Source: an uncultured virus (IMG/VR IMGVR_UViG_3300021962_000002) (lineage: Duplodnaviria; Heunggongvirae; Uroviricota; Caudoviricetes). From it: DNA of 64,000 nucleotides. Location of the stretch: the IMG/VR virus record IMGVR_UViG_3300021962_000002, one strand, 5' to 3'. The position numbers and the translations under genes were made by a program. Under the pieces are notes generated by a model. The model ran no database searches and was not told where the DNA came from. It was given only the letters and a program-made list of their open reading frames with translations. Below, one piece after another: positions 1 to 64,000 of the stretch (its first letter is position 1; every line of letters begins with the position of its first letter).

Positions 1-1
1 T

Positions 2-91
2 CCACAACCTTCAGCGGTCATTTTTGACGCAAGAAACCAAGACAAGGGAGAACTCCCAATTATTCACCGTAGAATCTACACAGCAGAATGA
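2..91 (+). CDS. 3' end of a gene truncated by the window edge (..PQPSAVIFDARNQDKGELPIIHRRIYTAE*)
   Basis: Open frame from base 2 to TGA at 89-91, overlapping the next ATG (ATGA coupling). Confidence 0.6.
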   Translation, partial: PQPSAVIFDARNQDKGELPIIHRRIYTAE

Positions 92-324
92 AAAAGATTG
101 GAAACCTAGATAAGCTGATGTCTGATATTGGCGCATTAATAGCACCGACTATTAGGGAAGATGAATTTACTGTTGCTGACTTTAGAGCTAAATTTAAAAT
201 ACCAGACAGAACAGCAAGATCGTTACTTGAGTCACAAAAAGATTCTGGCATACTGAAATCACGCAAAGTTCTTATTAATGGCAAATATTGTAATGCTTAT
301 TCTGATGGTAAAAGCAAGCCATAG
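88..324 (+). CDS. Small winged-helix-like DNA-binding protein
   Basis: 78 aa, FTVADFRAKFKIPDRTARSLLESQKDSGILKSRKV resembles an HTH plus wing. Confidence 0.5.
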   Translation: MKKIGNLDKLMSDIGALIAPTIREDEFTVADFRAKFKIPDRTARSLLESQKDSGILKSRKVLINGKYCNAYSDGKSKP

Positions 325-338
325 TTTAGTTGGCTAAA
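325..338. repeat. Palindromic site TTTAGYYRRCTAAA (copy 1 of at least 11)
   Basis: TTTAGTTGGCTAAA. Other full copies start at 5494, 15695, 21044, 26203, 28482, 32746, 45282, 46913, 53368 and 61174; one-mismatch copies at 37641 and 47082. Confidence 0.9.
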
Positions 339-348
339 ACAAATACAC

Positions 349-376
349 TTGCCAATAACTAAAAATTAGCTACCTT
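349..376 (+). promoter_or_regulatory. Putative sigma70-type promoter
   Basis: TTGCCA-N16-TACCTT, 10 nt before ATG 387. Confidence 0.4.
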
Positions 377-386
377 CTTTTCAGGT

Positions 387-1634
387 ATGAGTATTCCAAT
401 GCAGCGGTATCCAATCTTTGATGTTGCGTCTCCTTTGCGTGACTTAGTGTTCTACGAGATTGTTGATTACAACATTAAATCCAATAGGGACATGGAGTAT
501 GGAACACCACACCATAACATCCAGTCTTACCCTAATCATCAACTGGTTTACATTACGCCAAATGACAAAGAAGGAAAAACTTATCGGTTTTACTACGCAG
601 CTAATAGGGAGAATCAAGATGATTACAACTGGCAGATTTCAAACGGTGAACAATTGGTTCGCACGTATCTTATTTCACGTGAACTATATTACGAAAGAAG
701 CGAAGCTGAAGCAGCTGCATCATCCATCATTAATGGTGAGTTTACCTATCCAGTAATTGGAACTCCAGATGTTCGATTTGCTAAATACGGATTTGCTGAT
801 GATACCGTAAATGATGCACCTCAAGAACTTGCCAGTCGTTACATCTTGATTCAAAGAAGATTTCTTGAACCAGTTACAAATGAAGTAATTTGGAGTGATG
901 ATTTCAAAAAGTATATTAAGGTTACAAAAGAATTAATACCTGCAACATTAAATCCTACTCCACCTGCGCAAGAAGCTGGTAAAAGTGTCGAAATTAAAAA
1001 AGGCAATAGATTTCACGATATCCGTATTACTAGTCAATTAATTTTATCAGGAGGCGTATTTGCCACTTATGAAAATCCATCTATACCAGATTACAGGGGG
1101 TATACTTTCCCAGATAAATTAGAATCCATTAATCTTGTTTATGTGTGGGCGTGGGCAGCTTCTACTAGTGCTGTTGAATCCTATTCAGAGGATTTTTATT
1201 TTGATTACAAAATAATTAGTCCAAGACCAGGTCCTTACTCTGCTACTATTCGTAGATTTATAACAGGTGATCCACAGTCAATAAAAACACTGTATCCAAT
1301 TCAATATGCGCCATCACCAGTCAAGGAAACTATGGCAGTAGTTTATGCTTGGTATAAAGCTAGCCTAGAGGGTAATGCTACTAATGCAGTTGCAGATGAG
1401 CAACAACTACCAGCAAGTATACATGGCCCAATTACCGTTACAGAAAATGGACAAGGCGTTGGAACTCAACCATCGAGAACAAGGCGATATACAAGCAGCT
1501 TCTCCGCAACTACTGGATTTACTGATTTTATGGCTTTGAGCACTATGACAATAGGATACGAAGTGCGTGAACTTCCATTAAATCTATATGAAGTTAAAGT
1601 AATACAAATCGACAAATCTAATCTATATGGGTAA
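387..1634 (+). CDS. Putative virion/tail structural protein
   Basis: 415 aa, aromatic and beta-strand-rich, in late gene block; no motif recognised. Confidence 0.45.
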   Translation: MSIPMQRYPIFDVASPLRDLVFYEIVDYNIKSNRDMEYGTPHHNIQSYPNHQLVYITPNDKEGKTYRFYYAANRENQDDYNWQISNGEQLVRTYLISRELYYERSEAEAAASSIINGEFTYPVIGTPDVRFAKYGFADDTVNDAPQELASRYILIQRRFLEPVTNEVIWSDDFKKYIKVTKELIPATLNPTPPAQEAGKSVEIKKGNRFHDIRITSQLILSGGVFATYENPSIPDYRGYTFPDKLESINLVYVWAWAASTSAVESYSEDFYFDYKIISPRPGPYSATIRRFITGDPQSIKTLYPIQYAPSPVKETMAVVYAWYKASLEGNATNAVADEQQLPASIHGPITVTENGQGVGTQPSRTRRYTSSFSATTGFTDFMALSTMTIGYEVRELPLNLYEVKVIQIDKSNLYG

Positions 1635-3279
1635 TAAAACATTGCGAGACTACGAAAGTAGCGAGCCTGAAAATCTTTACAATTCTGTCAATTCAGATAA
1701 AAATTTAGTAAATGGTGCAAATCCGCAACCTATTGTAAATTCATCCAATTCAGAACGCTCCAGCAAAAGAAATGGAGATGGAAGACCTAATATTAATCCT
1801 GCTTTACGGCATGATGCTTTCAAGCTTGATCATGGAACAAATGGAGCACGCATAACACGTGGATGGCTTGAGTGGTATGTCACAAGAATTGTATTTGAAA
1901 AAAAATACATTTACAATTCATCTGGACTTCTTGTTGATGAAGTAAACTCATTGGCATCACAAGAACCAATTGATGGTGTTAAAATAATGCAAATGGCAGA
2001 AGCCGCAGCTTATGAGGATAGTGATTGGTTGCAACTTAATTGGTATGGAGATGTGTGGGCGGTTGTAGAGCTATCTGAAGAAACTGGTGAACCAGTATCT
2101 CTTAATATTGAAGGCCCTGCCGAGCCAGTAATGAGGCCAATTCCAAGACTTGACTCTGATTTGTCACGTGAAGCTTCAGACAGTGGCGACTTGGGGACAT
2201 GTGGATATGCAGTTAAAATTGGAACAGTGCCTGAAAATGACAAGGTAGTTCAAATGCATATTGGAAATCTTTATTGGTTTGTATCATTTATTCCAGAAGC
2301 TACTGCAATTCCAAGTAGTGACGGAAGCGATGATAGTTCTGATGGTTCTGATGATTCGGATGGGGGAGGCTCTGACTCAGATGAATCAGGAGATTCAGAT
2401 GGATCTGATGACACAGAATGTTGTCCAATAATTTCAGTTCAATCAGTTGCTATGGTTAATAGTGATTGTTTTGCTAGTAATTTACCTCAAACAGTATTGG
2501 TATTAGTTACAGCTACAATAACTGGCAATCCATGTAATTGTCGCAATGCTTTTGTAGAGATTTCTTTTGCGGGACAAAAACAATATTTTAATTTAGGATT
2601 TGCAGGTCAAGGAACAGTAACTGGGTTTTTCCAGATTATGGGAACGCCATGCACTACTTATGGTGGAACTGTATGTTGGCGCACTTCAGTAAATACTGCT
2701 GGTGACAATTGTAGTTCAAGAGTTTGTTGTGAAGACTATACCGTAAGAACACCATCAATTTGCGATAGTGGATGTAGTTCAGATGAGTCTGATTCAGATG
2801 GTTCAGACGACTCTGGGAGTGATGGATCTGATGATTCAGGAAGTGATGGTTCTGATGAATCAGGAAGTGATGGCTCTGATGATAAAACCTGTATTGTTCC
2901 AAGTTTATATTCAACAACTGGATACACCGCATTGCGTTGCGTTGAATCTCCAGAAGTCTGGTTTGTGGATATTATGCGAGGAATTCAAATGGATGTAAGA
3001 CAAGTTCAAATTCCTATTGATCCTCAATTTATAGAAGTATGTGCAGCAAATTCATTAGTTGTAACTACAGTTCAGGCAGACAAGCCAGTTGTTATTGGAG
3101 CTAGAATAATTAAAAACGATAAAGGTTTTTCTTGTGTTGAATTAACAAAACCTTGGTTATGTGGTAAAATATCTGTAGTTGTTACATTGCAAGGTATCAG
3201 AAGTGGATTCCGCAATCGTTTTCCTGAAAAAACTCTTATGGAATATGGCAAAAACAAACATTTCTGGGAGCAATTATAA
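1627..3279 (+). CDS. Putative tail spike/fibre-type protein with two Asp-Ser-Gly repeat tracts, a 12-Cys domain and a C-terminal chaperone-like domain
   Basis: SDGSDDSG repeats flank a Cys-rich ~120-aa domain. The C-terminus (KTCIVP..ESPEVWFVD..IPIDPQFIE..GIRSGF) resembles C-terminal intramolecular-chaperone-like domains of phage tail proteins. Confidence 0.55.
   Translation: MGNKTLRDYESSEPENLYNSVNSDKNLVNGANPQPIVNSSNSERSSKRNGDGRPNINPALRHDAFKLDHGTNGARITRGWLEWYVTRIVFEKKYIYNSSGLLVDEVNSLASQEPIDGVKIMQMAEAAAYEDSDWLQLNWYGDVWAVVELSEETGEPVSLNIEGPAEPVMRPIPRLDSDLSREASDSGDLGTCGYAVKIGTVPENDKVVQMHIGNLYWFVSFIPEATAIPSSDGSDDSSDGSDDSDGGGSDSDESGDSDGSDDTECCPIISVQSVAMVNSDCFASNLPQTVLVLVTATITGNPCNCRNAFVEISFAGQKQYFNLGFAGQGTVTGFFQIMGTPCTTYGGTVCWRTSVNTAGDNCSSRVCCEDYTVRTPSICDSGCSSDESDSDGSDDSGSDGSDDSGSDGSDESGSDGSDDKTCIVPSLYSTTGYTALRCVESPEVWFVDIMRGIQMDVRQVQIPIDPQFIEVCAANSLVVTTVQADKPVVIGARIIKNDKGFSCVELTKPWLCGKISVVVTLQGIRSGFRNRFPEKTLMEYGKNKHFWEQL
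2314..2412 (+). repeat. Low-complexity Ser/Asp/Gly coding repeat tract 1
   Basis: Encodes SSDGSDDSSDGSDDSDGGGSDSDESGDSDGSDD. Confidence 0.9.
2776..2883 (+). repeat. Ser/Asp/Gly coding repeat tract 2 (24-bp unit, SDGSD[D/E]SG, about 4 copies)
   Basis: Tandem units like agtgatggNtctgatgaWtcagga. Confidence 0.9.
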
Positions 3280-3281
3280 TT

Positions 3282-4688
3282 ATGATTTTAGATGAGATAT
3301 TTGAATGGGTTGTTGTAATATCCTTAAAAGAACAAGTTGAGCGAAGAGATCGAGCACTTAGTGTTTTACGCTCCGCTAATTTATCTGATCGAGTTCAAGT
3401 CTTTGATGCAATAGTAGGAAAAAATGAAGTGCGCCCTAAATGGTGGCCTAATGGCGCTGGAGCATGGGGATGTTATCGTAGTCATGTAGAAGTATTAATT
3501 GCAGCAAAACAAGCAGGAGTGAGTTCAGTATTGATTCTTGAAGACGATGTTGTGTGGGCTAATGGAGCAGCTGAAGCAATTAAAAAATTAATGTCTGATA
3601 TTCCCAGTGATTGGGCGCAATTATATTTAGGTGGGCAACATAGATGGGAACCTCAACGCATTGCAGATAAAAAAAGCGTATTAATTGGAAGATCAGTCCA
3701 TAGAACACATGCATACGCAGTAAGAGGTGATGCAATTGATGAAGTGTTAAAGCATTTAGATCGAATAGAAGACTTTGCTGAATCAAAACAAAAAGGTGAA
3801 AAACGCCATATAGACCATCACCTTGAAGATGCACATCGCAAAAAAAAATGGTCTGTTTACTCTCCATTACGATGGATTGCTGGACAAGGCGAAGCGTATT
3901 CAACAATTCTAGGAAGACACAAAGAAGAACAATGGTGGCAACCACGTAAGATTTTAGAAGCAGAAAGGAAATTGATTATTATGAAAGAAAGAAAAACAAG
4001 TGATGTACCGTTTGTAATTTTTGGAACACCAAGAAGTGGATCAACATTATTAATTCGAATGCTGAATAAAATGGATGGCGTTGCTTGTAATGGGGAACGA
4101 CGAGATTTTCTATGGTGTCTAAAGGGGTTGTATGATCATCGTTCAGCATTAGAATCAAGATCTCCTCATTCATTTGAAGACTTGGATACTGTAGTTGAGC
4201 GTAATGAGTTTCCATCACATCATAATAAAAGCACAAAAGACGGTTGGTCAACTGCATGTGAAAACACGCTACGTGCATGGTGCGGTGGAGAAGGGGAATC
4301 TGGCAGTAAAGCATGGGGAATGAAAGAAGTCCATGTAGGTAAAATTGGTGGTCAATATTTATTCCAAATATGCGACTGGCTTCAAGGAATGGTTTCTGGT
4401 ATTAAGTTTATTTTTTTGACAAGAGAACTTGAGGCGACTTTGATATCAATGATGAAGAACCCTAAATGGTGGATTCCTTCTTATGCTTCATGTGCAGCGG
4501 GATGTGAACGAGCAATCAAAACACAAAAATCAGCTATGAGCGATTATGCGGCACTCTATCCTTCTTCTTGTATTGAACTCGATTACAAAGATCTACTCAA
4601 TTTTGAAACATTGCAGAAAAAATTAAAAGAAGTTAATATTGAGTTAAGCGAAGAAGCATGGAAACAAACGATAAGTGTTAAAATTTAA
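3282..4688 (+). CDS. Glycosyltransferase family 25 - sulfotransferase fusion
   Basis: N-half has GT25 motifs (ISL..ERR, FDAI, GCYRSH, LILEDD, LYLG, THAYAV). C-half has the PAPS-binding loop GTPRSGSTLL plus WGMKE and FIFLTR. Confidence 0.85.
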   Translation: MILDEIFEWVVVISLKEQVERRDRALSVLRSANLSDRVQVFDAIVGKNEVRPKWWPNGAGAWGCYRSHVEVLIAAKQAGVSSVLILEDDVVWANGAAEAIKKLMSDIPSDWAQLYLGGQHRWEPQRIADKKSVLIGRSVHRTHAYAVRGDAIDEVLKHLDRIEDFAESKQKGEKRHIDHHLEDAHRKKKWSVYSPLRWIAGQGEAYSTILGRHKEEQWWQPRKILEAERKLIIMKERKTSDVPFVIFGTPRSGSTLLIRMLNKMDGVACNGERRDFLWCLKGLYDHRSALESRSPHSFEDLDTVVERNEFPSHHNKSTKDGWSTACENTLRAWCGGEGESGSKAWGMKEVHVGKIGGQYLFQICDWLQGMVSGIKFIFLTRELEATLISMMKNPKWWIPSYASCAAGCERAIKTQKSAMSDYAALYPSSCIELDYKDLLNFETLQKKLKEVNIELSEEAWKQTISVKI

Positions 4689-4699
4689 TTAATTGGTCT

Positions 4700-5473
4700 A
4701 TGAAAGAAACATCACTTGATGAGCCATTGCGAGTTGTTATGAGCGGCGATTTAATGGCATTACCAATGTTGTCTACGTGCGTAGCTTCAATCGTAAGGCA
4801 TACATTACGTAAGCGTGTAGAAGTTGATATTTATACTCGCGCAATTACTTTACCTGAAGACATTGTGACAGAAAGATTAACTGTGCATTTTCGACGGCCT
4901 CCGCAATCAGTAGAGTGTAGTCAAGGTCGATTGCCCAGTGAAATGTTTGACAGATTATGGGTAATGGAGGAAAGGCATGAATGGTCGCGTTGTTTGGTTT
5001 GGGATTGGGATATGATTGCTGTTGGTAACATTGATGAAATGTATAATGTCGAAATGGATGATCAGTATGGCGCGTATGTCGTATCACCCAAAAGGACAAC
5101 ATATATACAGAATAATTGGACAAAACGTGGAGCGTGGGCCAAAGAAATGCCAGGAGCAGAACAAGTGTATTTTAGGTTTGGTGGATTAATGAATTTAGAC
5201 AAATGCCGCCAAGATCAAATTATGAAACAAATGCTAGAATGGTCTTATAATGGCAGCACTGAACAGGCATTGCTTGCATGTGTAATGATGGGAAATTATA
5301 AACCATTAGAAACTAAATGGAATGTATTGCCAAGTATTGAACAAATACCTCAGGATGCCAGAGTATTGCATTTCTTTGGAACAAGGAAGCCATGGACACA
5401 CCCTGATGTAAAAGGCATAGAATCATGGGTCAAAGAACAAACAAGTTGGAATGAATTGCGGAAAGGTATTTAA
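4700..5473 (+). CDS. Glycosyltransferase family 8-like protein
   Basis: DxD motif (WDWDM), EQALL, KWNV and C-terminal HFFGTRKPW typical of GT8. Confidence 0.8.
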   Translation: MKETSLDEPLRVVMSGDLMALPMLSTCVASIVRHTLRKRVEVDIYTRAITLPEDIVTERLTVHFRRPPQSVECSQGRLPSEMFDRLWVMEERHEWSRCLVWDWDMIAVGNIDEMYNVEMDDQYGAYVVSPKRTTYIQNNWTKRGAWAKEMPGAEQVYFRFGGLMNLDKCRQDQIMKQMLEWSYNGSTEQALLACVMMGNYKPLETKWNVLPSIEQIPQDARVLHFFGTRKPWTHPDVKGIESWVKEQTSWNELRKGI

Positions 5474-5520
5474 TTCTGTTGTTATTTATTTATTTTAGTT
5501 GGCTAAACCAGACATTTTAA

Positions 5521-5548
5521 TTGCAAGAATCCTAGAGATGTGTAACTT
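5521..5548 (+). promoter_or_regulatory. Putative leaderless sigma70-type promoter
   Basis: TTGCAA-N16-TAACTT-N6-ATG(5555); palindrome at 5494-5507 just upstream. Confidence 0.55.
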
Positions 5549-5554
5549 CAACGC

Positions 5555-6223
5555 ATGTCTCAAATCTTAACATTTGCTGAAGCACAGCAACGATTCTCCA
5601 ATTTGGTGACAACCGAAGTTGATATTGGCGATGCTATCCAAGAAGTAATAGACCGCGCCTATGAAATGGGACGCTGGAGAGGCATGATGGAAGAGATTGA
5701 ATGCACCACTAACCAATATGTTACAATTAGAGAAGATACTGAAAAAGATGAAGTTTATCTTGATTTTGATCCTGCTCAATTTGATGGAGCTATTGGCTTC
5801 CGTCAAGGAGGTAGAGGATACGGAATCAAAACATTAGTATCCTTGTATCAAGAAGATACCAGTGTTGGTGATTTATCTTTTATTGATATTGGGGATGTGA
5901 TTGTCAACGATGTCACTTATCGTCGTTACAGAGTGCCTCGTTACTGGAGTAGCCCTATAGTTGAGCTATACGCGCTTCTGAAGAAGGTCAGCAAGTCTCC
6001 ACTGGCCGATAATGACATTCTACCCATCAAAAGCATTGGAGCGCTTAAATCAGGCATTCTGGCCGTTGCTTACGAGAATGTAAACGACATGGAAAGAGCA
6101 GATGCTCACTGGCAGAAATTCATGCAACTCATGGAGAGAGCACAGAAACAATATAACGGAGGTCGCAAGATTTCTATTCGATTTAACGACAACATCAGAA
6201 AACGTCCAACCCAATTTAAATAA
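5555..6223 (+). CDS. Putative virion structural protein (head-tail adaptor-like)
   Basis: 222 aa, helical N- and C-termini, precedes the ejection-protein-like trio; positional inference. Confidence 0.4.
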   Translation: MSQILTFAEAQQRFSNLVTTEVDIGDAIQEVIDRAYEMGRWRGMMEEIECTTNQYVTIREDTEKDEVYLDFDPAQFDGAIGFRQGGRGYGIKTLVSLYQEDTSVGDLSFIDIGDVIVNDVTYRRYRVPRYWSSPIVELYALLKKVSKSPLADNDILPIKSIGALKSGILAVAYENVNDMERADAHWQKFMQLMERAQKQYNGGRKISIRFNDNIRKRPTQFK

Positions 6224-7479
6224 TGTCACTACAACAAGATCCCTCAAAAAGTTTTGGCTCTACATCTTATTTTCAAAATAAAGATGAACAACGCCGTGTG
6301 GTAAATGACATGCGTAGAGAGCAACGTAACAAGCGTATTGCTCAACAAGGCCTTACCCGTAATATTAAAAGAGCAATCAGAAAAGGTGAGAATCCTGGAG
6401 CTTTTATTAATGCCGCCAAAGAAATGAGTCTTGATCCATTAGGTGGTGGTGGGTTTGGTCCTGAAGCTGCACAAAGAGATGCTGCGCTAAGAGCTAAAGC
6501 TGCCGCTGGATTTGAGGAGGTTAGTCAGCAGAGACAAAAGTCTGACAAAGCATTTGGTAATAAAAAAGAAAATATCAAAAAAGAAAGTTCAACATCAACT
6601 GTTGGTTCTGTAGGTTCATCTTCAGCAAGTAGTTCTGACACTACTGAAGCAAGTAATATTGAAGGAGTTGATGCTGGTGTAGATAGCAATGTAAGCAACA
6701 AACCTAAAGAGCCAGAATGGTTTACTGGTGATGTTAAGAAAGACACTACATTTAGAGGGGTGGATCTTACTAATCCTAGATTTATTGGAAAAAGCAGAGA
6801 AGAAGCTCGTCAAATGGTTATGTCTGATAAAGCTAGCAAAGCTTTGAGACAGTTTGATGTGGATGGAAAAGCTCTTGCACAAAAAGAAAAAGATGCAGCC
6901 TTTGCGCAAGAAAAACAAAACATTGAAGCACAAGGCAACATTGCAAGAGAGCAGGTTAGCCAGATGGATATAGACAAAAAAACACAAGCTGCTCTTGATC
7001 CAACAAACATAGCAAAACAAAAAGTTGACTTTGCGGCTTCTCAAGCTAGAAGCGAAGAATACAAAAAAGCTTTAGCGAGATTTGAATCTATAACCCCAGC
7101 ATTAGACAAGGGTGTAGAAAGCGTGGGATTATTTCAAGATTATACAGATGCATCCATGGCTGAAATCAAAGCACAGTCTAATATTATGCAAAGATTAAAT
7201 ACTTCAAATATAATGCGTGATGCTCAAATTCAAAGAGATGCTCAACTTCAAGCAGATCAGCAAATTAGAGAAGATCAACAAAGGTCTATAGACTTAAATG
7301 CTGGAATACAAATAAATGAAAATACTCGCGTAGCAAACATGATAACATCAGCTAATCGAGATTTATTCAATCGTTCCACAAAAGGTAAGATTTACAATGC
7401 TGGAAGCGCAATGGCTGATGCAGTAGCTAAAGCAACTTCATCTATTTTCAATAACACAAATCCATACTACATAAAATAA
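6223..7479 (+). CDS. Putative internal virion/ejection protein
   Basis: 418 aa, Ala/Gln/Lys-rich and helical, no Cys; first of three genes of increasing size. Confidence 0.45.
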   Translation: MSLQQDPSKSFGSTSYFQNKDEQRRVVNDMRREQRNKRIAQQGLTRNIKRAIRKGENPGAFINAAKEMSLDPLGGGGFGPEAAQRDAALRAKAAAGFEEVSQQRQKSDKAFGNKKENIKKESSTSTVGSVGSSSASSSDTTEASNIEGVDAGVDSNVSNKPKEPEWFTGDVKKDTTFRGVDLTNPRFIGKSREEARQMVMSDKASKALRQFDVDGKALAQKEKDAAFAQEKQNIEAQGNIAREQVSQMDIDKKTQAALDPTNIAKQKVDFAASQARSEEYKKALARFESITPALDKGVESVGLFQDYTDASMAEIKAQSNIMQRLNTSNIMRDAQIQRDAQLQADQQIREDQQRSIDLNAGIQINENTRVANMITSANRDLFNRSTKGKIYNAGSAMADAVAKATSSIFNNTNPYYIK

Positions 7480-7480
7480 T

Positions 7481-8962
7481 ATGCCAAGTCCATTTGATAA
7501 AGTTACAGAGTCTCAGCAGTTAAGAAACTATTTGGAGAATCGTCCAGTTGTTGAAGAATTAGCTAGAAGCCAAGATGTTGTATTTCAAGCTGAAATGAAC
7601 AGGCTTGGTTTAGAGGAAAAGCAAAAAGAAATGGCGATAAATGACGAGAATCGTGCAATAATGAAAAGCTACGATGAAAACGTCACTAGCCAATCATCTA
7701 GTCCAGAAGACTTAATGAAGCGAACACAAGACTTCCTTAAGAAAAACCCTAGAAGCTCTGCTGCGATTATGGAATATGCTGGTAAGGCATCTTCATTTTT
7801 TGACATGGGTAACAAGAGCAAGCTTTCAGGCATTCAACTTGAGCAAGCAGTTCGTGAAAATGAAGCTCAAAAGAAATTTCAAGAATTAAACGAAAGATCT
7901 ATTCAAGCAAATCTTGAATCCAGCATTCTTAAATCCTCTCAAGAAAAATCAACTATTGAAATAAATAGCTACAAAGAAAACAAAAGCAAGATTGATGGCA
8001 TTACTGGTATGTTTGCGTCAATTGACAGGCTTGGCCTTGATAAGAAAACCAAAGCGGCTATTGCAAATGTTAATAATAACTATTACAAGAAGATTAAGGA
8101 TTCTTCTAATCGCGAAGATTCTCAGAGCAAGCTTGATTCACAAAAATATTTTGATGAAGCAAATAAGATTTTTGCTCCATTGCTTGAGTTTGATGCCGTC
8201 AACAAAACATTGAGAAGTTCTGCTAGTGTGAAACATGCAGAAACAAGAATTAAAGCAGAGCAACAATATCAACAACAATACCAACAATGGGCTGCAACAA
8301 AAAACAAAGAAGGCGCTGATGCGGCTTCTTTGACTTTTGACAAGTTTCTGATTGATTCTTACAATCAAAAAGATGAATCAAATACTGTTGGGAATGCAAT
8401 GATGCGTGACAGCAAACAAGCTGAAATGCTTGAAGATTTTGGCGAGCTTTCTGAAGCTGCAAATGAGTTTCAAAAATACAATGCTGCATTACTTGAATCT
8501 ATTGATCCTATTACTGGAATGCCAAGTGATGATAAAATGGGGAATCTTGCAATGCGTTCAGAAAGCATGAACCTTTTATTGAAGCAATCAATTGAAAGAA
8601 AAAAAATAAAGGCTGACACTTATTCCCAACAGCTTGAACAAGAGAAAGCTCTCCGAGATATTGCTCTTGATGAAGCCGATCTTCGCGATACAGAATCACT
8701 AATTAGAGCTAGAGATGAGGGGCGTATTGATATTAATGATCCTGAGCTACAAAGCCTTCAATCAGAAAAATCTGCTATACTTAGAAGTATTCGTCAAGAA
8801 GAGTCAAAGAAAGCGGAGAAAAATGGCGCAACTAAGGCTCGAACGAAATTAATCGAAAAACTTGAAAAACAAGTAGGAGACTTAAATAAAGAAATCACTA
8901 ATAGACGAAACGCTATTACACAGAAATCAAACGCAACAAATTCAGTAAATCCAGCAGAATAA
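7481..8962 (+). CDS. Putative internal virion/ejection protein (coiled-coil)
   Basis: 493 aa, heptad-rich, no Cys, directly upstream of the giant gene. Confidence 0.45.
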   Translation: MPSPFDKVTESQQLRNYLENRPVVEELARSQDVVFQAEMNRLGLEEKQKEMAINDENRAIMKSYDENVTSQSSSPEDLMKRTQDFLKKNPRSSAAIMEYAGKASSFFDMGNKSKLSGIQLEQAVRENEAQKKFQELNERSIQANLESSILKSSQEKSTIEINSYKENKSKIDGITGMFASIDRLGLDKKTKAAIANVNNNYYKKIKDSSNREDSQSKLDSQKYFDEANKIFAPLLEFDAVNKTLRSSASVKHAETRIKAEQQYQQQYQQWAATKNKEGADAASLTFDKFLIDSYNQKDESNTVGNAMMRDSKQAEMLEDFGELSEAANEFQKYNAALLESIDPITGMPSDDKMGNLAMRSESMNLLLKQSIERKKIKADTYSQQLEQEKALRDIALDEADLRDTESLIRARDEGRIDINDPELQSLQSEKSAILRSIRQEESKKAEKNGATKARTKLIEKLEKQVGDLNKEITNRRNAITQKSNATNSVNPAE

Positions 8963-8965
8963 CTT

Positions 8966-11900
8966 ATGACCGATCCATTCAACGAAAGCAAAAAAGGTTT
9001 TATCACTTTTGAGAAAAACAGCGAGTATTCCTATCTTAATCAACCAATTGCTAAACCAGTTGAGGCGACTAAAGTCGAAGAAAAAGAAGAAGAGAAGTTT
9101 ACTCCAGAAACCTATGGTGATTATGGCATCAAGATTCCTGATCCATTAAATCCATTTAAGATGTTTGATTCAAACGAGTGGGCAAACAATCCTGATTCGC
9201 GTGAAGAGGCAGCACTTAAAGTTACGGAGAATTACTACAATGAGCTTATGAAGCCAGAGGCTACTGTTCCTGCTATTGTTGATGGACAACTTAAGCAAGT
9301 GCAAGCATCTGAGGCTGGACGCTTAACAAAGGCTGGATTACACGCATACGACAACAGTTTGCAATTGATTGGAATGGCGCAACAAAGGGAGGATGGAGGA
9401 TTTCGTCTTAATCCAATGACAGGTAAAAAAGATTTTGCATTTGGAAGCAAAAACCTTACTCCATATGATCCAGAAAAAGACAAGGATAGTCAGAAACGTC
9501 AAGCTGATAAAAATGGATATGGAGCAAGTGATTATGAATTAAGCAATAAAGAAATTTTTGGTCGTGATCATGTATCTAGTGTTATTGATGCATACGCCCA
9601 AAAGAATGATTTAGATATTGAAGACTTAAAGCCAGAGAGTATTACACCAGAACGTTTTGTTCAGATTCGTGATTCACTGCGTGAAGGCGATCCTTCTGGT
9701 GGCGCTTTTGAGGTAACTAAAAAGATTAATGGAAGTAACGATGCTGTCCTTGATGATGAAGCACGTAAAGAGTATGCAGATGCGCTTGGTTACTATACAA
9801 AAGAAAAGCAACTTGGTGACAAGCTTGTTGATATGTATAATGGACAGCCTGTTATTAACTATGAAAAACTTACTGATCTTAATAAGTTTGAAGAAGCAGT
9901 TAATTCCTTGCAAATGCCAGCAGTTGACAAGGCTAGGTTTTTAACAACATTCAAACGTAACTTTGAACAAGATGCTGCAAGGATTCTTATGGAGCAACAA
10001 CTAGGCTCTAGTGCTCCAGAATTAGTATTTGCAGCAACTCCAGTAGGGGCAGCTGCAACATATGTTGGCTTAATGGATGGTGAAAACGAGATTCAAAAAT
10101 GGGCGCGTGAAGGAAATAAAACTGCTTATGAATTCCTTAAAGAGAATCCATTCTTCTCTCAAGATACTCCGTATGTTGTTTCCGCACTAAGACGTGTAGG
10201 GCTAAGAACTGTTAATTCATTTCAAAATACTGCCCTTGGTGCTAGCGCTCTTGGTCTTGGATTTGTTGGTGCAGTAGCTGAAAAAGTTGGAGCCGAAGGT
10301 GTATCAGATTTGGCAAGAGAAGCAGGAATGTCCATGATTGAAGCTGGCGCATATTCTGGTAATGTTCTTACCGCTGGAGCTAAATATGATGGTGGAATAA
10401 ATGAAGGATTTCTAGGTATTACCGATGAAGATCTTTACTCTGTTGTTGGTCAGGTTCTTGAAACTGTTGCAACTGGAGGAGCTTCATTGCTAGTCAAGGG
10501 TGCAATTAAAGGAGGGACAACTTCTCTAGCTAAAATGACATTAAAGGAGTCGCTTGAATTTGGAGCGGCTAAAGCCTCGCAATCAATAGCTAAAAGACAA
10601 ACAGCTGGATTTGCGACTAAAGCAGCAATCAAAGCTAAGGAAGCAGCTATATCATTGTGGACTAATTCTTCAAAAGTTAAACTAGCTGAAAATATCTTGG
10701 CAACATCATTGCAAGGATCATTTGGTTCAGCTGGACAAGCTTTGTCTTCTTCTTATGGAGAAGCTATTGATAAAGGAATGAGCAGAGAAGACGCTCTTGC
10801 TGAAGCTACTGGCAAAGCTACTGCTAATGGACTTGCTACGTTTGCAGCAATGTCGCTAATGAACATGGTTGCTCCAGGTGTTGAAAAGATTTTAATGTCA
10901 CCTGAGACTCTTGTTGGTGCTGGTCAAGCAATTAAGAATACATTGGCTAGCCGTGCAGCACGTAAAAGCATTTCAGCTGGCTTAACTGATGTCATTGGAG
11001 ATAAGGCTGTCAGAACAGCCCTTTCTAAAGGCGTAGCTGACGCTGTAAGAGGTCAGGTGTCGAAAGAAGGTATTGGTGGGTTTATTGGCGCTGTGGTTCT
11101 TAACGGGGCTGCTGAAGGCCTTGAAGAGATGATTGACACTGCTCTTGCAACTACACTTGACGCCTACATGAATAACTCCCCAGAAGCAAGGAAAGAATTC
11201 GAGTCTGGTGGATTGTGGCTTGACGTTATCAAGTCTGGTATTATGGGCGCAATGATGGGTAGTGGAGTGAATGCTGTATCGCTAACATCCAAAGATAAAA
11301 AGGAAATGGCAATAAAATCCAAAGATAGCATGAATGACTATCTTCAGAAAAAACTTCCAATGCTTTCTCCTAGTCTACAATCAAAAGTATTTGTTTCTCA
11401 AAAAGATAAGTCTCAACCGCAAATGGCGCAGACGATTCAACAGATATTGCAAACTGGTGATCTAAATCAAAAGGTAGAGGCTCTTGCCAATCTTGGCAAT
11501 ATTGCTGCCGTTAATGCATTTACTCCCCAGACAACAGTTACGCCAACAGGAGCTATTGTCCCTACTAGTAAATCTGGAGTTACTTCTACAGCAACCACTC
11601 CATCAACTACTTTACAAACAACAATAAATCCAACAGATCCAGGGTCTACGCCTACCGCCGACGAAACACCCCAGATGCCCGATTTTGGTAACATCGAGAA
11701 CGAATCCTTTTATGATGCAGTCGAATCTCTCGAACTGTCTGGTAGTGATGCGAATGGCGAGAACTGGCAGGCCCACGGTACAGATCAAGAATCTTCCGTG
11801 CTCTCCATCTTGAAAGATGGGCCAAAAACTTCCAACGGGTCTACCTTTTATACTGGCCCAATTACTGGGTCGTCTGTCGGTGGCGTAAACACAAAGATTA

Positions 11901-14900
11901 GTGCAAAGTATCTTATTGTCGGTAAAAAGGGAACCAAGATTAGAACCAAAGATGAGATCGCTGGTGTTGTGGTGAACCCACAACCGAGTGAGTCCAAAGC
12001 TGCGTATGAGCGGCGTCTTTCTGATATTCGCGCAAAACTTGAGCCGCTCGGTCATGCAGTTTTTACCCCACGCGATTACGCAAACTATGTTTCAACCAAT
12101 GAATCTTTACCCGCACCCGCTGCGCCCGCTCAAGCCCCCAAACTTGATCTTGCAAATCAGCCTTCACCTAATCTACCGCCAAAAGCAACTACCAACGCTC
12201 CTCCTGCACCATCTCGCAAGGACTATGCCAGCCGCGACGAATACAACCAAGCAGCGGATGAATGGTTCGACGCTTATGCAAAAACGCACAACGAAGATGG
12301 GTCTCCGATTCAACCTACGATATTAGACGAGACTGCAAAAAAAGCCCTCGCATTCTTGGGAGATAAAACCTACGACGATGCCATAGACGCGGTTGGCACG
12401 GGCATCGGGTCAGACCTAGGAGCTGGTTTAACCCTACTGATTAACGATGGATGGGTGTGGGACGACACTCAAAATAAGATGGTCGATCCTAAAGGGCGGG
12501 GAGAAACCCCTTTCGAAGCACGAATCAGAATACAAAATACTCAAGCCACACCCGCTGCGCCAACCAAAACCAGTAATCAACCAACTGTTACGCAAACATC
12601 ATTTAAGTTGTCTAATAAATCTGGTGTAACTGTTGAAGTCAAAACTCTAGTTGAAGATGAAAAAAAATTAGCTGGCTACGCCTATGAAGAAGCTCATGAC
12701 AAATCTATTTCGGGAGACAAAATTGAGCCAACTAAAACAGAGGATGTAACTTCAAAAGGAAAAACATACAAGATTACTACTTATTCTATTGATGGTAAAC
12801 CAGCTGACTTGCATAGCATTGAGGTAGATAATGATGGTAATCCAGTGATCGCTGATTATACTGGAGAAACTACAACAAAATTCTATAATAAAGCAGAACT
12901 CGTAAAACTACTTTCTTTAAGTAAATTTGCTCAATCTGTCATCAAGGATGACAATGATTTCAAATCTGAAGCAAAAGATGTTGCGCCAAAAGAAAAGGTT
13001 GAAATTCAAGCTAAAAAACCTGAAAAGAAACCAGATTTACAACCTGAAGAAAAACAAGAAAAGAAAAAAGAAGCGCCAAAATCAGAAGCTCCTAAACCTT
13101 TACCTGTTAAAAAAAGCGATGAAGTAACTGAATCTGAAATTGATGGTGAAGATAAATTACCAACAAGACATAAAGGGACTATTAAAAAGTTCATCAAGGT
13201 TCTCAATAAACTTGGAATCAAAGTTTATGTTCGTGAAAACAATACGGAATTAAATAAGTTTTTAACTGAAAATAATGCTCAGGCAGTTGAAGATAATGCT
13301 ATGGCGGCTACAATTATTAATGGCAAGCCAGCTATTGTAATTAATGCAGAGCAAGTAGGTAAGTTGCAAGACTTGCTCACTGGTATGAAGCACGAAGTAT
13401 TTCACACTATTGAAATAGCTTTTAGAGAAACACCAGAAGGTAAAAGACTTTATGATTTAATAAACAAAAAGAAACTCTTGCAAGACAAGAAACTTGTTGA
13501 GTTTATGCAGAGAGAATACTCAAGCAAGTTTGCAGAACTTGATGAGACAAATGCTTTCTATGAAGTAATGAGAGCATTTATCGCTGGTAAACTTCATGGA
13601 GAAACATTTACCTACAAGCCATTCTTGGAATACCTCAAAGCATTCATTAATCATGTAAGAAAATTAGTGAAGGGCGACAAAGAGCTTACTAATTATGTTG
13701 ATAAACTTTCACAGTATTACGAGAATGCAGTTAAAGATGCTGATAAAGAATTAGGATTAAGCGTTGCTTCTACTGGCGTCTTCAAAAACCTCATGTCTTC
13801 AATTGCAAATAAAGCTAAAGATTTGACTAAATCAAAAGCAAAAGAAGGTAAAGCAATTCAAGCAACAACTGCTAATGAAAGCGATATTGACGATCTTGTT
13901 AATGATTTGCTTATTGAAATTAATAATGCTTATGAAGACAATGCCAATCCTGATGACATATTTAACTATGTTGTAAAAACCATTGATAATAGATTGATTG
14001 GAACTGATGTAGGATTAGACTCTTATAGTAAAACTAAAGTTTTTGAAATGGTCTTAGGTGCTTTGAATACTGAAAGCTCTACACCTGAGTTGAAGGGTTT
14101 ATTTGAAAACAAAATTGCTGATCTTGGGAAAGAAAAGTCTCCCGTTATTGCACTTCCCGCAAGTCAGGTTGAAAACATGGAGCCAGTCAAAAAGAGGCTA
14201 GACCTTGCTGGATGGACTGGTATTAGACGCTTTGTTTCTGGAGTAAGAGAGGATGGATTAACTCGAAACCAGCCTGATGTCATGTCTCTTAATGATGACA
14301 CAAAACTTCCATTTACAAATGCATTTATTGAGTTTGCGATGGACCCTGTTACTCAAAAGTATCCTGATCATGATTTGAAGTTTGGTGATGCAATGGAAAG
14401 CATTAATGCTGCTGGTGTTGTTGATGGTTATTTGATTTATAGTCATAGCATTGAAACATTTAATCCAGAAACCAATACAGGTTATATTACTCATCGTTTC
14501 ATGAAGAGTCCTGCATTGAAGCCTAATGGAAAAATAAGTCCTTTCTTCTCTGTTAAACAATCTCAATATGCGCGTGAGTTTTACGACATGGTTACTGACA
14601 GCAACGTCATTGCAACTATGTTCACGCCAACTAATGAGGGAGTGATGATCACTTCACCAGAAGGCCTTATTAAGCTTGTATTTGAGTCTCTTACCTCAAA
14701 CAGAACTAAAGCAGAGAATGGCAAAACTCCAGAGGCATTCCTTAAACAAGGAGACAAGGATATTAAATTTGCTGATATATTTGAATTTGTAGCGAAAGAC
14801 AATAAAGATGGAACAAGCCCCTTCTACTACAAAGATGGGAAGATTGTGGTCAATACTGCAAAGCTTGCAAGAAACTTTAGCTTCATCAAGGAAGAGGCAT

Positions 14901-17900
14901 TAAGCACTAAAGAGCAAAAGACTAGCGTTGCGTTGATGGTTGCTTCTACTGTTCGCGCAGCTATTGAAGAGGAGATTCTTCACTTTGCAACCATTGGTGT
15001 TTTTGCTGGAGACAACAATCCCAAAACTGGCGTTAATAAACTAGTTGAGTTTTATGATGAACTAGAAAAACTTGGTTACTTCAATGACATGATTGATCAA
15101 ATCAGGGAGATGCAAGGCATTGATAATGCTGGTGCGTCTCTTACTAATGAAGAAAAGATTGTTATTGCTGCTGAGGTAATGTCATTCACTCATCAACGTG
15201 CAACTAATGGCGCTACATATGGAGATGAATATCAACGCCTTTATGATGGCATGTATGCCAGAGGTGAGCAAGGAGGCAATGCTCTTGCTACAGCGCGTCA
15301 ATATGGACAGACATTAAACAATATCCTTCAGGCTCGCGCAGCTACTTCTTTCATGTCTCCTAGGATGCAGGAAATGCTTGAGAAGCTGAACAAAGCCAAG
15401 GTTGAACTCGGCGTAAACCAGAGACTTAATAATTCTGATCAACTTGCAGCAAACTACCTTAGCGAGCAATATCAACTCAATAGAGGTAATATGCAGAAGT
15501 CTATTGATGAAGCGTTCATGAATGATTCTTTTGCGGTTGAGGAATTTCGTGCTGAACTCAAAGAGATTAACATACCTATTCGCCAAGTTATCAATATTGA
15601 CTTTGAAAAAGGAACAATAGACATCAATCCTGATTTTGCTGATTACTACAGAGAGAAATATGGAATTGATAAATATGATTCAATTCTGTCTTACTTTAGC
15701 CGACTAAATGAGCAGAGCGTAGCTAAAGACTTAGCCAAATCAGTTAAGTCTGCTCGTCAAGTAATGGATGCTATGCGTATGTCTCTTGACGTTAATAACG
15801 AACTAGACAATCTAGCTACGCAATTGGTTAATGGCAACTTCGATCAAGTTATTAATTATCTTGAGGGCTACAGTCAGCAAGAAGGAAAGATTGTATTTGA
15901 TAGCTTAATTCAGTTGGCACAGTCTTTTGAGTTTAACGACAGTATCAGCTTGGCTACTGAAAAAGATAAAGCAATGATCAAGAACTTTTATGACGCTGCT
16001 ACACGATCCGACATGGCATATGTTGGATACCAGCCTACAACTGGCCCTGCTATTTCTCCATGGCGAACAAATGCTATAGCTGCGGAAAATGCTAAAAGAA
16101 GGTTTCGTCACAAATCAGGCTTTATTGATCTTCTTGATCAATTAGTTCCTAGAGGAGGAGTTGATTATTACAGTGATTCAGATACAGATTACATCAACAA
16201 GGCAATTGCTCAATTGGTTCCTCAAGACATCATCATGCAAGGTCATGACGCTGTAATCAATGAGTTGTATAAGGTGTTTAAGAATGAAAACATTTTACCA
16301 AATATTAAAAACGCACGTAGTGCAAATATTAATAAGAAAAAACAAACTCAAGTTATCTCATTGCTTACGAACAAAAACACTAGTGTTGAGAACGGTGGCG
16401 TATTACCTTCTTATGCTCCATTTATTGCATCTGTAAATAGCTACAATGATCTAGTTGTAAACTTTGATGAAATCATCCTCAACAAAAACCTGACAAGGGT
16501 TAATGAGTTTGGTAGAGAATTTGTTTCTCTTGATAATTTGCTTCCAGAGTCAAGCAATGGTGAGCGCAGATTAGCGTTTGGTGTTGATTTTGAGCCGAAC
16601 ATTTTTGGTTACTCAAATGAGTATCCATCAAATGTAATAATTGATAGACTATATGTTGGTAATATGAGGAAAAAGGGTGAGAATGAGGATGTTATTGAGG
16701 CTACTGCTCAATGGCAACGTTCTTTCCTTGGTCGATATACAAGCAGTGATAGAGAGCGCTATCCTGAAAAACCAATGACTGTTGAGTCTAATGCTGCAAA
16801 AGCTGGAGAAGAAGACTACAATAGGTATATGATGGGGCGTATTGCAGGTGCTCCATTGCTTATTACGAAATTAGATGACAATGGTAATGAGTTCCTTAGT
16901 GATGTTTCATATGATGATTATTACAAAACAATGGGCTTTCAACCTGTTGTAAACAATGTCAGGATTTTTGATGGTTATGCAGATCCAGCTTTGTTGAATG
17001 AAAACCTCTTGAAGTTCTCAATTAGTGACAGGAGTATTGAATTGACTAAAAACTTTAGTGTCAAAATGCGCCAATTAAATAGTGACGCAGCAATTAAAAC
17101 ATTTGCTAGGGATGCAGGTAGTTTGGATATTGCAATCAATAAGATTACAGAAATGTTGTTTGATGGCAATGAAGCTGGAATCAGAATTGATGACTGGTTT
17201 AATATCATCTCAAGTTTGATTGGCTACAATAAAAAAACTGGTGAAGCAACTGTTGTTCGAAGCATTGACGGACGTGAAACATTTGCATCTAAGTTTGCTG
17301 ATCAAATGATTTTCAGAATGTTTGGCAAAGAAGACAATCGTTCTAAGAATCTACAAGAATACATAGAGCTTCTCAATAAGGCATATAAAGCATTAAGACC
17401 TGGGGAATTTAAGGATGCTGGTAAACTTAACGCAGAAGAAAAAAGAGTAATCATTGACGAGCTTCCTATTTTCTTGGAATTAGTTGATGCAGCTAATAGA
17501 GACATTGGATTAGGAAGAAAAGCCTATAGCCGATTTAGAAGTCGTTTCTTAACAGGAACAATCAATGCTGATATTAGACTAATTCAGGAACAGGGCGCTG
17601 AAGGTATTCGCGCAAATGAAGAACTGGTTAAATCTATTGCTGATAGTTATTATGACATTCAAGCAATGTTTGATGTTGAATGGCATTCAAACTATTTAAC
17701 TAATGGTGGCCCTATTGGTTATCAGGGACTTACGGCATTGCAGTTGATGGATGAGTTTGCTCGCATTCCTAGTTCTGCCACTAATGAGTTCTTTGTCAAA
17801 GGGAAAATGCCTACTAAGGTTGGATACCTTCTTGATTACTACAACAATATGCAAGAAGCATATGGTAGTGTCAGAAAGAAAGATGCTGATGGCAAGTCTG

Positions 17901-20900
17901 GATACGCGCTAGACAACTTGATATTTAATCCAATTGAGCGCCCTGCTGACAGTCCTAGCGAGCTTGATGAGGAATTCAATGCTGACATAGCCGCTAGACC
18001 TAGTGAGTTTACAGAGACGCTTAACGCGCTTCCACAAGGCTATGAGGGAACTACTGAACAACTAGACGCAAATCGTCGTAAAGACCTTGTTGAAGAACAA
18101 AAAAGATTGAAGTCTTGGGCAACTCACACTGCTCTTGCTATTTTCCAAAGCATTCCAAGCACAGCTAATTCTATCTTCAAAAGAGCGGTTACACCTGATA
18201 GAGCCAAGTTATTTTTCTACTTGTTTGCAAAAGCTCAAGACATGGGCGCAACTATTGAGGATAAACGCACAACTCAAGGCGCTCTTAATGCTTTAGTTGG
18301 TGAACAAATGACGCAACTTTCCAGTATTTACGGGACGTTAAAACAAGAAGTTAATCCATTCGCTGATATTGCTGGTAAAGTAATGACTTACAACCATCCT
18401 TATGAGTTTCTTATGGATGTTGCTGAGGTTATTGCTGGCAAGGAAAGGCAGTTTGTTGATGAACAGAGAGCATTGGCTGGAACACTTGCTAGTAGCATTG
18501 TGCCTCAATTAAGAAACAATGCTTCTAATGAACTACTAAACAATCAAAGATCATCTCAAGAAATACTTGATTCATTACAGGAGGATTTAGATAAAGGAGA
18601 ATTACGTCCAGGAACTCTTTTTAATGCTCGTATGTTCCAACTTGGTAATGCTAATTCAATGCTTGATAGTTCATTACTCATGAATGCTCCATTGTTCTCA
18701 ATGTTGTTACAAGCTATGCCCAATCTGGTTGTTTATCAGCCAGCGCAATACACGGGCAAAACATCCAATGTATCCAAGAATGTTGATATTGCATATCTTG
18801 ATAATGGTGATGCGGTTCTTTATATTGATAACGCAATGGGTCTTGGTTCTAGTCAGCAACAAGAAATCCTTGAAAAACTTCTTATTGAAAGAATTGGTCA
18901 AGAGAGAGCCAATGGCGCAAGTGGACTTGAAAGCGTAATTAATTTTACAGCGGAAAACATTCGCAAACAGATTCGTTACGCGTTTAACATTACTCCAGCA
19001 CGTATTGAATCAATGGTTGCTAAAGCAGAAAAAGCACTGCGCTCTATTAATGGCATGCCTCCTGAAGCAATTAAACCACTTATTGAGAAGTATCGCGCTT
19101 CTATTGAAGCAGAAGCTGCCGAGAAGATGTCACTGCTTACACGTCACCTGTCACCTAGTAGGTTTGCTGAAAACGCATACGGATTAAGTAGTATTGATGC
19201 AAAGGGGTTTTTACAAACTATACTTGCTCTTGATCAAGCCTCCGCTATGATCATGGGAGTTAAGACTATTGTTGGTAAACCCAATCTATTTGATAATTTG
19301 CGTCTAGTAACAGAAATGTTTACCAATCCAGAAGCTTATGACGTTCTTAGCAAGATCAAAGCTCCTGAAGCAGATTTGATTACAGATAAGGTTAATGAGC
19401 GATATGAAGCATTTATTGAATCAGCGCTTAATAGATTCCAAGCAAAAGAAGTTCAAAGCTCCATGGTTTTTGAAATTGCAATGGATCAAGGCAGATCTTC
19501 TTTAACTCAAATGGAAGATGATGTAACATCAATAAATGAAATGGATTTAACTGATTATGCTGATCCTTCTTATATTGCTACATTTCTTACTCAAGCATTT
19601 GAAGCAACCTTTAATGGAGAAAGCACAGATAGGTCTTATTCTGAAATTCAACAATTGGTTAAGAGAGTTAATGGCATTGATTCAACTTTAATCAGAAACA
19701 TGATTGATAAACTTCTGTTGCAAGAAGCTGCTAAAAACACCAGTCAAAGAATGGATTATAGAGATGTTGACACTGTAAGCAATATCCTAGCTGAAGCTGA
19801 CTACAAGCCAGACTTTATGTATCGCTATGTTGCATCAGAGTTGATTAATGCTTTGTCTCCAGCTTCTGATTACGCAGGAACAATTGAAGACTTAAATGAC
19901 TTACCTAGAGAGAATAGCGCTTACAATATTATTAAGAGTGGTGCATTTCCTCTTCTTGTTGATAATGTAGGTAATACTAAGTCGTCATCCTATGGTAATC
20001 TTACTAATTTCTACTATGGTAAATCACCATTAACTGAACTGTTTGAACGCAAGCGCAAGAATGAGTTTGTTAACTTGCTTGCATCTGAAACACCAAAAGC
20101 ACAAGAGGTTCTCCAAAATCAAATTAACAAACTTGGAAGAACTGATGCATCAAGTAAAACAATTGACTTGAATGTATTTGAATCTGATGACTTACTATTT
20201 AAGATAAGACAATCTATTGAGAAACTTGTAGGATCAGCAAACATTAACCAAGCTATTGCAAATATCGGTAGGCTTAAACAGAGAAATGAAGAACTTAACA
20301 ATGGAGCACTTGAAAGAATTAAGGACATTGATGAAGAAATCAAATCTTTACAAGAAAGCGGATTAGGCTTTGTCGAATTAATGATGTTCCAAAACGCTGG
20401 TAAGAAACTTACTGATGCTTCTGAAGTTATGGATCGCGTGGCTTCTGCTATTGCAGGTTTAGTTGCTGATAAACAAATGAAGCTTCAGAACCATTCTACT
20501 AGAATATCTAATTCACTACAAAGTAATTCAAGTGAGTACATTGATGATTACAATCAGTATGTAACCAATGTTTACAGTATTGATTCCGAAATCAAAAAGC
20601 TTATTGAGTCAAATCAAGAAACACCTCTTGATACGCAGTCATATCAATCCGCTATCAATAACCTGATTTCAAGTAGGGATAGTCTGGCTATTAAAGCAAA
20701 TAATGAAACATCTCTTATTGCTGATTCTATCGCGCAAGAAATTCTTTCAAATGTTGTAAATGGAGCATTTGGTTTGATTCCTCCAGTTGCTGAAATGACT
20801 GCTTTTATCAAGTCAAATTATATGGCTGGTATGCGTATTTGGGAAATTGGTAGTGTTGATGTAACTTCTCCAACTCCCCTTGGTGCGTATCTTAGCTCTA

Positions 20901-23900
20901 CCTTCTTTAGTAAGTCAGCTAAAACTCGCACAGCTAGAAATCTATTTAGCGCCAACACAATAAGTAGAATGCTTGATGGGTACATGGCGTCTTCCGACTT
21001 GAAGGATAGAATTGATTCTATTATGAGTTCCAACAACAAACTCTTTAGCCAACTAAAGAAAGACAAGAAACTTGATAAGGTTATTAAGAAAGCTGTTGCA
21101 GATAACAGTAATGTATTTGATCGAGACTTAATCAAGAAGAATGTAGCTTCCGCTATTTTGAATAGTGATGTTATTGTTGAGTCCTTGAATAATGAATTTA
21201 GTTTTGGTTTTGGTGATTTGATTGATAACCTTGATAACAAGGATGCTGATTCTGGCCTTATTGCAGAGTCTGAGGAATCCATTGGATTGCATAACTCAGC
21301 GCGTGTGATTAACCTATTGTTAGCTGAACGCAAACAACTTCAAAAAACAATCAATCAAAGACAAGATGAGGTATCGAATGACAAGCAGGTGTTCATGCAG
21401 TTGCGCAAGAAGGTTCGATTTGACGAAGAGGCAACTCTTCAACGTGTAGATAGAGTTGGGCCAAGCTTTAACATGCTCATTAATCTTGTCTATGATCCCA
21501 GTATTCTTGATGACACTACTGTAAATCAAGACAGAAAAGCTGAAGCGCAACTTCAAATGCAAATCATTCAGGAAGCTGCCAGACTTTTTATCGAGAGAGA
21601 AGGTGAGGCTATGTATAGAGCAATCAATGAAGACGTAGATGTCTTTGGTTTGGGCTTTGACTTAGATCAAAACATTCAACGTGTTATTTCAATTGCTGAT
21701 ATACGCAATAAAATGGAAAGAGTCGCAAAGGGCACCTATGCTGATTTTGCTGATGCAGCATTTGATGATGAGATGGATAGCGCCAACACAAAGGCTAAGC
21801 AAATGTTTGGGGTGACAGTAAGAGACATGATTACTCACAACCTATCTCCAGTTGTAGTTACTACTAAAGACAAAGTTGTCGATGGCGTTACATATCCTAT
21901 GGAACTGGTAAACATCAAAGTTATCAATAGAAACGCTAGGTTTGCAACGGAACGAGATCAACTGAGAAAACTAGCTCTGTTTATTGAGGATGAATACACA
22001 ACAAGCGTATACATGCCAACAACAACAAAACTTGAAAACCAACCAACCAAAACATACTTAACTTACAACCAAGACGCTCAATCTGAATTAAAAAGAATCA
22101 AAGAACAATCAGGCGCAAAATGGTCAGTTGATGAACAATTCAAAGGAATCATTTTCCGTGCTTCATTGAACCCAGGAGCAAATGGAAAGGGGGGACTCAA
22201 GACCCAAACGCATAAAGATATTGACGTTGATCTTAATAAACCAATCAATGACAAACTTGCTGCTGCGACAAAAGTAGATCCTAATACGACAGTTAAACAG
22301 TTTATCAAACTAGCTAAAAAGAATTTCAGTGGTTTCTTTATCCAGAATACTATTGGAGAGCCAATTAGTGACTTTGCTCAAGGCGTTGGAGTTATCGGAA
22401 CAATCAAGCCAGTAAATAAACTGAAGGATGAAGATATTGAAGATGTCTTTGCAGAGATTCACTCATTTGCCAGTAATGCAAATAACAAGCAGGTCTTGCA
22501 GACTTCTGGCATGGAATTTCTCACTAAGTCAAAAAATCAATACTCTAAAGATGAGCAAAAAGCTATTATTGAAAAAGCTTATGGAATTGTAATTAAAGAA
22601 AACTCTTTTCTTGATCCACAATCTAAGGCTAGTCACGCATTACTGCTTAACGAGGCGCAACTTACGGATGTCATTAACATGATCAACAGTGAGGACATGG
22701 TTGGCAAATACGACAAATTCAAAACATATGTTGATGAGGCTGTTGATTCAATTGAAAAGCTCTTCAGCATCAATGAAAGTATTGCTAAATCAACTGCTGT
22801 AGCGCCATATAATCTATCTAGAGCTATCCTAGACCTTGACCTTAGCCATAACTACTCAAGACTCTTCTCTGTCTTATATGCGTCAAATACGATGTATAGA
22901 CTTGTAGCTGGTGCTATCAATCCTGAGGTTTCCGACAATATGCTTTCAAACCTTACGGTTCATGAAAATGCATTAATGCGCCGTAAATTCTCTGGTGGTA
23001 TTGGTTCATACAATGAAGCATTGAACTTAGTGGGAGTAATTGACCACGGGCTGAATGGATCATCTGGGAGAAACCGATTTAACGCAGAGTATCAAAGCTT
23101 TCAAAACAAGATGGGTGTTGCGTCTAAAGACCTTAACAATGATTATCTCAATGGAGCAAGAGCAATGCTTATTGCGTCTCTTAAAGGTATCAAGATTGCA
23201 AACAAAAAAGATGGTGGGAGTGAACGTGATTATATCCGCAAGGTTAATCAATGGGCTTACATGTTCAAAGCTGGATATAAAGACTACAAGAAGATTGATG
23301 AAAACAAGGCCAAATTCAATCAAAACGCAAACAAGTTATCCAGAATTACTTCTAAATTGAAACCAATTGGAAGAAAGCAAAGTAAAGAAGGCGCAGCAAC
23401 TGAAGAACTTTACTCATTGCTTGAAAGAAACATTAACAGCTTAGCAAGTATCATTAATTTAGGAACACTTAAAGAAAGCGATATGGATGCCGCTATTGCT
23501 GCAATGATTTCAAAACTAGAAACTGGTTTGAGTCAGGAGCAAGTAAGCGCAGTCAATAAGTATTCAGATGCTTTGCTTGAAGAGTTCGGTGATATTTACG
23601 ATGCTCATAGAATAGCAAACACATTTGCAAGCAGAGACAATCGAGTAATCATCAGTGAAGATAAATTGAAATCAGTAACAAAAGTATCTGATGCACTTGG
23701 TCGTCCTTACTCTATCTTGCCACTAAAAACTGGTTTTGTGCGCAATCCACTGAATACGGCCGATAACGAATTTGATGAAAGCTCCTTATCTATTAACGAG
23801 TTCATTGGGTTTGATCGTTCTAGCTTAAACTATAAAGGAAAACGTTCTTTAACTGTTCAAGAAAATGTTGGTGATCCGCTACGCCCAATTGACCTGAATC

Positions 23901-25696
23901 CGTTTACTGCTGTAGATGGATTGGCGCGTGATGCAATGTATCGAACATTCCTTTCTCCAACATTCAATGTCATTAAGAAATTAATGGGAAATGTTGAGTT
24001 CAATGAAAACAGACAAATGATAACAACTCATGGATTTTTACATGGTGTTGCATCTGTTGAAATTGGATCAATTAAAAATGGTGAATACTTCCCGCATATT
24101 GCTTCTTACATTATGCACATGGTAGAGAAAAACATCAGAAATGACATGCCCAAGATGATTGATGACAGCATTTTGAGTGATATAATCAAAGTTGGAAACC
24201 TGTCAACGCTAGTAAGAGCATTGTTTAGCTTTATTCAACCAATTACAAACGGTGTTCTTCCAGCTTTTTCCAAGTTTGCAACAGTTGGAATGATGAACGC
24301 CTTTAGTTATAGAAGTTGGTTTGGTGCAACTCACAAATCGACAGAGGCCTTAGCTTCAGCGTATAAACATGCAATAATGGGTTACTCAAAACCTGATAGC
24401 GCTATTGCTAATTTCGTAAAAGAAAACAGCATTAACAGTTACAAATGGAAAGCTGAAGGAGCAAACATTAGAGAGACTCAAATTAGTCTGGCTAAATACC
24501 ATAAGGAAAACAGAATCAAGTATGGTAGTAGATGGCTCGCTGCTCGCGTTAGAAATGTTGGAGAAAAATCACTTGATATTACAATCGGTGGCCCAGAAAG
24601 AGCTAACGTCCAAGCAATTTTCACTTTTGAGCTATTCAATGAGCTTCAGCAAACAATGGGTGATAAAGCACCTAAGACAGTTGAGGAAATGTTCAAGATG
24701 AATCCAGATGACATTAGCACCTTGGCTAAAACTAAAGCCGACATCATGGTATCTGACTTCATGGGAATGAGCGACAAAGCTAAGAAAGCTCAAATTTATA
24801 ACCTTGATGTTAAGCGCCCAATGCTTAGCTTGATAACCTCTGGACTTACTAGATTCGGAAACCACAAGTTGACTACCAATGCGAACTTAATGGTTTATGG
24901 AAAGCACTTGTTCAAGAGAGCTACAGGTAATGACAGATATGACCTGAACATTACAGCAAGTGCTGTTGAAAATGTTGCTGGAACATTGATTCAAAACATT
25001 CTTTACCATTACGCCAAGGCTCAAGTCATGGTTCCTGTTTTGACCTGGGCTGCTGCTGCGTTGACAACATTTGTTTCCGAGTTCTTTGATGAAGATGAAC
25101 CAGATGAATCCAAACTAGAAGTCATCAACGAAAGGTATTATGATTGGCTTGAAGCAATCACCCAAGCAACTCCAGATGGATTGTTCTTATTCAACTGGAT
25201 AAAAGAATGGGCATTCCCTTATATGAGCGCATACGAAAGCATTGATGAGGGTATTGGAAGTGGACTTACTGGAACTCTTGGCAAGGCAACTGAAAATGCT
25301 CTATGGGAAACAACTGGATTTGTCCCTGCTATTGGCGCGGCCCTTGGTTTGCCAGCAGTAGAGTCAGTTGTAAAGGTTGTTGGAAGTTATGGATTTAACC
25401 AGATTGTTCCAGCTGATGAGGAAGAATTCATGGATAAAGTAAAGAGTGATCGCGACAGATTGCGTCAAGCAGAAAGAGCGTTCTCAACATTTACTTCTCC
25501 AATTTCCGAACCTTATGAAGCAACAAGGGATATGAGTGCAGTATTTCTGAACTATATGTCACCTAAGGATGGATACGATGGTATCTCTACTCAGGAATTT
25601 GTATATGGGTTGCTTAGTCAGTCAATTGGAACGAGAGAGGCTAAATCCAATCAATCCAGAAGACATAAAGAAGATGGAGGATGGGGAGGTTACTAA
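8966..25696 (+). CDS. Giant (5576 aa) polyvalent/ejection protein with a Gly/Ala-rich hydrophobic region, a putative ART-like domain and zincin-like motifs
   Basis: Uninterrupted 16.7-kb ORF. HGT..SILKDG..FYT near aa 937; HEVFH at aa 1476; degenerate EEILH near aa 2002; amphipathic Gly/Ala segments at ~aa 400-780 and the C-terminus. Confidence 0.65.
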   Translation: MTDPFNESKKGFITFEKNSEYSYLNQPIAKPVEATKVEEKEEEKFTPETYGDYGIKIPDPLNPFKMFDSNEWANNPDSREEAALKVTENYYNELMKPEATVPAIVDGQLKQVQASEAGRLTKAGLHAYDNSLQLIGMAQQREDGGFRLNPMTGKKDFAFGSKNLTPYDPEKDKDSQKRQADKNGYGASDYELSNKEIFGRDHVSSVIDAYAQKNDLDIEDLKPESITPERFVQIRDSLREGDPSGGAFEVTKKINGSNDAVLDDEARKEYADALGYYTKEKQLGDKLVDMYNGQPVINYEKLTDLNKFEEAVNSLQMPAVDKARFLTTFKRNFEQDAARILMEQQLGSSAPELVFAATPVGAAATYVGLMDGENEIQKWAREGNKTAYEFLKENPFFSQDTPYVVSALRRVGLRTVNSFQNTALGASALGLGFVGAVAEKVGAEGVSDLAREAGMSMIEAGAYSGNVLTAGAKYDGGINEGFLGITDEDLYSVVGQVLETVATGGASLLVKGAIKGGTTSLAKMTLKESLEFGAAKASQSIAKRQTAGFATKAAIKAKEAAISLWTNSSKVKLAENILATSLQGSFGSAGQALSSSYGEAIDKGMSREDALAEATGKATANGLATFAAMSLMNMVAPGVEKILMSPETLVGAGQAIKNTLASRAARKSISAGLTDVIGDKAVRTALSKGVADAVRGQVSKEGIGGFIGAVVLNGAAEGLEEMIDTALATTLDAYMNNSPEARKEFESGGLWLDVIKSGIMGAMMGSGVNAVSLTSKDKKEMAIKSKDSMNDYLQKKLPMLSPSLQSKVFVSQKDKSQPQMAQTIQQILQTGDLNQKVEALANLGNIAAVNAFTPQTTVTPTGAIVPTSKSGVTSTATTPSTTLQTTINPTDPGSTPTADETPQMPDFGNIENESFYDAVESLELSGSDANGENWQAHGTDQESSVLSILKDGPKTSNGSTFYTGPITGSSVGGVNTKISAKYLIVGKKGTKIRTKDEIAGVVVNPQPSESKAAYERRLSDIRAKLEPLGHAVFTPRDYANYVSTNESLPAPAAPAQAPKLDLANQPSPNLPPKATTNAPPAPSRKDYASRDEYNQAADEWFDAYAKTHNEDGSPIQPTILDETAKKALAFLGDKTYDDAIDAVGTGIGSDLGAGLTLLINDGWVWDDTQNKMVDPKGRGETPFEARIRIQNTQATPAAPTKTSNQPTVTQTSFKLSNKSGVTVEVKTLVEDEKKLAGYAYEEAHDKSISGDKIEPTKTEDVTSKGKTYKITTYSIDGKPADLHSIEVDNDGNPVIADYTGETTTKFYNKAELVKLLSLSKFAQSVIKDDNDFKSEAKDVAPKEKVEIQAKKPEKKPDLQPEEKQEKKKEAPKSEAPKPLPVKKSDEVTESEIDGEDKLPTRHKGTIKKFIKVLNKLGIKVYVRENNTELNKFLTENNAQAVEDNAMAATIINGKPAIVINAEQVGKLQDLLTGMKHEVFHTIEIAFRETPEGKRLYDLINKKKLLQDKKLVEFMQREYSSKFAELDETNAFYEVMRAFIAGKLHGETFTYKPFLEYLKAFINHVRKLVKGDKELTNYVDKLSQYYENAVKDADKELGLSVASTGVFKNLMSSIANKAKDLTKSKAKEGKAIQATTANESDIDDLVNDLLIEINNAYEDNANPDDIFNYVVKTIDNRLIGTDVGLDSYSKTKVFEMVLGALNTESSTPELKGLFENKIADLGKEKSPVIALPASQVENMEPVKKRLDLAGWTGIRRFVSGVREDGLTRNQPDVMSLNDDTKLPFTNAFIEFAMDPVTQKYPDHDLKFGDAMESINAAGVVDGYLIYSHSIETFNPETNTGYITHRFMKSPALKPNGKISPFFSVKQSQYAREFYDMVTDSNVIATMFTPTNEGVMITSPEGLIKLVFESLTSNRTKAENGKTPEAFLKQGDKDIKFADIFEFVAKDNKDGTSPFYYKDGKIVVNTAKLARNFSFIKEEALSTKEQKTSVALMVASTVRAAIEEEILHFATIGVFAGDNNPKTGVNKLVEFYDELEKLGYFNDMIDQIREMQGIDNAGASLTNEEKIVIAAEVMSFTHQRATNGATYGDEYQRLYDGMYARGEQGGNALATARQYGQTLNNILQARAATSFMSPRMQEMLEKLNKAKVELGVNQRLNNSDQLAANYLSEQYQLNRGNMQKSIDEAFMNDSFAVEEFRAELKEINIPIRQVINIDFEKGTIDINPDFADYYREKYGIDKYDSILSYFSRLNEQSVAKDLAKSVKSARQVMDAMRMSLDVNNELDNLATQLVNGNFDQVINYLEGYSQQEGKIVFDSLIQLAQSFEFNDSISLATEKDKAMIKNFYDAATRSDMAYVGYQPTTGPAISPWRTNAIAAENAKRRFRHKSGFIDLLDQLVPRGGVDYYSDSDTDYINKAIAQLVPQDIIMQGHDAVINELYKVFKNENILPNIKNARSANINKKKQTQVISLLTNKNTSVENGGVLPSYAPFIASVNSYNDLVVNFDEIILNKNLTRVNEFGREFVSLDNLLPESSNGERRLAFGVDFEPNIFGYSNEYPSNVIIDRLYVGNMRKKGENEDVIEATAQWQRSFLGRYTSSDRERYPEKPMTVESNAAKAGEEDYNRYMMGRIAGAPLLITKLDDNGNEFLSDVSYDDYYKTMGFQPVVNNVRIFDGYADPALLNENLLKFSISDRSIELTKNFSVKMRQLNSDAAIKTFARDAGSLDIAINKITEMLFDGNEAGIRIDDWFNIISSLIGYNKKTGEATVVRSIDGRETFASKFADQMIFRMFGKEDNRSKNLQEYIELLNKAYKALRPGEFKDAGKLNAEEKRVIIDELPIFLELVDAANRDIGLGRKAYSRFRSRFLTGTINADIRLIQEQGAEGIRANEELVKSIADSYYDIQAMFDVEWHSNYLTNGGPIGYQGLTALQLMDEFARIPSSATNEFFVKGKMPTKVGYLLDYYNNMQEAYGSVRKKDADGKSGYALDNLIFNPIERPADSPSELDEEFNADIAARPSEFTETLNALPQGYEGTTEQLDANRRKDLVEEQKRLKSWATHTALAIFQSIPSTANSIFKRAVTPDRAKLFFYLFAKAQDMGATIEDKRTTQGALNALVGEQMTQLSSIYGTLKQEVNPFADIAGKVMTYNHPYEFLMDVAEVIAGKERQFVDEQRALAGTLASSIVPQLRNNASNELLNNQRSSQEILDSLQEDLDKGELRPGTLFNARMFQLGNANSMLDSSLLMNAPLFSMLLQAMPNLVVYQPAQYTGKTSNVSKNVDIAYLDNGDAVLYIDNAMGLGSSQQQEILEKLLIERIGQERANGASGLESVINFTAENIRKQIRYAFNITPARIESMVAKAEKALRSINGMPPEAIKPLIEKYRASIEAEAAEKMSLLTRHLSPSRFAENAYGLSSIDAKGFLQTILALDQASAMIMGVKTIVGKPNLFDNLRLVTEMFTNPEAYDVLSKIKAPEADLITDKVNERYEAFIESALNRFQAKEVQSSMVFEIAMDQGRSSLTQMEDDVTSINEMDLTDYADPSYIATFLTQAFEATFNGESTDRSYSEIQQLVKRVNGIDSTLIRNMIDKLLLQEAAKNTSQRMDYRDVDTVSNILAEADYKPDFMYRYVASELINALSPASDYAGTIEDLNDLPRENSAYNIIKSGAFPLLVDNVGNTKSSSYGNLTNFYYGKSPLTELFERKRKNEFVNLLASETPKAQEVLQNQINKLGRTDASSKTIDLNVFESDDLLFKIRQSIEKLVGSANINQAIANIGRLKQRNEELNNGALERIKDIDEEIKSLQESGLGFVELMMFQNAGKKLTDASEVMDRVASAIAGLVADKQMKLQNHSTRISNSLQSNSSEYIDDYNQYVTNVYSIDSEIKKLIESNQETPLDTQSYQSAINNLISSRDSLAIKANNETSLIADSIAQEILSNVVNGAFGLIPPVAEMTAFIKSNYMAGMRIWEIGSVDVTSPTPLGAYLSSTFFSKSAKTRTARNLFSANTISRMLDGYMASSDLKDRIDSIMSSNNKLFSQLKKDKKLDKVIKKAVADNSNVFDRDLIKKNVASAILNSDVIVESLNNEFSFGFGDLIDNLDNKDADSGLIAESEESIGLHNSARVINLLLAERKQLQKTINQRQDEVSNDKQVFMQLRKKVRFDEEATLQRVDRVGPSFNMLINLVYDPSILDDTTVNQDRKAEAQLQMQIIQEAARLFIEREGEAMYRAINEDVDVFGLGFDLDQNIQRVISIADIRNKMERVAKGTYADFADAAFDDEMDSANTKAKQMFGVTVRDMITHNLSPVVVTTKDKVVDGVTYPMELVNIKVINRNARFATERDQLRKLALFIEDEYTTSVYMPTTTKLENQPTKTYLTYNQDAQSELKRIKEQSGAKWSVDEQFKGIIFRASLNPGANGKGGLKTQTHKDIDVDLNKPINDKLAAATKVDPNTTVKQFIKLAKKNFSGFFIQNTIGEPISDFAQGVGVIGTIKPVNKLKDEDIEDVFAEIHSFASNANNKQVLQTSGMEFLTKSKNQYSKDEQKAIIEKAYGIVIKENSFLDPQSKASHALLLNEAQLTDVINMINSEDMVGKYDKFKTYVDEAVDSIEKLFSINESIAKSTAVAPYNLSRAILDLDLSHNYSRLFSVLYASNTMYRLVAGAINPEVSDNMLSNLTVHENALMRRKFSGGIGSYNEALNLVGVIDHGLNGSSGRNRFNAEYQSFQNKMGVASKDLNNDYLNGARAMLIASLKGIKIANKKDGGSERDYIRKVNQWAYMFKAGYKDYKKIDENKAKFNQNANKLSRITSKLKPIGRKQSKEGAATEELYSLLERNINSLASIINLGTLKESDMDAAIAAMISKLETGLSQEQVSAVNKYSDALLEEFGDIYDAHRIANTFASRDNRVIISEDKLKSVTKVSDALGRPYSILPLKTGFVRNPLNTADNEFDESSLSINEFIGFDRSSLNYKGKRSLTVQENVGDPLRPIDLNPFTAVDGLARDAMYRTFLSPTFNVIKKLMGNVEFNENRQMITTHGFLHGVASVEIGSIKNGEYFPHIASYIMHMVEKNIRNDMPKMIDDSILSDIIKVGNLSTLVRALFSFIQPITNGVLPAFSKFATVGMMNAFSYRSWFGATHKSTEALASAYKHAIMGYSKPDSAIANFVKENSINSYKWKAEGANIRETQISLAKYHKENRIKYGSRWLAARVRNVGEKSLDITIGGPERANVQAIFTFELFNELQQTMGDKAPKTVEEMFKMNPDDISTLAKTKADIMVSDFMGMSDKAKKAQIYNLDVKRPMLSLITSGLTRFGNHKLTTNANLMVYGKHLFKRATGNDRYDLNITASAVENVAGTLIQNILYHYAKAQVMVPVLTWAAAALTTFVSEFFDEDEPDESKLEVINERYYDWLEAITQATPDGLFLFNWIKEWAFPYMSAYESIDEGIGSGLTGTLGKATENALWETTGFVPAIGAALGLPAVESVVKVVGSYGFNQIVPADEEEFMDKVKSDRDRLRQAERAFSTFTSPISEPYEATRDMSAVFLNYMSPKDGYDGISTQEFVYGLLSQSIGTREAKSNQSRRHKEDGGWGGY

Positions 25697-25724
25697 TTTT
25701 TATTAGCCCTCCCATTTTATCCAG

Positions 25725-26087
25725 TTAGACATCCATTGATCTTGCTGTATTAATCAAAATATACGCTGACTCTATGCGCTTCTTGATAATTTCACAGCGT
25801 ATAGCAGTCAGCGGTTTTTTTGACTCAAAGAACTTGATGGCATCAATTAGTAATGGAACTACCCTTAACACCTCCAGCTTTACCGTAGATGGCGTTATAA
25901 GAGGCAATGAGGGCAGGGATGGGCTATTTGGGTATGTTGACTCTACTCCTTGTTGAAGATTTCTAGAATCGCCATTTATGTCTTCTTGTTGCGCTACAAT
26001 GTCAGGCTCGCTGTAATTCTCAAGTTCTGGTGGTGCGGCAATAGTTTCCTCATCAATGATGGGTTTCGGTTTTCTTAGTTTAGGCAT
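25725..26087 (-). CDS. Hypothetical protein
   Basis: 120-aa ORF, last gene of the - strand block, convergent with the giant gene. Confidence 0.6.
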   Translation of the reverse strand: MPKLRKPKPIIDEETIAAPPELENYSEPDIVAQQEDINGDSRNLQQGVESTYPNSPSLPSLPLITPSTVKLEVLRVVPLLIDAIKFFESKKPLTAIRCEIIKKRIESAYILINTARSMDV

Positions 26088-26105
26088 AAGTTGTTTGTAA
26101 AGGTT

Positions 26106-26198
26106 TGCGGTGGTTAAGTTGCTGCCGCATCAGCTGTGCATTAGGACTCTCTTAACCTAGAGCTACAAAGGGAAATACGAAAACCCTCCATTAGCACA
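26106..26198 (-). ncRNA. Candidate structured cis-RNA with loop-loop pseudoknot
   Basis: UGUGC/GCACA closes hairpins GAGGG/CCCUU and GCUCU/AGAGU. Loop GGUUAAG is complementary to CUUAACC in the loop of the downstream UGCGG/CCGCA hairpin. Confidence 0.5.
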
Positions 26199-26221
26199 AA
26201 TCTTTAGTCGGCTAAAGCCGA

Positions 26222-26509
26222 TCATGAATTAAAGAAATTTGTTTTTGGATTTGTAAACCAGCCTTCGTCTTTAGCGGCTGAACTATTTTCATGAACCCAT
26301 CTATGACACTCTTCACACAAAGGAACTACTACACAACAAAACTCTCTTGTTGTGCGCTTGAATGGATGGTGTGGCTCAAAGTCTCCACCAAAATGCTTCC
26401 AGTTATTGCCACGCATACGGCAACGAGCACAGGCAGCAGGAATATACACTTCAAGTATGCGCTTATACTGCTCAAGCCATTCTTTCCTTTTGTCTGATAT
26501 TCTTTTCAT
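26222..26509 (-). CDS. Small HNH endonuclease-like protein
   Basis: CARC..EPHH..VPLCEECHRWVH. Confidence 0.7.
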   Translation of the reverse strand: MKRISDKRKEWLEQYKRILEVYIPAACARCRMRGNNWKHFGGDFEPHHPFKRTTREFCCVVVPLCEECHRWVHENSSAAKDEGWFTNPKTNFFNS

Positions 26510-26525
26510 TGATGGTGAATAAGGA

Positions 26526-26615
26526 GACTTCTAGTGTCATGTTTTCAAGTCACGGAGACAGGCACTCTTCCCATTTAAGGGATTTATCCTGGGTCGCCAC
26601 CCCAGCCTAGAAGTC
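26526..26615 (-). ncRNA. Candidate multi-stem structured RNA
   Basis: Perfect 9-bp closing stem GACUUCUAG/CUAGAAGUC enclosing CUGGG/CCCAG, UCCC/GGGA and UGUC/GACA hairpins; fills the whole intergenic gap; strand inferred from flanking genes. Confidence 0.5.
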
Positions 26616-26622
26616 AAATTTG

Positions 26623-27273
26623 TTATTGCCCGTATCCCAAGGCTTCCAAGGTGTTCTTAAATGGCTGATTAGGAAGTTGATGAATAGTGTGAAGCATGAT
26701 CTGAACAATGTCTCTTGTCTCTTGTTGAGTGTCTGGTTTGAGACGCAGATTGAATAGATGGATAAATGCCGCTAATGATCCAGTCCAAATAAACTTTGTC
26801 ATCAAACATAGAGGCAGATGGCATCGAGCTTGTTCTTTCGCTACGCCAAAATCAACCATCATGTTGTAGATTCTCTTGGCTTCATTAATAAGCTTCTCTA
26901 CATCTTCAACAAAAACCTCATTTACTGTATTGCTTACATTACCAGAACTCCCTTGCTTGCTATCTTTGGACTGGTAACGATATCGCGTTGGTTGTTCATA
27001 CTCATCTGAGAAGTCAACATAACGACCACTGATGCTATTAGCAGTAAGACCAACCTGATGCTTGAAAAGCTGACGCTCAACATAAATTGGACATTCAATT
27101 CTAAACTGTAACTGTGGATGACGCAGCGGAGACATATGCTTATGATCAATCAAGAACTTGATTAACTTAGCGTCTTTGTCGCTGAATTCTTTTGACTCTT
27201 TATCATAGCTAACGCGAGCCGCATTGACGATCATAAGGTCGTCTCCAAAGTGATTCAGTAATTCTACTTTCAT
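26623..27273 (-). CDS. thyX: Flavin-dependent thymidylate synthase
   Basis: NAARVSY, HMSPLRH, RQLFKHQ..NSISGRY, KEQARCHLP, LRL..TQQE. Confidence 0.92.
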   Translation of the reverse strand: MKVELLNHFGDDLMIVNAARVSYDKESKEFSDKDAKLIKFLIDHKHMSPLRHPQLQFRIECPIYVERQLFKHQVGLTANSISGRYVDFSDEYEQPTRYRYQSKDSKQGSSGNVSNTVNEVFVEDVEKLINEAKRIYNMMVDFGVAKEQARCHLPLCLMTKFIWTGSLAAFIHLFNLRLKPDTQQETRDIVQIMLHTIHQLPNQPFKNTLEALGYGQ

Positions 27274-27434
27274 GATTCTAATAACAATAACATTTTTAAA
27301 GCTCTTTCTGTAATCCTACTTGCTGGTTCTCCAGTCTTTTCGCTAAGTAATTTTAGTTCTGAGATTACATGCGGTGACAATGTTAATGCAAGTTCCTTCC
27401 TTTGTAATTCTTTTTTAATTCGAGGCCTCCCCAT
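27270..27434 (-). CDS. Ribbon-helix-helix DNA-binding protein
   Basis: MGRPR..ELALTLSPHVISELKLLSEKTGEPASRITERAL; start moved to ATG 27434. Confidence 0.65.
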   Translation of the reverse strand: MGRPRIKKELQRKELALTLSPHVISELKLLSEKTGEPASRITERALKMLLLLES

Positions 27435-27565
27435 GTTTTTATGTGTAATGGTCTTAATAAAATATTTAAGTGATGCGTTCTTTTTGCCGTGTGCATCAAT
27501 CACCGCTGCGACGTGTGAAAAACGGGATAATCGTTCATACAGCTTGCTCCCCCTCTTATGGTTTC

Positions 27566-27681
27566 CCACACTCCAACCCCAGATCAGGTCGCTAATAGAA
27601 CTCTGCCAGACAAGGCTGTTAGCAGTGTTGCACCACCGCAGGTAAAAGTTCTATCCCCTCATTGCTGGAGCTGGAGTGTGG
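27566..27681 (-). ncRNA. Kink-turn/box C-D-like structured RNA, copy 1
   Basis: 17-bp outer stem (2 G-U pairs, which set the strand), core CAAUGAGGG / AGCGACCUGAU, inner stem AUAGAACUUU/AGAGUUCUAU; paralog at 43151-43252. Confidence 0.75.
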
Positions 27682-27683
27682 TG

Positions 27684-27920
27684 TCGGTCTTGCACCCGAC
27701 TTTGGCGTCACAATTGATTAGTGAGAATCTGCACACCTACATTTCTCAATTTAACTCTGGTTTTACGCGTATGGAGAGATACTACCACATCTTACGTTAA
27801 GTAATTCTCCAGGGCTAAATTGAGAAGACATACTTTAAGCGGTATGTCAGCGCCTTACATAGTCAGCATCCAAATACCTACCAAGTAATACTGCCATCAT
27901 CTAATAACAGTAACTGACTA
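27684..27920 (-). ncRNA. Densely structured region 3' of tRNA-Met
   Basis: Stems 27684-27701, 27743-27760/27809-27826 (18 bp), 27827-27848 and 27860-27866/27914-27920. Confidence 0.55.
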
Positions 27921-27928
27921 AATAAAAT

Positions 27929-28002
27929 TGGTTGCGGGAGAAGGAGTTGAACCTTCGGTTCGGGCTTATGAGACCTGCGTGTTACCGTTACACCATCCCA
28001 CA
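27929..28002 (-). tRNA. tRNA-Met (CAT), initiator-like sequence, encoded CCA
   Basis: TGTGGGATGGTGTAACGGTAACACGCAGGTCTCATAAGCCCGAACCGAAGGTTCAACTCCTTCTCCCGCAACCA folds as a cloverleaf. Initiator versus elongator versus Ile2 identity is not certain. Confidence 0.9.
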
Positions 28003-28007
28003 TTAAA

Positions 28008-28490
28008 TTAATTGCGAGCTTTTAACCTGCGCTCGATCTCACGATTAACATACCAAGCTGCTTTACGCAAGTCTTCTATGTCATTTTCTTTATCGTCTGC
28101 TCTCCAAATATATTTGATTGCGTTTCCAAGACAGAAGTTTAGATGCTCTGTCACTTGAATGCATTCAATACCAGATGGATGAGATTTGTAATGACTAGGG
28201 TGATTAACCTTGTCTTCAACCTTGAGATAACTCACGCACTTTCTGTATTCATCTAACCAGAAATAACTCCCCTCAGGAGTTTTACTCCAAATGAAACCGT
28301 AATATATTGCATCTTTCAAGCAATTGACTTTTTCGTTTTCAAAACTAGCAGGTGGATATAATTTGCAATTAGCAATAGCCAAGTCCCTTATTTTTTCATC
28401 AGGGATTTCTTTCAACCATTCAATTATCGACTTTTCTTTTTGCATAGCTCTGCTGTTTCGGGTCTTGTTCCTGGGTTTTCTTTTAGCCAA
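28008..28490 (-). CDS. DUF3310-like domain protein
   Basis: C-terminal DKVNHPSHY..IECI..FCLGNAIKYIWRA..EDLRKAAWY; start uncertain (TTG). Confidence 0.75.
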   Translation of the reverse strand: MAKRKPRNKTRNSRAMQKEKSIIEWLKEIPDEKIRDLAIANCKLYPPASFENEKVNCLKDAIYYGFIWSKTPEGSYFWLDEYRKCVSYLKVEDKVNHPSHYKSHPSGIECIQVTEHLNFCLGNAIKYIWRADDKENDIEDLRKAAWYVNREIERRLKARN

Positions 28491-28607
28491 CTAAAGAGTT
28501 CCTTGTGGTTTCTTTGTGGTGATTGCATCAGTCTTTGGATGCGCATTGGTGGACCATCCATAGGATAGCGTTTCTTTCCTTTTTCTCTTTGGTATATTGT
28601 TTTCATA

Positions 28608-30440
28608 TTAAAGCCATGGTTTTTGGGTTGGGGAATACATTGGTCGAACAGGACCGGGACTTGGCAGAAAGCGTTTGGTGGATTTGTCAAACCAAGTATT
28701 GGTCATGGGAATCTCACCAGTAGCACGTTGCTTACGGCAGATTAGCTTACCACATGGGGTTGACTCCCAGAACTCTTGCATTGCGTCATCAGGATAGTCA
28801 TTAGCCTTCATCTCTGCAAGACGTTCATGCTTGGATACGTCACGCCATACAGTAATGATATTGTCTGGCATGTTACCCCATTCACTAGCACCTTGAATCT
28901 CGGCTATAGCTGGAGGACTGCTGACACCTTCACCACTCTTACGTGGATGCGCCACAACATGAACATGAACAGGATAGTTGGATGCAAAGACACGGATAGC
29001 GTCAATAGCTTGTGCTTGAGCGGTATTGTCTCCGCGATCAACATCCATCGTCATTACGTTATCAATGACAAAATTAGTTACCCCATACCGTTTATGGGCA
29101 TGGATGAACATGTTAATGAGTTTGAGAGGGTTTGCTTTCTCTCTGCTTTTGTAGATAAAGCAATGTTCACTGAGATACTTGAATGCTTTTTCAAAGTCAT
29201 CATCAGCTACAATATCTGAATTGCCAGTCATGTTCATCAAGATGGAACCGAACGTGCGCTCAGGTGGTTGCTCAAAAGAAGCAACAACACTCATAACCCC
29301 ACGCGCAGCTAAGTTAGCTACTTGATTCTGAACTGCTTGGGACTTACCCTGTGATGTGTAACCAAACCACAGAGTAATCTCATTCTTACGGAAAGTAAGG
29401 TCAAAGCCAGGAATAAAGAACGGATCACCATCAAGAAGATAGTCACCACGAATGAAGTCCATAACCTCACCCTTCATCTCTATGGCATCTACAATCTCGT
29501 CAAGTTGACCCTTGGCAGTTGACTCAATAAGATTGATGATCTCCCCGCCACGGCCAGCCTTGAGCATGTCATTGGCATCCTTGAGAGGAAGATTGACGAT
29601 GATGCATTTATCAATACCTAGACGCGCTGCAACATCAACAGCGCATTTCTTACCAGCTGCATCATTGTCCATGATGAGAACAATGGTGTCGAAGTAGGAA
29701 AGGTATTCATAATCCTCCTTAATCCAATTCATATTGGAAACACCAGAAGGAATAGAAACAGCGGGAAGCCCTAGCTCAAACATGGCTAAGGCATCCCACT
29801 GCCCTTCTACAATAATGAGACGATCACTATTTGTAGAAGGATCACAAACATCTTTGCCAAACAAGTTGTGGACTGGATTGGGACTACACCACATCGTTTT
29901 ATCGTTGTTTGGCATCCAATGTTTGTTAAGACTAAGGCGTGATTCACAGTCGTAATGCGGAAAGATAAGCTCTCCGCGAGCACCTGTGCCAACGCTGTAT
30001 GCTTCAAGTGTGCGCTTACTAATCTTGCGTTCAGCAGCATACTTGATGCAATCCTCGCTAAGAGGTTTGATAGCTTCAGCCAACTCTTTGTAATTTGTTG
30101 ACTTGTTTGCTCCAGAAAAATTCTGAATAGGAGCAATGTTGAGGAAATTACCAAGCCATGCAATGCTTGCGGGAATGGAAATACCTTTGACTAAATGAAC
30201 TAACTTCCATGCACTACCCTTTATTGCAGGGTTGGCATGGTCATAAAACTGACCAATGTTATACGACTTAGTTGAAATACTAAGACTATCTCCAGGATTT
30301 CCGTCAATGTTGCCAACACGGTAGCATCCTGTTTGTTTCTTTGCGGCAGGGAACAAGGTTAAAACGAACTCGTCAATGCGATGTTCTAGCTTTGCTTTGA
30401 TTTCTTGTAAGTCGTATATCGTTTTGGTTTCAGTTATCAT
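28608..30440 (-). CDS. DNA primase-helicase (TOPRIM + SF4 helicase, T7 gp4/Twinkle-like)
   Basis: IVEGQWDALA, MDNDAAG, KDAND; Walker A GYTSQGKS; FVIDN, VVAHPRK, KQR. Confidence 0.92.
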   Translation of the reverse strand: MITETKTIYDLQEIKAKLEHRIDEFVLTLFPAAKKQTGCYRVGNIDGNPGDSLSISTKSYNIGQFYDHANPAIKGSAWKLVHLVKGISIPASIAWLGNFLNIAPIQNFSGANKSTNYKELAEAIKPLSEDCIKYAAERKISKRTLEAYSVGTGARGELIFPHYDCESRLSLNKHWMPNNDKTMWCSPNPVHNLFGKDVCDPSTNSDRLIIVEGQWDALAMFELGLPAVSIPSGVSNMNWIKEDYEYLSYFDTIVLIMDNDAAGKKCAVDVAARLGIDKCIIVNLPLKDANDMLKAGRGGEIINLIESTAKGQLDEIVDAIEMKGEVMDFIRGDYLLDGDPFFIPGFDLTFRKNEITLWFGYTSQGKSQAVQNQVANLAARGVMSVVASFEQPPERTFGSILMNMTGNSDIVADDDFEKAFKYLSEHCFIYKSREKANPLKLINMFIHAHKRYGVTNFVIDNVMTMDVDRGDNTAQAQAIDAIRVFASNYPVHVHVVAHPRKSGEGVSSPPAIAEIQGASEWGNMPDNIITVWRDVSKHERLAEMKANDYPDDAMQEFWESTPCGKLICRKQRATGEIPMTNTWFDKSTKRFLPSPGPVRPMYSPTQKPWL

Positions 30441-30864
30441 TAAATTGTCTTTGATTAATTTGCTCTATTGATTCTACTACAGGATCAAATCCGATTGTTG
30501 CGGCCATGGAGCCAATCAACGAAGTAACAAAATTCAATCCTATTGCATCAGCCATAGGAACTAATTTCATTACCTGAATCATATTTTTCTCCATGATAGC
30601 AACGCTTTCGGCGTCTGGTAGGCTTTTGAATTGGTTAATGTATTCAGCAATTTCTTCTGATTCATTTTCCAATGTTTCTCTAATTTGTCTTTGGAGGTAT
30701 GTTGTCAACGCTCCAACCTCAATTAGAATACTGTTTAGTCCTTTACCTTCAATTTCTGCTCCTTCCCGTCGATCTTGATCACATTGGTTTTCAGATTGAT
30801 TACAATTGCCGCTGTCGGCTCCGTCATACTTTTGGTTCTCTTCCATAGATTGTTTTCGTCGCAA
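30430..30864 (-). CDS. Hypothetical protein (true start probably downstream of 30735)
   Basis: ORF couples to the primase start; its 5' part overlaps the upstream gene. Confidence 0.45.
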   Translation of the reverse strand: MRRKQSMEENQKYDGADSGNCNQSENQCDQDRREGAEIEGKGLNSILIEVGALTTYLQRQIRETLENESEEIAEYINQFKSLPDAESVAIMEKNMIQVMKLVPMADAIGLNFVTSLIGSMAATIGFDPVVESIEQINQRQFNDN

Positions 30865-31730
30865 GTTACATAATCTACTGAAGCGTCCTTACAGGCTGCA
30901 ATCAAATCGTCTACTTGGTCTTTAGATGTTAGGTCAACAATTACTGAGTTGCCTAGTTTTTTGCAGATACTTGCAAGGCTTCTTACGTTTTTAGCTGACA
31001 ATCCAATTTCTTCAGCTTTTTTAAGGATAAGATCTTTATCTGCTTTCTCAATTTTTGAGTAAAATGCTTCTTTGTGGTGACTGAATGACAAGTTGAACTT
31101 ACGTCCATTGTATTCTTTGAACACGCTGACAGCCGTAACAATGGTGTTGTAGGCCTTGTCAGACACTTCAATCACTTGGCTTACGTCAAACTGATTACCA
31201 AAGTGGTTTTCAAGTTCTGAGGTAATGCTACCAAGCAACCAAGTCGAGTAGTCATCAATCTTTTCTGTAACGTCACGCGCTACAAAGATACGATCAATAA
31301 CCTTGTATGCTTGCTCCAACGATGGAGGATTGTCCATTCGCAGAGTTGCTTGACCACCTTCTCGGATAACAAAGTGTTCTGAGATAGGATCAGTTACAAT
31401 CTGCATCAAAGCAGCAATGTCCTGCTTTTTATCGTCAATTTGCTCAGGATCGCTCAGGACGGCAGCCACATCAACTTTGGATACTACTTCCAGATTGGCA
31501 AATGCCTCTGCTTCTAGGCCATTTGTGACTTCTCTGGAGAGCATTGAGATGAATCCATTCACCCTGTTCTTCACTACGCCACTATAAGCATTACTGTTTA
31601 TTTCTTTTCCGCTTCTGTATTGAGCCAGAAGCTCCGCAACAACGTCATAAGGAATTGCGTATTCTTCACTTACTGCACCAATCTCATCATCTTCTAATGG
31701 GATTCCGTCAAGGTATACTGTGTTTGTCAT
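30735..31730 (-). CDS. Putative DNA-binding protein (LmbU-like segment)
   Basis: WLLG..AYNTI..VSVF..RKFNLSFSHHKEA..AEEIGLSAKNVR pattern. Confidence 0.5.
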   Translation of the reverse strand: MTNTVYLDGIPLEDDEIGAVSEEYAIPYDVVAELLAQYRSGKEINSNAYSGVVKNRVNGFISMLSREVTNGLEAEAFANLEVVSKVDVAAVLSDPEQIDDKKQDIAALMQIVTDPISEHFVIREGGQATLRMDNPPSLEQAYKVIDRIFVARDVTEKIDDYSTWLLGSITSELENHFGNQFDVSQVIEVSDKAYNTIVTAVSVFKEYNGRKFNLSFSHHKEAFYSKIEKADKDLILKKAEEIGLSAKNVRSLASICKKLGNSVIVDLTSKDQVDDLIAACKDASVDYVTCDENNLWKRTKSMTEPTAAIVINLKTNVIKIDGKEQKLKVKD

Positions 31731-31733
31731 AAA

Positions 31734-31985
31734 TTATTCTTCTTCACTAAATGTCTCTAGTCCGATTCCTTTTTTTCCAGCCTCTCTAAGCAGCAGGTCG
31801 TAAGCGTTCGGTGGGTCAGGTTTATCCATGCTGAATCTGGCTGCAAGTTTTAATTTTGTCAAAATTTGACATTCATTTCTGTTCACTGTTTCCCACCTGC
31901 CTGTTTCTTTTATGAAGTGGATTTGAAGAAACATGTTCGCCATCTTGTCCCAACTACTAATCAGGGCTGTTTTGACTGTATTCAT
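31734..31985 (-). CDS. Hypothetical protein
   Basis: 83-aa ORF in a tightly packed run. Confidence 0.55.
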   Translation of the reverse strand: MNTVKTALISSWDKMANMFLQIHFIKETGRWETVNRNECQILTKLKLAARFSMDKPDPPNAYDLLLREAGKKGIGLETFSEEE

Positions 31986-32223
31986 TTTGCATTTTCTCTA
32001 AAACTTTTCGTGCAATTGATGCCATCTCAAAAATAACTGAAGCGTCATCTTGAAATAGCAAGTTTCTTTTAATTTGCCATGGATCTGCAATTACTTTCAA
32101 TACCTCAACCATGTCTGGCAAATACATTGCTGCAACAACATCTGCTCTGCTTTGTTCGATGCCTTCAACGATTTCCAAATCCCATGGCCCTGGAGTGATG
32201 TCTTTTAAGATTGATCTACTCAT
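31957..32223 (-). CDS. Hypothetical phage protein (TPGPW N-terminus)
   Basis: ITPGPW motif common in small phage proteins. Confidence 0.6.
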   Translation of the reverse strand: MSRSILKDITPGPWDLEIVEGIEQSRADVVAAMYLPDMVEVLKVIADPWQIKRNLLFQDDASVIFEMASIARKVLEKMQNEYSQNSPD

Positions 32224-32516
32224 AATTCTTTTAAGATTCTGACTGGCAGGTTAATTTCTTGTGAATACTTATCAATGACAGCTTTGTTTTGAGAAACCAT
32301 CACCAGATTGTCATTGTCGTAAATAGCATAAATGACCTTTTTCTGTGGCGCTATCTTGTATTCATAACGACCCCAATTCCATTCTGGACACAAGTCTAAT
32401 TCAAATTCTTCATCATCGCAAAGGAATGGTCTTGAAAGCACTTCTCCGCCATTAGAGTAATGAAGCATGACCTTCATCATTTCTTGAATTCTATTTAATT
32501 CTAATTCATTAATCAT
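32220..32516 (-). CDS. Hypothetical protein, P-x-W..Y[RK]IxP family
   Basis: Similar pattern to 43848, 44631 and 49679. Confidence 0.6.
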   Translation of the reverse strand: MINELELNRIQEMMKVMLHYSNGGEVLSRPFLCDDEEFELDLCPEWNWGRYEYKIAPQKKVIYAIYDNDNLVMVSQNKAVIDKYSQEINLPVRILKEL

Positions 32517-32650
32517 TTTGTTTTTTTGTTAATTTGAGTTTAAGTAATTGGAGGCGTAGTTTCCATTGATTGTTTTTATGGCTTGGCTTTATTGCCAAGT
32601 ATTTTCCATTAGTAAAAATAAACCACAATTGCATATTCTTTAGATTAAAT

Positions 32651-32711
32651 GCCTCGCCAAGATAGGTTTTGCTTGTCCATCAATTTGTATATGATGCTAT
32701 CCTGACGAGGC
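32651..32711 (-). other. Long RNA stem-loop
   Basis: 15-bp GCCUCGUCAGGAUAG/CUAUCUUGGCGAGGC (G-U pairs on the - strand) enclosing a CAUCA/UGAUG hairpin. Confidence 0.55.
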
Positions 32712-32746
32712 TATTCCTAATTCATCACTCGATGAAAGGAAAGTTT

Positions 32747-33751
32747 TTAGTTGGCTAAAGCAACTGCTGACTCAAGGAGTTTGTTACCACGTTTGACATT
32801 GGTATCCCAATCAATCTCAAAGCGTTGAGCTGCAATGGTTTTGGTTAATGCTGAAGCACCCCAGTTGCTGCTGTAGTTTTGAGCACCAGCTTCTTTACGA
32901 TTGGATGACTCATGAGTTTCGAATTCTGTCAATGCTTGGAATGCATCAAGACGTGTGCGACCTTCGTTACCACGACCAGACTCAAACAGCTCACCAATAC
33001 GCGCAGCTTTCTGAACAAGAGCGTTTGTTCCCTTTTCCATGTTGCGACCCTGAACACCAGCTGCCCATGCCTTAGCTTCATCTCTGGAGCATTCTTTCTC
33101 ATATGCGCGTTCAAGCATGGACTGGAACAAGTTGGACGTTCCAGCAAAGTCATCAATAGCATCAATGAGACGCGCTACATTGACCTCAAGCATTTGCGTG
33201 TGCTTGGCTTTGCCAATCTCTTTGCCTGATGTCATAGATGCCATGAAGGTATTGTTGCACACTGTGCAGAAGTTAAGGTATCTAGCCGTGAGTGCGGTAG
33301 TCTTGTCAAAAGAATCCAATACGGTAATGAAATCCTCAAACTTGCGACCAGCAACCTCAAATCCCTCAGTAACCTTAAGCGAAGCAAATAGCTTGCGACG
33401 ATTATCAACTGTGCCAGCAGACACAATCTGGTAAGGTGTTTGACCCATGCCCTTCTTGATAACTTCCCAAAACATTTTAATAGAGGATGGTTGATAGCTG
33501 GAGCCGTATGGGTCGCCAATTGGAAGCCAGTCATCATTAGCGAGCAGAATCTTAAACTCTGGATCTTCTACGTAAACATCGCGTGTTACACCAAAGTAAT
33601 CTTGCTCTTGTTTCTTGTAGTAGATAGGAGACTCAACAACCTCGAAAGGCATAGAGTTGTCTTGCTTAACCTCGTCAACAATAGTTGTCAGGTTGTGCCA
33701 TGCTTGGTTAAGTCCAGCTTGGATGTCGCGTTCTTTGATTAGGTGTGCCAT
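32747..33751 (-). CDS. DUF932 (DUF945-like) phage protein
   Basis: MAH..AWHNL, SAGTV..RKLF, DSFD, TVCNNT, KHT, AFQALTEFETH. Confidence 0.75.
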   Translation of the reverse strand: MAHLIKERDIQAGLNQAWHNLTTIVDEVKQDNSMPFEVVESPIYYKKQEQDYFGVTRDVYVEDPEFKILLANDDWLPIGDPYGSSYQPSSIKMFWEVIKKGMGQTPYQIVSAGTVDNRRKLFASLKVTEGFEVAGRKFEDFITVLDSFDKTTALTARYLNFCTVCNNTFMASMTSGKEIGKAKHTQMLEVNVARLIDAIDDFAGTSNLFQSMLERAYEKECSRDEAKAWAAGVQGRNMEKGTNALVQKAARIGELFESGRGNEGRTRLDAFQALTEFETHESSNRKEAGAQNYSSNWGASALTKTIAAQRFEIDWDTNVKRGNKLLESAVALAN

Positions 33752-33792
33752 ATTTTGTTTGTATTTTGTATTGTTTGTTGTAGTTGTTGGCT

Positions 33793-34344
33793 ATGGAGCC
33801 ATCTGGTGTATCAATGAATCCACCTAGTAGGGTGGAGTGGAAAGGGTCAATTATTTATGTCGGAGACGCTAGACAAGCGCTTCGTGAACATAAGATTACT
33901 TTTGAAGAGCGTGATGAGTTTCTTGGAGCTATCTATGCAGCTAATCCAGCATTGGTCAGTAATCCCAATGCTAAGTCTGTGTATCGTATGCATCTTGGAG
34001 ACTTCCAACATTACCTACAGGCACTAAAGTCAAGATGGTCAAATGGAGTTCCATTAGTCAGTAAAGAAGAAGCATTACGCAGAACAAATATTTGTCAAAG
34101 TTGTCCAGCAAAGTCACAAGTTAATGGTTGTTATGGATGTAGTGGTTTATCAAAGCTCCTAATGCACATACCTGAAAAGTTCATGGAGAACAATGCAGGT
34201 TGCGCAGTGTGTAAATGTTATCTTAACAACAAGGTTTGGATGAGTGAAGAGGTGTTATCTGCTGATTCTAGAGATCTTGAATATCCTCCGAATTGCTGGA
34301 TGAACGAAGTTTTTCCTCCGCAGTCACCTGTTGGTGACACTTAA
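33793..34344 (+). CDS. Cys-rich putative metal-binding protein, inverted relative to neighbours
   Basis: RTNICQSCP..GCYGC..GCAVCKCYL..K..PPNCW. Confidence 0.65.
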   Translation: MEPSGVSMNPPSRVEWKGSIIYVGDARQALREHKITFEERDEFLGAIYAANPALVSNPNAKSVYRMHLGDFQHYLQALKSRWSNGVPLVSKEEALRRTNICQSCPAKSQVNGCYGCSGLSKLLMHIPEKFMENNAGCAVCKCYLNNKVWMSEEVLSADSRDLEYPPNCWMNEVFPPQSPVGDT

Positions 34345-34717
34345 TGCACAAAGCTCTGAATCCAGAAGCTTCGCAGAATAAGCGTTTAGCAAAACTAGGA
34401 AGGTCTTCAAAGTCTCTTAAGCTACCAGCTGGAATAATGTGATCAATTTGAATTTCTTTCGCAGGATGCACATCTTTACAGATAGCGCACTTGTAATGCT
34501 TTGCTGCTCTATTGGTCTTTTTATTCACCCTAGTGTCAACATAAGCTGCTTTTAGGCAATCAAACTTAGGTTGCCATCTGGAGCTAGCACTACGTAATGC
34601 GCTTCTAATAAACCCAAAGAACCTAGATTTTGTCCATGTCCCACTGTTGTAAGGACGATCTATATCTAGTTTTCTCTTTACTGGCTTTGCTTTTTTCTTA
34701 CTCATATTCTTTCTCAT
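34268..34717 (-). CDS. HNH endonuclease
   Basis: IRSALR..RW, YKCAIC, QIDHI, LFCE..ALCIKCH. Confidence 0.8.
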   Translation of the reverse strand: MRKNMSKKKAKPVKRKLDIDRPYNSGTWTKSRFFGFIRSALRSASSRWQPKFDCLKAAYVDTRVNKKTNRAAKHYKCAICKDVHPAKEIQIDHIIPAGSLRDFEDLPSFAKRLFCEASGFRALCIKCHQQVTAEEKLRSSSNSEDIQDL

Positions 34718-34946
34718 GACAAAGCTCGCATATTAAACGCAAGTCTACAATCTTTTGTAGTGAATCTTTTTTGATTCCTTTTGCAGGAAAACTTACGAAT
34801 GATTTTTTTGTCATTGAAAAGTAACGCTCAACATCATCGTTGATTTCTTGAGCTGTGGCTTTGCTTTTGCAATCCTGACACTCAATTACAATATCTTTTA
34901 GTTCTATTAATTCATCCATGTCAAACCAGTGATTTAGGGCTATCAT
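34698..34946 (-). CDS. Small Zn-ribbon protein
   Basis: CQDC..CELC. Confidence 0.55.
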   Translation of the reverse strand: MIALNHWFDMDELIELKDIVIECQDCKSKATAQEINDDVERYFSMTKKSFVSFPAKGIKKDSLQKIVDLRLICELCHEKEYE

Positions 34947-35574
34947 CTTTTTCTATTGTTTTCTTAAACATTGTATTGGAAGCTTCATGATACACTACGA
35001 TACCTTCTGGTTTCATAAATCCTGGAGCAGCTTTGCTTCCATATTCTTTCAAGTGGTTTAGGCATTGCTCAATAGCTTCTTCTTTGAATTCTCCATCATA
35101 CAATACAGGCACTAAATCGCAGCACTCTGGAAGAACATCTTGATACTTGATGATGTTTGCGTCACCTTTTTTAATCAATTGAGGTTCTTCGTTGTGTTTA
35201 CACCACCGAATTGTATTGAATAAGCTAAAACGCTTTTCTTGAAGTCCGTAGTTGCATTGGATACTTTTACCCCACCATTCGCCAAAATGCTGTCCTGAAC
35301 CAAGCTTGCGCAATTCCCTCCTATTCTCTTGCGCCCATTTAGCAAATCCATAGTTGTCATTGCTTGGAAAAATCCATCGAGTTCTACTACCAGCATACAT
35401 GAACATGATGTTGTCACCTTCTTGCCATACATCAATACAGCCATCTGTGTCCATCTCATCATTAATGTTGTATTTTACAATACAGATTTGAGCATTAGTT
35501 CCGTCAATTTTCTCTGTAACCACTGTCCTACGTGATAGTCTTGCTATTTTTGGAAATCCTTTAAAGTCAATCAT
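34921..35574 (-). CDS. RNA ligase (Rnl2-like nucleotidyltransferase domain)
   Basis: FPKI, motif I TEKIDGTN, GSR, FGEWWG, FSLFN, PVLY, motif IV EGIVV, motif V FKK. Confidence 0.85.
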   Translation of the reverse strand: MIDFKGFPKIARLSRRTVVTEKIDGTNAQICIVKYNINDEMDTDGCIDVWQEGDNIMFMYAGSRTRWIFPSNDNYGFAKWAQENRRELRKLGSGQHFGEWWGKSIQCNYGLQEKRFSLFNTIRWCKHNEEPQLIKKGDANIIKYQDVLPECCDLVPVLYDGEFKEEAIEQCLNHLKEYGSKAAPGFMKPEGIVVYHEASNTMFKKTIEKDDSPKSLV

Positions 35575-35577
35575 AAG

Positions 35578-35603
35578 AAAAAAGCAGACTATATTCGGTC
35601 TGC
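35578..35603 (-). terminator. Intrinsic terminator-like hairpin
   Basis: GCAGAC-8nt-GUCUGC-UUUUUU just upstream of the ligase ATG. Confidence 0.55.
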
Positions 35604-35663
35604 CAGCGAGTTAATTTAATTATTTTTAACGAATTCGCGCCATACTTTCATGACGACTTCCTC

Positions 35664-36239
35664 TCAATCGTCTGTCACTTGGATGTCATCAACGGAAGCT
35701 TCTTTAAGTTGCTTCTCGCCAAACCACCACAATGCAGCAAATTCAGGAGCACGAACAATAATCTTCTCAATGGTTTCTTTGGGAATCTCCATTACACGAA
35801 GAGCTTCTTGAAGCTCAAATGTAAATAGAGCCATTTGTCTGGCTAGCTCATGCAACGGGACTTTACCGCTAAGTGTTTCTTGAGTTGATGCAGCAGGTGA
35901 AGCAAATGCAGCGGGAGCAGAAGGTGCAGCAGGTAAAGATGCACTACTGCCAGCAATTGAGCAACTTTCACTAGAGATACTTACAGTGCCATTGTATTCA
36001 TTCTTTTTGAGAGTCCCTACAAACGTAACTGTATCTCCTTGTTTCAAATTGCAATCGCAAGCAGAACCCCATAAAGACAATTTTGATTTACCAGAATTGT
36101 CTGAGATACTGATGTTGCGATAGTTCTTACCATTTGAACTTTGTTTTGTCTCGTAAACAGCTTCAATCTTGACAGGACCTAGGGACATTGCTGTTCCTTT
36201 TGATGGCAAGTTTAATACTTGATGAATTGTGCTTGGCAT
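35664..36239 (-). CDS. OB-fold ssDNA-binding-like protein
   Basis: ISDNSGKSKLSLWG..LKQGDTVTFVG..NEYNG; Ala/Pro linker; acidic tail. Confidence 0.65.
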   Translation of the reverse strand: MPSTIHQVLNLPSKGTAMSLGPVKIEAVYETKQSSNGKNYRNISISDNSGKSKLSLWGSACDCNLKQGDTVTFVGTLKKNEYNGTVSISSESCSIAGSSASLPAAPSAPAAFASPAASTQETLSGKVPLHELARQMALFTFELQEALRVMEIPKETIEKIIVRAPEFAALWWFGEKQLKEASVDDIQVTDD

Positions 36240-36269
36240 ATATTATTTCAATTGAAGTTTGTTTTCAGA

Positions 36270-36554
36270 TCAAAAATCCTCACTAGCGGCAGCTTCCAAT
36301 TCTTTTGATGTTTTAATACCATCGCGAACATAAACTACCTTGCCGTTACCAACATAGGTTTTGGATTTCTTTGCTTTGCGGTCTTCTTCGTTTTGACTGA
36401 TCGTAGCAGACACGTTTTGTTTGTAGTTGTCATTCTTGTCATCTACAAAGATCGTCAATGGAATGTAAGTGCCTGATTTACCAACAATAAACGTAGCGGG
36501 ATCTAGTTTATCGAGGTCTTCTTTTTTTAAGCTAATGCTAATGATTGCTGACAT
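36270..36554 (-). CDS. Small conserved phage protein, possible SSB-like
   Basis: GKSGTY..SQ.EEDRKAK..YVGNGK, acidic end EDF; next to ERF. Confidence 0.55.
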   Translation of the reverse strand: MSAIISISLKKEDLDKLDPATFIVGKSGTYIPLTIFVDDKNDNYKQNVSATISQNEEDRKAKKSKTYVGNGKVVYVRDGIKTSKELEAAASEDF

Positions 36555-36558
36555 AATG

Positions 36559-37140
36559 TTATTTATTTAGTCTAGTTTTGTTTGTTTGGTATGAGGATTG
36601 AACTCTTGGGTTCTCGCCATAAGGAGTTGTTTTTGCTTTTGCAAGTTTTGCGTCAAGCTCGGCAATGGTAGATTGAGCATTGAAAGATGCAATGATTTTA
36701 TCAATCATTTCTGAATTTGGTTCAGAAGCACTTTCTGATTTGCCATGATCGTTTGTAGCGTCAGCATCTTTGGTGTCATCAATACAGAACAAGCCGTTAA
36801 GAGCATATTTGCGCGAGTAAGAAGAGCAAGCTCCTGTAACCTGTGCAGAGTCCTGACCTTTTTTATCTTCAGCTTCACGCGCAAAAGCACTTACTTCCAA
36901 TGTTTCTCCTGTATCAACGCTCACTAAACGTGCTGTTGATTTAACATAAATCCTATCTCCTACCATTTGAATATCGTCACTTATGGTTAACGCAAGGTTA
37001 TTTTTAGCTAGAAGAGGTTTAAGTGCCTCTAAAATCCCTTCTGCATTGCGATAATTGTATTTTGCAAAAGCATTGAATTGATCTTTTGGGCATTTCAAGT
37101 CACGTTGAACTTCTAGTAATTTTTGAGCAATGTCTTTCAT
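36559..37140 (-). CDS. ERF-family single-strand annealing protein
   Basis: KDQFNAFAKYNYR, AREAEDKKGQDSAQVTGACSSYSRKYALNGLF..DDTKDAD. Confidence 0.9.
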   Translation of the reverse strand: MKDIAQKLLEVQRDLKCPKDQFNAFAKYNYRNAEGILEALKPLLAKNNLALTISDDIQMVGDRIYVKSTARLVSVDTGETLEVSAFAREAEDKKGQDSAQVTGACSSYSRKYALNGLFCIDDTKDADATNDHGKSESASEPNSEMIDKIIASFNAQSTIAELDAKLAKAKTTPYGENPRVQSSYQTNKTRLNK

Positions 37141-37144
37141 TTTT

Positions 37145-37576
37145 TTATTTTTGTGTTGGTTGAGTAAGAGCTTTTTCTATTGTCCATCCTCTGTTGATTC
37201 TTGTTCGAATGGTTTGCCTTTTAATGCCAGTGATTTTTTCCCAATCTAGCAAATGTTTTGTTTGATTATCATGGGTTAAATAAATCGTGTTTTCTTTATT
37301 ATTAGCATTCATTTGAGGTGTTACGAATCGGCAGTTTTTAGGTGAATATCCTTCGCTGTTTTTGATTCGATCAAGTTGAAGGCCTTGTTCGTATCCATTG
37401 TTTTCAGCCCATTCAATAAATGCTGCGGCTGAAACCCATTCTTTACATACGGATATTTTTTTTTCTTTGTATGATTTTGTTTTAGGATAGTTTCCCTTGC
37501 ATCTCCGATGCATCTCTTTCCAGACTTCGTGAATTTTGCTTCCTGTTTTTCCGTGCTTGGTGTAACTTCTTTTCAT
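37145..37576 (-). CDS. HNH homing-type endonuclease
   Basis: W..M..RC, VCKEW, LDRIKNSEGYSPKNCRF..N.NN; C-terminal DNA-binding helix. Confidence 0.85.
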   Translation of the reverse strand: MKRSYTKHGKTGSKIHEVWKEMHRRCKGNYPKTKSYKEKKISVCKEWVSAAAFIEWAENNGYEQGLQLDRIKNSEGYSPKNCRFVTPQMNANNKENTIYLTHDNQTKHLLDWEKITGIKRQTIRTRINRGWTIEKALTQPTQK

Positions 37577-37649
37577 GAATGGGTGAATAATTACTCACGC
37601 TTTTAAGGTTGTCAACTGCTTTTTGCATAATGTTGTTTGCTTTAGTTGG

Positions 37650-38480
37650 CTAATTCTCTGCTTTGAATTGAGAGCAACAATGCGCAAATCCACAGAAAGA
37701 ACTACAGAAAGTCTTTTCACCTGCTCGTTTTTCGATGATTTCTCCAGACTTAATGTTCTCTTCAGCTTCCGCTCTAGTATCATACACTCGTCTTGCACGT
37801 TGTGCATCTGGTTTCTTAACTGCAAACGTATCTGCTTTTGCCCATTGTTCATCCAAGGTGCATCTCCTTGGTTCCCCAAGCGAAGCTTTATGATGTTCGT
37901 TTACAGTTTCGTTGATAATCTTTTCAGCATATTCTGCGTCATAAGGATGAACAAAGATCTTGATTGGTGTTTTAGGATAGGACGGATCTACTTTGCTTTG
38001 CATGTATTTCCAGTCACGTTGAAAATAGACAACACCTACATACTCACACTTGATACCATTCTGTTCTGCAAGCCAAGCATTCATCTGGACTTGCTTGTAA
38101 TGTTCATCTTTCGCCTTCTCTTGGACACCACCAGTGGCTTTATAGTCATATAGGCAGTTATCAGCCCAATAGTCCATCTGACCAGAAATGGTAACGATAT
38201 CATTACCAACTTTAACTTTAGCAAAGTTTCTGATCTCAGCTAGCTCACCTTTCTCGGGACGCGCATACTTCTCAAGGATACTATGGATTGCTGTGCCTAG
38301 GAGCGCCATGAAGGACGCATACTCGTCTTTTACGGGTTCTGACTGCGTAGCGAGGTAAGTGCGCTGTGGAGGGCTTACAAGCTGCGTAACGGTATAGTCT
38401 GATTGACCCTTGCTGTATTCACTTGATGCTAATGCGCGAGCAAAAGGTGCGGGTAGTGATGTGATTGCGTTATTGTTCAT
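37650..38480 (-). CDS. PD-(D/E)XK Cas4-like exonuclease
   Basis: GTAIHSILE, SGQMD..YDYK, QVQMNAW, C-terminal C..FC..CC cluster. Confidence 0.8.
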   Translation of the reverse strand: MNNNAITSLPAPFARALASSEYSKGQSDYTVTQLVSPPQRTYLATQSEPVKDEYASFMALLGTAIHSILEKYARPEKGELAEIRNFAKVKVGNDIVTISGQMDYWADNCLYDYKATGGVQEKAKDEHYKQVQMNAWLAEQNGIKCEYVGVVYFQRDWKYMQSKVDPSYPKTPIKIFVHPYDAEYAEKIINETVNEHHKASLGEPRRCTLDEQWAKADTFAVKKPDAQRARRVYDTRAEAEENIKSGEIIEKRAGEKTFCSSFCGFAHCCSQFKAEN

Positions 38481-38677
38481 GATTTTTCATTCAGTATTGA
38501 TCTTCCGCTAGCCATAACAAGTATTAAATACTGCGGGAATGAATTACCCATAGCAAGGCTAATACCATTTAGCAATGCCCATTCGATGGTTGCTGCTTTT
38601 TTTGTTTTTTGTTTAACTCCTTCTAGTTCAAGTAGTTTCCTTAATCTGATTTGAATTTCTTCTAATTTTGGATTCAT
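38477..38677 (-). CDS. Hypothetical protein
   Basis: Coupled 66-aa ORF. Confidence 0.55.
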   Translation of the reverse strand: MNPKLEEIQIRLRKLLELEGVKQKTKKAATIEWALLNGISLAMGNSFPQYLILVMASGRSILNEKS

Positions 38678-38681
38678 TTTA

Positions 38682-38984
38682 TTATGATTGGCTTTGGTTG
38701 GTTGCTTTTGCTATTGCAGACTGAACCATTTGCCAAGCTTCTAAAGGAATATGATTATCATCATTTTCTAGATTTTTTAGCGCTTCCAGCATATCTGGGG
38801 CAGCAGCAATAAGGTAAGCGTTTGCTAATCTTTCTTCTTTTGATCTACCTTGCACTCCTCCATCATCATCTTCTCCGTAACCATAGATTACTACGCTAAA
38901 TGCATCGGCTTCAATTCCGGGTCGGTCACCGTAACTATCACTAAATACAGTCCAAGGTCCAGATGTGTGTTTACTTTTGTTCAT
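38682..38984 (-). CDS. Conserved phage hypothetical protein (HTxGPW..ANAxLIAAAP)
   Basis: KHTSGPW..ANAYLIAAAPDMLEALK. Confidence 0.7.
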   Translation of the reverse strand: MNKSKHTSGPWTVFSDSYGDRPGIEADAFSVVIYGYGEDDDGGVQGRSKEERLANAYLIAAAPDMLEALKNLENDDNHIPLEAWQMVQSAIAKATNQSQS

Positions 38985-38991
38985 AATGTTT

Positions 38992-39258
38992 TTATGTTTT
39001 GCTTGATTTACGATGCTGTATTTTCAACGCATTTCCTGCATCTTGATCATCTTCATTAACAATCGCTTGCAATACAATGAAAAGTGCAGCGTTGCAAAGT
39101 TCCCAATAAGGTTCTCCTATTCGTTTTTTAACAATATGCTCAACACTCCAGACTTCTTGATAAGCGCTGAACAATGATTGTGCTTCTTTGGAAAAACGAT
39201 CTGGCAATTTAAGTATATCCATATTCTCTTGCAATTTTTTTCCAATGTTCAACTTCAT
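38992..39258 (-). CDS. Hypothetical protein
   Basis: ORF in packed run; start may be the internal MDIL. Confidence 0.5.
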   Translation of the reverse strand: MKLNIGKKLQENMDILKLPDRFSKEAQSLFSAYQEVWSVEHIVKKRIGEPYWELCNAALFIVLQAIVNEDDQDAGNALKIQHRKSSKT

Positions 39259-39493
39259 CTACTAGATTATTAACTTCATCTTGAAGGTTGTCATTCTTTT
39301 CGTTTAGGACATCAATTTTGTATTTCCATTCTTCTTTGCAATGCTTGCATACTTCTACAGTCACTTGAGGATGGCCTCTTAATCTTGAAGTTCTGGTATC
39401 TGCATGGTCACAAATACCCTCTCCGCAAGTTCCGCAAAATACCTCAAAGTCATAATCAATAACATGATCTATTTCTACTCTAAAGTTTGGCAT
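39209..39493 (-). CDS. Zn-finger + coiled-coil protein
   Basis: CGTC..CKHC followed by heptads. Confidence 0.55.
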   Translation of the reverse strand: MPNFRVEIDHVIDYDFEVFCGTCGEGICDHADTRTSRLRGHPQVTVEVCKHCKEEWKYKIDVLNEKNDNLQDEVNNLVDEVEHWKKIAREYGYT

Positions 39494-39496
39494 AAC

Positions 39497-40660
39497 TTAA
39501 ATAATTGATACTAGTCTTGCAATGCTATCGCAAAGATATGTTTCATAACTACGTGTCTCATCAAGGTAACCTTCGCAATGCGCTAACTCTTCAATGAGGG
39601 TAGAGACGAGATAGTCCATATTCTTGAATGCTTGCAGACTCAAATGAATCTCGCCATTTTCAACAAAAGCAACTAAATGCTTGTCTTCAGTTTTAATAAA
39701 TTTGATTTCATAATTTGTATTGAAACCAGCACGTTTGATTTTATTGACTGCTTGTTGAAGCATTACAGATTGAATCTCTTCAAGTTCTACAGTTACATAT
39801 ACTGTTTTTTCCCTTGGAAGTTCTCTCTTGAGATTATTCATCAAGGTCGCTGGATGATTGATCTTAGCTTCAGATACAACATCTTTAAATGATTCACTCC
39901 ATTTACTGTAACTTGGAATAGGGAATGACTCTTCTTCGTTATCTTTAGAGAAGATCCAATCATTCATTGATTCTGGATGTTCTTGAGTAACAATGATTTG
40001 AGCAATATCCCAACTAAGCGTCCAGTTATCTTTGATTGTTCTATCTTCGGTCAATTCAATCTTGTTATGAATATTGTATCCATACTTAGCATTCTTGATT
40101 GTGCCGACAAATACATCTTTGAAGAATACTTTACCAACATACTTGCCATTTAGCACTTGAAGCTTACCGTAATCATGAACCACGTTATCTAAATGACTGT
40201 TACCAGTAAGAAAGTATTCGTCATAATTCTTGGCAAGCTCATTAAATTCTGCTGAGTCAACTTCAATAACGCTGCCATTTTTAATGTTTGGTGCATCAAA
40301 ATCCATTTTTCCATCTTCGTCCATAGTGTTGCTATATAGCTCTCTAAGGACTGTCCAAGGCTCCCAATGAGCACCATAGTGCATCGTAAATGGAAGTGCT
40401 TTGTCATTGTCATAAACAACATTGATGTCAGTTCCTCTGAATGTATCTTTAGTCTGGCTAAAAACATGTTCTTCGGGAATACCATTAACATAGTTAGTGA
40501 TCTTGATTTGCCAGCCAAGTCGCAGTGAGATAGCGATAGCGTATTTAAGTCCAGTGCCAAACCTACCAATAGGATTAGTAGAGTTAGGCTTAGACGAGAC
40601 TCCAATCATTGACCAGCTTTTTTGGTCAATCTGTGTATTTGTTACGAAGAATGTTTTCAT
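39497..40660 (-). CDS. GHKL-type ATPase-like protein with C-terminal zincin-like segment
   Basis: IGRFGTGLKYAIA, LRELYSNTMDE; TLIEELAH at the C-terminus. Confidence 0.7.
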   Translation of the reverse strand: MKTFFVTNTQIDQKSWSMIGVSSKPNSTNPIGRFGTGLKYAIAISLRLGWQIKITNYVNGIPEEHVFSQTKDTFRGTDINVVYDNDKALPFTMHYGAHWEPWTVLRELYSNTMDEDGKMDFDAPNIKNGSVIEVDSAEFNELAKNYDEYFLTGNSHLDNVVHDYGKLQVLNGKYVGKVFFKDVFVGTIKNAKYGYNIHNKIELTEDRTIKDNWTLSWDIAQIIVTQEHPESMNDWIFSKDNEEESFPIPSYSKWSESFKDVVSEAKINHPATLMNNLKRELPREKTVYVTVELEEIQSVMLQQAVNKIKRAGFNTNYEIKFIKTEDKHLVAFVENGEIHLSLQAFKNMDYLVSTLIEELAHCEGYLDETRSYETYLCDSIARLVSII

Positions 40661-40680
40661 TGCAATTTTACCTCAAGGAA

Positions 40681-41073
40681 CTAGGAAACATACTTGATCA
40701 TTTTATCCCATGTATATTCTAGGTTTTCTATTTCATAATGAAATAGGAATATATGATTACCATTTGTCACGTGAACTCCTGCTTCTAAATTTTGCTTTGG
40801 TAGTTCAACGCTGTAATACCAATTGTAGTTTGAGTCCATTGATACATATCCAGCTTCTGAGATATTTTTTGCAGCTAGATTTTTATTGATCAAGTTGAAA
40901 AGATAATGTCCTTCAGGTCCTTTTACTCGACATAGCTTAACGGGTTCTTCGGGTGGGGCTTTCATTGTTAATGTCACCTCATCTCCAGGATTCATCCCTT
41001 TATACGCATCAACAAAAAGTTGTAATGCTTCTTTAAGGTTTTCAGTTTCAATAACTTTTATGTTTTTACTCAT
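40681..41073 (-). CDS. Hypothetical protein
   Basis: 130-aa ORF. Confidence 0.55.
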   Translation of the reverse strand: MSKNIKVIETENLKEALQLFVDAYKGMNPGDEVTLTMKAPPEEPVKLCRVKGPEGHYLFNLINKNLAAKNISEAGYVSMDSNYNWYYSVELPKQNLEAGVHVTNGNHIFLFHYEIENLEYTWDKMIKYVS

Positions 41074-41558
41074 TTGATTTCTAGGTTGTGTTGCAGTGGT
41101 GATTTAAGGATAGACAAAAGAATCTCAAGGTTCTTATCGTTTTCTGGTCTAAGTAGAGGATTTTCTTTTACATTTGTTTGTGTATTTACTAGTGCTGTGA
41201 TTTCTTTTTTGACATCACTATACATCAAAGACTTGTTTCGACCAAGATCATTTCTTTCTGCTAGCAGTTTATCTGTTTCATCATTACTAAATTCAAGTTC
41301 AATGCGAATTGTTTTACCCCAAACTGACGACATACAACTTGATAACTCTTCTTCTTTTTTATTAACAAGGTTAGCTATTGCGATTTCATGAATCTTCTTA
41401 TCAATCTCTTTACGCCTTTCTTGCATTGCTTTATTATGCGCAATACGTTGTTCGATTTCTTTTTGAACTAAAGCTTCAATGATTTGCGTTTTTGTTGCTT
41501 TGGGAGTCGTTGACTCCCTTGTGCTTTTGATGATTTGAGTTGACATATTAGTAGGCAA
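41070..41558 (-). CDS. Hypothetical coiled-coil protein
   Basis: 162-aa ORF coupled to neighbours. Confidence 0.55.
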   Translation of the reverse strand: MPTNMSTQIIKSTRESTTPKATKTQIIEALVQKEIEQRIAHNKAMQERRKEIDKKIHEIAIANLVNKKEEELSSCMSSVWGKTIRIELEFSNDETDKLLAERNDLGRNKSLMYSDVKKEITALVNTQTNVKENPLLRPENDKNLEILLSILKSPLQHNLEIK

Positions 41559-42711
41559 AAATGTTTAGTGTTTTAGCTTTTGTAAGTTTCACTTCAAGTT
41601 TTTTTGTTTTAATGTAAATTGACCCTTTAGATTTTTTCATTTCAATAATATCTCTTTCTTGAATATCAAATGAATCACGCTCATACGTTTCTTCACAATA
41701 AGCATAATTAATAGAAATTTCTCGATTGTATGAGTAATCGCTAAATGGCTTACAAAATAAAGAAATATATTCAAAAGTTTTTGTTTTTGTATATTGTGCA
41801 TATGTTTCAATATTTGGAATCTGCTCAAGCATATATTTCTTTTTTGCATGATTTCCTTCTGAGTATGCTATATATTTAAGACCTTTTTCTTCAAACTCTT
41901 TATTTAAGTCTGGCAATAATGTTGTTTTCGCAACTGTTACAACAGCACTGTATGGATTATCGTCAATGCTTTGAATGTTTATAATATCATTAAATTTATC
42001 AGGAGTTTCGTTATGAATAAGACATTCTTCAATCAAGCAAGAAATAGCATCAGGTGAAATTGCGCCTGAGGCTTCAACGTATTTATGTAATTCTTTATTT
42101 AGTGTTGCATCGGATACTTTGTCATCAATCATTTGATGTAGAGCAATTTCAGGAAACTCTTCAAATCGCTTATGGTAACGAACTCGCCCAGGTCTATTAT
42201 TGAAGTATTTTCCAATGTCAGAATTATTACTTGTTAGCAAAAATAAATGCTTATTATGTGTTGTTCCATCAAGCAGACTAAGCATTGAGTTTTTATGATC
42301 TTCATCACCATATACTTTTTCAAACTCATCAATAAAAACAATACATGGATTAGGGATGTTGCTCAGGAACGTCTTGAAGCCTTCATTACTATGCGCTGCA
42401 TTAACGCAAATCACTGGCATAGATGAGCCAATGCAAATTTGTTTAGCAGTTAAAGTTTTTCCGCAACCTTTAGGTCCAGAAAGCAAAACGCTCATTCCTT
42501 TATTTAGTTGCTTAAATGTTTTAATTACACGCAAACTAAAGTCTGGGCAATCACCATAGATTTTGTCTGGTAAGGTAAATGCTGCACGATGTTCAAGATA
42601 GTATCCTGACATTGGATCATAACCAATATCGTAAAAATCTGTGCTTAATTTGTTGTTAATTGCTGTGGCTCCCGTTAATTGGGTTCTGTTTCCTGATTGG
42701 ATGGTATTCAT
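41548..42711 (-). CDS. AAA+ ATPase
   Basis: Walker A GPKGCGKT, Walker B FIDEFEK, LDG, TSN, NRPGR. Confidence 0.9.
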   Translation of the reverse strand: MNTIQSGNRTQLTGATAINNKLSTDFYDIGYDPMSGYYLEHRAAFTLPDKIYGDCPDFSLRVIKTFKQLNKGMSVLLSGPKGCGKTLTAKQICIGSSMPVICVNAAHSNEGFKTFLSNIPNPCIVFIDEFEKVYGDEDHKNSMLSLLDGTTHNKHLFLLTSNNSDIGKYFNNRPGRVRYHKRFEEFPEIALHQMIDDKVSDATLNKELHKYVEASGAISPDAISCLIEECLIHNETPDKFNDIINIQSIDDNPYSAVVTVAKTTLLPDLNKEFEEKGLKYIAYSEGNHAKKKYMLEQIPNIETYAQYTKTKTFEYISLFCKPFSDYSYNREISINYAYCEETYERDSFDIQERDIIEMKKSKGSIYIKTKKLEVKLTKAKTLNIFAY

Positions 42712-42735
42712 TTTTTTGTGTGTTTGGAGATTGGC

Positions 42736-43380
42736 AACCGTTCTAGTTCTCCCGAACTTCCTGCAACAGGAACTAGACTTATAATTACAAGTTAGGACGA
42801 ATACTTGTATCAGTTTTAAGTGCTCTATGAAAGCAACGGTTATTTATTGGAGAATGGTGTCCTGTGCGCTCGGTATTGTGAGCCTGACTTATTCTTGGTT
42901 GGTTACGTCCAACATTCAGAGGAATTTAGTAGCAGCTTTCATCCGCAGAACTTTTTATCCAGCTTACCGTATACTGGGCTAGCTTGACGCTACTAGCGGT
43001 TCCACAAGGGTTACTCTTTAATACAGAGTTCCTAATGCCTAAGGCAGCGTCTTTCCGCTGTGTCTTTGTGGACGGTAACTGGGTTTTACCTTATTGGCGT
43101 GTATAACCAGTCACAGGGATGCACCCCCGCTCTTGCCTATCTAAGAATTACCACACTCCAACTTCCGATCAGGTCGCTCATTCAGATGTCGTGCTTCATG
43201 CCTGAAACCGTATGCTCTATTAAATGCCCTCATTGCGGAGGCTGGAATGTGGTCTCTGTCTTTCCAGAGTGTCCCGATTTTACACAAGCTATTGGAGAAT
43301 TGGTTTCTCCGCTTTTACCAAAACTTGCTTTGGAGCCATGCCTTCTGTCTCGTTGTGGCTATGCGCTTCTTGCATCTGGA
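42736..43380 (-). ncRNA. Cluster of at least four stem-closed structured RNA modules
   Basis: Closing stems at 42736/42841, 42959/43082, 43151/43252 and 43263/43380, each enclosing several hairpins; no - strand ORF of 60 aa or more in the gap. Confidence 0.65.
43151..43252 (-). ncRNA. Kink-turn/box C-D-like structured RNA, copy 2
   Basis: Same core CAAUGAGGG / AGCGACCUGAU and 17-bp outer stem as 27566-27681; different inner stem (CAUUUA/UGAAUG). Confidence 0.75.
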
Positions 43381-43414
43381 CTAAGAACCGTAAGCAAGGG
43401 ACAACGCAGAAATC

Positions 43415-43720
43415 TTATTTTGTTCTTACTGCCATCATATCTCCTTTATTGATGACATATGCTGACCAGCAAGCTTCAAGTTTTAATGTATCAACATTGA
43501 TTGATTGATTGAAGTTCTCAATCTCTTCTACCATTACCTCATGCGAAGCTAACTTTAGTTTGGCTAAATCAATATTATGATTTGCATGACACGCCATGAG
43601 TAGGATCATGTAGTCATCACCTGTAAATCCTGAAAGTATATTCCATTCATCACAAATCATTGCAATTTCGTAAATCTCTGCACGATCTTCTGGCGATACA
43701 TACATCTTTAGTTTTTTCAT
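43415..43720 (-). CDS. Hypothetical protein
   Basis: 101-aa ORF. Confidence 0.55.
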   Translation of the reverse strand: MKKLKMYVSPEDRAEIYEIAMICDEWNILSGFTGDDYMILLMACHANHNIDLAKLKLASHEVMVEEIENFNQSINVDTLKLEACWSAYVINKGDMMAVRTK

Positions 43721-43732
43721 ACTGTGATTGGT

Positions 43733-43855
43733 TTATGAGTCTTCATCTCTGTCTTTTGCGCACTGGCATAAACACAGAATGAAAATCACAAAATACACAA
43801 TGACAATAACACCAAAAACTGCAAACACTGGGTGGTTTTTTAGTAATTCAATCAT
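43733..43855 (-). CDS. Small single-pass membrane peptide (40 aa; not in ORF track)
   Basis: MIELLKNHPVFAVFGVIVIVYFVIFILCLCQCAKDRDEDS*; overlaps the upstream stop. Confidence 0.55.
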   Translation of the reverse strand: MIELLKNHPVFAVFGVIVIVYFVIFILCLCQCAKDRDEDS

Positions 43856-44156
43856 TTTCTAGTCTTTTGAATTTATGCACTGTGTATGACGGATTGCATT
43901 TAGTAGCTGCTATAGCATTTTTTTCATTATCATAAAACGAAAGATTGTATCCATTTTCGTTTTTGAGAATCCAAATGTATTCAGGTTCTGGTTTAACGCG
44001 ATAATCTAAATCGCAAAAATTAAAAGCAGGACCATCATCCAGATGCATTGTATCTATCCATCCACCATTGCTTGGTCTATTTCCTATGGAGTTGCATTGG
44101 ATTTTCTTACCTGCTTTATGGGCTTTTACTACTTCAATAATTTGTTCGTGTGTCAT
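43848..44156 (-). CDS. Hypothetical protein, YRxKPEP family
   Basis: PAFNFCDLDYRVKPEP; paralog of 44631-44918. Confidence 0.65.
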   Translation of the reverse strand: MTHEQIIEVVKAHKAGKKIQCNSIGNRPSNGGWIDTMHLDDGPAFNFCDLDYRVKPEPEYIWILKNENGYNLSFYDNEKNAIAATKCNPSYTVHKFKRLEND

Positions 44157-44389
44157 TGTTCTATTAGTTTGATGTTTGCTGTTACTTCAAGTTTGACGGT
44201 TTTAACAGCCTTGAAAATCAATACGGGATTGCACCAAGATTTTGATGATCCTGACTGAAGGCAGTTACATGATGTTTCCCAAATCTCTTTATGTTCCTTC
44301 AAGATTGCTTTTTCTGTTGCTGAAATTGACGTGAATGGTCCATTGAAATCATCGCAACCAACTTCTTTGTAGTAATATCCTGCTTTCAT
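44153..44389 (-). CDS. Hypothetical protein
   Basis: Coupled ORF. Confidence 0.55.
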   Translation of the reverse strand: MKAGYYYKEVGCDDFNGPFTSISATEKAILKEHKEIWETSCNCLQSGSSKSWCNPVLIFKAVKTVKLEVTANIKLIEQ

Positions 44390-44634
44390 AATTTTAGTAA
44401 TTGTTTTGCTTTTTCGCGCATAAAGTTAGCTTCTATTACTGCGTTTACTTTATTGTCCGTTGATTCATTGCGCCATGTTTCTTCGCATAGAATATAAGAA
44501 GTAAATAAGCTACGCATTTCATTAAGCTCTGTTTCAAGTTTGCGACTTTCAGTTTCTAATTCGGCATAGCACACTATGTTTGATGCATTTTTGTTTCGTT
44601 CAAAAACTGCATTTACTCTAGGATGGTCATTCAT
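44386..44634 (-). CDS. Hypothetical protein
   Basis: Start moved to ATG 44634 (ATGA overlap with the upstream stop). Confidence 0.55.
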   Translation of the reverse strand: MNDHPRVNAVFERNKNASNIVCYAELETESRKLETELNEMRSLFTSYILCEETWRNESTDNKVNAVIEANFMREKAKQLLKL

Positions 44635-44918
44635 TTCAATACCTCCTTGTATTCGTGGATTGTTGCGCCGCTTAACGATGAGGAATATGCTTTTGCCTGA
44701 CATTCATCATCAAATACTCCAGCTGGATTACCGTTTTCGTGATCCACCCTCCACAAGCTGCGGGGCTCTGGTTTGATGCGGTAGTCAAACTCATTGAAAT
44801 CCCATATAGGGTTTAAGGTGTCTTCAAAGTTGCCTTTGCCTTGGTCTGCGATTTCTACTTTTCCACCATCGCGATGATGCGCAATCACCGCAATCATTTC
44901 GTCGTGTGACATGCTCAT
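44631..44918 (-). CDS. Hypothetical protein, YRxKPEP family
   Basis: PIWDFNEFDYRIKPEP. Confidence 0.65.
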   Translation of the reverse strand: MSMSHDEMIAVIAHHRDGGKVEIADQGKGNFEDTLNPIWDFNEFDYRIKPEPRSLWRVDHENGNPAGVFDDECQAKAYSSSLSGATIHEYKEVLK

Positions 44919-45259
44919 GCGCCCTCCTTTCTCGCTGTTAGCATTGCGTCTGCTGCGATGTATCGCAATGCCGCAGTGACTTTGGCGTGAAACTTCATTG
45001 TTTCGATTTGTTGATTGATGTTTTCATCCCCGCGCAAGTCGCTGTCTCTGTCTGGTCGTTTCATGCCAGCAAGTTTCTCCTGAGCAAGAAGCGATAGGTG
45101 CTTCCATGTCATCTCGCTAACTTCATCTTGTGGGACATTTCGTGCAAAGTAGTCACGCAAGCTCATGCCGCCGCTTCCATCGCTCCAATTTTGCGAGTCT
45201 GATGCATAAGGCAAGTGAGGAAATGCGCTGCCTCCATCGTCTATTTTATTGTTTTCCAT
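44915..45259 (-). CDS. Conserved phage hypothetical protein (GGxAFP..GMSLRDYFA..ADAML)
   Basis: DGGSAFP, GMSLRDYFA, YIAADAMLTAR. Confidence 0.75.
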   Translation of the reverse strand: MENNKIDDGGSAFPHLPYASDSQNWSDGSGGMSLRDYFARNVPQDEVSEMTWKHLSLLAQEKLAGMKRPDRDSDLRGDENINQQIETMKFHAKVTAALRYIAADAMLTARKEGA

Positions 45260-45268
45260 ATTATTGAT

Positions 45269-45297
45269 TTGATATTTTTTATTTAGTCAACTAAAAT
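45269..45297 (+). promoter_or_regulatory. Leaderless sigma70-type promoter overlapped by the palindromic site
   Basis: TTGATA-N17-TAAAAT-N6-ATG(45304); TTTAGTCAACTAAA at 45282-45295 covers the spacer and -10. Confidence 0.6.
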
Positions 45298-45303
45298 CAC
45301 GCC

Positions 45304-45588
45304 ATGGACAAAAAGCCATTAATGCAGAAGCTTGGTTTGGAAGGTTTTAACAAGCCTAAAAGAACTCCATCGCATTCTAAAAAGAGTCACGTTGTAATGG
45401 CCAAGGAGGGTGACAGAACAAAGCTTATCCGTTTTGGGGAACAAGGCGCAAGTGTAGCTGGAAAGCCTAAGGCTGGCGAATCTGAGCGCATGAAGGCTAA
45501 GCGTAGATCATTCAAAGCTAGACATGCTCGTAACATAGCAAAAGGCAAGATGAGTGCTGCTTATTGGGCCAACAAAGTTCGCTGGTAA
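45304..45588 (+). CDS. Small highly basic conserved phage protein
   Basis: KSHVVMAKEG..LIRFG..RRSFKARH..SAAYWANKVRW; inverted orientation. Confidence 0.75.
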   Translation: MDKKPLMQKLGLEGFNKPKRTPSHSKKSHVVMAKEGDRTKLIRFGEQGASVAGKPKAGESERMKAKRRSFKARHARNIAKGKMSAAYWANKVRW

Positions 45589-45600
45589 ACACGATTTCTT

Positions 45601-45723
45601 ATGATGAACAACAAGAAAATGGCCGGTTACGGCAAAATGATGGGAGCAGGTAAAGCACCCGCTAAGAAAGTAGCTAAAAAAATGACTCCAGTAGCCAAGA
45701 AAGTAGCTAAAAAAATGAAATAA
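45601..45723 (+). CDS. Histone H1-like Lys/Ala-rich peptide (40 aa; not in ORF track)
   Basis: MMNNKKMAGYGKMMGAGKAPAKKVAKKMTPVAKKVAKKMK*. Confidence 0.65.
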   Translation: MMNNKKMAGYGKMMGAGKAPAKKVAKKMTPVAKKVAKKMK

Positions 45724-45727
45724 CAAC

Positions 45728-46285
45728 TTAGCGTAGCCTCGGAGATGGGGCTGCGCTTTTCATTTCTTGAAGTAATAAAGTTGTTCTTGCTTCAATTGCT
45801 TTTAGAATCTCAACAGCTTCATCTCTTACGGTGTTGCTTTGAGTCTCAAGCACTTCAGACATTGCGTGCGCAAACTGCATACCAAGATCATCTAATTCTT
45901 TATCTTCAGGTGCGTTTCCACCTGTTCTAGGTAAAGCTTTACATAATTGACCACAAGCACAGGTCACCCAATTATCTGCAAGAGCATTTGCTTCTTCTAA
46001 ATCATCTACGCTTACTAATTCCATGTCTTGACTCAAGAATGCAAACCAATCAAAGCCTGGATGAAAAGGATCTATTTTGTCTTCATTGCTTACAATTTTT
46101 TCTAAATTGCTTTCTGGGACAACAATAAAAGGATATTTGCCATTAGATTTGTATGTCACAGATTTGCATGGAACTTTTAATGCTTTTTTATTTTCTTGAA
46201 GAAGTCCATTATCAGGCATGATGCAATCATAGACCACATCATCTTTTTTTAGCTCTAAATAGTCTTTTTTTACTCGGTATTTCAT
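45728..46285 (-). CDS. Hypothetical protein
   Basis: 185 aa; WVTCACG motif in the C-half. Confidence 0.6.
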   Translation of the reverse strand: MKYRVKKDYLELKKDDVVYDCIMPDNGLLQENKKALKVPCKSVTYKSNGKYPFIVVPESNLEKIVSNEDKIDPFHPGFDWFAFLSQDMELVSVDDLEEANALADNWVTCACGQLCKALPRTGGNAPEDKELDDLGMQFAHAMSEVLETQSNTVRDEAVEILKAIEARTTLLLQEMKSAAPSPRLR

Positions 46286-46315
46286 ATTTTCAAACTGTTT
46301 TTTTCTTAATGTTTA

Positions 46316-46675
46316 TTAAACTAGATCTTTTACGAATTTACCATCAACCATTTTGCCTGTGCGTTTAGAAATAACATCATAAGCTTGCTGTAAGCAGTCT
46401 TCTAAGGTGAATCCATACATCTCGCAAACTCCAATCAAGGTGACTATGGTGTCTCCAATGCCATCTTTGATTTCGTTGAGAAGATCAAGGCATTCGTCAA
46501 CACCAACGCCAGATTGTAATTCCACAATCTCACCTAGGAATTTCAACTTGACCGCAGCGTCTCGCGTTTCAGTAAGCTCTTCTTGTGTTTTCTCTAATTG
46601 TTTAAGAGGATTGCTGTTTTGAATGATTTCTTTTGCGTGAAACCATTGGCGTGTTTTATTAATTAATTCATTCAT
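46316..46675 (-). CDS. MazG-like nucleotide pyrophosphohydrolase
   Basis: QLEKTQEELTE, KDGIGDTIVTL, CLQQAYDVISKRTGKMVDGKFVK. Confidence 0.85.
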   Translation of the reverse strand: MNELINKTRQWFHAKEIIQNSNPLKQLEKTQEELTETRDAAVKLKFLGEIVELQSGVGVDECLDLLNEIKDGIGDTIVTLIGVCEMYGFTLEDCLQQAYDVISKRTGKMVDGKFVKDLV

Positions 46676-46908
46676 TTGATTTTTACTTCCTTTTTTATTT
46701 GTTTAACAAATTCTTCCATTTCTTCACTATCGCAATTATCTACCAAGTAGCTTAAAATTTTAAGGATTAGCTTTTTTGACCATTCCGCATTATTTACTGA
46801 ATCTTCAATAGCCATTACAAAATTCATTGTTTTTTTTGCACCAAATTGGTTGTAAATTTCGTAAGGATCAATTTCGTTATGGAAAGTATATGTTTCGTTT
46901 TTTGGCAT
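46672..46908 (-). CDS. Hypothetical protein
   Basis: 78 aa; palindrome 46913-46926 sits 4 nt upstream of the ATG. Confidence 0.55.
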   Translation of the reverse strand: MPKNETYTFHNEIDPYEIYNQFGAKKTMNFVMAIEDSVNNAEWSKKLILKILSYLVDNCDSEEMEEFVKQIKKEVKIK

Positions 46909-46927
46909 ATTGTTTAGTTGGCTAAAG

Positions 46928-47281
46928 TTATTTCATGGCTGCTGCTGTTTTGATTACTTCTTTCATGTCAAGTTCTTGGAACTTCAATAGATTCCTCACG
47001 GTTACTACACCCTTTGCGTTGAGCCAGTAATATGACTTATGGATCTTGCCTGTTTTTTTACGCTTGAACTCAATCCAGAACTTTAGTCGGCTAATTGTAG
47101 ATTTCATCTCCATACCAGTAACTAGATTGATCTCTGCTTGAGTGGTTTCGGCTGGTAGTCCTACTGACTCTTTGTATGCGCAAACATTAGCTACAGCGAC
47201 TATGATACACGCTTCTCTTACTGTTAAGCCATAGCCTGAGCTATTTCGTGTAAATGCCGTTACTGTTTCAATGTTCCTCAT
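46928..47281 (-). CDS. MarR-like winged-helix DNA-binding protein
   Basis: GLTVREACII..TTQAEI..KSTISRL..YWLNAKG. Confidence 0.55.
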   Translation of the reverse strand: MRNIETVTAFTRNSSGYGLTVREACIIVAVANVCAYKESVGLPAETTQAEINLVTGMEMKSTISRLKFWIEFKRKKTGKIHKSYYWLNAKGVVTVRNLLKFQELDMKEVIKTAAAMK

Positions 47282-47657
47282 TTGTTTTGAATTTCTCTAA
47301 GATTTTATTACTTAAGTTAAAGTCTGACCCTAGTATGGATAATTGTTCTGGCCATCTTTCAATTGTATATTCATCATGAATTGCTTGCAAATACATCAAG
47401 AATGTTAATCTCGATTCTTCAATGTCACTGAATATTGTTTCTTTTTTATCAGTCAGAAGTTTTAGACTATTCATTTCAAAACTATAATTGTAATCTTCAT
47501 CACTAATTAATGCTCCTACTGCGCACTTTAAGTCACCACAACGGTATAGGCATGTGCCACTTTCTTCAACTGATTTCTTATTTTGCGTAAGCAGATGGTT
47601 AGCTACAAAATCAAAGATTTCTTGTAACGATTTATTATTTACTTCTTGTATTGTCAT
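47268..47657 (-). CDS. Conserved phage hypothetical protein (QEIFD..HLLTQ..CLYR..KCAVG..LQxIHD)
   Basis: Start moved to ATG 47657 because the longer ORF overlaps the tRNA. Confidence 0.7.
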   Translation of the reverse strand: MTIQEVNNKSLQEIFDFVANHLLTQNKKSVEESGTCLYRCGDLKCAVGALISDEDYNYSFEMNSLKLLTDKKETIFSDIEESRLTFLMYLQAIHDEYTIERWPEQLSILGSDFNLSNKILEKFKTNEEH

Positions 47658-47669
47658 AATGATTAAAAG

Positions 47670-47743
47670 CGCCCTGAGCAAGATTCGAACTTGCAACCAC
47701 TGACTTAGAAGGTCAATGCTCTATCCAATTGAGCTATCAGGGC
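47670..47743 (-). tRNA. tRNA-Arg (TCT)
   Basis: GCCCTGATAGCTCAATTGGATAGAGCATTGACCTTCTAAGTCAGTGGTTGCAAGTTCGAATCTTGCTCAGGGCG; cloverleaf; CCA not encoded. Confidence 0.93.
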
Positions 47744-47750
47744 TTTGTTA

Positions 47751-48065
47751 TTATTGTTGAAGATTTAATGAGTTTACATAAGCTTTTGCCCACTGCTTAG
47801 CTGTTGCCCATGCTGGTTCATTTGTTTTGTTTGTTGGGTCTTCTAGCACTTCCAGTAAGAGGAAGTCTCTTAGCAGGTTTTTTCGAGGATGCAATAGCAT
47901 AGCTTCATGCATTGCGTTGAGGTCATTGCAGAAGTCTGGTATGCTTTCAAGTCCTACGCTTGGGTTGTCTATGTGAACCCAGCATCTTTTTCCGTTTAAC
48001 CATGGTTCTTCTTCGATAAACCCAAGCGATGTTGCAATTACGGCATTGATTTGTTCGTCAGTCAT
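47751..48065 (-). CDS. Phage ABA-sandwich-like protein, paralog 2
   Basis: MTDEQIN..PDFCNDLNAMHEA..ATAKQ; start moved to 48065. Confidence 0.65.
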   Translation of the reverse strand: MTDEQINAVIATSLGFIEEEPWLNGKRCWVHIDNPSVGLESIPDFCNDLNAMHEAMLLHPRKNLLRDFLLLEVLEDPTNKTNEPAWATAKQWAKAYVNSLNLQQ

Positions 48066-48448
48066 TCGATCCATTTTCCGATTGTTTTTAAGTAAGCCTC
48101 GCAGCGTTGGCGAGCGGTTGCTGTGATGCACAAATCGAAATCCATCTGAGCCTTTTTCACTCCAACCTCTCTGCAAATTGCGGATTTAATTTGCTGCGTG
48201 TATTTTTTAGGTAGTCTGTCGTTCGAGTATATAACTTCTAATTCAAACTCATGGCAAACGTTCAGGTCGGAGGTGTAGTCGGGTAGATGACTTAACTTTA
48301 ATTCGTCGTTGTATCCGTAGCCATATAAGCCTCCGCCATTTCTGCCGATTCCGTCTTTATCGACCCATTTAACGCCTCCGTTTGCGCCGCTTTTTGAGTG
48401 CCACCCCAGCGACTCCGCAATCGCGATGTTTATTTGTTCGTCAGTCAT
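48062..48448 (-). CDS. Phage ABA-sandwich-like protein, paralog 1
   Basis: MTDEQIN..PDYTSDLNVCHE..ATARQRCEA. Confidence 0.65.
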   Translation of the reverse strand: MTDEQINIAIAESLGWHSKSGANGGVKWVDKDGIGRNGGGLYGYGYNDELKLSHLPDYTSDLNVCHEFELEVIYSNDRLPKKYTQQIKSAICREVGVKKAQMDFDLCITATARQRCEAYLKTIGKWIE

Positions 48449-48675
48449 TTTGTTTTTCCTTTCTCTAATTGCGCAAGCCCTCTAGCTAGTATATTTTCAC
48501 AATGTTTGATTGCCTCTTTTTTTGCTTCTCTCATAGTTTCGTATGATTTTATGGATCTGCGATTAAGAAAATAATATACCCAATCTCTTGACGAGTACGA
48601 CTTGTAGACCTCTATGGTTATTACATCGGAAATTACTACGTGACATCCGCCTAATCGTGATTTTTCCCATTTCAT
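48445..48675 (-). CDS. Hypothetical protein
   Basis: MKWEKS start after GGAGG, ATGA-coupled. Confidence 0.55.
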   Translation of the reverse strand: MKWEKSRLGGCHVVISDVITIEVYKSYSSRDWVYYFLNRRSIKSYETMREAKKEAIKHCENILARGLAQLEKGKTK

Positions 48676-48851
48676 TTCGCCTCCTTCCATTGCCAAGTTG
48701 TTTTTCCGTCTGAGTCAACCACGTATTCAGCGTGTCCGCGCTCTATGGCTTGTTTTTTTATTTTACGTACATCTGCCCAGTCAAAAAGCAGCGCAACGCT
48801 AAGAAGCAAAGTCGCAAAGAAAAATGCGTAAGCCCATTTTTCGTCACTCAC
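48672..48851 (-). CDS. Small membrane protein
   Basis: GTG start after GGAGGAG; one hydrophobic helix; QAIERGHAEY. Confidence 0.55.
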   Translation of the reverse strand: MSDEKWAYAFFFATLLLSVALLFDWADVRKIKKQAIERGHAEYVVDSDGKTTWQWKEAK

Positions 48852-49275
48852 TTGCTCCTCCTTCCTCTGCCATGGCTTTCCACTCAAGCGCATCTAACCA
48901 GCCTTGTCGGTAGCGACTCCAGCATAAACCATCGCTTTTTTCTGGGTTCTTCTGATATGCGAGCTTGCAAGCGTCATCCATCTTTTTGCTGGTGTCGTCA
49001 CCGACAAGGTCACCATGCCGCGCTAAAACGTCCGCTAGCGGCTCGCCTTGCTCAACCCACTCAAGCAAGCTATCTCGCCAGTCTTCGGCGTAGGGCGGGT
49101 GGTTAAGTTTGAATGCGTGACCACCATCCCACGTTGATTGTTTCTTGCTTGGCTTTAACTTGAAACTCCATACCTCACCATCTAAATCCTGCGCAATGTA
49201 TTTTGGCTCCTCAATCCCCGCCGCTTTACAGGCGGCAAGCAGGGAGTCCGATAGTTGTTCTTCTTGTGTGTTCAC
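48844..49275 (-). CDS. Hypothetical protein
   Basis: YIAQDLDGEVW..KP..DWRDSL motif. Confidence 0.6.
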   Translation of the reverse strand: MNTQEEQLSDSLLAACKAAGIEEPKYIAQDLDGEVWSFKLKPSKKQSTWDGGHAFKLNHPPYAEDWRDSLLEWVEQGEPLADVLARHGDLVGDDTSKKMDDACKLAYQKNPEKSDGLCWSRYRQGWLDALEWKAMAEEGGASE

Positions 49276-49475
49276 GATTGTCGATAACTTGCAAGAATTT
49301 TGTTCGCCCCTTTTATAGCTGCTTTTTCAGTTTGATACGATTTTAATTCGATAAAATCTTCACGACCTTGCACATTGTTAGTGACTGTCACTGTGTAATA
49401 ATAACCCCCGTAACAATTAGTTGATTTTTCGATTTTTGCAGTGTAATCGCCTTTAGTTAATTCTGTAATTATCAT
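49272..49475 (-). CDS. Hypothetical protein
   Basis: Coupled ORF. Confidence 0.55.
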   Translation of the reverse strand: MIITELTKGDYTAKIEKSTNCYGGYYYTVTVTNNVQGREDFIELKSYQTEKAAIKGANKILASYRQS

Positions 49476-49487
49476 ATTGTTATGTGT

Positions 49488-49682
49488 TCATAGTCCTTTC
49501 TTTTCTTGGTTATCTGAATGACATTCAGGTTTTTCTACAAACACTGCAATTGGAGCATCGTCACTACCCCACCAGTTAGCTGCGTTCAGCAACACTAAGG
49601 GCGTTAAAGGTCTGCTGCAATCATTGCGCTTGTTACACGTTTCGTAGAATGTGCAGTATGTTCTATCTCTATAGCAAATCAT
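49488..49682 (-). CDS. Small Cys-rich protein
   Basis: MICYRDRTYC..C..C.R. Confidence 0.6.
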   Translation of the reverse strand: MICYRDRTYCTFYETCNKRNDCSRPLTPLVLLNAANWWGSDDAPIAVFVEKPECHSDNQEKKGL

Positions 49683-50074
49683 GGTTTAGTCAAGCTAATT
49701 AGTGCTTTGGCGTGTAGCTCTGCTGCTTCGCGGGTTAGGTGAACTACTCCATTTGAGAGTAATCGGTTATCAATGTCGTCATCACTCCATAAGTAATATT
49801 GAACATTAGCACTCTCTCTGAATGATACGAAATAATACTTCTCTTTTATACGGGGTTTTACTTTCAAAGGTTCTGGCACATCGTATGCACCAATGCGGAT
49901 CGTTTTAATTCTGCGGCGGTAATTTCTAGTCACATCCCACTCCGGGTGAGTATTACATTTTCTCCATTCTTTTTGTTCTACACGTTGATACTCCCAATTA
50001 TTCCATGGCGTATCTGATTCTTGTGCGTCTTGCGCATAGGCAAGCATTAGGTCTGCATGTATATGTTTTGTCAT
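49679..50074 (-). CDS. Conserved phage hypothetical protein
   Basis: HIHADLMLAYAQDA..PEW..YRRR..VHLTREAAELHAKAL. Confidence 0.7.
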   Translation of the reverse strand: MTKHIHADLMLAYAQDAQESDTPWNNWEYQRVEQKEWRKCNTHPEWDVTRNYRRRIKTIRIGAYDVPEPLKVKPRIKEKYYFVSFRESANVQYYLWSDDDIDNRLLSNGVVHLTREAAELHAKALISLTKP

Positions 50075-50076
50075 GT

Positions 50077-50223
50077 TTAGATTGGTTTAATGATTATCAG
50101 GTTTTGACTTACGATTATTTCTGTATTTGTTCCGCGAGGAAATCCAGCTTTTTCTAGCCATTTGCCACGCAATCTTAGGAAAGGTGCTTTGCGCTCGTCA
50201 GTTACTTTGGATTTTCTTTTCAT
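50077..50223 (-). CDS. SymE-family (AbrB-fold) toxin-like protein, 48 aa (not in ORF track)
   Basis: MKRKSKVTDERKAPFLRLRGKWLEKAGFPRGTNTEIIVSQNLIIIKPI* matches the SymE pattern P-x-[IL]-x-L-x-G-x-W-L-x-x-A-G-F-x-x-G. Confidence 0.7.
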   Translation of the reverse strand: MKRKSKVTDERKAPFLRLRGKWLEKAGFPRGTNTEIIVSQNLIIIKPI

Positions 50224-50240
50224 TTTGCCTGTTCTTGCAT

Positions 50241-50274
50241 AAAAAAAGGGAGAGACGGACTAGCCGCCTCCCCC
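50241..50274 (-). terminator. Rho-independent terminator
   Basis: GGGGGAGGCGG-CUAGU-CCGUCUCUCCC-UUUUUUU after the 50293 gene. Confidence 0.85.
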
Positions 50275-50292
50275 TGACTACACACAGAAAAG

Positions 50293-50727
50293 TTATGGAA
50301 GCTCTTCGGTGGACGGTGTGCCGCCTTTACCGACTGCTTTGAGATATAGAGGTGATTGGATAAGTTCAGCATATGCTACCTCGTCCATTACTTCCATTGT
50401 TGCAATATGCTTCGGAGCCATGCAGCCCGATGAACGACCACCTCCAGGGAGAATCTTGTCCCATGCGCGAAGCACAGTGACTTTACCAAGAGCAGATGCA
50501 ACATCTAGTGGCAAGCCTGTTGTGGTGATTGCGTCACCCGCTCTTGCTGCTAGTTGTAGTTCTACTTGTGTTGGGGTAGTTAGCCCGAACACGATTTTTG
50601 CACCTGCTACTGCTGCTGGCATTACATTTTTGAGAACATTAAGTTCAGCTTCATCACGACAATGGATCAATTTAGTTACGTTCATGGTATTGTATTTAGT
50701 TTTGTTTTTGATTAGCGTGATTGTCAT
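50293..50727 (-). CDS. Hypothetical protein (likely early gene)
   Basis: 144-aa ORF followed by a terminator; start may be the internal MNVT. Confidence 0.6.
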   Translation of the reverse strand: MTITLIKNKTKYNTMNVTKLIHCRDEAELNVLKNVMPAAVAGAKIVFGLTTPTQVELQLAARAGDAITTTGLPLDVASALGKVTVLRAWDKILPGGGRSSGCMAPKHIATMEVMDEVAYAELIQSPLYLKAVGKGGTPSTEELP

Positions 50728-50781
50728 ACGGAATGCGCAACCTCCGTTGTAATTGACAATTACATCAATTACATAACGACC

Positions 50782-52329
50782 TCAAGCGAAGCTTAATTTA
50801 CGCTTTGAGGTTTTCAATGCCTTTGGAAGAGAACCTGTCAGCGCGAACGCTGATACAATCGCTGCTAGTTTAGGATGATCTTGCAAGGAGAATTTGTGTT
50901 CTGGTGCTTGTGGTGCAATGCCGCGCACACCGTCACGGTTGATGTATACAGAACCACTGCGAGCTACCATTGGGGTAACTGTTTGTGGTGCTGCGCATGG
51001 TGTAGTGGATTCATGTTGTGATGGTGCAACATATTCTGTTGAAGCCAAGTATTTAGTCTGGCTAAACGGATTAGGTGCTGGCATGAATGCTTTAGGGTAT
51101 GCAGTAGGAATACCAAAGAAACGGCAACGAGCAACATTGCTACCTTTCATGGTAAAGAAAGACTTCTCAACATTAAGGCCTACACAATAAGCTTGTGTAT
51201 CCTCAAGTGCGTCATAGTCATCTGAGTGCATGAGACGGGCTACATAGAACGCCTTGTTTACGTTGCCCTCATACTTATGGATAAGGCGCATTGCTGTTTG
51301 CTCTACGCGCATATCGAGTAAGTCATGATAATCCTGCGACTGGAATGTTGACGCGCCTGACATGAAGTCAATCAAGTCTTCATTCTCGGCTGCAAGTTCC
51401 ATTACCAACAACTCTGTTGGAGTCATTGTTTCAGGGTCAAGGTTATCTGACATAGCCTCAATCATCAACTGCGCCTGATGGTCACCATCAAACTCATAGC
51501 AATAATTGAGGGATTGTTCTGAATCGTCCTCTTCGATGATGCCCTTGATTAAGGCATACTCTACTTCTGAAACGGAGTTAGCAGGATGATGAACATCTGT
51601 GGACTTAACCGTTCCTTCCATAGTAACATGGAAAGATGCTGGTGTAAGCTTTGGATCACGCATCATGGTGATCAGGACAATCCATTGATTGCCTACCCGC
51701 ATTGCTGTTGAGGTAGCAACAAGATCATCGTTACCGACAATCTGCTGAGCAACTCTGTTAAAGTCTCCACCAATAGCACGTCCTAACCGTGTAGCTACGG
51801 ATTGCATAGCTGAGTTAGGATTGTTGTGCAGGATTGGAGAGAATCTTCCGTCCTGTGCGCCAAGATCAACACGGATTGAGCCGTGTTTGAACACGTAACG
51901 TGCTGGACGGTGATACACTGTGTTATTGACCTGACCTGAACGTGTAGTGGGACGTTCATACGGAGGCCATAACGTAGTCTCAAGATCATTCCACTTACCA
52001 TTAACCTTGGAGCTAACGGAGATAGACTGATGAGACTTGCGTAGGTTAGCTGCTTTCCACTTCTCTAAGGATTTGTAGGAAGCAATAACCCCGAATACAA
52101 TAGAGATTGCTGTTTGAGGATGATAAGGCTCCTCTAAGGCAACTTCCATTAACTGGCGGCGTATCCGTGAAGGAACACCACCAAACTCCTTCACAATCCA
52201 CCTTCTGGCGTATTGTGGGAGTAGCCCTGTTCTAAGATGGGCGTATTCTTGCTCGCTGATTAGATTTTGATCATGTAGGCCAGCGAAACCTGCATAATTC
52301 TCTGTTGTGGTGTGTGTAGTCGCACTCAT
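50782..52329 (-). CDS. Large hypothetical protein, first gene of the - strand block
   Basis: 515 aa from ATG 52329; no motif recognised. Confidence 0.65.
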   Translation of the reverse strand: MSATTHTTTENYAGFAGLHDQNLISEQEYAHLRTGLLPQYARRWIVKEFGGVPSRIRRQLMEVALEEPYHPQTAISIVFGVIASYKSLEKWKAANLRKSHQSISVSSKVNGKWNDLETTLWPPYERPTTRSGQVNNTVYHRPARYVFKHGSIRVDLGAQDGRFSPILHNNPNSAMQSVATRLGRAIGGDFNRVAQQIVGNDDLVATSTAMRVGNQWIVLITMMRDPKLTPASFHVTMEGTVKSTDVHHPANSVSEVEYALIKGIIEEDDSEQSLNYCYEFDGDHQAQLMIEAMSDNLDPETMTPTELLVMELAAENEDLIDFMSGASTFQSQDYHDLLDMRVEQTAMRLIHKYEGNVNKAFYVARLMHSDDYDALEDTQAYCVGLNVEKSFFTMKGSNVARCRFFGIPTAYPKAFMPAPNPFSQTKYLASTEYVAPSQHESTTPCAAPQTVTPMVARSGSVYINRDGVRGIAPQAPEHKFSLQDHPKLAAIVSAFALTGSLPKALKTSKRKLSFA

Positions 52330-52363
52330 AATAATGCATTTCAACCCATAGCGAAGCTTATTC

Positions 52364-52391
52364 TTGACAACCTTTGCCAATTATTTATGCT
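52364..52391 (+). promoter_or_regulatory. Leaderless sigma70-type promoter
   Basis: TTGACA-N16-TATGCT-N6-ATG(52398). Confidence 0.65.
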
Positions 52392-52397
52392 TACGCC

Positions 52398-52880
52398 ATG
52401 GGAGATTCTATTCAGCCAATCCGTAAAGGACGGCCACCAAAGATCGCAGATCAAGTTTGGTTGGAAATTGAAGATAGGTATGTATCAGGCGATACTTCCT
52501 TGAAAGATTTAGCTCTGGAGTTTGGATTGAACTACCAAACTGTGTTGTCGAGGAGCAAAGACAAACGATGGTTAAGTCCACAACGAATCAGCCGTGCATT
52601 AACCCGCACCGATTTACCCCCACAGGACACAGCAAAGCAAATTGCAGACCGTTGGGCGGCGAGAAAAGAAGAAATGAGAGAGAAACTATACAAAGGCGCA
52701 AGCAAAGCCTTAGATACTTTCTGGCTCATGTCTCCCATGCCTCAGGATTTTGCGGAGGCTGAAAAAGCTATGAAGATGCTTGATAAAGCAATCAACCCAG
52801 ATGAAGGAAAGACAGACAGTAGTATTAACCTCTCTATCTTAACCAACGGTTTTAATCCTTCTCCTATTGTTGACATCTGA
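52398..52880 (+). CDS. Terminase small subunit candidate (HTH)
   Basis: GRPPK..WLEIEDRYVSGDTSLKDLALEFGLNYQTV..W; upstream of TerL. Confidence 0.6.
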   Translation: MGDSIQPIRKGRPPKIADQVWLEIEDRYVSGDTSLKDLALEFGLNYQTVLSRSKDKRWLSPQRISRALTRTDLPPQDTAKQIADRWAARKEEMREKLYKGASKALDTFWLMSPMPQDFAEAEKAMKMLDKAINPDEGKTDSSINLSILTNGFNPSPIVDI

Positions 52881-53402
52881 TTACTTTAGCCAAGTTTGGA
52901 TACACCAGAAAAGAGCCTATAAAGTGCAAAGAAGCTAAATAAGCACACAAACAAGCAAAACAAGCACTGAATTAGCGCATATGAGCCAATTTGAGAGCAC
53001 TTTGACCACTTGGTAGGGTGATCACAGCGGATTGGGGGTAAGCCATGCTTAAATCGGCTTATAGAGAGGTATAGACGCACAGTGTTTTTGCCGTAACCCT
53101 AAGTAATTACGGATGGATGAGGCACGGTAGTACAGAATAACTGTTAGGAGAGATGTTGATATACCAATGGATTTTATGTTTTAGCCCCGAGTAGAGCCAA
53201 AACAATCTGTATTGGTATTGATCTTTCCAGTAATCACAATGTATTCCCCTTTGCCTGTTCTCAAACCACTAAGGCAACTAAGATTGATCTTGTTTTTGCC
53301 TGCTGTTCTTGTGTGGATAGAGAGTAGGATAGTGTTAATTAGGGTAACACCCAAGACAACGCCCCAATTTAGTTGGCTAAACTGAGGCGCTGGTATTGGA
53401 GG

Positions 53403-53585
53403 CTATAGACGAGTAACGTCTAGTGGGGGAAGAACACTATGATCTTTTAACCTTATTGGTAACTTGACCATAAGGATCACTCTATCCCAAACCTTCTTCT
53501 TTACAGGAAGAGAAAGTAAGTATTGAGTTGCGTTCTCCACTGCGTTTGCGTGGCTATTCTGTTTGCGTTGTTTATCGTATTTCAT
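53403..53585 (-). CDS. Hypothetical protein
   Basis: 60 aa, preceded by ACACATATG like its neighbour. Confidence 0.4.
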   Translation of the reverse strand: MKYDKQRKQNSHANAVENATQYLLSLPVKKKVWDRVILMVKLPIRLKDHSVLPPLDVTRL

Positions 53586-53670
53586 ATGTGTATATGTTAT
53601 TGCAGTCTGATGACCTCATCAGTGCGCTCATTAAGCACAGACCCCCGAAGGAGTTTCGGTCTATTCTTTC

Positions 53671-53919
53671 TTACCAGTTACGATCTATTAAACAACGCTT
53701 GATGATCTCTGCCATAGTCTCGTTAATCTCATTGATTGCATGATTGATAAAGCCAGCGCCCGAACCCATTCCTGCTCTGACGTTGCGACAATCAGCTTCA
53801 TGTCTTTCTTCAAACGGGAATGATCCCTTTGGTAACAGCGCTATCAATCCATCCTTCCTTGCTTGAAGTTGATTGATTGCTTCTGCTGCTGTGATTGGTA
53901 GTTGTAATGTAGTATTCAT
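53671..53919 (-). CDS. Hypothetical protein
   Basis: 82 aa, preceded by CAACACACACATATG. Confidence 0.5.
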   Translation of the reverse strand: MNTTLQLPITAAEAINQLQARKDGLIALLPKGSFPFEERHEADCRNVRAGMGSGAGFINHAINEINETMAEIIKRCLIDRNW

Positions 53920-54074
53920 ATGTGTGTGTTGTTGGTATAGTCTGAGGGGCGGCGGGTGTCACCTGACTCCCCTACTCCGCAGTATCGACTACACAGATGG
54001 AACAGAACGTTTGTGAAAAAATTCTCGTAAAAAAAATTCTTGAGTGAAAATAAATGATGGGTTAATTAGACGCC

Positions 54075-55802
54075 ATGGATAAGTATGGATACAATTGGCC
54101 GACTGGTGTAAATCAGTTGACGATTGAGTTATGGTGCTATGCGCATAGAAAGTGCAGTGTTGAGGAGAAGTGGGATCACTTCAAGAATGTGGTTGATTTG
54201 GCGTTTAACTGTGATGGGAGTGTAAGGAGGGTTATTTGGAATAAGTGGACGAATAAGATGATTCGTAGTGCTATTGGTGATGGGGGGAAGAAGAGGTTTT
54301 TGGGAATTGCGGGATGTTCGTCTAGTGGCAAGAGTGATGGCTTTGCCTTGTATGCATTGGTGGAGTTTTGGAGTCGGCCAGCAGACACATATGTGTTTGT
54401 TATGAGCACGACTAAGGCTGACGCTAGGAAAAGGATTTGGAGGAGTGTTACGCAGTTGTATGCACAGGCACAAAGGATGGGATGTCCTGGAAAGTTAGTG
54501 GATAGCCTTGGAGTAATTCAGGGCGTAAACAAGTTAGGGAAACTGACAAGGAACAGTGGCATTGAGCTTGTGGCAGCAGGTAAGGCTGAAGCTGGAGAAG
54601 CTAGTAGTGGATTGATTGGTATTAAGAGTCCGAATGTTGTTGTGATTGCTGATGAGATGCCAAACCTTGGAGAGGGTATTTTGGAAGCAGCGTGGGACAA
54701 CCTTACGTCCAATGATCGGGTGTTCTTTGGTGGATTGGGTAACCCGAATTTATTTAGTGATCCATTTGCTGATTTGTGCGAGCCAGTTGGTGGGTGGGCT
54801 ACAATTACGGAACAAGATGAGGAATGGAAAACAAAGTATGGAATGTGTATTCGCTTTAATGCTGAGTTAAGTCCACGGATTACAGAGCCTGATGGAGAGA
54901 AGTATTTTTGGCAACCAGATCAAATGTATTGCGACAGGATTGCAGACGCTAGAGGTGGTAAGAGAAGTAGAGGATACTATCGTTTCGTTAAAGCTTTCTG
55001 GTGTCCAGAAGGTGCTGGAAATACAATTTACCAAGAAAGTGAGTTCATTGTGAACAATGCAATGGAGGATCAAGAGCCTGAATGGGAGGGGACGCCGATT
55101 GTAATTACGGCGCTAGATCCTGCATTTACCCGTGGAGGTGATAGGGCTTACGCTGGTGTTGCAAAGATTGGTAAAGTTGGTGGGCGCGATCATCTTCATA
55201 TTTGTCAGTATAGGGGGTTAGTAGAGGATACTTCTGACAAGAAGAATCCATTATCTCATCAATTGGTGATACAATGGAAGGAATTGGCTACAGACTGGGG
55301 TGTTACACCATACAGAGCTACGCTAGACGGTACAGGGAGCGGTATTAGCTTTGGGCATATAGTTGATGCGCTTTGGAGTCCTGCTGTCTCTAAAGTCAAT
55401 TTTAGCTCAAAGGCTTCAGGTAGAAAAGCATTCTTCCGTGGCAAAGAAATTGAGTATTACAACAAGAACAGCGAGTTATGGATTCAACCAAAAGAGTTTA
55501 TTCGTGGTGGTCAGATTACTGGCGTGAGCAAGGAGTTGATGAAGGAACTTTGCACACGACAATACTATTCAAAAGAAACTGCTAAGTTGCGCGTAGAAAG
55601 CAAAGATGAACATAAAAAGAATAACAATGGAGAGTCTTGTGACATTGCAGATATGTTCTTAATGTTAGTAGATAAATCCATTGCTTTAGGAATGTTTCAT
55701 TCTGAAGAAGTCAAGAATGTCAGTAAGGTAACTGGCAAGAATTGGAGTAGATTAGTTAAGAAAAAGCAAATTAATGCTTGCTGTGGAAGAAAATTGAGGT
55801 AA
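54075..55802 (+). CDS. terL: Terminase large subunit
   Basis: Walker A GCSSSGKS, Walker B VIADEM, GLGNP coupling motif, nuclease ALDPA..GGD, LDGTG, DIAD. Confidence 0.9.
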   Translation: MDKYGYNWPTGVNQLTIELWCYAHRKCSVEEKWDHFKNVVDLAFNCDGSVRRVIWNKWTNKMIRSAIGDGGKKRFLGIAGCSSSGKSDGFALYALVEFWSRPADTYVFVMSTTKADARKRIWRSVTQLYAQAQRMGCPGKLVDSLGVIQGVNKLGKLTRNSGIELVAAGKAEAGEASSGLIGIKSPNVVVIADEMPNLGEGILEAAWDNLTSNDRVFFGGLGNPNLFSDPFADLCEPVGGWATITEQDEEWKTKYGMCIRFNAELSPRITEPDGEKYFWQPDQMYCDRIADARGGKRSRGYYRFVKAFWCPEGAGNTIYQESEFIVNNAMEDQEPEWEGTPIVITALDPAFTRGGDRAYAGVAKIGKVGGRDHLHICQYRGLVEDTSDKKNPLSHQLVIQWKELATDWGVTPYRATLDGTGSGISFGHIVDALWSPAVSKVNFSSKASGRKAFFRGKEIEYYNKNSELWIQPKEFIRGGQITGVSKELMKELCTRQYYSKETAKLRVESKDEHKKNNNGESCDIADMFLMLVDKSIALGMFHSEEVKNVSKVTGKNWSRLVKKKQINACCGRKLR

Positions 55803-55811
55803 GAACAGCCC

Positions 55812-58127
55812 ATGTCTTTTGTCGAAAGCACACGCGAACTTGATATTATCGCAGATAATTTGAAGAGTATTGACCCAAAAACGGGTGAAGCTCCTAAAGA
55901 ACGCATGGTTACGCCAGCTGGGTTACGTTCCATTCATAGTAAAAACATTAATGATGATGAAATTGGCTCCCATAACAGGGGATTGGTGCAACAAGACATG
56001 GATTTTAGTCCTCCTTTTGATGAAAAAGAACTAAAAGACAAAGGACAAGGTGAAAGATTTAACTTCAATACAGGTGAAGCAGCTGCAATTAAGAACGAAG
56101 CCGTCTCTGGTTACGTAGATATTTACAGCACACCTACTACAATTGCGCAGATTCCGTTGAAAAACGTTCCTGAGCCAATGCGTAGCATGTATGAAGCTGT
56201 ATTAGCTGAAGAATTCACCACAATGGATAAGGCGAATGACTCTGCTTTCCCCACATTCCTTCAACTTTGCGACATTTATGTTACTCATGGCGTGGCTGTA
56301 GGTTACTTTGAGGATAAACAGACAATGCATTACAAGGTTGGCGGGTTAGACAGATTCAAATTCCCGCGCAAAACAACCATCATTACGAGCGATATGCCTA
56401 TGTGTACTTGCTCCAGCACAATGAGCATCATTGAACTCTATAATAAGATTAGAGGAGATGAACCCTTGAAAGGCTGGAATAAAGATGCTGTAATTAGAGC
56501 TATTACTACTGCGGCTGGTCACACTGACACCAAGTGGAATGAATGGGAGCGCCTACAAGAAGACTTGAAATGTAACGATGTCTATCTTGAGAGCGCAGTT
56601 GACATGATTGAACTGGTTTATGGCTGGATTGTAGAGTTTGACAAGAGCGTCTCCTTCTACATTACAACCAAAAACGGTTCAGACATGAACACTGCAAAAG
56701 GAGATGAAGAGTTCCTGTTTAAGGAAGTCAGTTACTATGAAAACACCAATCAAGCCTTCCAGATTTTTGCATTCACAATTGGAAACAATGCCCGTATCCA
56801 CTCCGTAAGAGGATTAGGCTACCTTATCTACCAGATCTGTAACGCTATGAACGTCCTAACCTGTAAGGTTATGGACAATGCGCGTATTGAGGGATCAATG
56901 GTTGTTCAAGCTACAACGCAAGAAGACCTTGAAGACCTTGAAATTATTGACTTTGCTGGCGGTATTGCACTACCTCCAAACATTAATCTTCCAGCTAGAC
57001 CACAAGCCAACAACCTCAATAACTCCATGATTCCAGCTATCCAGCTTGGTCGTGGACTTCTTGATCGCGCTACTGGTGGACTAAGTGCTGGTAACATGAT
57101 TCTGGCAAACCAACAAGATAGACGCACAAAACTTGAGGTTAGTGCGCAACTTGATTGGATTAACAAACTAAATAGTTTTGCTATCAACCTGTTCTATGGT
57201 CCGTTGGATAAATTGATGCGTGAAAAAGTTAAACGTGCATTCACGATTCGACAACCTGACCGAGAAAGCCGTAAAATGGTGCAGGAAATGAAGCAACGCT
57301 GCATAGATAGAGGAGTGCCTGAAGAGGTATTCGCTATGATTGATTATGAAAAAATCAAAGCGCAGCGTATCATTGGAACTGGATCAAGAGTAAGTCGTGT
57401 TATGATTTACGACCAGCTGCAACAAATGTATGCAAGCATGGATGAAATTGGACGTAAGAACTTTACGTTCGATGTAGCTGCCGAGCTTATTGGCGCTGAC
57501 AAGACCGTTCGTTACTTTGGTAAACCAGAGGATCAACGTCTTCCAATGGATGCTAAGATTGCTGATCTTGAAAACAACCTGTTGCTACAAGGTCAACCAG
57601 TCAATCCTATTGATGGTGAAATGCACATGGTTCACATTCCTCGCCACTTGGCAGTGCTTGAAGAATCGCTTCAGGGCGTTGAAACTGGTGAAGTTGACTT
57701 GATGCAGTATGCTACAACCTTCTCTCCAGTTCATGAACACCTTACTCAAACTCTTGAAATGACTACGGTTCAACCTGAAATTCAAGAAGAGTATAACTCC
57801 TTCCTACAAAGAGCACAGCAAATTGGTGAAATCATTGTTAATGGTATTCGCGCTTATAACAAGCAACAACAAAAAGCTGAAGAAGAAGCTGCTGCTGCTG
57901 CTGAACAAGGTCAACCACAAGAGCAAGGTGGCAATCCAGCTGAGACAATGGAAACTCGCATGAAGATGCAGATGCAAGCAGAGATTCACCAAGAGAAACT
58001 CCGTCAAATGCGCGAGATTGGACAGCAAAAGATCGTTCTTGAAACACAGAAAGCTATGAGCCAGATTGCAGCTAAGGACGCTGAAGCCAGAGCTAGAGTG
58101 GACAGAATCAAAGCCATGGGGCAATAA
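55812..58127 (+). CDS. Portal protein
   Basis: 771 aa directly after TerL; podovirus-type size; Gln-rich coiled C-terminal extension. Confidence 0.75.
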   Translation: MSFVESTRELDIIADNLKSIDPKTGEAPKERMVTPAGLRSIHSKNINDDEIGSHNRGLVQQDMDFSPPFDEKELKDKGQGERFNFNTGEAAAIKNEAVSGYVDIYSTPTTIAQIPLKNVPEPMRSMYEAVLAEEFTTMDKANDSAFPTFLQLCDIYVTHGVAVGYFEDKQTMHYKVGGLDRFKFPRKTTIITSDMPMCTCSSTMSIIELYNKIRGDEPLKGWNKDAVIRAITTAAGHTDTKWNEWERLQEDLKCNDVYLESAVDMIELVYGWIVEFDKSVSFYITTKNGSDMNTAKGDEEFLFKEVSYYENTNQAFQIFAFTIGNNARIHSVRGLGYLIYQICNAMNVLTCKVMDNARIEGSMVVQATTQEDLEDLEIIDFAGGIALPPNINLPARPQANNLNNSMIPAIQLGRGLLDRATGGLSAGNMILANQQDRRTKLEVSAQLDWINKLNSFAINLFYGPLDKLMREKVKRAFTIRQPDRESRKMVQEMKQRCIDRGVPEEVFAMIDYEKIKAQRIIGTGSRVSRVMIYDQLQQMYASMDEIGRKNFTFDVAAELIGADKTVRYFGKPEDQRLPMDAKIADLENNLLLQGQPVNPIDGEMHMVHIPRHLAVLEESLQGVETGEVDLMQYATTFSPVHEHLTQTLEMTTVQPEIQEEYNSFLQRAQQIGEIIVNGIRAYNKQQQKAEEEAAAAAEQGQPQEQGGNPAETMETRMKMQMQAEIHQEKLRQMREIGQQKIVLETQKAMSQIAAKDAEARARVDRIKAMGQ

Positions 58128-58132
58128 ACTTT

Positions 58133-58366
58133 ATGACAGAAGCAGAACAACAAGCGTTAGGCCGTATTTTGGCCACGCCATTATTGGAGAAAGTATTCTC
58201 CGAGATTCCACGCACTAGATGCAAGATAGATGTTGATACAGTGGAAAAAGCCGCTTTATCACAGGCTTACAATATGGGGCTTTTAGCTGGGCTAAACGCG
58301 TTCTATGAGTTAGCTAAAACCAAACAAACTGTAACATTAACAACGAGAAAGTTGCGCCATGAGTAA
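58133..58366 (+). CDS. Small head-module protein
   Basis: 77-aa helical ORF between portal and scaffold. Confidence 0.55.
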   Translation: MTEAEQQALGRILATPLLEKVFSEIPRTRCKIDVDTVEKAALSQAYNMGLLAGLNAFYELAKTKQTVTLTTRKLRHE

Positions 58367-59519
58367 AGAAGACACCGATGACGGAGGAGAAATTGAAATC
58401 CTAAAAGCAATGAACGATTCATTCCCAACGGATGATAATTATTCATTATCAGACAATAATGAACCAATCGAGGAAACTCCTGTTTCTGATCCTGTAAAAA
58501 AGGATGATGTAGCTCCAGCAGTTAAAAATGATGAAGTTAACTTAATTGAGGAAGCTGATGACTTTCTTGGTTTGTCTGAGGAAGAAAAATCAACTGAGTT
58601 TAATGAAGACACCTTCAATAAAGAAACTGAAGAAATGTCAAAAGGCATGGATGCTAAAGCAGGTGACAAGTTCCGTGCTTTGCGTCAAGAGCTTAAAGAC
58701 TACAAACAAAAGCAAGTTGAGGTAAAAGTCCCTGCTGATGTTGAAGCTAAAATCAAAGACCTAGAACTTAAAGCCGCTGAAGCAGAAGGCCTACGTCAAC
58801 AAGTAGAAGAACTTAGCTCTGTCAGTGCCAAGGTTAAAGTTGAATCGTCTCAAGAATACAAAAAGAAAGTCCTTGAGCCAGCTGTAGCCATCTTGCAAGA
58901 GTCTGAAAAGATTGCCGCTGCACATGAGGTTGATGCTGAAATCGTTCAAGATATTGTCCGTGAACAAGACAGAGAATTGCAGATTGAGTTGATTAATGCT
59001 CATTTATCTGGACTTAATGAGCTTGAAAAGCAAGACCTTTATCGCATGATCTATGAATACCGTAATCTTGGTAAACTTAGACAGGATATGCTTGAGAATG
59101 CTTCAGTTAAACTAAGTCAGATTGAAGCAGAACAAATTGAACAACAACAAAGACAATCTGAAGAAGAAAAGAAAGCTGTTCAACAAATCCAATCTAGCAT
59201 TTGGGATAAGTACAAAACAGTTATTCCAGGATTTACGAATGAAAATGGAGAATCCACTGAAGACTGGACAAAGCTTCGCAATAGAGCATTATCCATTGAT
59301 TTCAACAAGGCCGCTGGCAAGGATAAGGCTTATGCTGCATTTGCTGGTGTTGCGCTTCCACATGTAATCAAAGAGCTTAACAATGCTAAGAAAATGCTAC
59401 AGGAGCTTACAGGTAAAGAAGCTAATGAGATTCTACGCAGACCAAAACTTGGTCAGCCAGTTGTTGAATCAGCAGAGCCTGAAGATTTTCTTTCTGCGAT
59501 GAGAAAAATGAAATTCTAA
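58359..59519 (+). CDS. Capsid scaffolding protein
   Basis: Acidic N-terminus, long coiled coils, immediately upstream of the capsid gene. Confidence 0.65.
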   Translation: MSKEDTDDGGEIEILKAMNDSFPTDDNYSLSDNNEPIEETPVSDPVKKDDVAPAVKNDEVNLIEEADDFLGLSEEEKSTEFNEDTFNKETEEMSKGMDAKAGDKFRALRQELKDYKQKQVEVKVPADVEAKIKDLELKAAEAEGLRQQVEELSSVSAKVKVESSQEYKKKVLEPAVAILQESEKIAAAHEVDAEIVQDIVREQDRELQIELINAHLSGLNELEKQDLYRMIYEYRNLGKLRQDMLENASVKLSQIEAEQIEQQQRQSEEEKKAVQQIQSSIWDKYKTVIPGFTNENGESTEDWTKLRNRALSIDFNKAAGKDKAYAAFAGVALPHVIKELNNAKKMLQELTGKEANEILRRPKLGQPVVESAEPEDFLSAMRKMKF

Positions 59520-59543
59520 TTTTTGTAAAATAGTTTTTGACAC

Positions 59544-59607
59544 ATGCTGCTTTTTATGACAATTGTCTCTCGAACTGTTCGAGGTGCATGGTTCTAAAAA
59601 GCAGCAT
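59544..59607 (+). other. Inverted repeat in the capsid leader
   Basis: Perfect 13-bp ATGCTGCTTTTTA/TAAAAAGCAGCAT enclosing CTCGAAC-T-GTTCGAG. Confidence 0.7.
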
Positions 59608-59704
59608 TTTCCGTTGGCTCGGTCGTTATCCGTTCTAGTAGTTACTTCTACAGAGGTTTTCCTCAGTGGTATTTTCTTCTTTAACTTTTAACTAATAATA
59701 AATT

Positions 59705-61108
59705 ATGGCTGACACAATTAATGACTGGTTGCTCCGCGAGTCGGGCAGAATCACCCCTAATATTAACCAAAAAATGATGGCCAAAACCACACCTTGGCTT
59801 ACCCTGCATCTTCGTGAAGCATGGGAAGAAGGTATGGGTAATGTCCACAAAACCTTTGTATTCGATCGCGCTCAACTTGTTGGCGCTGCCCCTGTTGATT
59901 GGCAAAACATGACCGATGTAGATGGTGCTAACACAGTAGGTAGTAGCTGTGTGCCGCAATCTGACGAAATCAAATTCACGCAACAAAGCCGTGAGTATTT
60001 CCTGCAAACCAAAGCAATTTGGGGTCCGAACCTTTGCGTAAACAACCTTCGCAATACTTTTGTTCGTGAACAACAAATGAAAGCTTCGATTGCTGCTCTT
60101 GCTGACCAAGCTCGCGAGACTTGGATTGAGCGTTACCGTAGTGAATACACCCGTGTTTCGGATAACAAATGCCTTGCTAATTCCAGTTTTGCCCTTAACG
60201 GCGGTGGATACAATAATTTTGCATTCCCTAGCCCAGGAAGTACACCTGCTGTTTCTATTCTTACCCAAAGTTTCCTTAACTATGTTTACGAGTATCTTAA
60301 CCATCAAGGCGCACAAGACGGCGCTATGGGCATGGTTGAAACCCGTCCAGTGTATGGCCTTGTAACTAGCGCTCGCACTAGCCGCAACATTATCTTGGAA
60401 AATGCTGACATTCGTGAAGACTTCCGTTATTCGTCTCAAAACGAAAAACTGCTTGCTCCTATGGGTGTTAAGTGGAACTACGCTGGCTTTGTTCACTTGA
60501 TTGATGATAAGACTCCTCGTTGGAACTGGCTACCCGCTGCAACTGGAACCATCAAAGTGGCAACCACGATTCTCACAACTTACGCTGCTGACGGAACAAC
60601 CCTTGCCGCAACGACTCTTACGGTTGGCTCGCAAGTGTATTCTGGTTCTAATCAATACATTATTAAAGCTGTATTGAGTGGTAGCACTTACACTGTAATG
60701 AAGCCAGACGGCACAGCACCTACCATTCAGAGTTCCGCTGCCGTGTATAGTGCATGGGTTAAAGTTCCTGAGTTTATCAAGTCTGGCAATGTGATTATTC
60801 CTAATCCTGCTTGGCTTTCTGCTGAGTACGAGGATTCCTACATCTTCCACCAAAAAACTGAAGTGTGCTTGATTCCTAAGCCAATCACTAATGTTGCTGG
60901 TGCTAAGTTTGATGTTGTCAATCATGCTGGTGAGTTCTCTTGGAAGAACTACTTGGATGAAGAAAAGAACCCAGACGGCACGATTGGTCGTTTCCGTGGT
61001 GTTCTTAGCTCTGGCACACGTCCTGAAAATCCTGAGTTTGGTATTGTCATTCGTCATAGAGCGTGTCCTAATGCGTTTGCGATTGTTGACTGCACTACCC
61101 TAGGATAA
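59705..61108 (+). CDS. Major capsid protein
   Basis: 467 aa after the scaffold, biased codon use (cgt, aac, ttc), followed by a strong hairpin. Confidence 0.8.
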   Translation: MADTINDWLLRESGRITPNINQKMMAKTTPWLTLHLREAWEEGMGNVHKTFVFDRAQLVGAAPVDWQNMTDVDGANTVGSSCVPQSDEIKFTQQSREYFLQTKAIWGPNLCVNNLRNTFVREQQMKASIAALADQARETWIERYRSEYTRVSDNKCLANSSFALNGGGYNNFAFPSPGSTPAVSILTQSFLNYVYEYLNHQGAQDGAMGMVETRPVYGLVTSARTSRNIILENADIREDFRYSSQNEKLLAPMGVKWNYAGFVHLIDDKTPRWNWLPAATGTIKVATTILTTYAADGTTLAATTLTVGSQVYSGSNQYIIKAVLSGSTYTVMKPDGTAPTIQSSAAVYSAWVKVPEFIKSGNVIIPNPAWLSAEYEDSYIFHQKTEVCLIPKPITNVAGAKFDVVNHAGEFSWKNYLDEEKNPDGTIGRFRGVLSSGTRPENPEFGIVIRHRACPNAFAIVDCTTLG

Positions 61109-61120
61109 TGTTCATAGTCT

Positions 61121-61153
61121 GCCTCCCTCATGACCTGAAATCATGGGGGAGGT
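61121..61153 (+). terminator. Hairpin after the capsid gene (terminator or stabiliser)
   Basis: GCCTCCCTCATGA-N7-TCATGGGGGAGGT; weak U-tract. Confidence 0.55.
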
Positions 61154-61192
61154 TATCTCCCTACGGGGAAGAATTTAGCCAACTAAACCGCT

Positions 61193-64000
61193 ATGAATCT
61201 TTACGTTGATCTTGCTACTAGACGAATTGTCTTTAGCCCAAAACTAAACAAAGAACTTGCAAGAGTCGATGTAAAACGTGGAGACGTTTATCCTCTTACT
61301 ATTGTGTTCTTGAGTAATGGGAAACCTACTCAAATTGCTGCTGGCTCTGTAATTGCGTTTTGCGCAAAAAAGAAAAATGATTTTGATGCCGATCCTTTAG
61401 TTCTATCCAATTCATTTACTCTTAGTGGCGCTGGGACTGATGATCCAAAATACAATGGAGTTATTCAGCTTAATGGGGAAGATTTGAATGACTACCTTGA
61501 TAACGTTAGCAATAAAGCTGATGACCTTGTTTTTGCTGATTTACATTCAGAAATTAACTGGAGTGCTGGAGGTGTATCACTTACAACAAATACTTTAATA
61601 CTTCGCGTATATAATGATATTTACAAAGACGGTGACGGAAATCCAGAGTTAATTGTAGGTCAACCATTTGTGTTTCCAAATGGATTAAAAATACCAAGTT
61701 TAACAACTGGTAATGTTGTTTTGGTTGGAACAGATGGTTTGCTTCAGGATATTTCAAGAAGTGGAATTGATACTAGAAGTTCATTCCCTCCATCAAGCCA
61801 TACACATGGCAGTATTACCAATGATGGAAAAATTGGCACTACTTCAAATTTAGTCGTAATAACTGGCGCTGCTGGTTTACTGACTACTAATTCACGCTAT
61901 GAAATCGACACTAGAACATCATTTCCTAATGATGATGTAGCTGCTGCAACATCCAACTCGACTGCTGGGACAATAGTGAAAAGAGATAGCGATGGGGCAA
62001 TTAGTCTCGCTTCTTCAAATACTGAGGGGATAACGCTATCTATAAGCAATTCTGGCAATGCCGATAACACTAATGCAAGAGCAATCCAAGCCATAGCAAC
62101 TGGAACAGCTGGAATCGCTGGAGAGTTTACGAGCACTAGTGGTCAGGCAATTATTGCTACATCAGATAGTTCTACTGCTCTTGAAGTTCGTAGCAAAGAT
62201 GGAACCTATCATGCAACATTTGGCAACTCAGGCAATAACCGTTCGGCAATTGAACGTGTTCGCGGTTGGTTTGTTTGGTTTTATGCAAATTTTACAGGGC
62301 GACTTAAAACTGCAAACATCACAGCCAATCGTGATTGGACTCTACCTAATGCCTCTGGAACGATTGCCTTAACAAGCGATATTGTGGACAGCGTTACAAG
62401 CGCAACAACATCAGACGGAACGGCAAACCTGTCTATCTCCAATGTCACCACGGCAACAGCCACAGTATCAAGTTTGCTCACCGCTAATCACATTCACGGC
62501 AATATTGCAGGAACTCTTTACACGCACGTCCACACAGGCGAGGCAGTGAGTAAAGGTGATCCCGTTTATGTATCAGGATTCCACAATGGATCAGGTCAAC
62601 CGATTGTATCAAAAGCGGATGCAAGCAACCCCGCGAAAATGCCAGCAATCGGTGTAATGGACGCTGCTTATGCGCAAAACGTATCAGGTGCGAATTGTGT
62701 TATTGCAGGCACTATTACAAGTGTCGATACGGATGCCTTTAGCGTAAACAGCCCAGTCTATGTTCGCAATGGTGGAGGATTCTCTGAAACTATCGGAACG
62801 ATTCCGCAACAAGTTGGGATTGTTGAAAGATCAAACCAGAACAATGGAGCATTTGTTGTTACCAATAACAAGGTGATTTCGAGTGCGGATATTTCAGACT
62901 TCGCAACGGCAGTAGAGGCAATCGCGCCAAATGCCGTGACAAACGCAACGACATCGGACGGCACAGCAAGTCTCGACATTTCCAACCTCACACTTTCGCA
63001 AGGAATCACGTCTGGACTCCAGACTAAGATGGTATTTACTGCTGAACCGACAGCAGTCGGAGATGGGCAGCAAATCATTTGGCAATGGTATAACGGTGGC
63101 AGTCCAATTACCACAGCGGCTATCTCATCCGAGGCAACAGGATCGACTACCGACAAGTTGATTTTCAAAACAACCGCAGGTGGATCGCTTAGCGCATCGC
63201 TTGATTTAACCAACGCGCTTGCAACATTTTCAGGCGTAGTTTCCTCATTGGGTGCAACATATCAAACAGGATCGACATTTACATATAATGGATCAACAGC
63301 GGCAGCGCATCGGACGGCTCTTGGGCTTACAACGCTCGCAACGACAATCCCAGCAGTAAACGTAGCGACATTTCTCGAAACGCCAACCAGCGCGAATCTT
63401 GCGGCAGCACTAACCGACGAGAATGGCACAGGGGGGGGATTTATTAGGGCGCAGGGCGCAACTTTGACTAGCCCATCTTTTGTCGGGCCAGTCAACCTAA
63501 CATCGCAAGACGCAAGCACAGCGGATCGAATAATGACTAGAGATTTGGCTCTAGCTGAAGAAGCTATGAACGTAGCTTTTTGGCATTTTGGCTTAAATAC
63601 ATCAGGAGGTAACTCTGGCACTGGATCAAGTGCGATACGCTCAGGTTCAACCGCAACAGGATGGGGTAGGCAAATTATTACTTCAAACGCTATGCGCTCT
63701 GGCGCGTCTGGCGGAGTTACAATGCGCGGAGATGTGCCAATAGCTGTTGCTTTTTTTGGTGCTATTGACGTGGCACAAGCACTAAACGGAGGCAAAGTTC
63801 GCATTATTGTAGGAGATACAGGAAACGCTACTGGAACACCACCAAGGTTTGGCGGTCAAGATGCACTGCTCGCAAGAGGATTTGGCGCAGAAGTATATTG
63901 GTCAACGGCAAATGCTAGACAAGAAATCCGTCTTTTTGCATATGGAGCAAGTGGTTATGTAGTTTCTACTGGAGCAGCTTTTCCTAATAATTACCAAGGT
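61193..64000 (+). CDS. Tail fibre protein, truncated at the window end (at least 936 aa; not in ORF track)
   Basis: Open from ATG 61193 (MNLYVDLATRRIVFSP..KRGD..); SHTHGSITNDGKIG fibre motif; Thr/Ala/Gly-rich; repeated VTxATTSDGTA linker. Confidence 0.8.
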   Translation, partial: MNLYVDLATRRIVFSPKLNKELARVDVKRGDVYPLTIVFLSNGKPTQIAAGSVIAFCAKKKNDFDADPLVLSNSFTLSGAGTDDPKYNGVIQLNGEDLNDYLDNVSNKADDLVFADLHSEINWSAGGVSLTTNTLILRVYNDIYKDGDGNPELIVGQPFVFPNGLKIPSLTTGNVVLVGTDGLLQDISRSGIDTRSSFPPSSHTHGSITNDGKIGTTSNLVVITGAAGLLTTNSRYEIDTRTSFPNDDVAAATSNSTAGTIVKRDSDGAISLASSNTEGITLSISNSGNADNTNARAIQAIATGTAGIAGEFTSTSGQAIIATSDSSTALEVRSKDGTYHATFGNSGNNRSAIERVRGWFVWFYANFTGRLKTANITANRDWTLPNASGTIALTSDIVDSVTSATTSDGTANLSISNVTTATATVSSLLTANHIHGNIAGTLYTHVHTGEAVSKGDPVYVSGFHNGSGQPIVSKADASNPAKMPAIGVMDAAYAQNVSGANCVIAGTITSVDTDAFSVNSPVYVRNGGGFSETIGTIPQQVGIVERSNQNNGAFVVTNNKVISSADISDFATAVEAIAPNAVTNATTSDGTASLDISNLTLSQGITSGLQTKMVFTAEPTAVGDGQQIIWQWYNGGSPITTAAISSEATGSTTDKLIFKTTAGGSLSASLDLTNALATFSGVVSSLGATYQTGSTFTYNGSTAAAHRTALGLTTLATTIPAVNVATFLETPTSANLAAALTDENGTGGGFIRAQGATLTSPSFVGPVNLTSQDASTADRIMTRDLALAEEAMNVAFWHFGLNTSGGNSGTGSSAIRSGSTATGWGRQIITSNAMRSGASGGVTMRGDVPIAVAFFGAIDVAQALNGGKVRIIVGDTGNATGTPPRFGGQDALLARGFGAEVYWSTANARQEIRLFAYGASGYVVSTGAAFPNNYQG

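Follow-up and report, generated by a model that had tools for sequence, protein, structure and literature searches.

A glycosyltransferase–sulfotransferase cassette behind a Ser/Asp-rich tail-fibre-type gene in an uncultured phage: a candidate system for a sulfated fibre

Introduction

What do a sulfotransferase and two glycosyltransferases of a phage modify when they are encoded directly behind a fibre gene with acidic Ser/Asp tracts? The question is raised by a locus in the DNA analysed here, a stretch of 64,000 nucleotides from an uncultured virus of the Caudoviricetes (IMG/VR IMGVR_UViG_3300021962_000002), hereafter called the window. To our knowledge, glycosylated phage particles have been documented so far for a few mycobacteriophages. 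Phage-encoded transferases glycosylate mycobacteriophage capsid and tail-tube proteins (Freeman et al. 2023, as cited in the accessible parts of PMC12619734 and PMC11256854), and what sulfotransferases do in phage genomes is described as unclear in the accessible part of PMC10580990. In the literature searched, which covers few subscription journals, we found no paper on sulfated phage virions or glycosylated Ser-rich tail fibres. An earlier note on this DNA had proposed that the phage builds a sulfated glycan on the tracts, in the manner of animal proteoglycans.

Results

Organization of the locus

As the earlier note described, three linked genes lie on the + strand in tight packing, at 1627-3279 (550 aa), 3282-4688 (468 aa) and 4700-5473 (257 aa). 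The fibre gene overlaps its upstream gene by 8 nt, and the following spacers are 2 nt (fibre to GT25-sulfotransferase) and 11 nt (GT25-sulfotransferase to GT8). The features of the locus are listed below.

387..1634, + strand: 415-aa protein of unknown fold, conserved immediately 5' of the fibre gene (phmmer)
1627..2310, + strand: N-terminal part of the fibre, aa 1-228, probable virion-attachment part (identity to L001)
2311..2415, + strand: acidic S/D/G tract 1, aa 229-263 (12 Ser, 13 Asp, 7 Gly, 1 Glu)
2419..2775, + strand: Cys-rich beta-sandwich of Ig/FN3-like fold that interrupts the stalk, aa 265-383 (pLDDT 73-92)
2776..2883, + strand: acidic S/D/G tract 2, aa 384-419 (14 Ser, 13 Asp, 7 Gly, 2 Glu)
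2884..3279, + strand: conserved C-terminal domain, aa 420-550, family hallmark and probable trimeric fibre tip (model, profile)
3282..4688, + strand: GT25 (about aa 5-219) fused to Sulfotransfer_3 (aa 243-440) (Pfam)
4700..5473, + strand: GT8 glycosyltransferase (Pfam)
5555..6223, + strand: 222-aa protein at the end of the cassette, conserved as its 3' flank (phmmer)

The cassette genes belong to one + strand run with structural-looking genes, in which no convincing internal promoter or terminator is found (18 promoter-like sites versus 29 expected). Both flanking proteins are conserved in position, and neither has a match in Pfam or PHROG. Thirteen viral loci have a homologue of the 415-aa protein immediately before the family gene (phmmer; E 6e-163 in L001, about 1e-12 in a marine clade), and 15 viral loci have a homologue of the 222-aa protein 3' of the cassette (phmmer; E 5e-14 to 4e-10). 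The protein encoded at 6223-7479, next but one after the cassette, also has a Ser/Thr-rich stretch.

Structure of the fibre protein

Over aa 1-224, the fibre is 56% identical to the closest relative, L001, and the remainder of the gene is not conserved with L001. The model has low confidence for aa 1-135 (pLDDT below 50). The two acidic tracts are composed purely of S/D/G/E, plus flanking P or T, and the DNA of tract 2 is a 24-nt tandem repeat of 3.6 copies. Such a composition is confined to this gene: all 39 of the 20-residue windows with at least 95% S/D/G/E, among 127,876 in six frames of the window, fall within it. The two SDGSDDSG tracts noticed earlier are thus present, but the emphasis then placed on Ser-Gly is misplaced, since the tracts contain 19 SD and 4 SG dipeptides. 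Low pLDDT (below 50 for aa 207-258 and for aa 386-418) marks the stalk tracts as disordered in the model and so probably exposed.

The domain inserted between the tracts aligns with Ig-like domains of GH2 enzymes and with fibronectin type III (VIA-align Z 9.2, rmsd 2.4, 98 aligned), a generic fold. Among eight homologues, only P0001, P0002 and P0005 have the insert.

The C-terminal domain has a pLDDT of about 94 in the model of the whole protein; modelled by itself, it reaches 83.6. Its profile collects 1121 sequence clusters, always with the domain at the C-terminus, and by this profile the 550-aa protein is a member of a large unnamed family. Its members vary at the N-terminus, share the conserved C-terminal domain and have a Ser-rich low-complexity stalk that is sometimes collagen-like. 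A Ser-rich tract directly before this domain is a hallmark of the family, 95 of the 141 top representatives having at least 35% Ser in the preceding 40 residues. Variants with collagen stalks also exist.

The position of the gene in relatives should be noted. In the window, the enzymes apart, no neighbour of the fibre gene belongs to a known family. In siphovirus-like relatives, the family gene follows the tape-measure gene (L004, L005, L011, L013, L033, L053 and L074); in L004, L011, L013, L033, L053 and L074 it comes after the tape-measure gene and a gene of roughly 263 aa. In L003 the family gene has a tail-tube gene on its upstream side, and in L017, L019, L020 and L027 it has LtfC-like domains there. 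The homotrimer model of the C-terminal domain scores 0.92 against 0.05 for the best control. In the calibration, made with two copies, not three, 20 of 30 proteins with a solved paired structure attain that mark, as does 1 of 23 with a single-chain structure; the runs share at least 93% of their contacts, and partner pLDDT is at least 89. The best fold match is the tailspike of cyanophage Pam1 (Z 7.2, rmsd 2.4, 69 aligned), and tips of fibres, tailspikes or pyocins make up eight of the 20 best rows; all these matches lie within the range of common beta-sandwich matches. Foldseek gives no match in the PDB at E <= 1e-3. The label 'tail-type', at first a guess, has gained moderate support from the position after the tape-measure gene in relatives, from the collagen-stalk variants and from the trimer model, and there is moderate evidence that the 550-aa protein is a tail-fibre-type virion protein.

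Structure of the two enzymes

The domains named earlier all score above the Pfam cut-offs. In the 468-aa protein, Glyco_transf_25 (PF01755) matches aa 11-124 (E 4.9e-10, 40 bits versus a cut-off of 24) and Sulfotransfer_3 (PF13469) matches aa 243-440 (E 2.8e-10, 41.3 bits versus 27). The 257-aa protein matches Glyco_transf_8 (PF01501; E 9.1e-20, 71.7 bits versus 24.3). The quoted motifs are likewise present: GTPRSGSTLL in the sulfotransferase, and D-W-D at the DxD position and HFFGTRKPW in the GT8 enzyme.

The GT25 half has stand-alone homologues of 223 aa in 15 viral loci (E about 1e-45, matching aa 5-219), and the whole fusion is kept in P0009-P0013, L012, L036 and L040. The sequence ILEDDVVW in the GT25 half aligns with the EDD of procollagen galactosyltransferase 1, in an overall match that is weak (E 0.02); we take this motif to be the metal-binding site (DXD-type) of GT-A enzymes. 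In the sulfotransferase half, R251-S252-G253-S254 and R381/S389 are invariant in seven sequences, down to 31% identity. These presumably form the 5'-phosphosulfate-binding loop and the 3'-phosphate-binding residues, respectively, of a PAPS-dependent sulfotransferase. Among PDB sequences, this half matches only protein-tyrosine sulfotransferase 1, in an alignment confined to the PAPS loop (E 0.14). The D-W-D and HFFGTRKPW motifs align with those of glycogenin, also in a weak match (E 0.006).

Neither enzyme has a membrane segment (maximum 19-residue hydropathy 1.39 and 1.45), and no flippase, polymerase or Gtr-type partner for the cassette is found by Pfam. Among the window ORFs scanned with Pfam, GT25 and GT8 are the only glycosyltransferases and no PAPS-synthesis domain occurs, which bears out the earlier remark that PAPS synthesis genes are absent from the window.

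Sugar-enzyme cassettes beside the fibre family

Of 26 related viral loci, 20 have a variable sugar-enzyme cassette directly 3' of the family gene. Matches to glycosyl-, sulfo- or methyltransferases or to UDP-galactopyranose mutase (E <= 1e-3) are found in 41 of 107 downstream ORFs, four of the 41 resting on matches below Pfam's own cut-off, and in none of 116 upstream control ORFs in 30 loci. The co-occurrence across related phages that the earlier note looked for therefore exists at the level of the family. These counts are not independent events, because many of the positive loci belong to one marine clade, and in L006, L009 and L014, which have enough downstream sequence, the fibre is present with no transferase match.

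At least seven different cassette types are distinguished. The enzyme that recurs is GT25, which phmmer finds in 17 of 34 loci. Sulfotransferases occur in three types, those of the window and L012, where GT25-sulfotransferase fusions (both Sulfotransfer_3) recur beside family members, and that of L034 (Sulfotransfer_2). Comparison of the window with L001 shows that the cassette has been exchanged as one unit with the stalk and the tip.

The specific pairing of these repeats with these enzymes does not hold up. In L036, a high-GC 90-kb phage contig, the GT25-sulfotransferase and GT8 pair (GT8 homologue E 2e-65, following the fusion gene) stands after a tape-measure gene, and no Ser-rich protein is encoded within 7 kb. 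In L040, the fusion is found with a methyltransferase, beside lectin-like genes instead. Furthermore, 14 Planctomycetota loci have a collagen-stalk family member with an adjacent GT2+methyltransferase gene, so that the enzymes do not track Ser tracts specifically. Enzymes kept without repeats, which the earlier note had named as evidence against itself, are thus seen in part.

It is highly improbable that the transferases modify phage DNA by base hypermodification, or that they are unselected cargo of a recombination hot spot. DNA-glycosylating phage transferases are known (accessible part of 10.1101/2023.12.21.572611), and the window also encodes ThyX, a DUF3310 protein (nucleotide kinase in PHROGs) and MazG-like proteins. 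However, the structural module houses the cassette, the replication genes are distant and on the opposite strand, and no 5-hydroxymethyl-pyrimidine-forming enzyme is detected by Pfam. A positional tie to one fibre family across very different phages is expected under neither reading, and the purifying selection and conserved motifs across the seven fusion sequences argue against junk.

Discussion

Candidate acceptors of the cassette

We tentatively propose that the fibre is the acceptor on which the enzymes assemble a short sulfated O-glycan. This fibre would be a trimer with an N-terminal attachment part, two disordered acidic tracts around the Ig-like domain as the stalk, and the conserved tip. 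The products of the two following genes of the same late operon would be soluble cytoplasmic enzymes that decorate the fibre before assembly. GT25, recurrent beside the family, may place the first sugar on stalk serines, GT8 may extend it, and the sulfotransferase fused to GT25 may sulfate it with host PAPS. The product would be a stiff, highly anionic, mucin-like stalk bearing a short sulfated O-glycan, which might serve in shielding, stiffening or host binding.

As the main alternative, the cassette could modify host LPS, capsule or exopolysaccharide, the receptor seen by the fibre tip, so as to block superinfection or keep progeny from sticking to debris; we consider this possible but rather doubtful. 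That the cassette adjoins the fibre gene would be explained by the exchange of tip specificity together with receptor modification, and the joint replacement of stalk, tip and cassette between the window and L001 fits such a receptor-linked module equally well. GT25, GT8, GT9 and GT11 are classic LPS/O-antigen families, and these together with UDP-galactopyranose mutase are typical LPS/O-antigen functions, which counts against the fibre as acceptor. Prophage ends are the classic place for serotype-conversion genes; the 14 Planctomycetota loci, in which the transferase is the last gene before ordinary bacterial genes, look like such ends. The enzyme pair that L036 retains without a Ser-rich neighbour points in the same direction. 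Transferases in the host-recognition clusters of phages are also interpreted in the field as modifying host O-chains, as published for the GT8-rich clusters of pelagimyophages (accessible part of PMC7029224). Against it, Pfam detects no integrase in the roughly 66.5-kb circular genome, the genes are inside a late structural run at 2 and 11 nt from their neighbours, and the enzymes have neither membrane-spanning segments nor a flippase, polymerase or Gtr-type partner. There is also little time to change the cell surface when genes are expressed late in a lytic cycle, and the little that a lytic phage gains from such late remodelling counts for the fibre as acceptor.

An acceptor on the virion other than the S/D/G tracts is unlikely. 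The candidates are the C-terminal domain or junction motif, the Ig-like insert and another virion protein, such as that encoded at 6223-7479 with its Ser/Thr-rich stretch; alternatively, the sulfotransferase would act on tyrosines. The Ser-rich tracts would then be flexible spacers only. Since collagen-stalk members also have transferases, the shared element is the C-terminal domain and not the Ser tract. The nearest solved sequences, procollagen galactosyltransferase 1, protein-tyrosine sulfotransferase 1 and glycogenin, are all protein-modifying enzymes, but these non-significant matches are too weak to bear weight. Moreover, Ser-rich tracts before the C-terminal domain are near-universal in the family and offer an obvious exposed, hydroxyl-rich acceptor, and the fusion of a sulfotransferase with a glycosyltransferase suggests consecutive steps on one glycan.

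Comparison with known systems

The animal proteoglycan system shares with the locus serines in an acidic context and sulfated sugars, but the analogy drawn earlier is an overreach. SD dominates over SG in the tracts, and no GT14 xylosyltransferase, linker enzyme or GAG-type chain polymerase is found by Pfam among the window ORFs scanned, so that only a short glycan is plausible. The set of two transferases and one sulfotransferase also suggests a short glycan.

The staphylococcal Ser-Asp repeat proteins are O-glycosylated by the adjacently encoded SdgA/SdgB, and the streptococcal serine-rich-repeat adhesins likewise by neighbouring enzymes, with GT8 enzymes extending the glycans. These systems resemble the locus in their long Ser-Asp or Ser-rich surface-fibre stalks encoded beside the enzymes. 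Their priming enzymes have the GT-B fold (GT4-type) and their proteins are exported by Sec or accessory Sec, whereas the window has the GT-A families GT25 and GT8, a protein that would be cytoplasmic until lysis, and sulfation in addition. Bacillus BclA and the mimivirus fibrils are collagen-like surface fibres with a trimeric C-terminal knob, glycosylated by dedicated enzymes. The likeness here is one of architecture: a trimeric C-terminal beta-sandwich knob, a repetitive stalk and, within the fibre family, collagen-stalk variants, though the stalk in the window is Ser/Asp-rich and not Gly-X-Y.

In temperate phages, the serotype-converting cassettes P22 gtrABC and Sf6 oac lie beside tailspike genes. 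They too adjoin a receptor-binding tail gene and are swapped with it. Integrases and membrane proteins (GtrA, GtrB, Gtr-type, Oac) are part of the Gtr/Oac systems, and the absence of both from this genome (integrase by Pfam, membrane-embedded enzymes by the hydropathy maxima of the two enzymes) lowers the probability that the locus belongs to them; modification of host glycans as such stays compatible. Che8 and related mycobacteriophages, as described in the accessible parts of PMC12619734 and PMC11256854, have phage-encoded soluble glycosyltransferases thought to coat their own structural proteins. The acceptors there are C-termini of capsid and tail-tube subunits, with the enzyme genes away from the acceptor genes; by this description, the window differs in its candidate acceptor, a low-complexity fibre stalk, in the adjacency of the genes, in the hypervariable cassette and in the sulfotransferase.

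Implications and the link to hosts

New here are the large unnamed fibre family, with its Ser-rich or collagen-like stalk, and the swappable sugar-enzyme cassette, sometimes with sulfation, directly 3' of the family gene in most loci with enough flank. Should the fibre prove to be the acceptor, uncultured aquatic phages would be added to those with glycosylated virions, this would be the first case of a sulfated phage particle, and the routine annotation of such transferases as host-LPS modifiers would be questioned.

In bacterial genomes, 38 of 41 loci of the family are in Planctomycetota, Verrucomicrobiota or Lentisphaerota, phyla known for binding and consuming sulfated algal polysaccharides. 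A further idea, which we regard as quite unlikely, is that the family marks phages of these hosts and that a sulfated, mucin-like bottlebrush stalk imitates their food, so that the host's own machinery for capturing polysaccharides draws the phage towards the cell. Under this idea, many glycosyltransferases of phage host-recognition clusters, read at present as modifiers of host O-antigen, would more broadly be fibre-decorating enzymes. By means of its hypervariable cassette, the phage would be able to change the bait.

Genome Context of the Three Genes

The phage genome is circularly permuted and measures about 66.5 kb; the window covers most of it, and L035, a locus from the same contig, joins the window end to its start. 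The genes for the putative tail fibre (here called the fibre), for the fusion of Glyco_transf_25 with Sulfotransfer_3 (GT25-ST), and for GT8 lie within a plus-strand structural run and are flanked by a 415-aa gene and a 222-aa gene. The spacers along these five genes are −8, 2, 11, and 81 nt, and promoter- or terminator-like sites are not in excess around the three genes. No integrase is found among the ORFs of the genome scanned with Pfam.

Features of the window
387–1634, 415-aa gene, upstream flank
1627–3279, plus strand, fibre gene (550 aa)
3282–4688, plus strand, GT25-ST gene
4700–5473, plus strand, GT8 gene
5555–6223, 222-aa gene, downstream flank
8966–25696, plus strand, 5576-aa ORF immediately after the structural run
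26–52 kb, minus strand, replication and nucleotide genes (primase/helicase, ERF, ThyX, RNA ligase, HNH endonucleases)
26222–26509, 34268–34717, and 37145–37576, minus strand, three HNH endonuclease-like genes scattered through the replication module
54075, terminase-like gene (weak PHROG match), followed by a plus-strand run of genes without known families

The 5576-aa ORF has no Pfam family in any third, and, judging by its length and location, it may encode a giant internal virion protein or ejection protein. The replication module that holds the three HNH-like genes also contains ThyX, a DUF3310 protein (labeled nucleotide kinase in PHROGs), and a MazG-like gene. GC skew is 0.21–0.24 at 2001–6000, partly because of the GAT/GGT/AGT-rich repeats, and 0.34 at 54001–56000, while most other 2-kb bins are at or below 0.1. 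DNA hypermodification by the transferases was rejected, since their genes lie in the structural module, far from the replication genes; DNA modification, or junk, is a very improbable account of them.

Architecture and Predicted Structure of the Putative Fibre

The fibre belongs to no Pfam or PHROG family, and PHROGs gives none for its neighbors either. In tblastn searches of GenBank phages, no match is found for the fibre, for the fibre of a marine clade of 55–61-kb phages (L016), or for the terminase; only the GT25 part is matched, at 25–28% identity, in unannotated huge-phage records. There is thus no cultured relative or annotation to lean on. Scans of viral contigs with single proteins found nothing, and 34 viral loci came from profile-based scans. 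The relatives are these loci and eight homologues in the protein collection.

These relatives have a common architecture, in which a variable N-terminus is followed by a Ser-rich low-complexity stretch, a GSDK(S/T)xAIVP-type junction motif, and a conserved C-terminal domain ~130 residues long (C-domain, residues 420–550 of the fibre). The composition of the Ser-rich stretch varies greatly (poly-S, SE, SD, SP, SA, and SSEQ). This junction motif, which can be written GS(D/E)K(S/T)xAIVP, precedes the C-domain at window positions ~2872–2900 and hardly varies in alignments A2 and A4. It becomes GMKMAIVP in collagen-type members, retaining the Lys and AIVP and losing the Ser, and may be where the protein is processed, cross-linked, or modified. 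The stalk is divided in two by a Cys-rich insert in the fibre and in two of the eight homologues.

Among 1.84 billion representatives, the C-domain profile matches 1121 clusters (E ≤ 1e-3), and the domain is always C-terminal. Among 150 listed of these clusters, 141 with at least 50 upstream residues were examined for stalk composition. The 40 residues preceding the C-domain contain at least 35% Ser in 95 of the 141, collagen-like Gly-X-Y runs occur in 2, and mostly shorter S/G/D tracts are found in 44. A long collagen-like stalk also replaces the Ser-rich one in L028, L031, L033, and many bacterial loci.

In the AlphaFold model of the fibre (mean pLDDT 63), disorder is predicted for the two acidic tracts and for the greater part of the N-terminus, and the Cys-rich insert is modeled as an Ig/FN3-like sandwich (Z 9.2, rmsd 2.4, 98 aligned residues), a generic fold. 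The C-domain is modeled with a pLDDT of ~94 in the full model and 83.6 when folded alone. It weakly resembles distal domains of tailspikes, tail fibres, and R-pyocin fibres (Z 7.2 to 5.3; 8 of the top 20 rows), and Foldseek with the C-domain alone gives no PDB match at E ≤ 1e-3. Neighbors in BFVD and the ESM Atlas, which serve as leads only, are collagen-repeat, 'tail fiber', and minor tail proteins. The homotrimer model of the C-domain scores 0.92 against 0.05 for the best control (contact agreement at least 93%, pLDDT at least 89), a mark attained by 20 of 30 proteins solved as pairs and 1 of 23 single chains in a calibration with two copies. Two further comparisons were discarded: Foldseek of the whole fibre model against the PDB returned multi-domain beta-sandwich proteins (integrins) at an uninformative TM of 0.15, and the whole-fibre profile against PDB sequences gave low-complexity artefacts only (e.g. 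mitoribosomal and splicing proteins).

In the siphovirus-like relatives L004, L011, L013, L033, L053, and L074, the gene order is tape-measure, a ~263-aa gene, and the fibre-family gene. On the combined strength of this position, the architecture, the weak fold leads, the trimer model, and the collagen variants, the protein is best read as a predicted trimeric tail fibre whose stalk is of low complexity and whose C-terminus forms the tip.

Acidic Tracts and Transferase Domains

The two acidic tracts described in the earlier note are present in the fibre as pure S/D/G/E (residues 229–263 and 384–419), and all 39 of the 20-residue S/D/G/E windows found in six frames of the 64-kb window fall in this gene. 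At the DNA level, a 24-nt tandem repeat encodes the second tract. The tracts are SD-rich, not SG-rich (19 SD and 4 SG dipeptides). The domain calls for the GT25 and Sulfotransfer_3 fusion and for GT8 also stand, all Pfam matches exceeding the curated cut-offs, and the enzyme motifs quoted with them are present. The RSGS of the putative PAPS loop and a downstream Arg/Ser pair are invariant in seven fusion homologues, the lowest identity being 31%. Neither GT25-ST nor GT8 has a membrane-like segment. The label of a phage 'proteoglycan' system should be dropped, since SD prevails over SG and Pfam shows neither a chain polymerase nor linker-region transferases in the window ORFs scanned. The Ser-Asp-repeat and serine-rich-repeat glycoproteins of Gram-positive cocci, which are alike in their working, are a better comparison, although the priming enzymes are unrelated.

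Co-occurrence of Sugar-Modifying Enzymes with the Fibre Family

The cassette, that is, the sugar-modifying enzyme genes directly downstream of a fibre-family gene, was surveyed in 26 viral loci over up to five plus-strand ORFs within 5 kb; L018 (a duplicate of L017) and six loci without a called gene or plus-strand downstream ORF were left out. Matches to a glycosyltransferase, sulfotransferase, sugar-type methyltransferase, or UDP-galactopyranose mutase in Pfam (E ≤ 1e-3) are found in 41 of 107 downstream ORFs and 20 of the 26 loci, sub-threshold matches alone supporting 4 of the 41. The co-occurrence of such tail genes with transferases, proposed as a check in the earlier note, therefore holds at the family level. 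In the upstream within-locus control (5.5 kb, 30 loci), 0 of 116 ORFs have such matches. Many of the positives come from one clade, so that the loci are not independent events and the independent cassette types number about seven. L006, L009, and L014 show no cassette match despite sufficient downstream sequence, while in L002, L004, and L033 the downstream sequence ends too soon.

Cassettes downstream of fibre-family genes
L001 (closest relative): GT32-like + methyltransferase, methyltransferase, GT11
L003: GT25; GT8 + GT32-like
L011, L013: GT9, methyltransferase, mannosyltransferase
L012: GT25-sulfotransferase fusion, methyltransferase
Marine 55–61-kb clade: GT25, accompanied by GT8, GT32-like enzyme, methyltransferase, second GT25, or mutase
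L034: Sulfotransfer_2

GT25 is the recurrent member (17 of 34 loci by phmmer), matching just the GT25 half of GT25-ST. Conserved genes bracket the cassette, a homologue of the 415-aa gene upstream in 13 loci and of the 222-aa gene downstream in 15. The mutase (E 4e-50) lies within the fibre-adjacent cassette of the marine-clade phages L015 (2908–3900) and L020 (12877–13869), implying a galactofuranose-containing glycan. The marine clade also has small upstream proteins with acidic Glu/Pro- or Asp/Pro-type repeats (L016:6466–6894, L025:4200–4607, L032:2571–3011), which give sub-threshold Trypan_PARP matches and are a second low-complexity protein of the virion module.

Between the window and L001, conservation is limited to the 415-aa protein (60% identity) and fibre residues 1–224 (56%); the stalk, the cassette, the genes after it, and the C-domain (23% in alignment A4) all differ. 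A mosaic boundary thus lies inside the fibre gene, and the stalk, tip, and cassette are exchanged as one unit. Such exchange is compatible with either role of the cassette, decoration of the fibre or receptor-linked modification of the host.

Possible Targets of the Enzymes

That the enzymes decorate the fibre is our tentative reading, held at slightly less than an even chance. In its favor, the cassette is embedded in a late operon, in a genome that looks lytic; the enzymes are soluble and have no flippase or polymerase partner; and the hallmark of the family is a disordered hydroxyl-rich stalk, which would be the acceptor. Virion glycosylation encoded by mycobacteriophages is a precedent (PMC12619734, PMC11256854).

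The earlier note had tied the enzymes to the repeats, and this holds for the company of tail genes and fails for the Ser repeats. A metagenome scan with the fusion profile found L036, a high-GC 90-kb contig, where a 41% identical GT25-ST gene and a GT8 homologue (E 2e-65) directly follow the tape-measure gene and neither a family member nor a Ser-rich protein occurs within 7 kb on either side of the pair. In L040, a GT25-ST fusion with a methyltransferase comes after three lectin-like (Laminin_G_3) genes. The enzyme pair thus stays with tail genes and not with Ser repeats. Action on another virion acceptor, or sulfation of tyrosine, is improbable. Modification of host glycans carries more weight, though we consider it rather unlikely: the enzymes are retained in L036 without a Ser-rich neighbor, their families are typical of LPS synthesis, and similar clusters have been read in this way in a published study (PMC7029224).

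Among species genomes, the C-domain is found in 41 loci, assigned by taxonomy to Planctomycetota (34), Verrucomicrobiota (3), Lentisphaerota (1), and elsewhere (3), a distribution that pattern-based retrieval may bias. Both Ser-rich and collagen stalks occur. Downstream sequence of at least 2.5 kb is available in 31 loci, and 18 of these have a transferase nearby. In 14 collagen-type loci of Planctomycetota (L052, L055, L057, L061, L063, L064, L067, L071, L073, L075, L078, L080, L081, L084), a GT2 and methyltransferase fusion gene is directly 3′, with gaps of −22 to +58 nt. Their collagen-like proteins are up to ~1300 aa long with the C-domain at the end (the locus edge truncates 2 of the 14 ORFs), and several copies of the pair occur per genome, for example four loci in one MAG. 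Beyond the fusion gene are ordinary bacterial genes (efflux pumps, kinases, and BREX components). A free-standing two-gene module would, if true, nearly prove the coupling of fibre and enzyme; it was dropped, since the conserved 662-aa and 265-aa genes upstream, mirroring the tape-measure and 261-aa pair of L053 and L074, suggest a prophage tail module. The loci look like prophage ends, and the pairs may belong to prophage tails or to tail-like particles that have been domesticated. Prophage ends are the classic site of serotype-conversion genes, and this position counts for host-glycan modification. In view of these collagen-stalk loci, the enzymes go with the fibre family rather than with Ser tracts, and their target may be the host surface.

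Novelty and Host Link

The literature searched, which included few subscription journals, yielded no account of sulfated phage particles or of glycosylated Ser-rich tail fibres. Sulfotransferases have been noted in marine phages, with their function called unclear (PMC10580990). According to another paper, members of the Planctomycetota-Verrucomicrobiota group use sulfated polysaccharides for growth and also produce exopolymers that are sulfated (PMC7356697). Because of the link to such hosts, the idea in the earlier note that the glycan could be a 'substrate mimic' is worth stating as a candidate bold case. The marine-clade arrangement of fibre and GT25 (with or without GT8) is also found in contigs binned with Verrucomicrobiota, L072 (an Opitutae MAG) and L077 (a Verrucomicrobiales MAG). 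The 40 stalk residues shown for the L077 fibre contain the whole stalk stretch printed for the viral locus L021, a match that may serve as a lead to the host of the uncultured 55–61-kb phage clade.

Follow-up and report, generated by a model that had tools for sequence, protein, structure and literature searches.

A family of small folded phage RNAs with a putative kink-turn core, often encoded in tRNA operons

The 64,000-nucleotide stretch of phage DNA analysed here (the window) carries two copies of an element that belongs to a family of small folded RNAs. The family is widespread and real, is absent from Rfam 15, and in many though not all of its members sits in phage tRNA operons. In the explanation that best fits these data, to which we give a probability of about one half, the two window elements are paralogues, each encoding a small structured phage RNA, which is processed and whose invariant kink-turn/AGCGA core serves as a recognition platform for a conserved partner.

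An earlier, sequence-only reading had placed the two copies on the minus strand with shared cores, and both the coordinates and the cores agree with the present analysis (Table 1). The 17-bp terminal stem described there is complete in copy 1, where all 17 positions pair (15 Watson-Crick and 2 G.U), but copy 2 has one C.A mismatch at the position of a U.G pair in copy 1. The compensatory change from A-U to C-G beside the core was found as reported, together with a second one from C-G to U-A. The inner stems, also as reported, are unrelated in sequence and both pair, over 11 bp in copy 1 and 6 bp in copy 2. Ahead of P1, a hairpin (P0) is kept in position and differs in sequence in both copies and in the relatives L006 and L061. 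There are exactly two instances of AGCGACCTGAT in the window. A joint pattern of the two cores with a gap of 30 to 60 nt had no match in 100 shuffles, and in the window it finds copy 2 only, because the gap in copy 1 is 62 nt. When the window was searched with a covariance model built from relatives, the best hit after the two copies scored 10.7 bits.

Table 1. Positions in the window of the two elements, their parts and the tRNA gene upstream of copy 1
Feature	Position	Strand	Description
Copy 1	27566..27681	-	116 nt; P1, k-turn core, P2 with two-hairpin apical domain, AGCGA bulge, P1'; covariance model 58.9 bits
Copy 1 P1	27681-27665 with 27582-27566	-	
Copy 1 5' core	27656..27664	-	CAAUGAGGG; -1b C, bulge AAU, G.A/A.G, GGG of non-canonical stem
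Copy 1 P2	27655-27645 with 27604-27594	-	
Copy 1 3' core	27583..27593	-	AGCGACCUGAU; 5-nt AGCGA bulge, CCU (pairs with GGG), sheared-pair GA, -1n U
Copy 1 AGCGA	27593-27589	-	
Copy 1 CCUGAU	27588-27583	-	
Copy 1 P0	27683..27700	-	5' hairpin, GUCGG-loop-CCGAC; single A between P0 and P1
tRNA-Met(CAU)	27929..28002	-	same strand, some 250 nt upstream of copy 1; typical tRNA setting of the family
Copy 2	43151..43252	-	102 nt; scaffold of copy 1, unrelated inner domain; covariance model 71.2 bits
Copy 2 P1	43252-43236 with 43167-43151	-	
Copy 2 5' core	43227..43235	-	CAAUGAGGG
Copy 2 P2	43226-43221 with 43184-43179	-	
Copy 2 3' core	43168..43178	-	AGCGACCUGAU
Copy 2 AGCGA	43178-43174	-	
Copy 2 CCUGAU	43173-43168	-	
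Copy 2 P0	43254..43269	-	5' hairpin, CUCUG-GAAAGA-CAGAG

Scanning of viral contigs with the exact core yielded 89 loci (58 to 61 distinct), every one with a closing stem and with stem sequences that differ. When five loci from MAGs were added to these 89, P1 was at least 5 bp long in every locus of the combined set, which has 58 distinct members. The carriers are uncultured aquatic phages, with one copy per genome as a rule. Family members are about 80 to 135 nt long, and their P1 spans 5 to 26 bp and is free in sequence. An Rfam 15 search with the window copies and their relatives matched no family, in line with the earlier failure to recognise a named one, and no match to the elements appeared when the threshold was relaxed to E values of 5 to 10, the ribozyme, T-box, tRNA and Y RNA models included. 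When four family members were compared by BLAST with 50,697 phage records, no relative of the element appeared, and no cultured phage was found to carry it.

The search for viral relatives and the covariation test for which the sequence-only reading had called support the fold. Across 33 aligned sequences, 91.8% of the P1 and P2 cells were paired, with 186 double-change cells and double changes in all 14 pairs; for P1 alone, 91.5% were paired, with double changes in 11 of 11 pairs. No shuffle out of 500 scored as high, and slid registers were 42 to 51% paired. G.U occupied 53 cells and A.C 11, which extends to the family the earlier argument that G-U pairs fix the strand. The excess of G.U over A.C and the covariation thus identify a strand-specific structured RNA motif. 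Covariation is silent on the G.A pairs and on most core positions, because these never vary. An alternative register proposed by RNAalifold (A25-U129) was contradicted by three variants at position 129.

Both copies and every one of the 33 aligned members show the pattern C-AAU-GA.../...GA-U. A standard k-turn is defined by a 3-nt bulge with tandem G.A/A.G pairs on its 3' side (PMC8191799), and judged by its sequence the core would be such a k-turn, with P1, upstream of the bulge, as the canonical (C) helix of Watson-Crick pairs. Past the C and the AAU bulge come the sheared G.A/A.G pairs, G.U, G-C, G-C and then the invariant 5-nt AGCGA bulge. Over 8 nt, the bulged strand (CAAUGAGG) exactly matches that of the U4 snRNA k-turn, U4-Kt (PMC2952850). 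In sequence, the k-turn of box C/D type put forward in the earlier reading is borne out.

The -1b:-1n position is a C.U mismatch in all 89 exact-core loci, where the scan pattern had fixed it; variants among the matches listed were A:U (L151), C with G (L121 and L165) and C with C (L168). In standard k-turns this position is usually C:G, and a C.U mismatch is not a standard feature. Watson-Crick pairs reported to fold well here are C:G and A:U (PMC8191799). The 3b.3n pair of the element is G.U. The pairs that allow a k-turn to fold in ions alone have 3n=G or 3b=C (PMC4382518), and G.U is of neither kind, as is the case for protein-dependent k-turns. Invariance is by construction at 13 of the 20 core positions, which were fixed in every scan, and the remaining positions were relaxed in further scans. 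Relaxing G29/U126 gave no real variant in 21 matches, and relaxing G31/C124 or the AAU loop gave none among the matches listed. A single variant of AGCGA was found, the C-to-U change AGUGA in L376. In one subgroup, AGUA faces GAAA directly above P2.

Same-strand tRNAs were found near 61 of 114 loci, and tRNA counts totalled 171 on the same strand and 0 on the opposite strand. P1 starts 1 to 2 nt past the upstream tRNA in L011, L016 and L056 (1 to 4 nt in several arrays) and ends 4 to 7 nt ahead of the next tRNA in L002, L003, L011 and L015. For many members the nearest tRNA is 60 to 380 nt away or there is none within 1.5 kb; the latter include copy 2 of the window, which lies 4.4 kb from its nearest tRNA. 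A U-run, taken as 5 or more U among the first 9 nt past P1, was detected in 27 of 58 distinct members, and many members lie between two tRNAs or lack a U-run. Neither window copy lies within a tRNA array or has a U-run after P1, so processing there would have to differ. The sequence-only reading had overlooked the tRNA operons, which are the main context of the element.

Within a clade, P1 and the core are constant, whereas unrelated sequence takes the place of the inner domain between otherwise near-identical phages. In 57 pairs of loci the two flanks were each at least 75% identical, and in these pairs the variable domain was at least 90% identical in 49, below 60% in 6 and at 60 to 62% in 2, against a shuffled baseline of 53%. 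In L071 and L076, for example, the flanks are 92% and 99% identical and the variable domain 60%, with the 3' core as a recombination breakpoint. The proposal of a constant scaffold with a variable payload therefore stands as far as this replacement goes, but not in its guide payload or its L7Ae/YbxF partner.

Searches for partners, neighbours and targets were largely negative. BLASTP (E 1e-4) of the window and four large element-bearing contigs found no protein family common to all, and no gene family within 1.5 kb on either side of the element was common to differing clades across 94 loci; the largest neighbour cluster there, an uncharacterised 237-aa protein, occurred at 29 of the 94. No downstream gene is conserved. 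The search for a box C/D partner covered PF01248 (the L7Ae family). None of 5 large phage contigs, none of the 58 window ORFs that were scanned and none of 5 MAGs that hold the element and are candidate hosts had it, these MAGs being incomplete. Guide-like complementarity to phage sequences, of the kind that the earlier reading proposed to look for, did not exceed that of shuffles in the window or with 153 phage tRNAs (8.78 nt, against 8.82 nt for shuffles). A bacterial Y RNA (YrlA)/Ro60 system was considered and rejected, with the Rfam Y RNA model unmatched and PF05731 (TROVE, Ro60) in 0 of 5 phage contigs.

In the processed-RNA reading that we prefer, the RNA would be transcribed from the same strand as the phage tRNAs. 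In many phages it would be co-transcribed in a tRNA array and released through ordinary tRNA end-processing, and the closing stem with its U-run may double as the operon terminator in roughly half of the family. The molecule would lead from the P1 closing helix through a U4/box C/D-type k-turn and the AGCGA bulge to P2 with its replaceable apical domain. P1 and P2 would supply helices only. Recognition would fall to the 20 invariant bases, folded into a rigid kinked module that is bound by a partner that is conserved across many hosts and may be a protein outside the L7Ae family or an RNA, such as tRNA or the ribosome. A textbook k-turn core of eukaryotic and archaeal type, with no recognisable L7Ae in the phages or candidate hosts searched, points to a novel bacterial k-turn reader or a self-locking module. 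The swappable apical domain might provide lineage-specific specificity or be tolerated cargo, and its cassette-like turnover suggests a role in conflict or specificity. More tentatively, and with the odds against it, the element could be a new phage effector of RNP type or of RNA only, in which the k-turn/AGCGA scaffold recruits a conserved host machine (the ribosome, a defence sensor, or an enzyme that processes or targets tRNA) and the apical specificity cassette is exchanged fast. Such an effector would ride tRNA operons and manipulate translation or counter tRNA-directed immunity, and no other free-standing small RNA system with a k-turn would be known so far from bacterial viruses.

A bent, tRNA-sized, two-helix RNA might instead be a tRNA mimic or decoy or a binder of the tRNA elbow, its AGCGA helping it to dock on tRNA itself or on an enzyme or nuclease that handles tRNA and so protecting or tuning the phage tRNA supply. 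We consider this unlikely. The element does fill a tRNA-like slot in the arrays, AGCGA is the consensus of the T-loop in the AG bulge of T-box Stem I (PMC11404447) and its sole variant is C-to-U, one subgroup carries AGUA opposite GAAA, and RNA ligase genes lie in the window and in G002, there 1.2 kb upstream of the element. However, the motifs lie on the 3' strand directly beside the k-turn and not in T-box order, no second T-loop, specifier or T-box sequence was found, anticodon-like loops are not conserved, complementarity to phage tRNAs stays at shuffle level, and RNA ligase is present in only 1 of 5 large contigs. Identity as a tRNA was rejected, since ARAGORN and Rfam RF00005 call the flanking tRNAs and never the elements. 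A T-box leader (RF00230) was also rejected, the common parts being the k-turn, AGCGA and the subgroup AGUA.

Ribozymes are found beside phage tRNAs, and by analogy the transcripts of tRNA arrays might be trimmed by the element, as a new ribozyme of self-cleaving or processing type with the 20 invariant bases as its catalytic core. An extremely conserved internal loop between two free helices, the start of P1 just past tRNA 3' ends and the failure to find an encoded protein partner are consistent with this. Still, it is quite improbable: no Rfam ribozyme family was matched, the core reads as a textbook k-turn and hence an architectural motif, many members (window copy 2 included) lie away from any tRNA, and no junction sequence is conserved at the would-be cleavage site.

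Several riboswitches build ligand pockets with k-turns (PMC4316175), and a k-turn/AGCGA pocket that binds a metabolite, with P1 and the U-run controlling operon read-through, would suit the invariant core and the U-runs. We think such an aptamer very improbable, as many members, both window copies among them, do not have the required arrangement, and neither a downstream gene nor an alternative anti-terminator pairing is conserved. It is harder still to credit a DNA-level element, such as a MITE or an inverted repeat used for recombination or homing, with boxes read as DNA and the RNA fold a by-product. The long terminal inverted repeat, the patchy spread over unrelated phages, the breakpoint at the 3' core and the HNH endonuclease genes near the element in G003 would fit, but the preference for G.U over A.C, the shared orientation with tRNAs, the usual single copy per genome and an unpaired core that is the exact k-turn consensus, meaningless in duplex DNA, do not; target-site duplications and a transposase were not noted. 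Least credible of all is the box C/D-like guide entertained in the earlier reading, which would direct target RNA modification with an L7Ae-family protein: CUGA (box D) and AUGAGGG (5/7 of RUGAUGA) do lie at the closing-stem ends and the k-turn would be of U4/box C/D type with L3 = U, but the invariant AGCGAC and the paired P2 5' of CUGA leave no room for a free single-stranded guide of 10-21 nt, C'/D' boxes are not conserved, no column beyond the core is invariant, complementarity is at chance, and PF01248 was absent wherever it was sought.

A small processed RNA built on a kinked recognition core, as we prefer to read the element, has partial counterparts among known systems. With the k-turn of the U4 snRNA 5' stem-loop and box C/D RNAs, bound by 15.5K/Snu13/L7Ae, it shares the AAU bulge with tandem G.A/A.G pairs, the bulged strand and the CUGA opposite. 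It differs in being phage-encoded, in its -1b:-1n C.U and extra G.U at 3b.3n, in the AGCGA bulge three pairs on, and in having no guide, no C'/D' and no L7Ae-family gene in the 5 phage contigs or 5 MAGs. T-box Stem I has a basal k-turn, an AGUA motif and an AG bulge, 5'-AGCGA-3', with a variable C (PMC11404447), and the element resembles it in these modules (AGUA in the subgroup) and in C as the variable base. Module order and strand differ, and the element lacks a distal loop, a specifier, an antiterminator and a downstream gene; the parts are alike, and no homology is meant.

Phage tRNA clusters are viewed as a codon supply and as tools against host tRNA-targeting defences. They also hold small stable RNAs, such as species 1 and 2 of phage T4 (rnaC, rnaD), which are processed with the tRNAs and to which the element is likened by description alone. 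We know of no explanation for the non-tRNA RNAs of these clusters (ROOL, GOLLD and the T4 stable RNAs). ROOL and GOLLD are phage or prophage RNAs of unexplained function, often near tRNA islands and without a known protein partner (PMC12286853); they are large (GOLLD exceeds 800 nt), form multimeric cages and are in Rfam, whereas the element is far shorter and has a single two-helix core. The catalogue of Fremin et al. 2023, drawn like the window from IMG/VR, contains 8,495 unnamed csRNAs, some tRNA-like (PMC10690425); the text of that paper, with which the element was compared, has 0 occurrences of kink or k-turn and names no tRNA-array motif. Naming the family and giving it a covariance model would improve phage genome annotation. 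With about 60 distinct versions in unrelated phages, the element stands out in this hidden non-tRNA set as compact and very widespread, and is of a size suited to direct biochemistry and structure work.

On the minus strand, both copies of the element carry, in order, the closing stem (P1), the 5' core CAAUGAGGG, an inner stem (P2) with a variable domain, the returning strand P2', the 3' core AGCGACCUGAU and the returning strand P1'. The two diverged copies sharing both cores that had been proposed in a sequence-only reading were recovered on this strand. The two-core pattern was found in 0 of 100 shuffled sequences, and the 11-mer 3' core occurred exactly twice in the window. Both copies are intergenic; the ORF that seemingly abuts copy 1 most likely begins about 130 nt later, at an internal Met. 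The 17-bp terminal stem described in that reading was complete in copy 1 (15 Watson-Crick and 2 G.U pairs) and interrupted in copy 2 by a C.A mismatch at the position of a U.G pair of copy 1. The compensatory change was present, as P1 of copy 2 carries two double-sided changes, C-G to U-A and, adjoining the core, A-U to C-G. The inner stems, unrelated in sequence as had been noted, still pair over 11 bp in copy 1 and 6 bp in copy 2. A covariance model built from relatives and run on the window recovered only the two copies, at 71.2 and 58.9 bits, with the next match at 10.7 bits.

Coordinates of the two element copies, their leader hairpins and selected genes
Feature	Location	Strand	Remark
Copy 1 of the element	window 27566-27681	-	
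Copy 2 of the element	window 43151-43252	-	
P0 hairpin of copy 1	window 27683-27700	-	one A before P1
P0 hairpin of copy 2	window 43254-43269	-	one A before P1
RNA ligase gene (PF09414, phrog_548)	window 34924-35574	-	
RNA ligase gene, large phage contig G002	G002 104344-104841	-	1.2 kb upstream of element, same strand
5,576-aa ORF	window 8966-25696	+	no Pfam match in either half

The small hairpin 5' of P1 (P0) was also present in two related loci, L006 and L061, at the same position one A before P1 and with a different sequence each time; across the two copies and these loci it measures 5-7 bp. Where P0 precedes, in both copies and in these two loci, P1 begins with CCA, so that hairpin, A and CCA together resemble the end of an acceptor minihelix. 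Between copy 2 and an AAA-ATPase gene (41551-42711) lies a stretch of about 440 nt that has no convincing ORF (42712-43150), which was not conserved in either L006 or L028, another locus with the element.

Viral contigs were scanned for both exact cores at a spacing of 35-65 nt, which yielded 89 loci; these collapse to 58-61 distinct sequences according to the flank chosen. In every locus a closing stem directly abuts the cores (5-26 bp, median 11), and the stem sequences are unrelated. Among 33 representatives, double-sided changes were found at all 11 P1 pairs and at the first 3 P2 pairs, giving 186 such cells. In the same representatives 91.8% of cells were paired, a level matched by 0 of 500 column shuffles, and sliding the partner by 1-3 columns lowered pairing to 42-51%. 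G.U cells outnumbered A.C cells by 53 to 11, indicating that one strand is the folded one. The covariance model found one copy per contig in five phage contigs of 109-155 kb. Among the matches listed from a scan with relaxed core ends, one contig held a second copy (L165) 1.4 kb from the first. When the same exact-core pattern was searched in 185,579 bacterial genomes (596 Gb), 25 matches were obtained. P1 was present in only 5 (L096, L101, L103, L104 and L114), all on MAG contigs and several with phage-like runs of tRNAs, which indicates that the family is essentially viral. The other 20 matches lacked P1, lay in coding-like sequence and were set aside as chance. The core was identical across phages in MAG bins labelled Bacteroidota (Flavobacterium, Saprospiraceae), Proteobacteria and Planctomycetota (Phycisphaerales).

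ARAGORN analysis of 114 loci placed same-strand tRNAs at 61, with 171 tRNAs on the strand of the element and 0 on the opposite strand. P1 starts 1-2 nt past the upstream tRNA in L011, L016 and L056, and ends 4-7 nt ahead of the next tRNA in L002, L003, L011 and L015. In arrays, the element occupies a tRNA-like slot. A U-run follows P1 directly in 27 of the 58 distinct members, and in those 27 the closing stem thus doubles as a terminator-like hairpin ending the tRNA operon. The clade of the window differs: copy 1 is situated downstream of a tRNA-Met, at a distance of about 250 nt, and the tRNA closest to copy 2 is 4.4 kb away. Both window copies lack a U-run after P1, and there is no conspicuous sigma-70-type promoter or terminator around them.

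Several further features were observed at these loci. One subgroup has, in the leader hairpin immediately 5' of P1 (L001:1440-1500; L004, minus strand, 1590-1560), the sequence GGACUCCAA(U/G)GGGC, a repeat of the anticodon loop of a tRNA-Trp encoded 70-150 nt upstream; variants of this sequence were CUCUAAG and CUCCGAAG. A second conserved stretch (CAUACAGUGCGCCCAAGUGAUAAUG...), possibly a further small RNA, is located between the element and the following tRNA-Arg at about 600-720 of L009 (minus strand) and is also found in L016, L029, L096 and L101. ARAGORN also reports, at L043:1413-1483 (minus strand) and in L010, L032, L053 and L069, an unusual tRNA-like gene whose 'anticodon' has only 2 nt (aa) and whose start lies about 7 nt beyond the element's P1 and 18 nt beyond its 3' core.

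The core strands read P1, C, AAU, G A, G G G / C C U, G A, U, P1'. The k-turn geometry first suggested for the two copies is borne out at the level of sequence, since this predicted arrangement fits the standard definition of a 3-nt bulge followed by tandem G.A/A.G pairs, as given in PMC8191799. The bulged strand CAAUGAGG is identical, letter for letter, to that of the U4 snRNA k-turn construct in PMC2952850. RNAalifold draws a shifted helix instead (A25-U129, U26-A128, etc.), and because the core never varies, covariation cannot choose between the two registers at most positions. The few natural variants can decide between them. When k-turn positions -1b and -1n were relaxed, at least four variants were found, with A at -1b and U at -1n (L151), G at -1n (L121, L165) or C at -1n (L168), and these loci were confirmed by the covariance model at 27.6-62.7 bits. 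In the k-turn register these variants create or preserve a pair, and they break A25-U129 of the shifted one. PMC8191799 reports that, of the Watson-Crick pairs at -1b:-1n, C:G and A:U fold well, U:A folds weakly and G:C does not fold.

According to PMC4382518, a k-turn folds in metal ions alone when 3n is G or 3b is C. Here 3b.3n is G.U, which agrees with neither rule, and the same paper links failure of both to k-turns that depend on protein, among them U4 and box C/D. An invariant AGCGA bulge lies on the 3' strand, three pairs beyond the G.A pairs; in a scan for AGDGA, 1 of 4 matches was real, an AGUGA variant (L376). None of 21 matches without the canonical base at alignment columns G29/U126 was real, nor, among the matches listed, were any of 11 non-canonical matches at G31/C124 or any of 149 loci with variants of the AAU loop. 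Invariance at 13 of the 20 core positions is by construction, as those positions were fixed in every scan.

In the clade of the window, a nearly constant 17-bp P1 encloses at least four unrelated inner domains (copy 1, copy 2, L061 and L376). Across all loci, 57 pairs had both 248-nt flanks at least 75% identical. Against a shuffled baseline of 53%, identity of the variable domain in these pairs was at least 90% in 49, 60-62% in 2 and below 60% in 6. When L071:1380-1680 was compared with L076:1385-1685 and L080:1380-1680, a block of about 107 nt, comprising the leader hairpin and variable domain, was replaced by unrelated sequence between flanks 88-99% identical, with the right-hand breakpoint at the AGCGACCUGAU core. 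Apical domains take forms from a single hairpin to junctions of two hairpins, and no apical loop motif common to the members was found. The variable domain behaves like a module. Of the earlier proposal of a constant scaffold with a variable payload, the scaffold stood, as P1 is kept while the inner domain is swapped, and a guide payload did not, complementarity being equal to that of shuffles.

Collectively, the element is an RNA structure of 80-135 nt that is carried by phages in tRNA operons, shows covariation and folds from one strand only; its k-turn-type core is near-invariant and its apical domain replaceable. The RNA may be excised along with the tRNAs or may terminate the operon. The core would act as the functional part of the RNA, a kinked platform for recognition by some partner conserved in many hosts, a reading to which we assign a probability of roughly one half. 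The remainder is shared by mimicry of tRNA or binding to its elbow, a ribozyme, an aptamer, a site acting at the DNA level and a guide of box C/D type. A tRNA-directed role has against it that complementarity to 153 phage tRNAs equals that of shuffles (mean complement 8.78 versus 8.82 nt). A box C/D guide was rejected, as the nucleotides 5' of CUGA are first invariant and further on paired, leaving no free guide stretch, conserved C'/D' boxes are lacking, and the longest complements in the window (11-12 nt) show no excess over shuffles (10-14 nt).

With regard to what might recognise such a platform, no candidate was found for the L7Ae-family partner suggested by the sequence-only reading: PF01248 occurred in 0 of five large phage contigs (two rated complete), 0 of 58 window ORFs scanned and 0 of five incomplete element-holding MAGs. 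Ro60 (TROVE, PF05731) and PF00124 were absent from the five contigs G001-G005. An RNA ligase (PF09414) was present in 1 of the 5 large contigs, and no protein family or cluster was common to the window and G002-G005. Neighbouring gene clusters are clade-specific or consist of HNH homing endonucleases, which are typical of phage tRNA regions. At G003 54430-58720 and G002 101264-101842, clusters comprising several HNH homing-endonuclease genes and an unannotated multi-copy paralogue family of 193-218 aa surround the element and tRNA region.

Sequencing runs listed for the window's phage were DNA only, from marine, estuary or freshwater sources, and no RNA run containing it was among them. Most window ORFs, among them the 5,576-aa one and most of the other large ones (e.g. 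54075-64000), had no Pfam or PHROG match. Given these unmatched large ORFs and aquatic DNA runs, this is a very novel aquatic phage.

The element is not a catalogued family. At the gathering thresholds of Rfam 15, the window, 10 loci and 12 short member loci gave tRNAs only, and, in line with the first impression of an unnamed motif, the elements matched nothing at E up to 5-10 except one chance HOTAIR_2 match (E = 4). When both window regions and two further members were compared by BLAST with 50,697 phage records, the result was either tRNA-Met matches alone or nothing, and no relative was found. The core strings retrieved only unrelated primers and small RNAs from the text of 8.4 million papers, and no matching description was found in literature on k-turn RNAs of phage tRNA clusters. 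The IMG/VR csRNA catalogue (PMC10690425) may contain the family unnamed; its text mentions no k-turn. Partial likenesses to 16S h22 (GAGGG/CCUG) and to the 23S L1-stalk stretch (GAGCCGACCUUGAAAU) occur in other structural settings, and mimicry of either was judged chance. T-box Stem I, as described in PMC11404447, has an AG bulge of consensus AGCGA, a basal k-turn and an AGUA motif. The element shares the k-turn and AGCGA and, in one subgroup only, has AGUA opposite GAAA above P2. However, its modules come in another order and on another strand, and T-box models gave no match, so that the resemblance to T-box Stem I is one of parts only.
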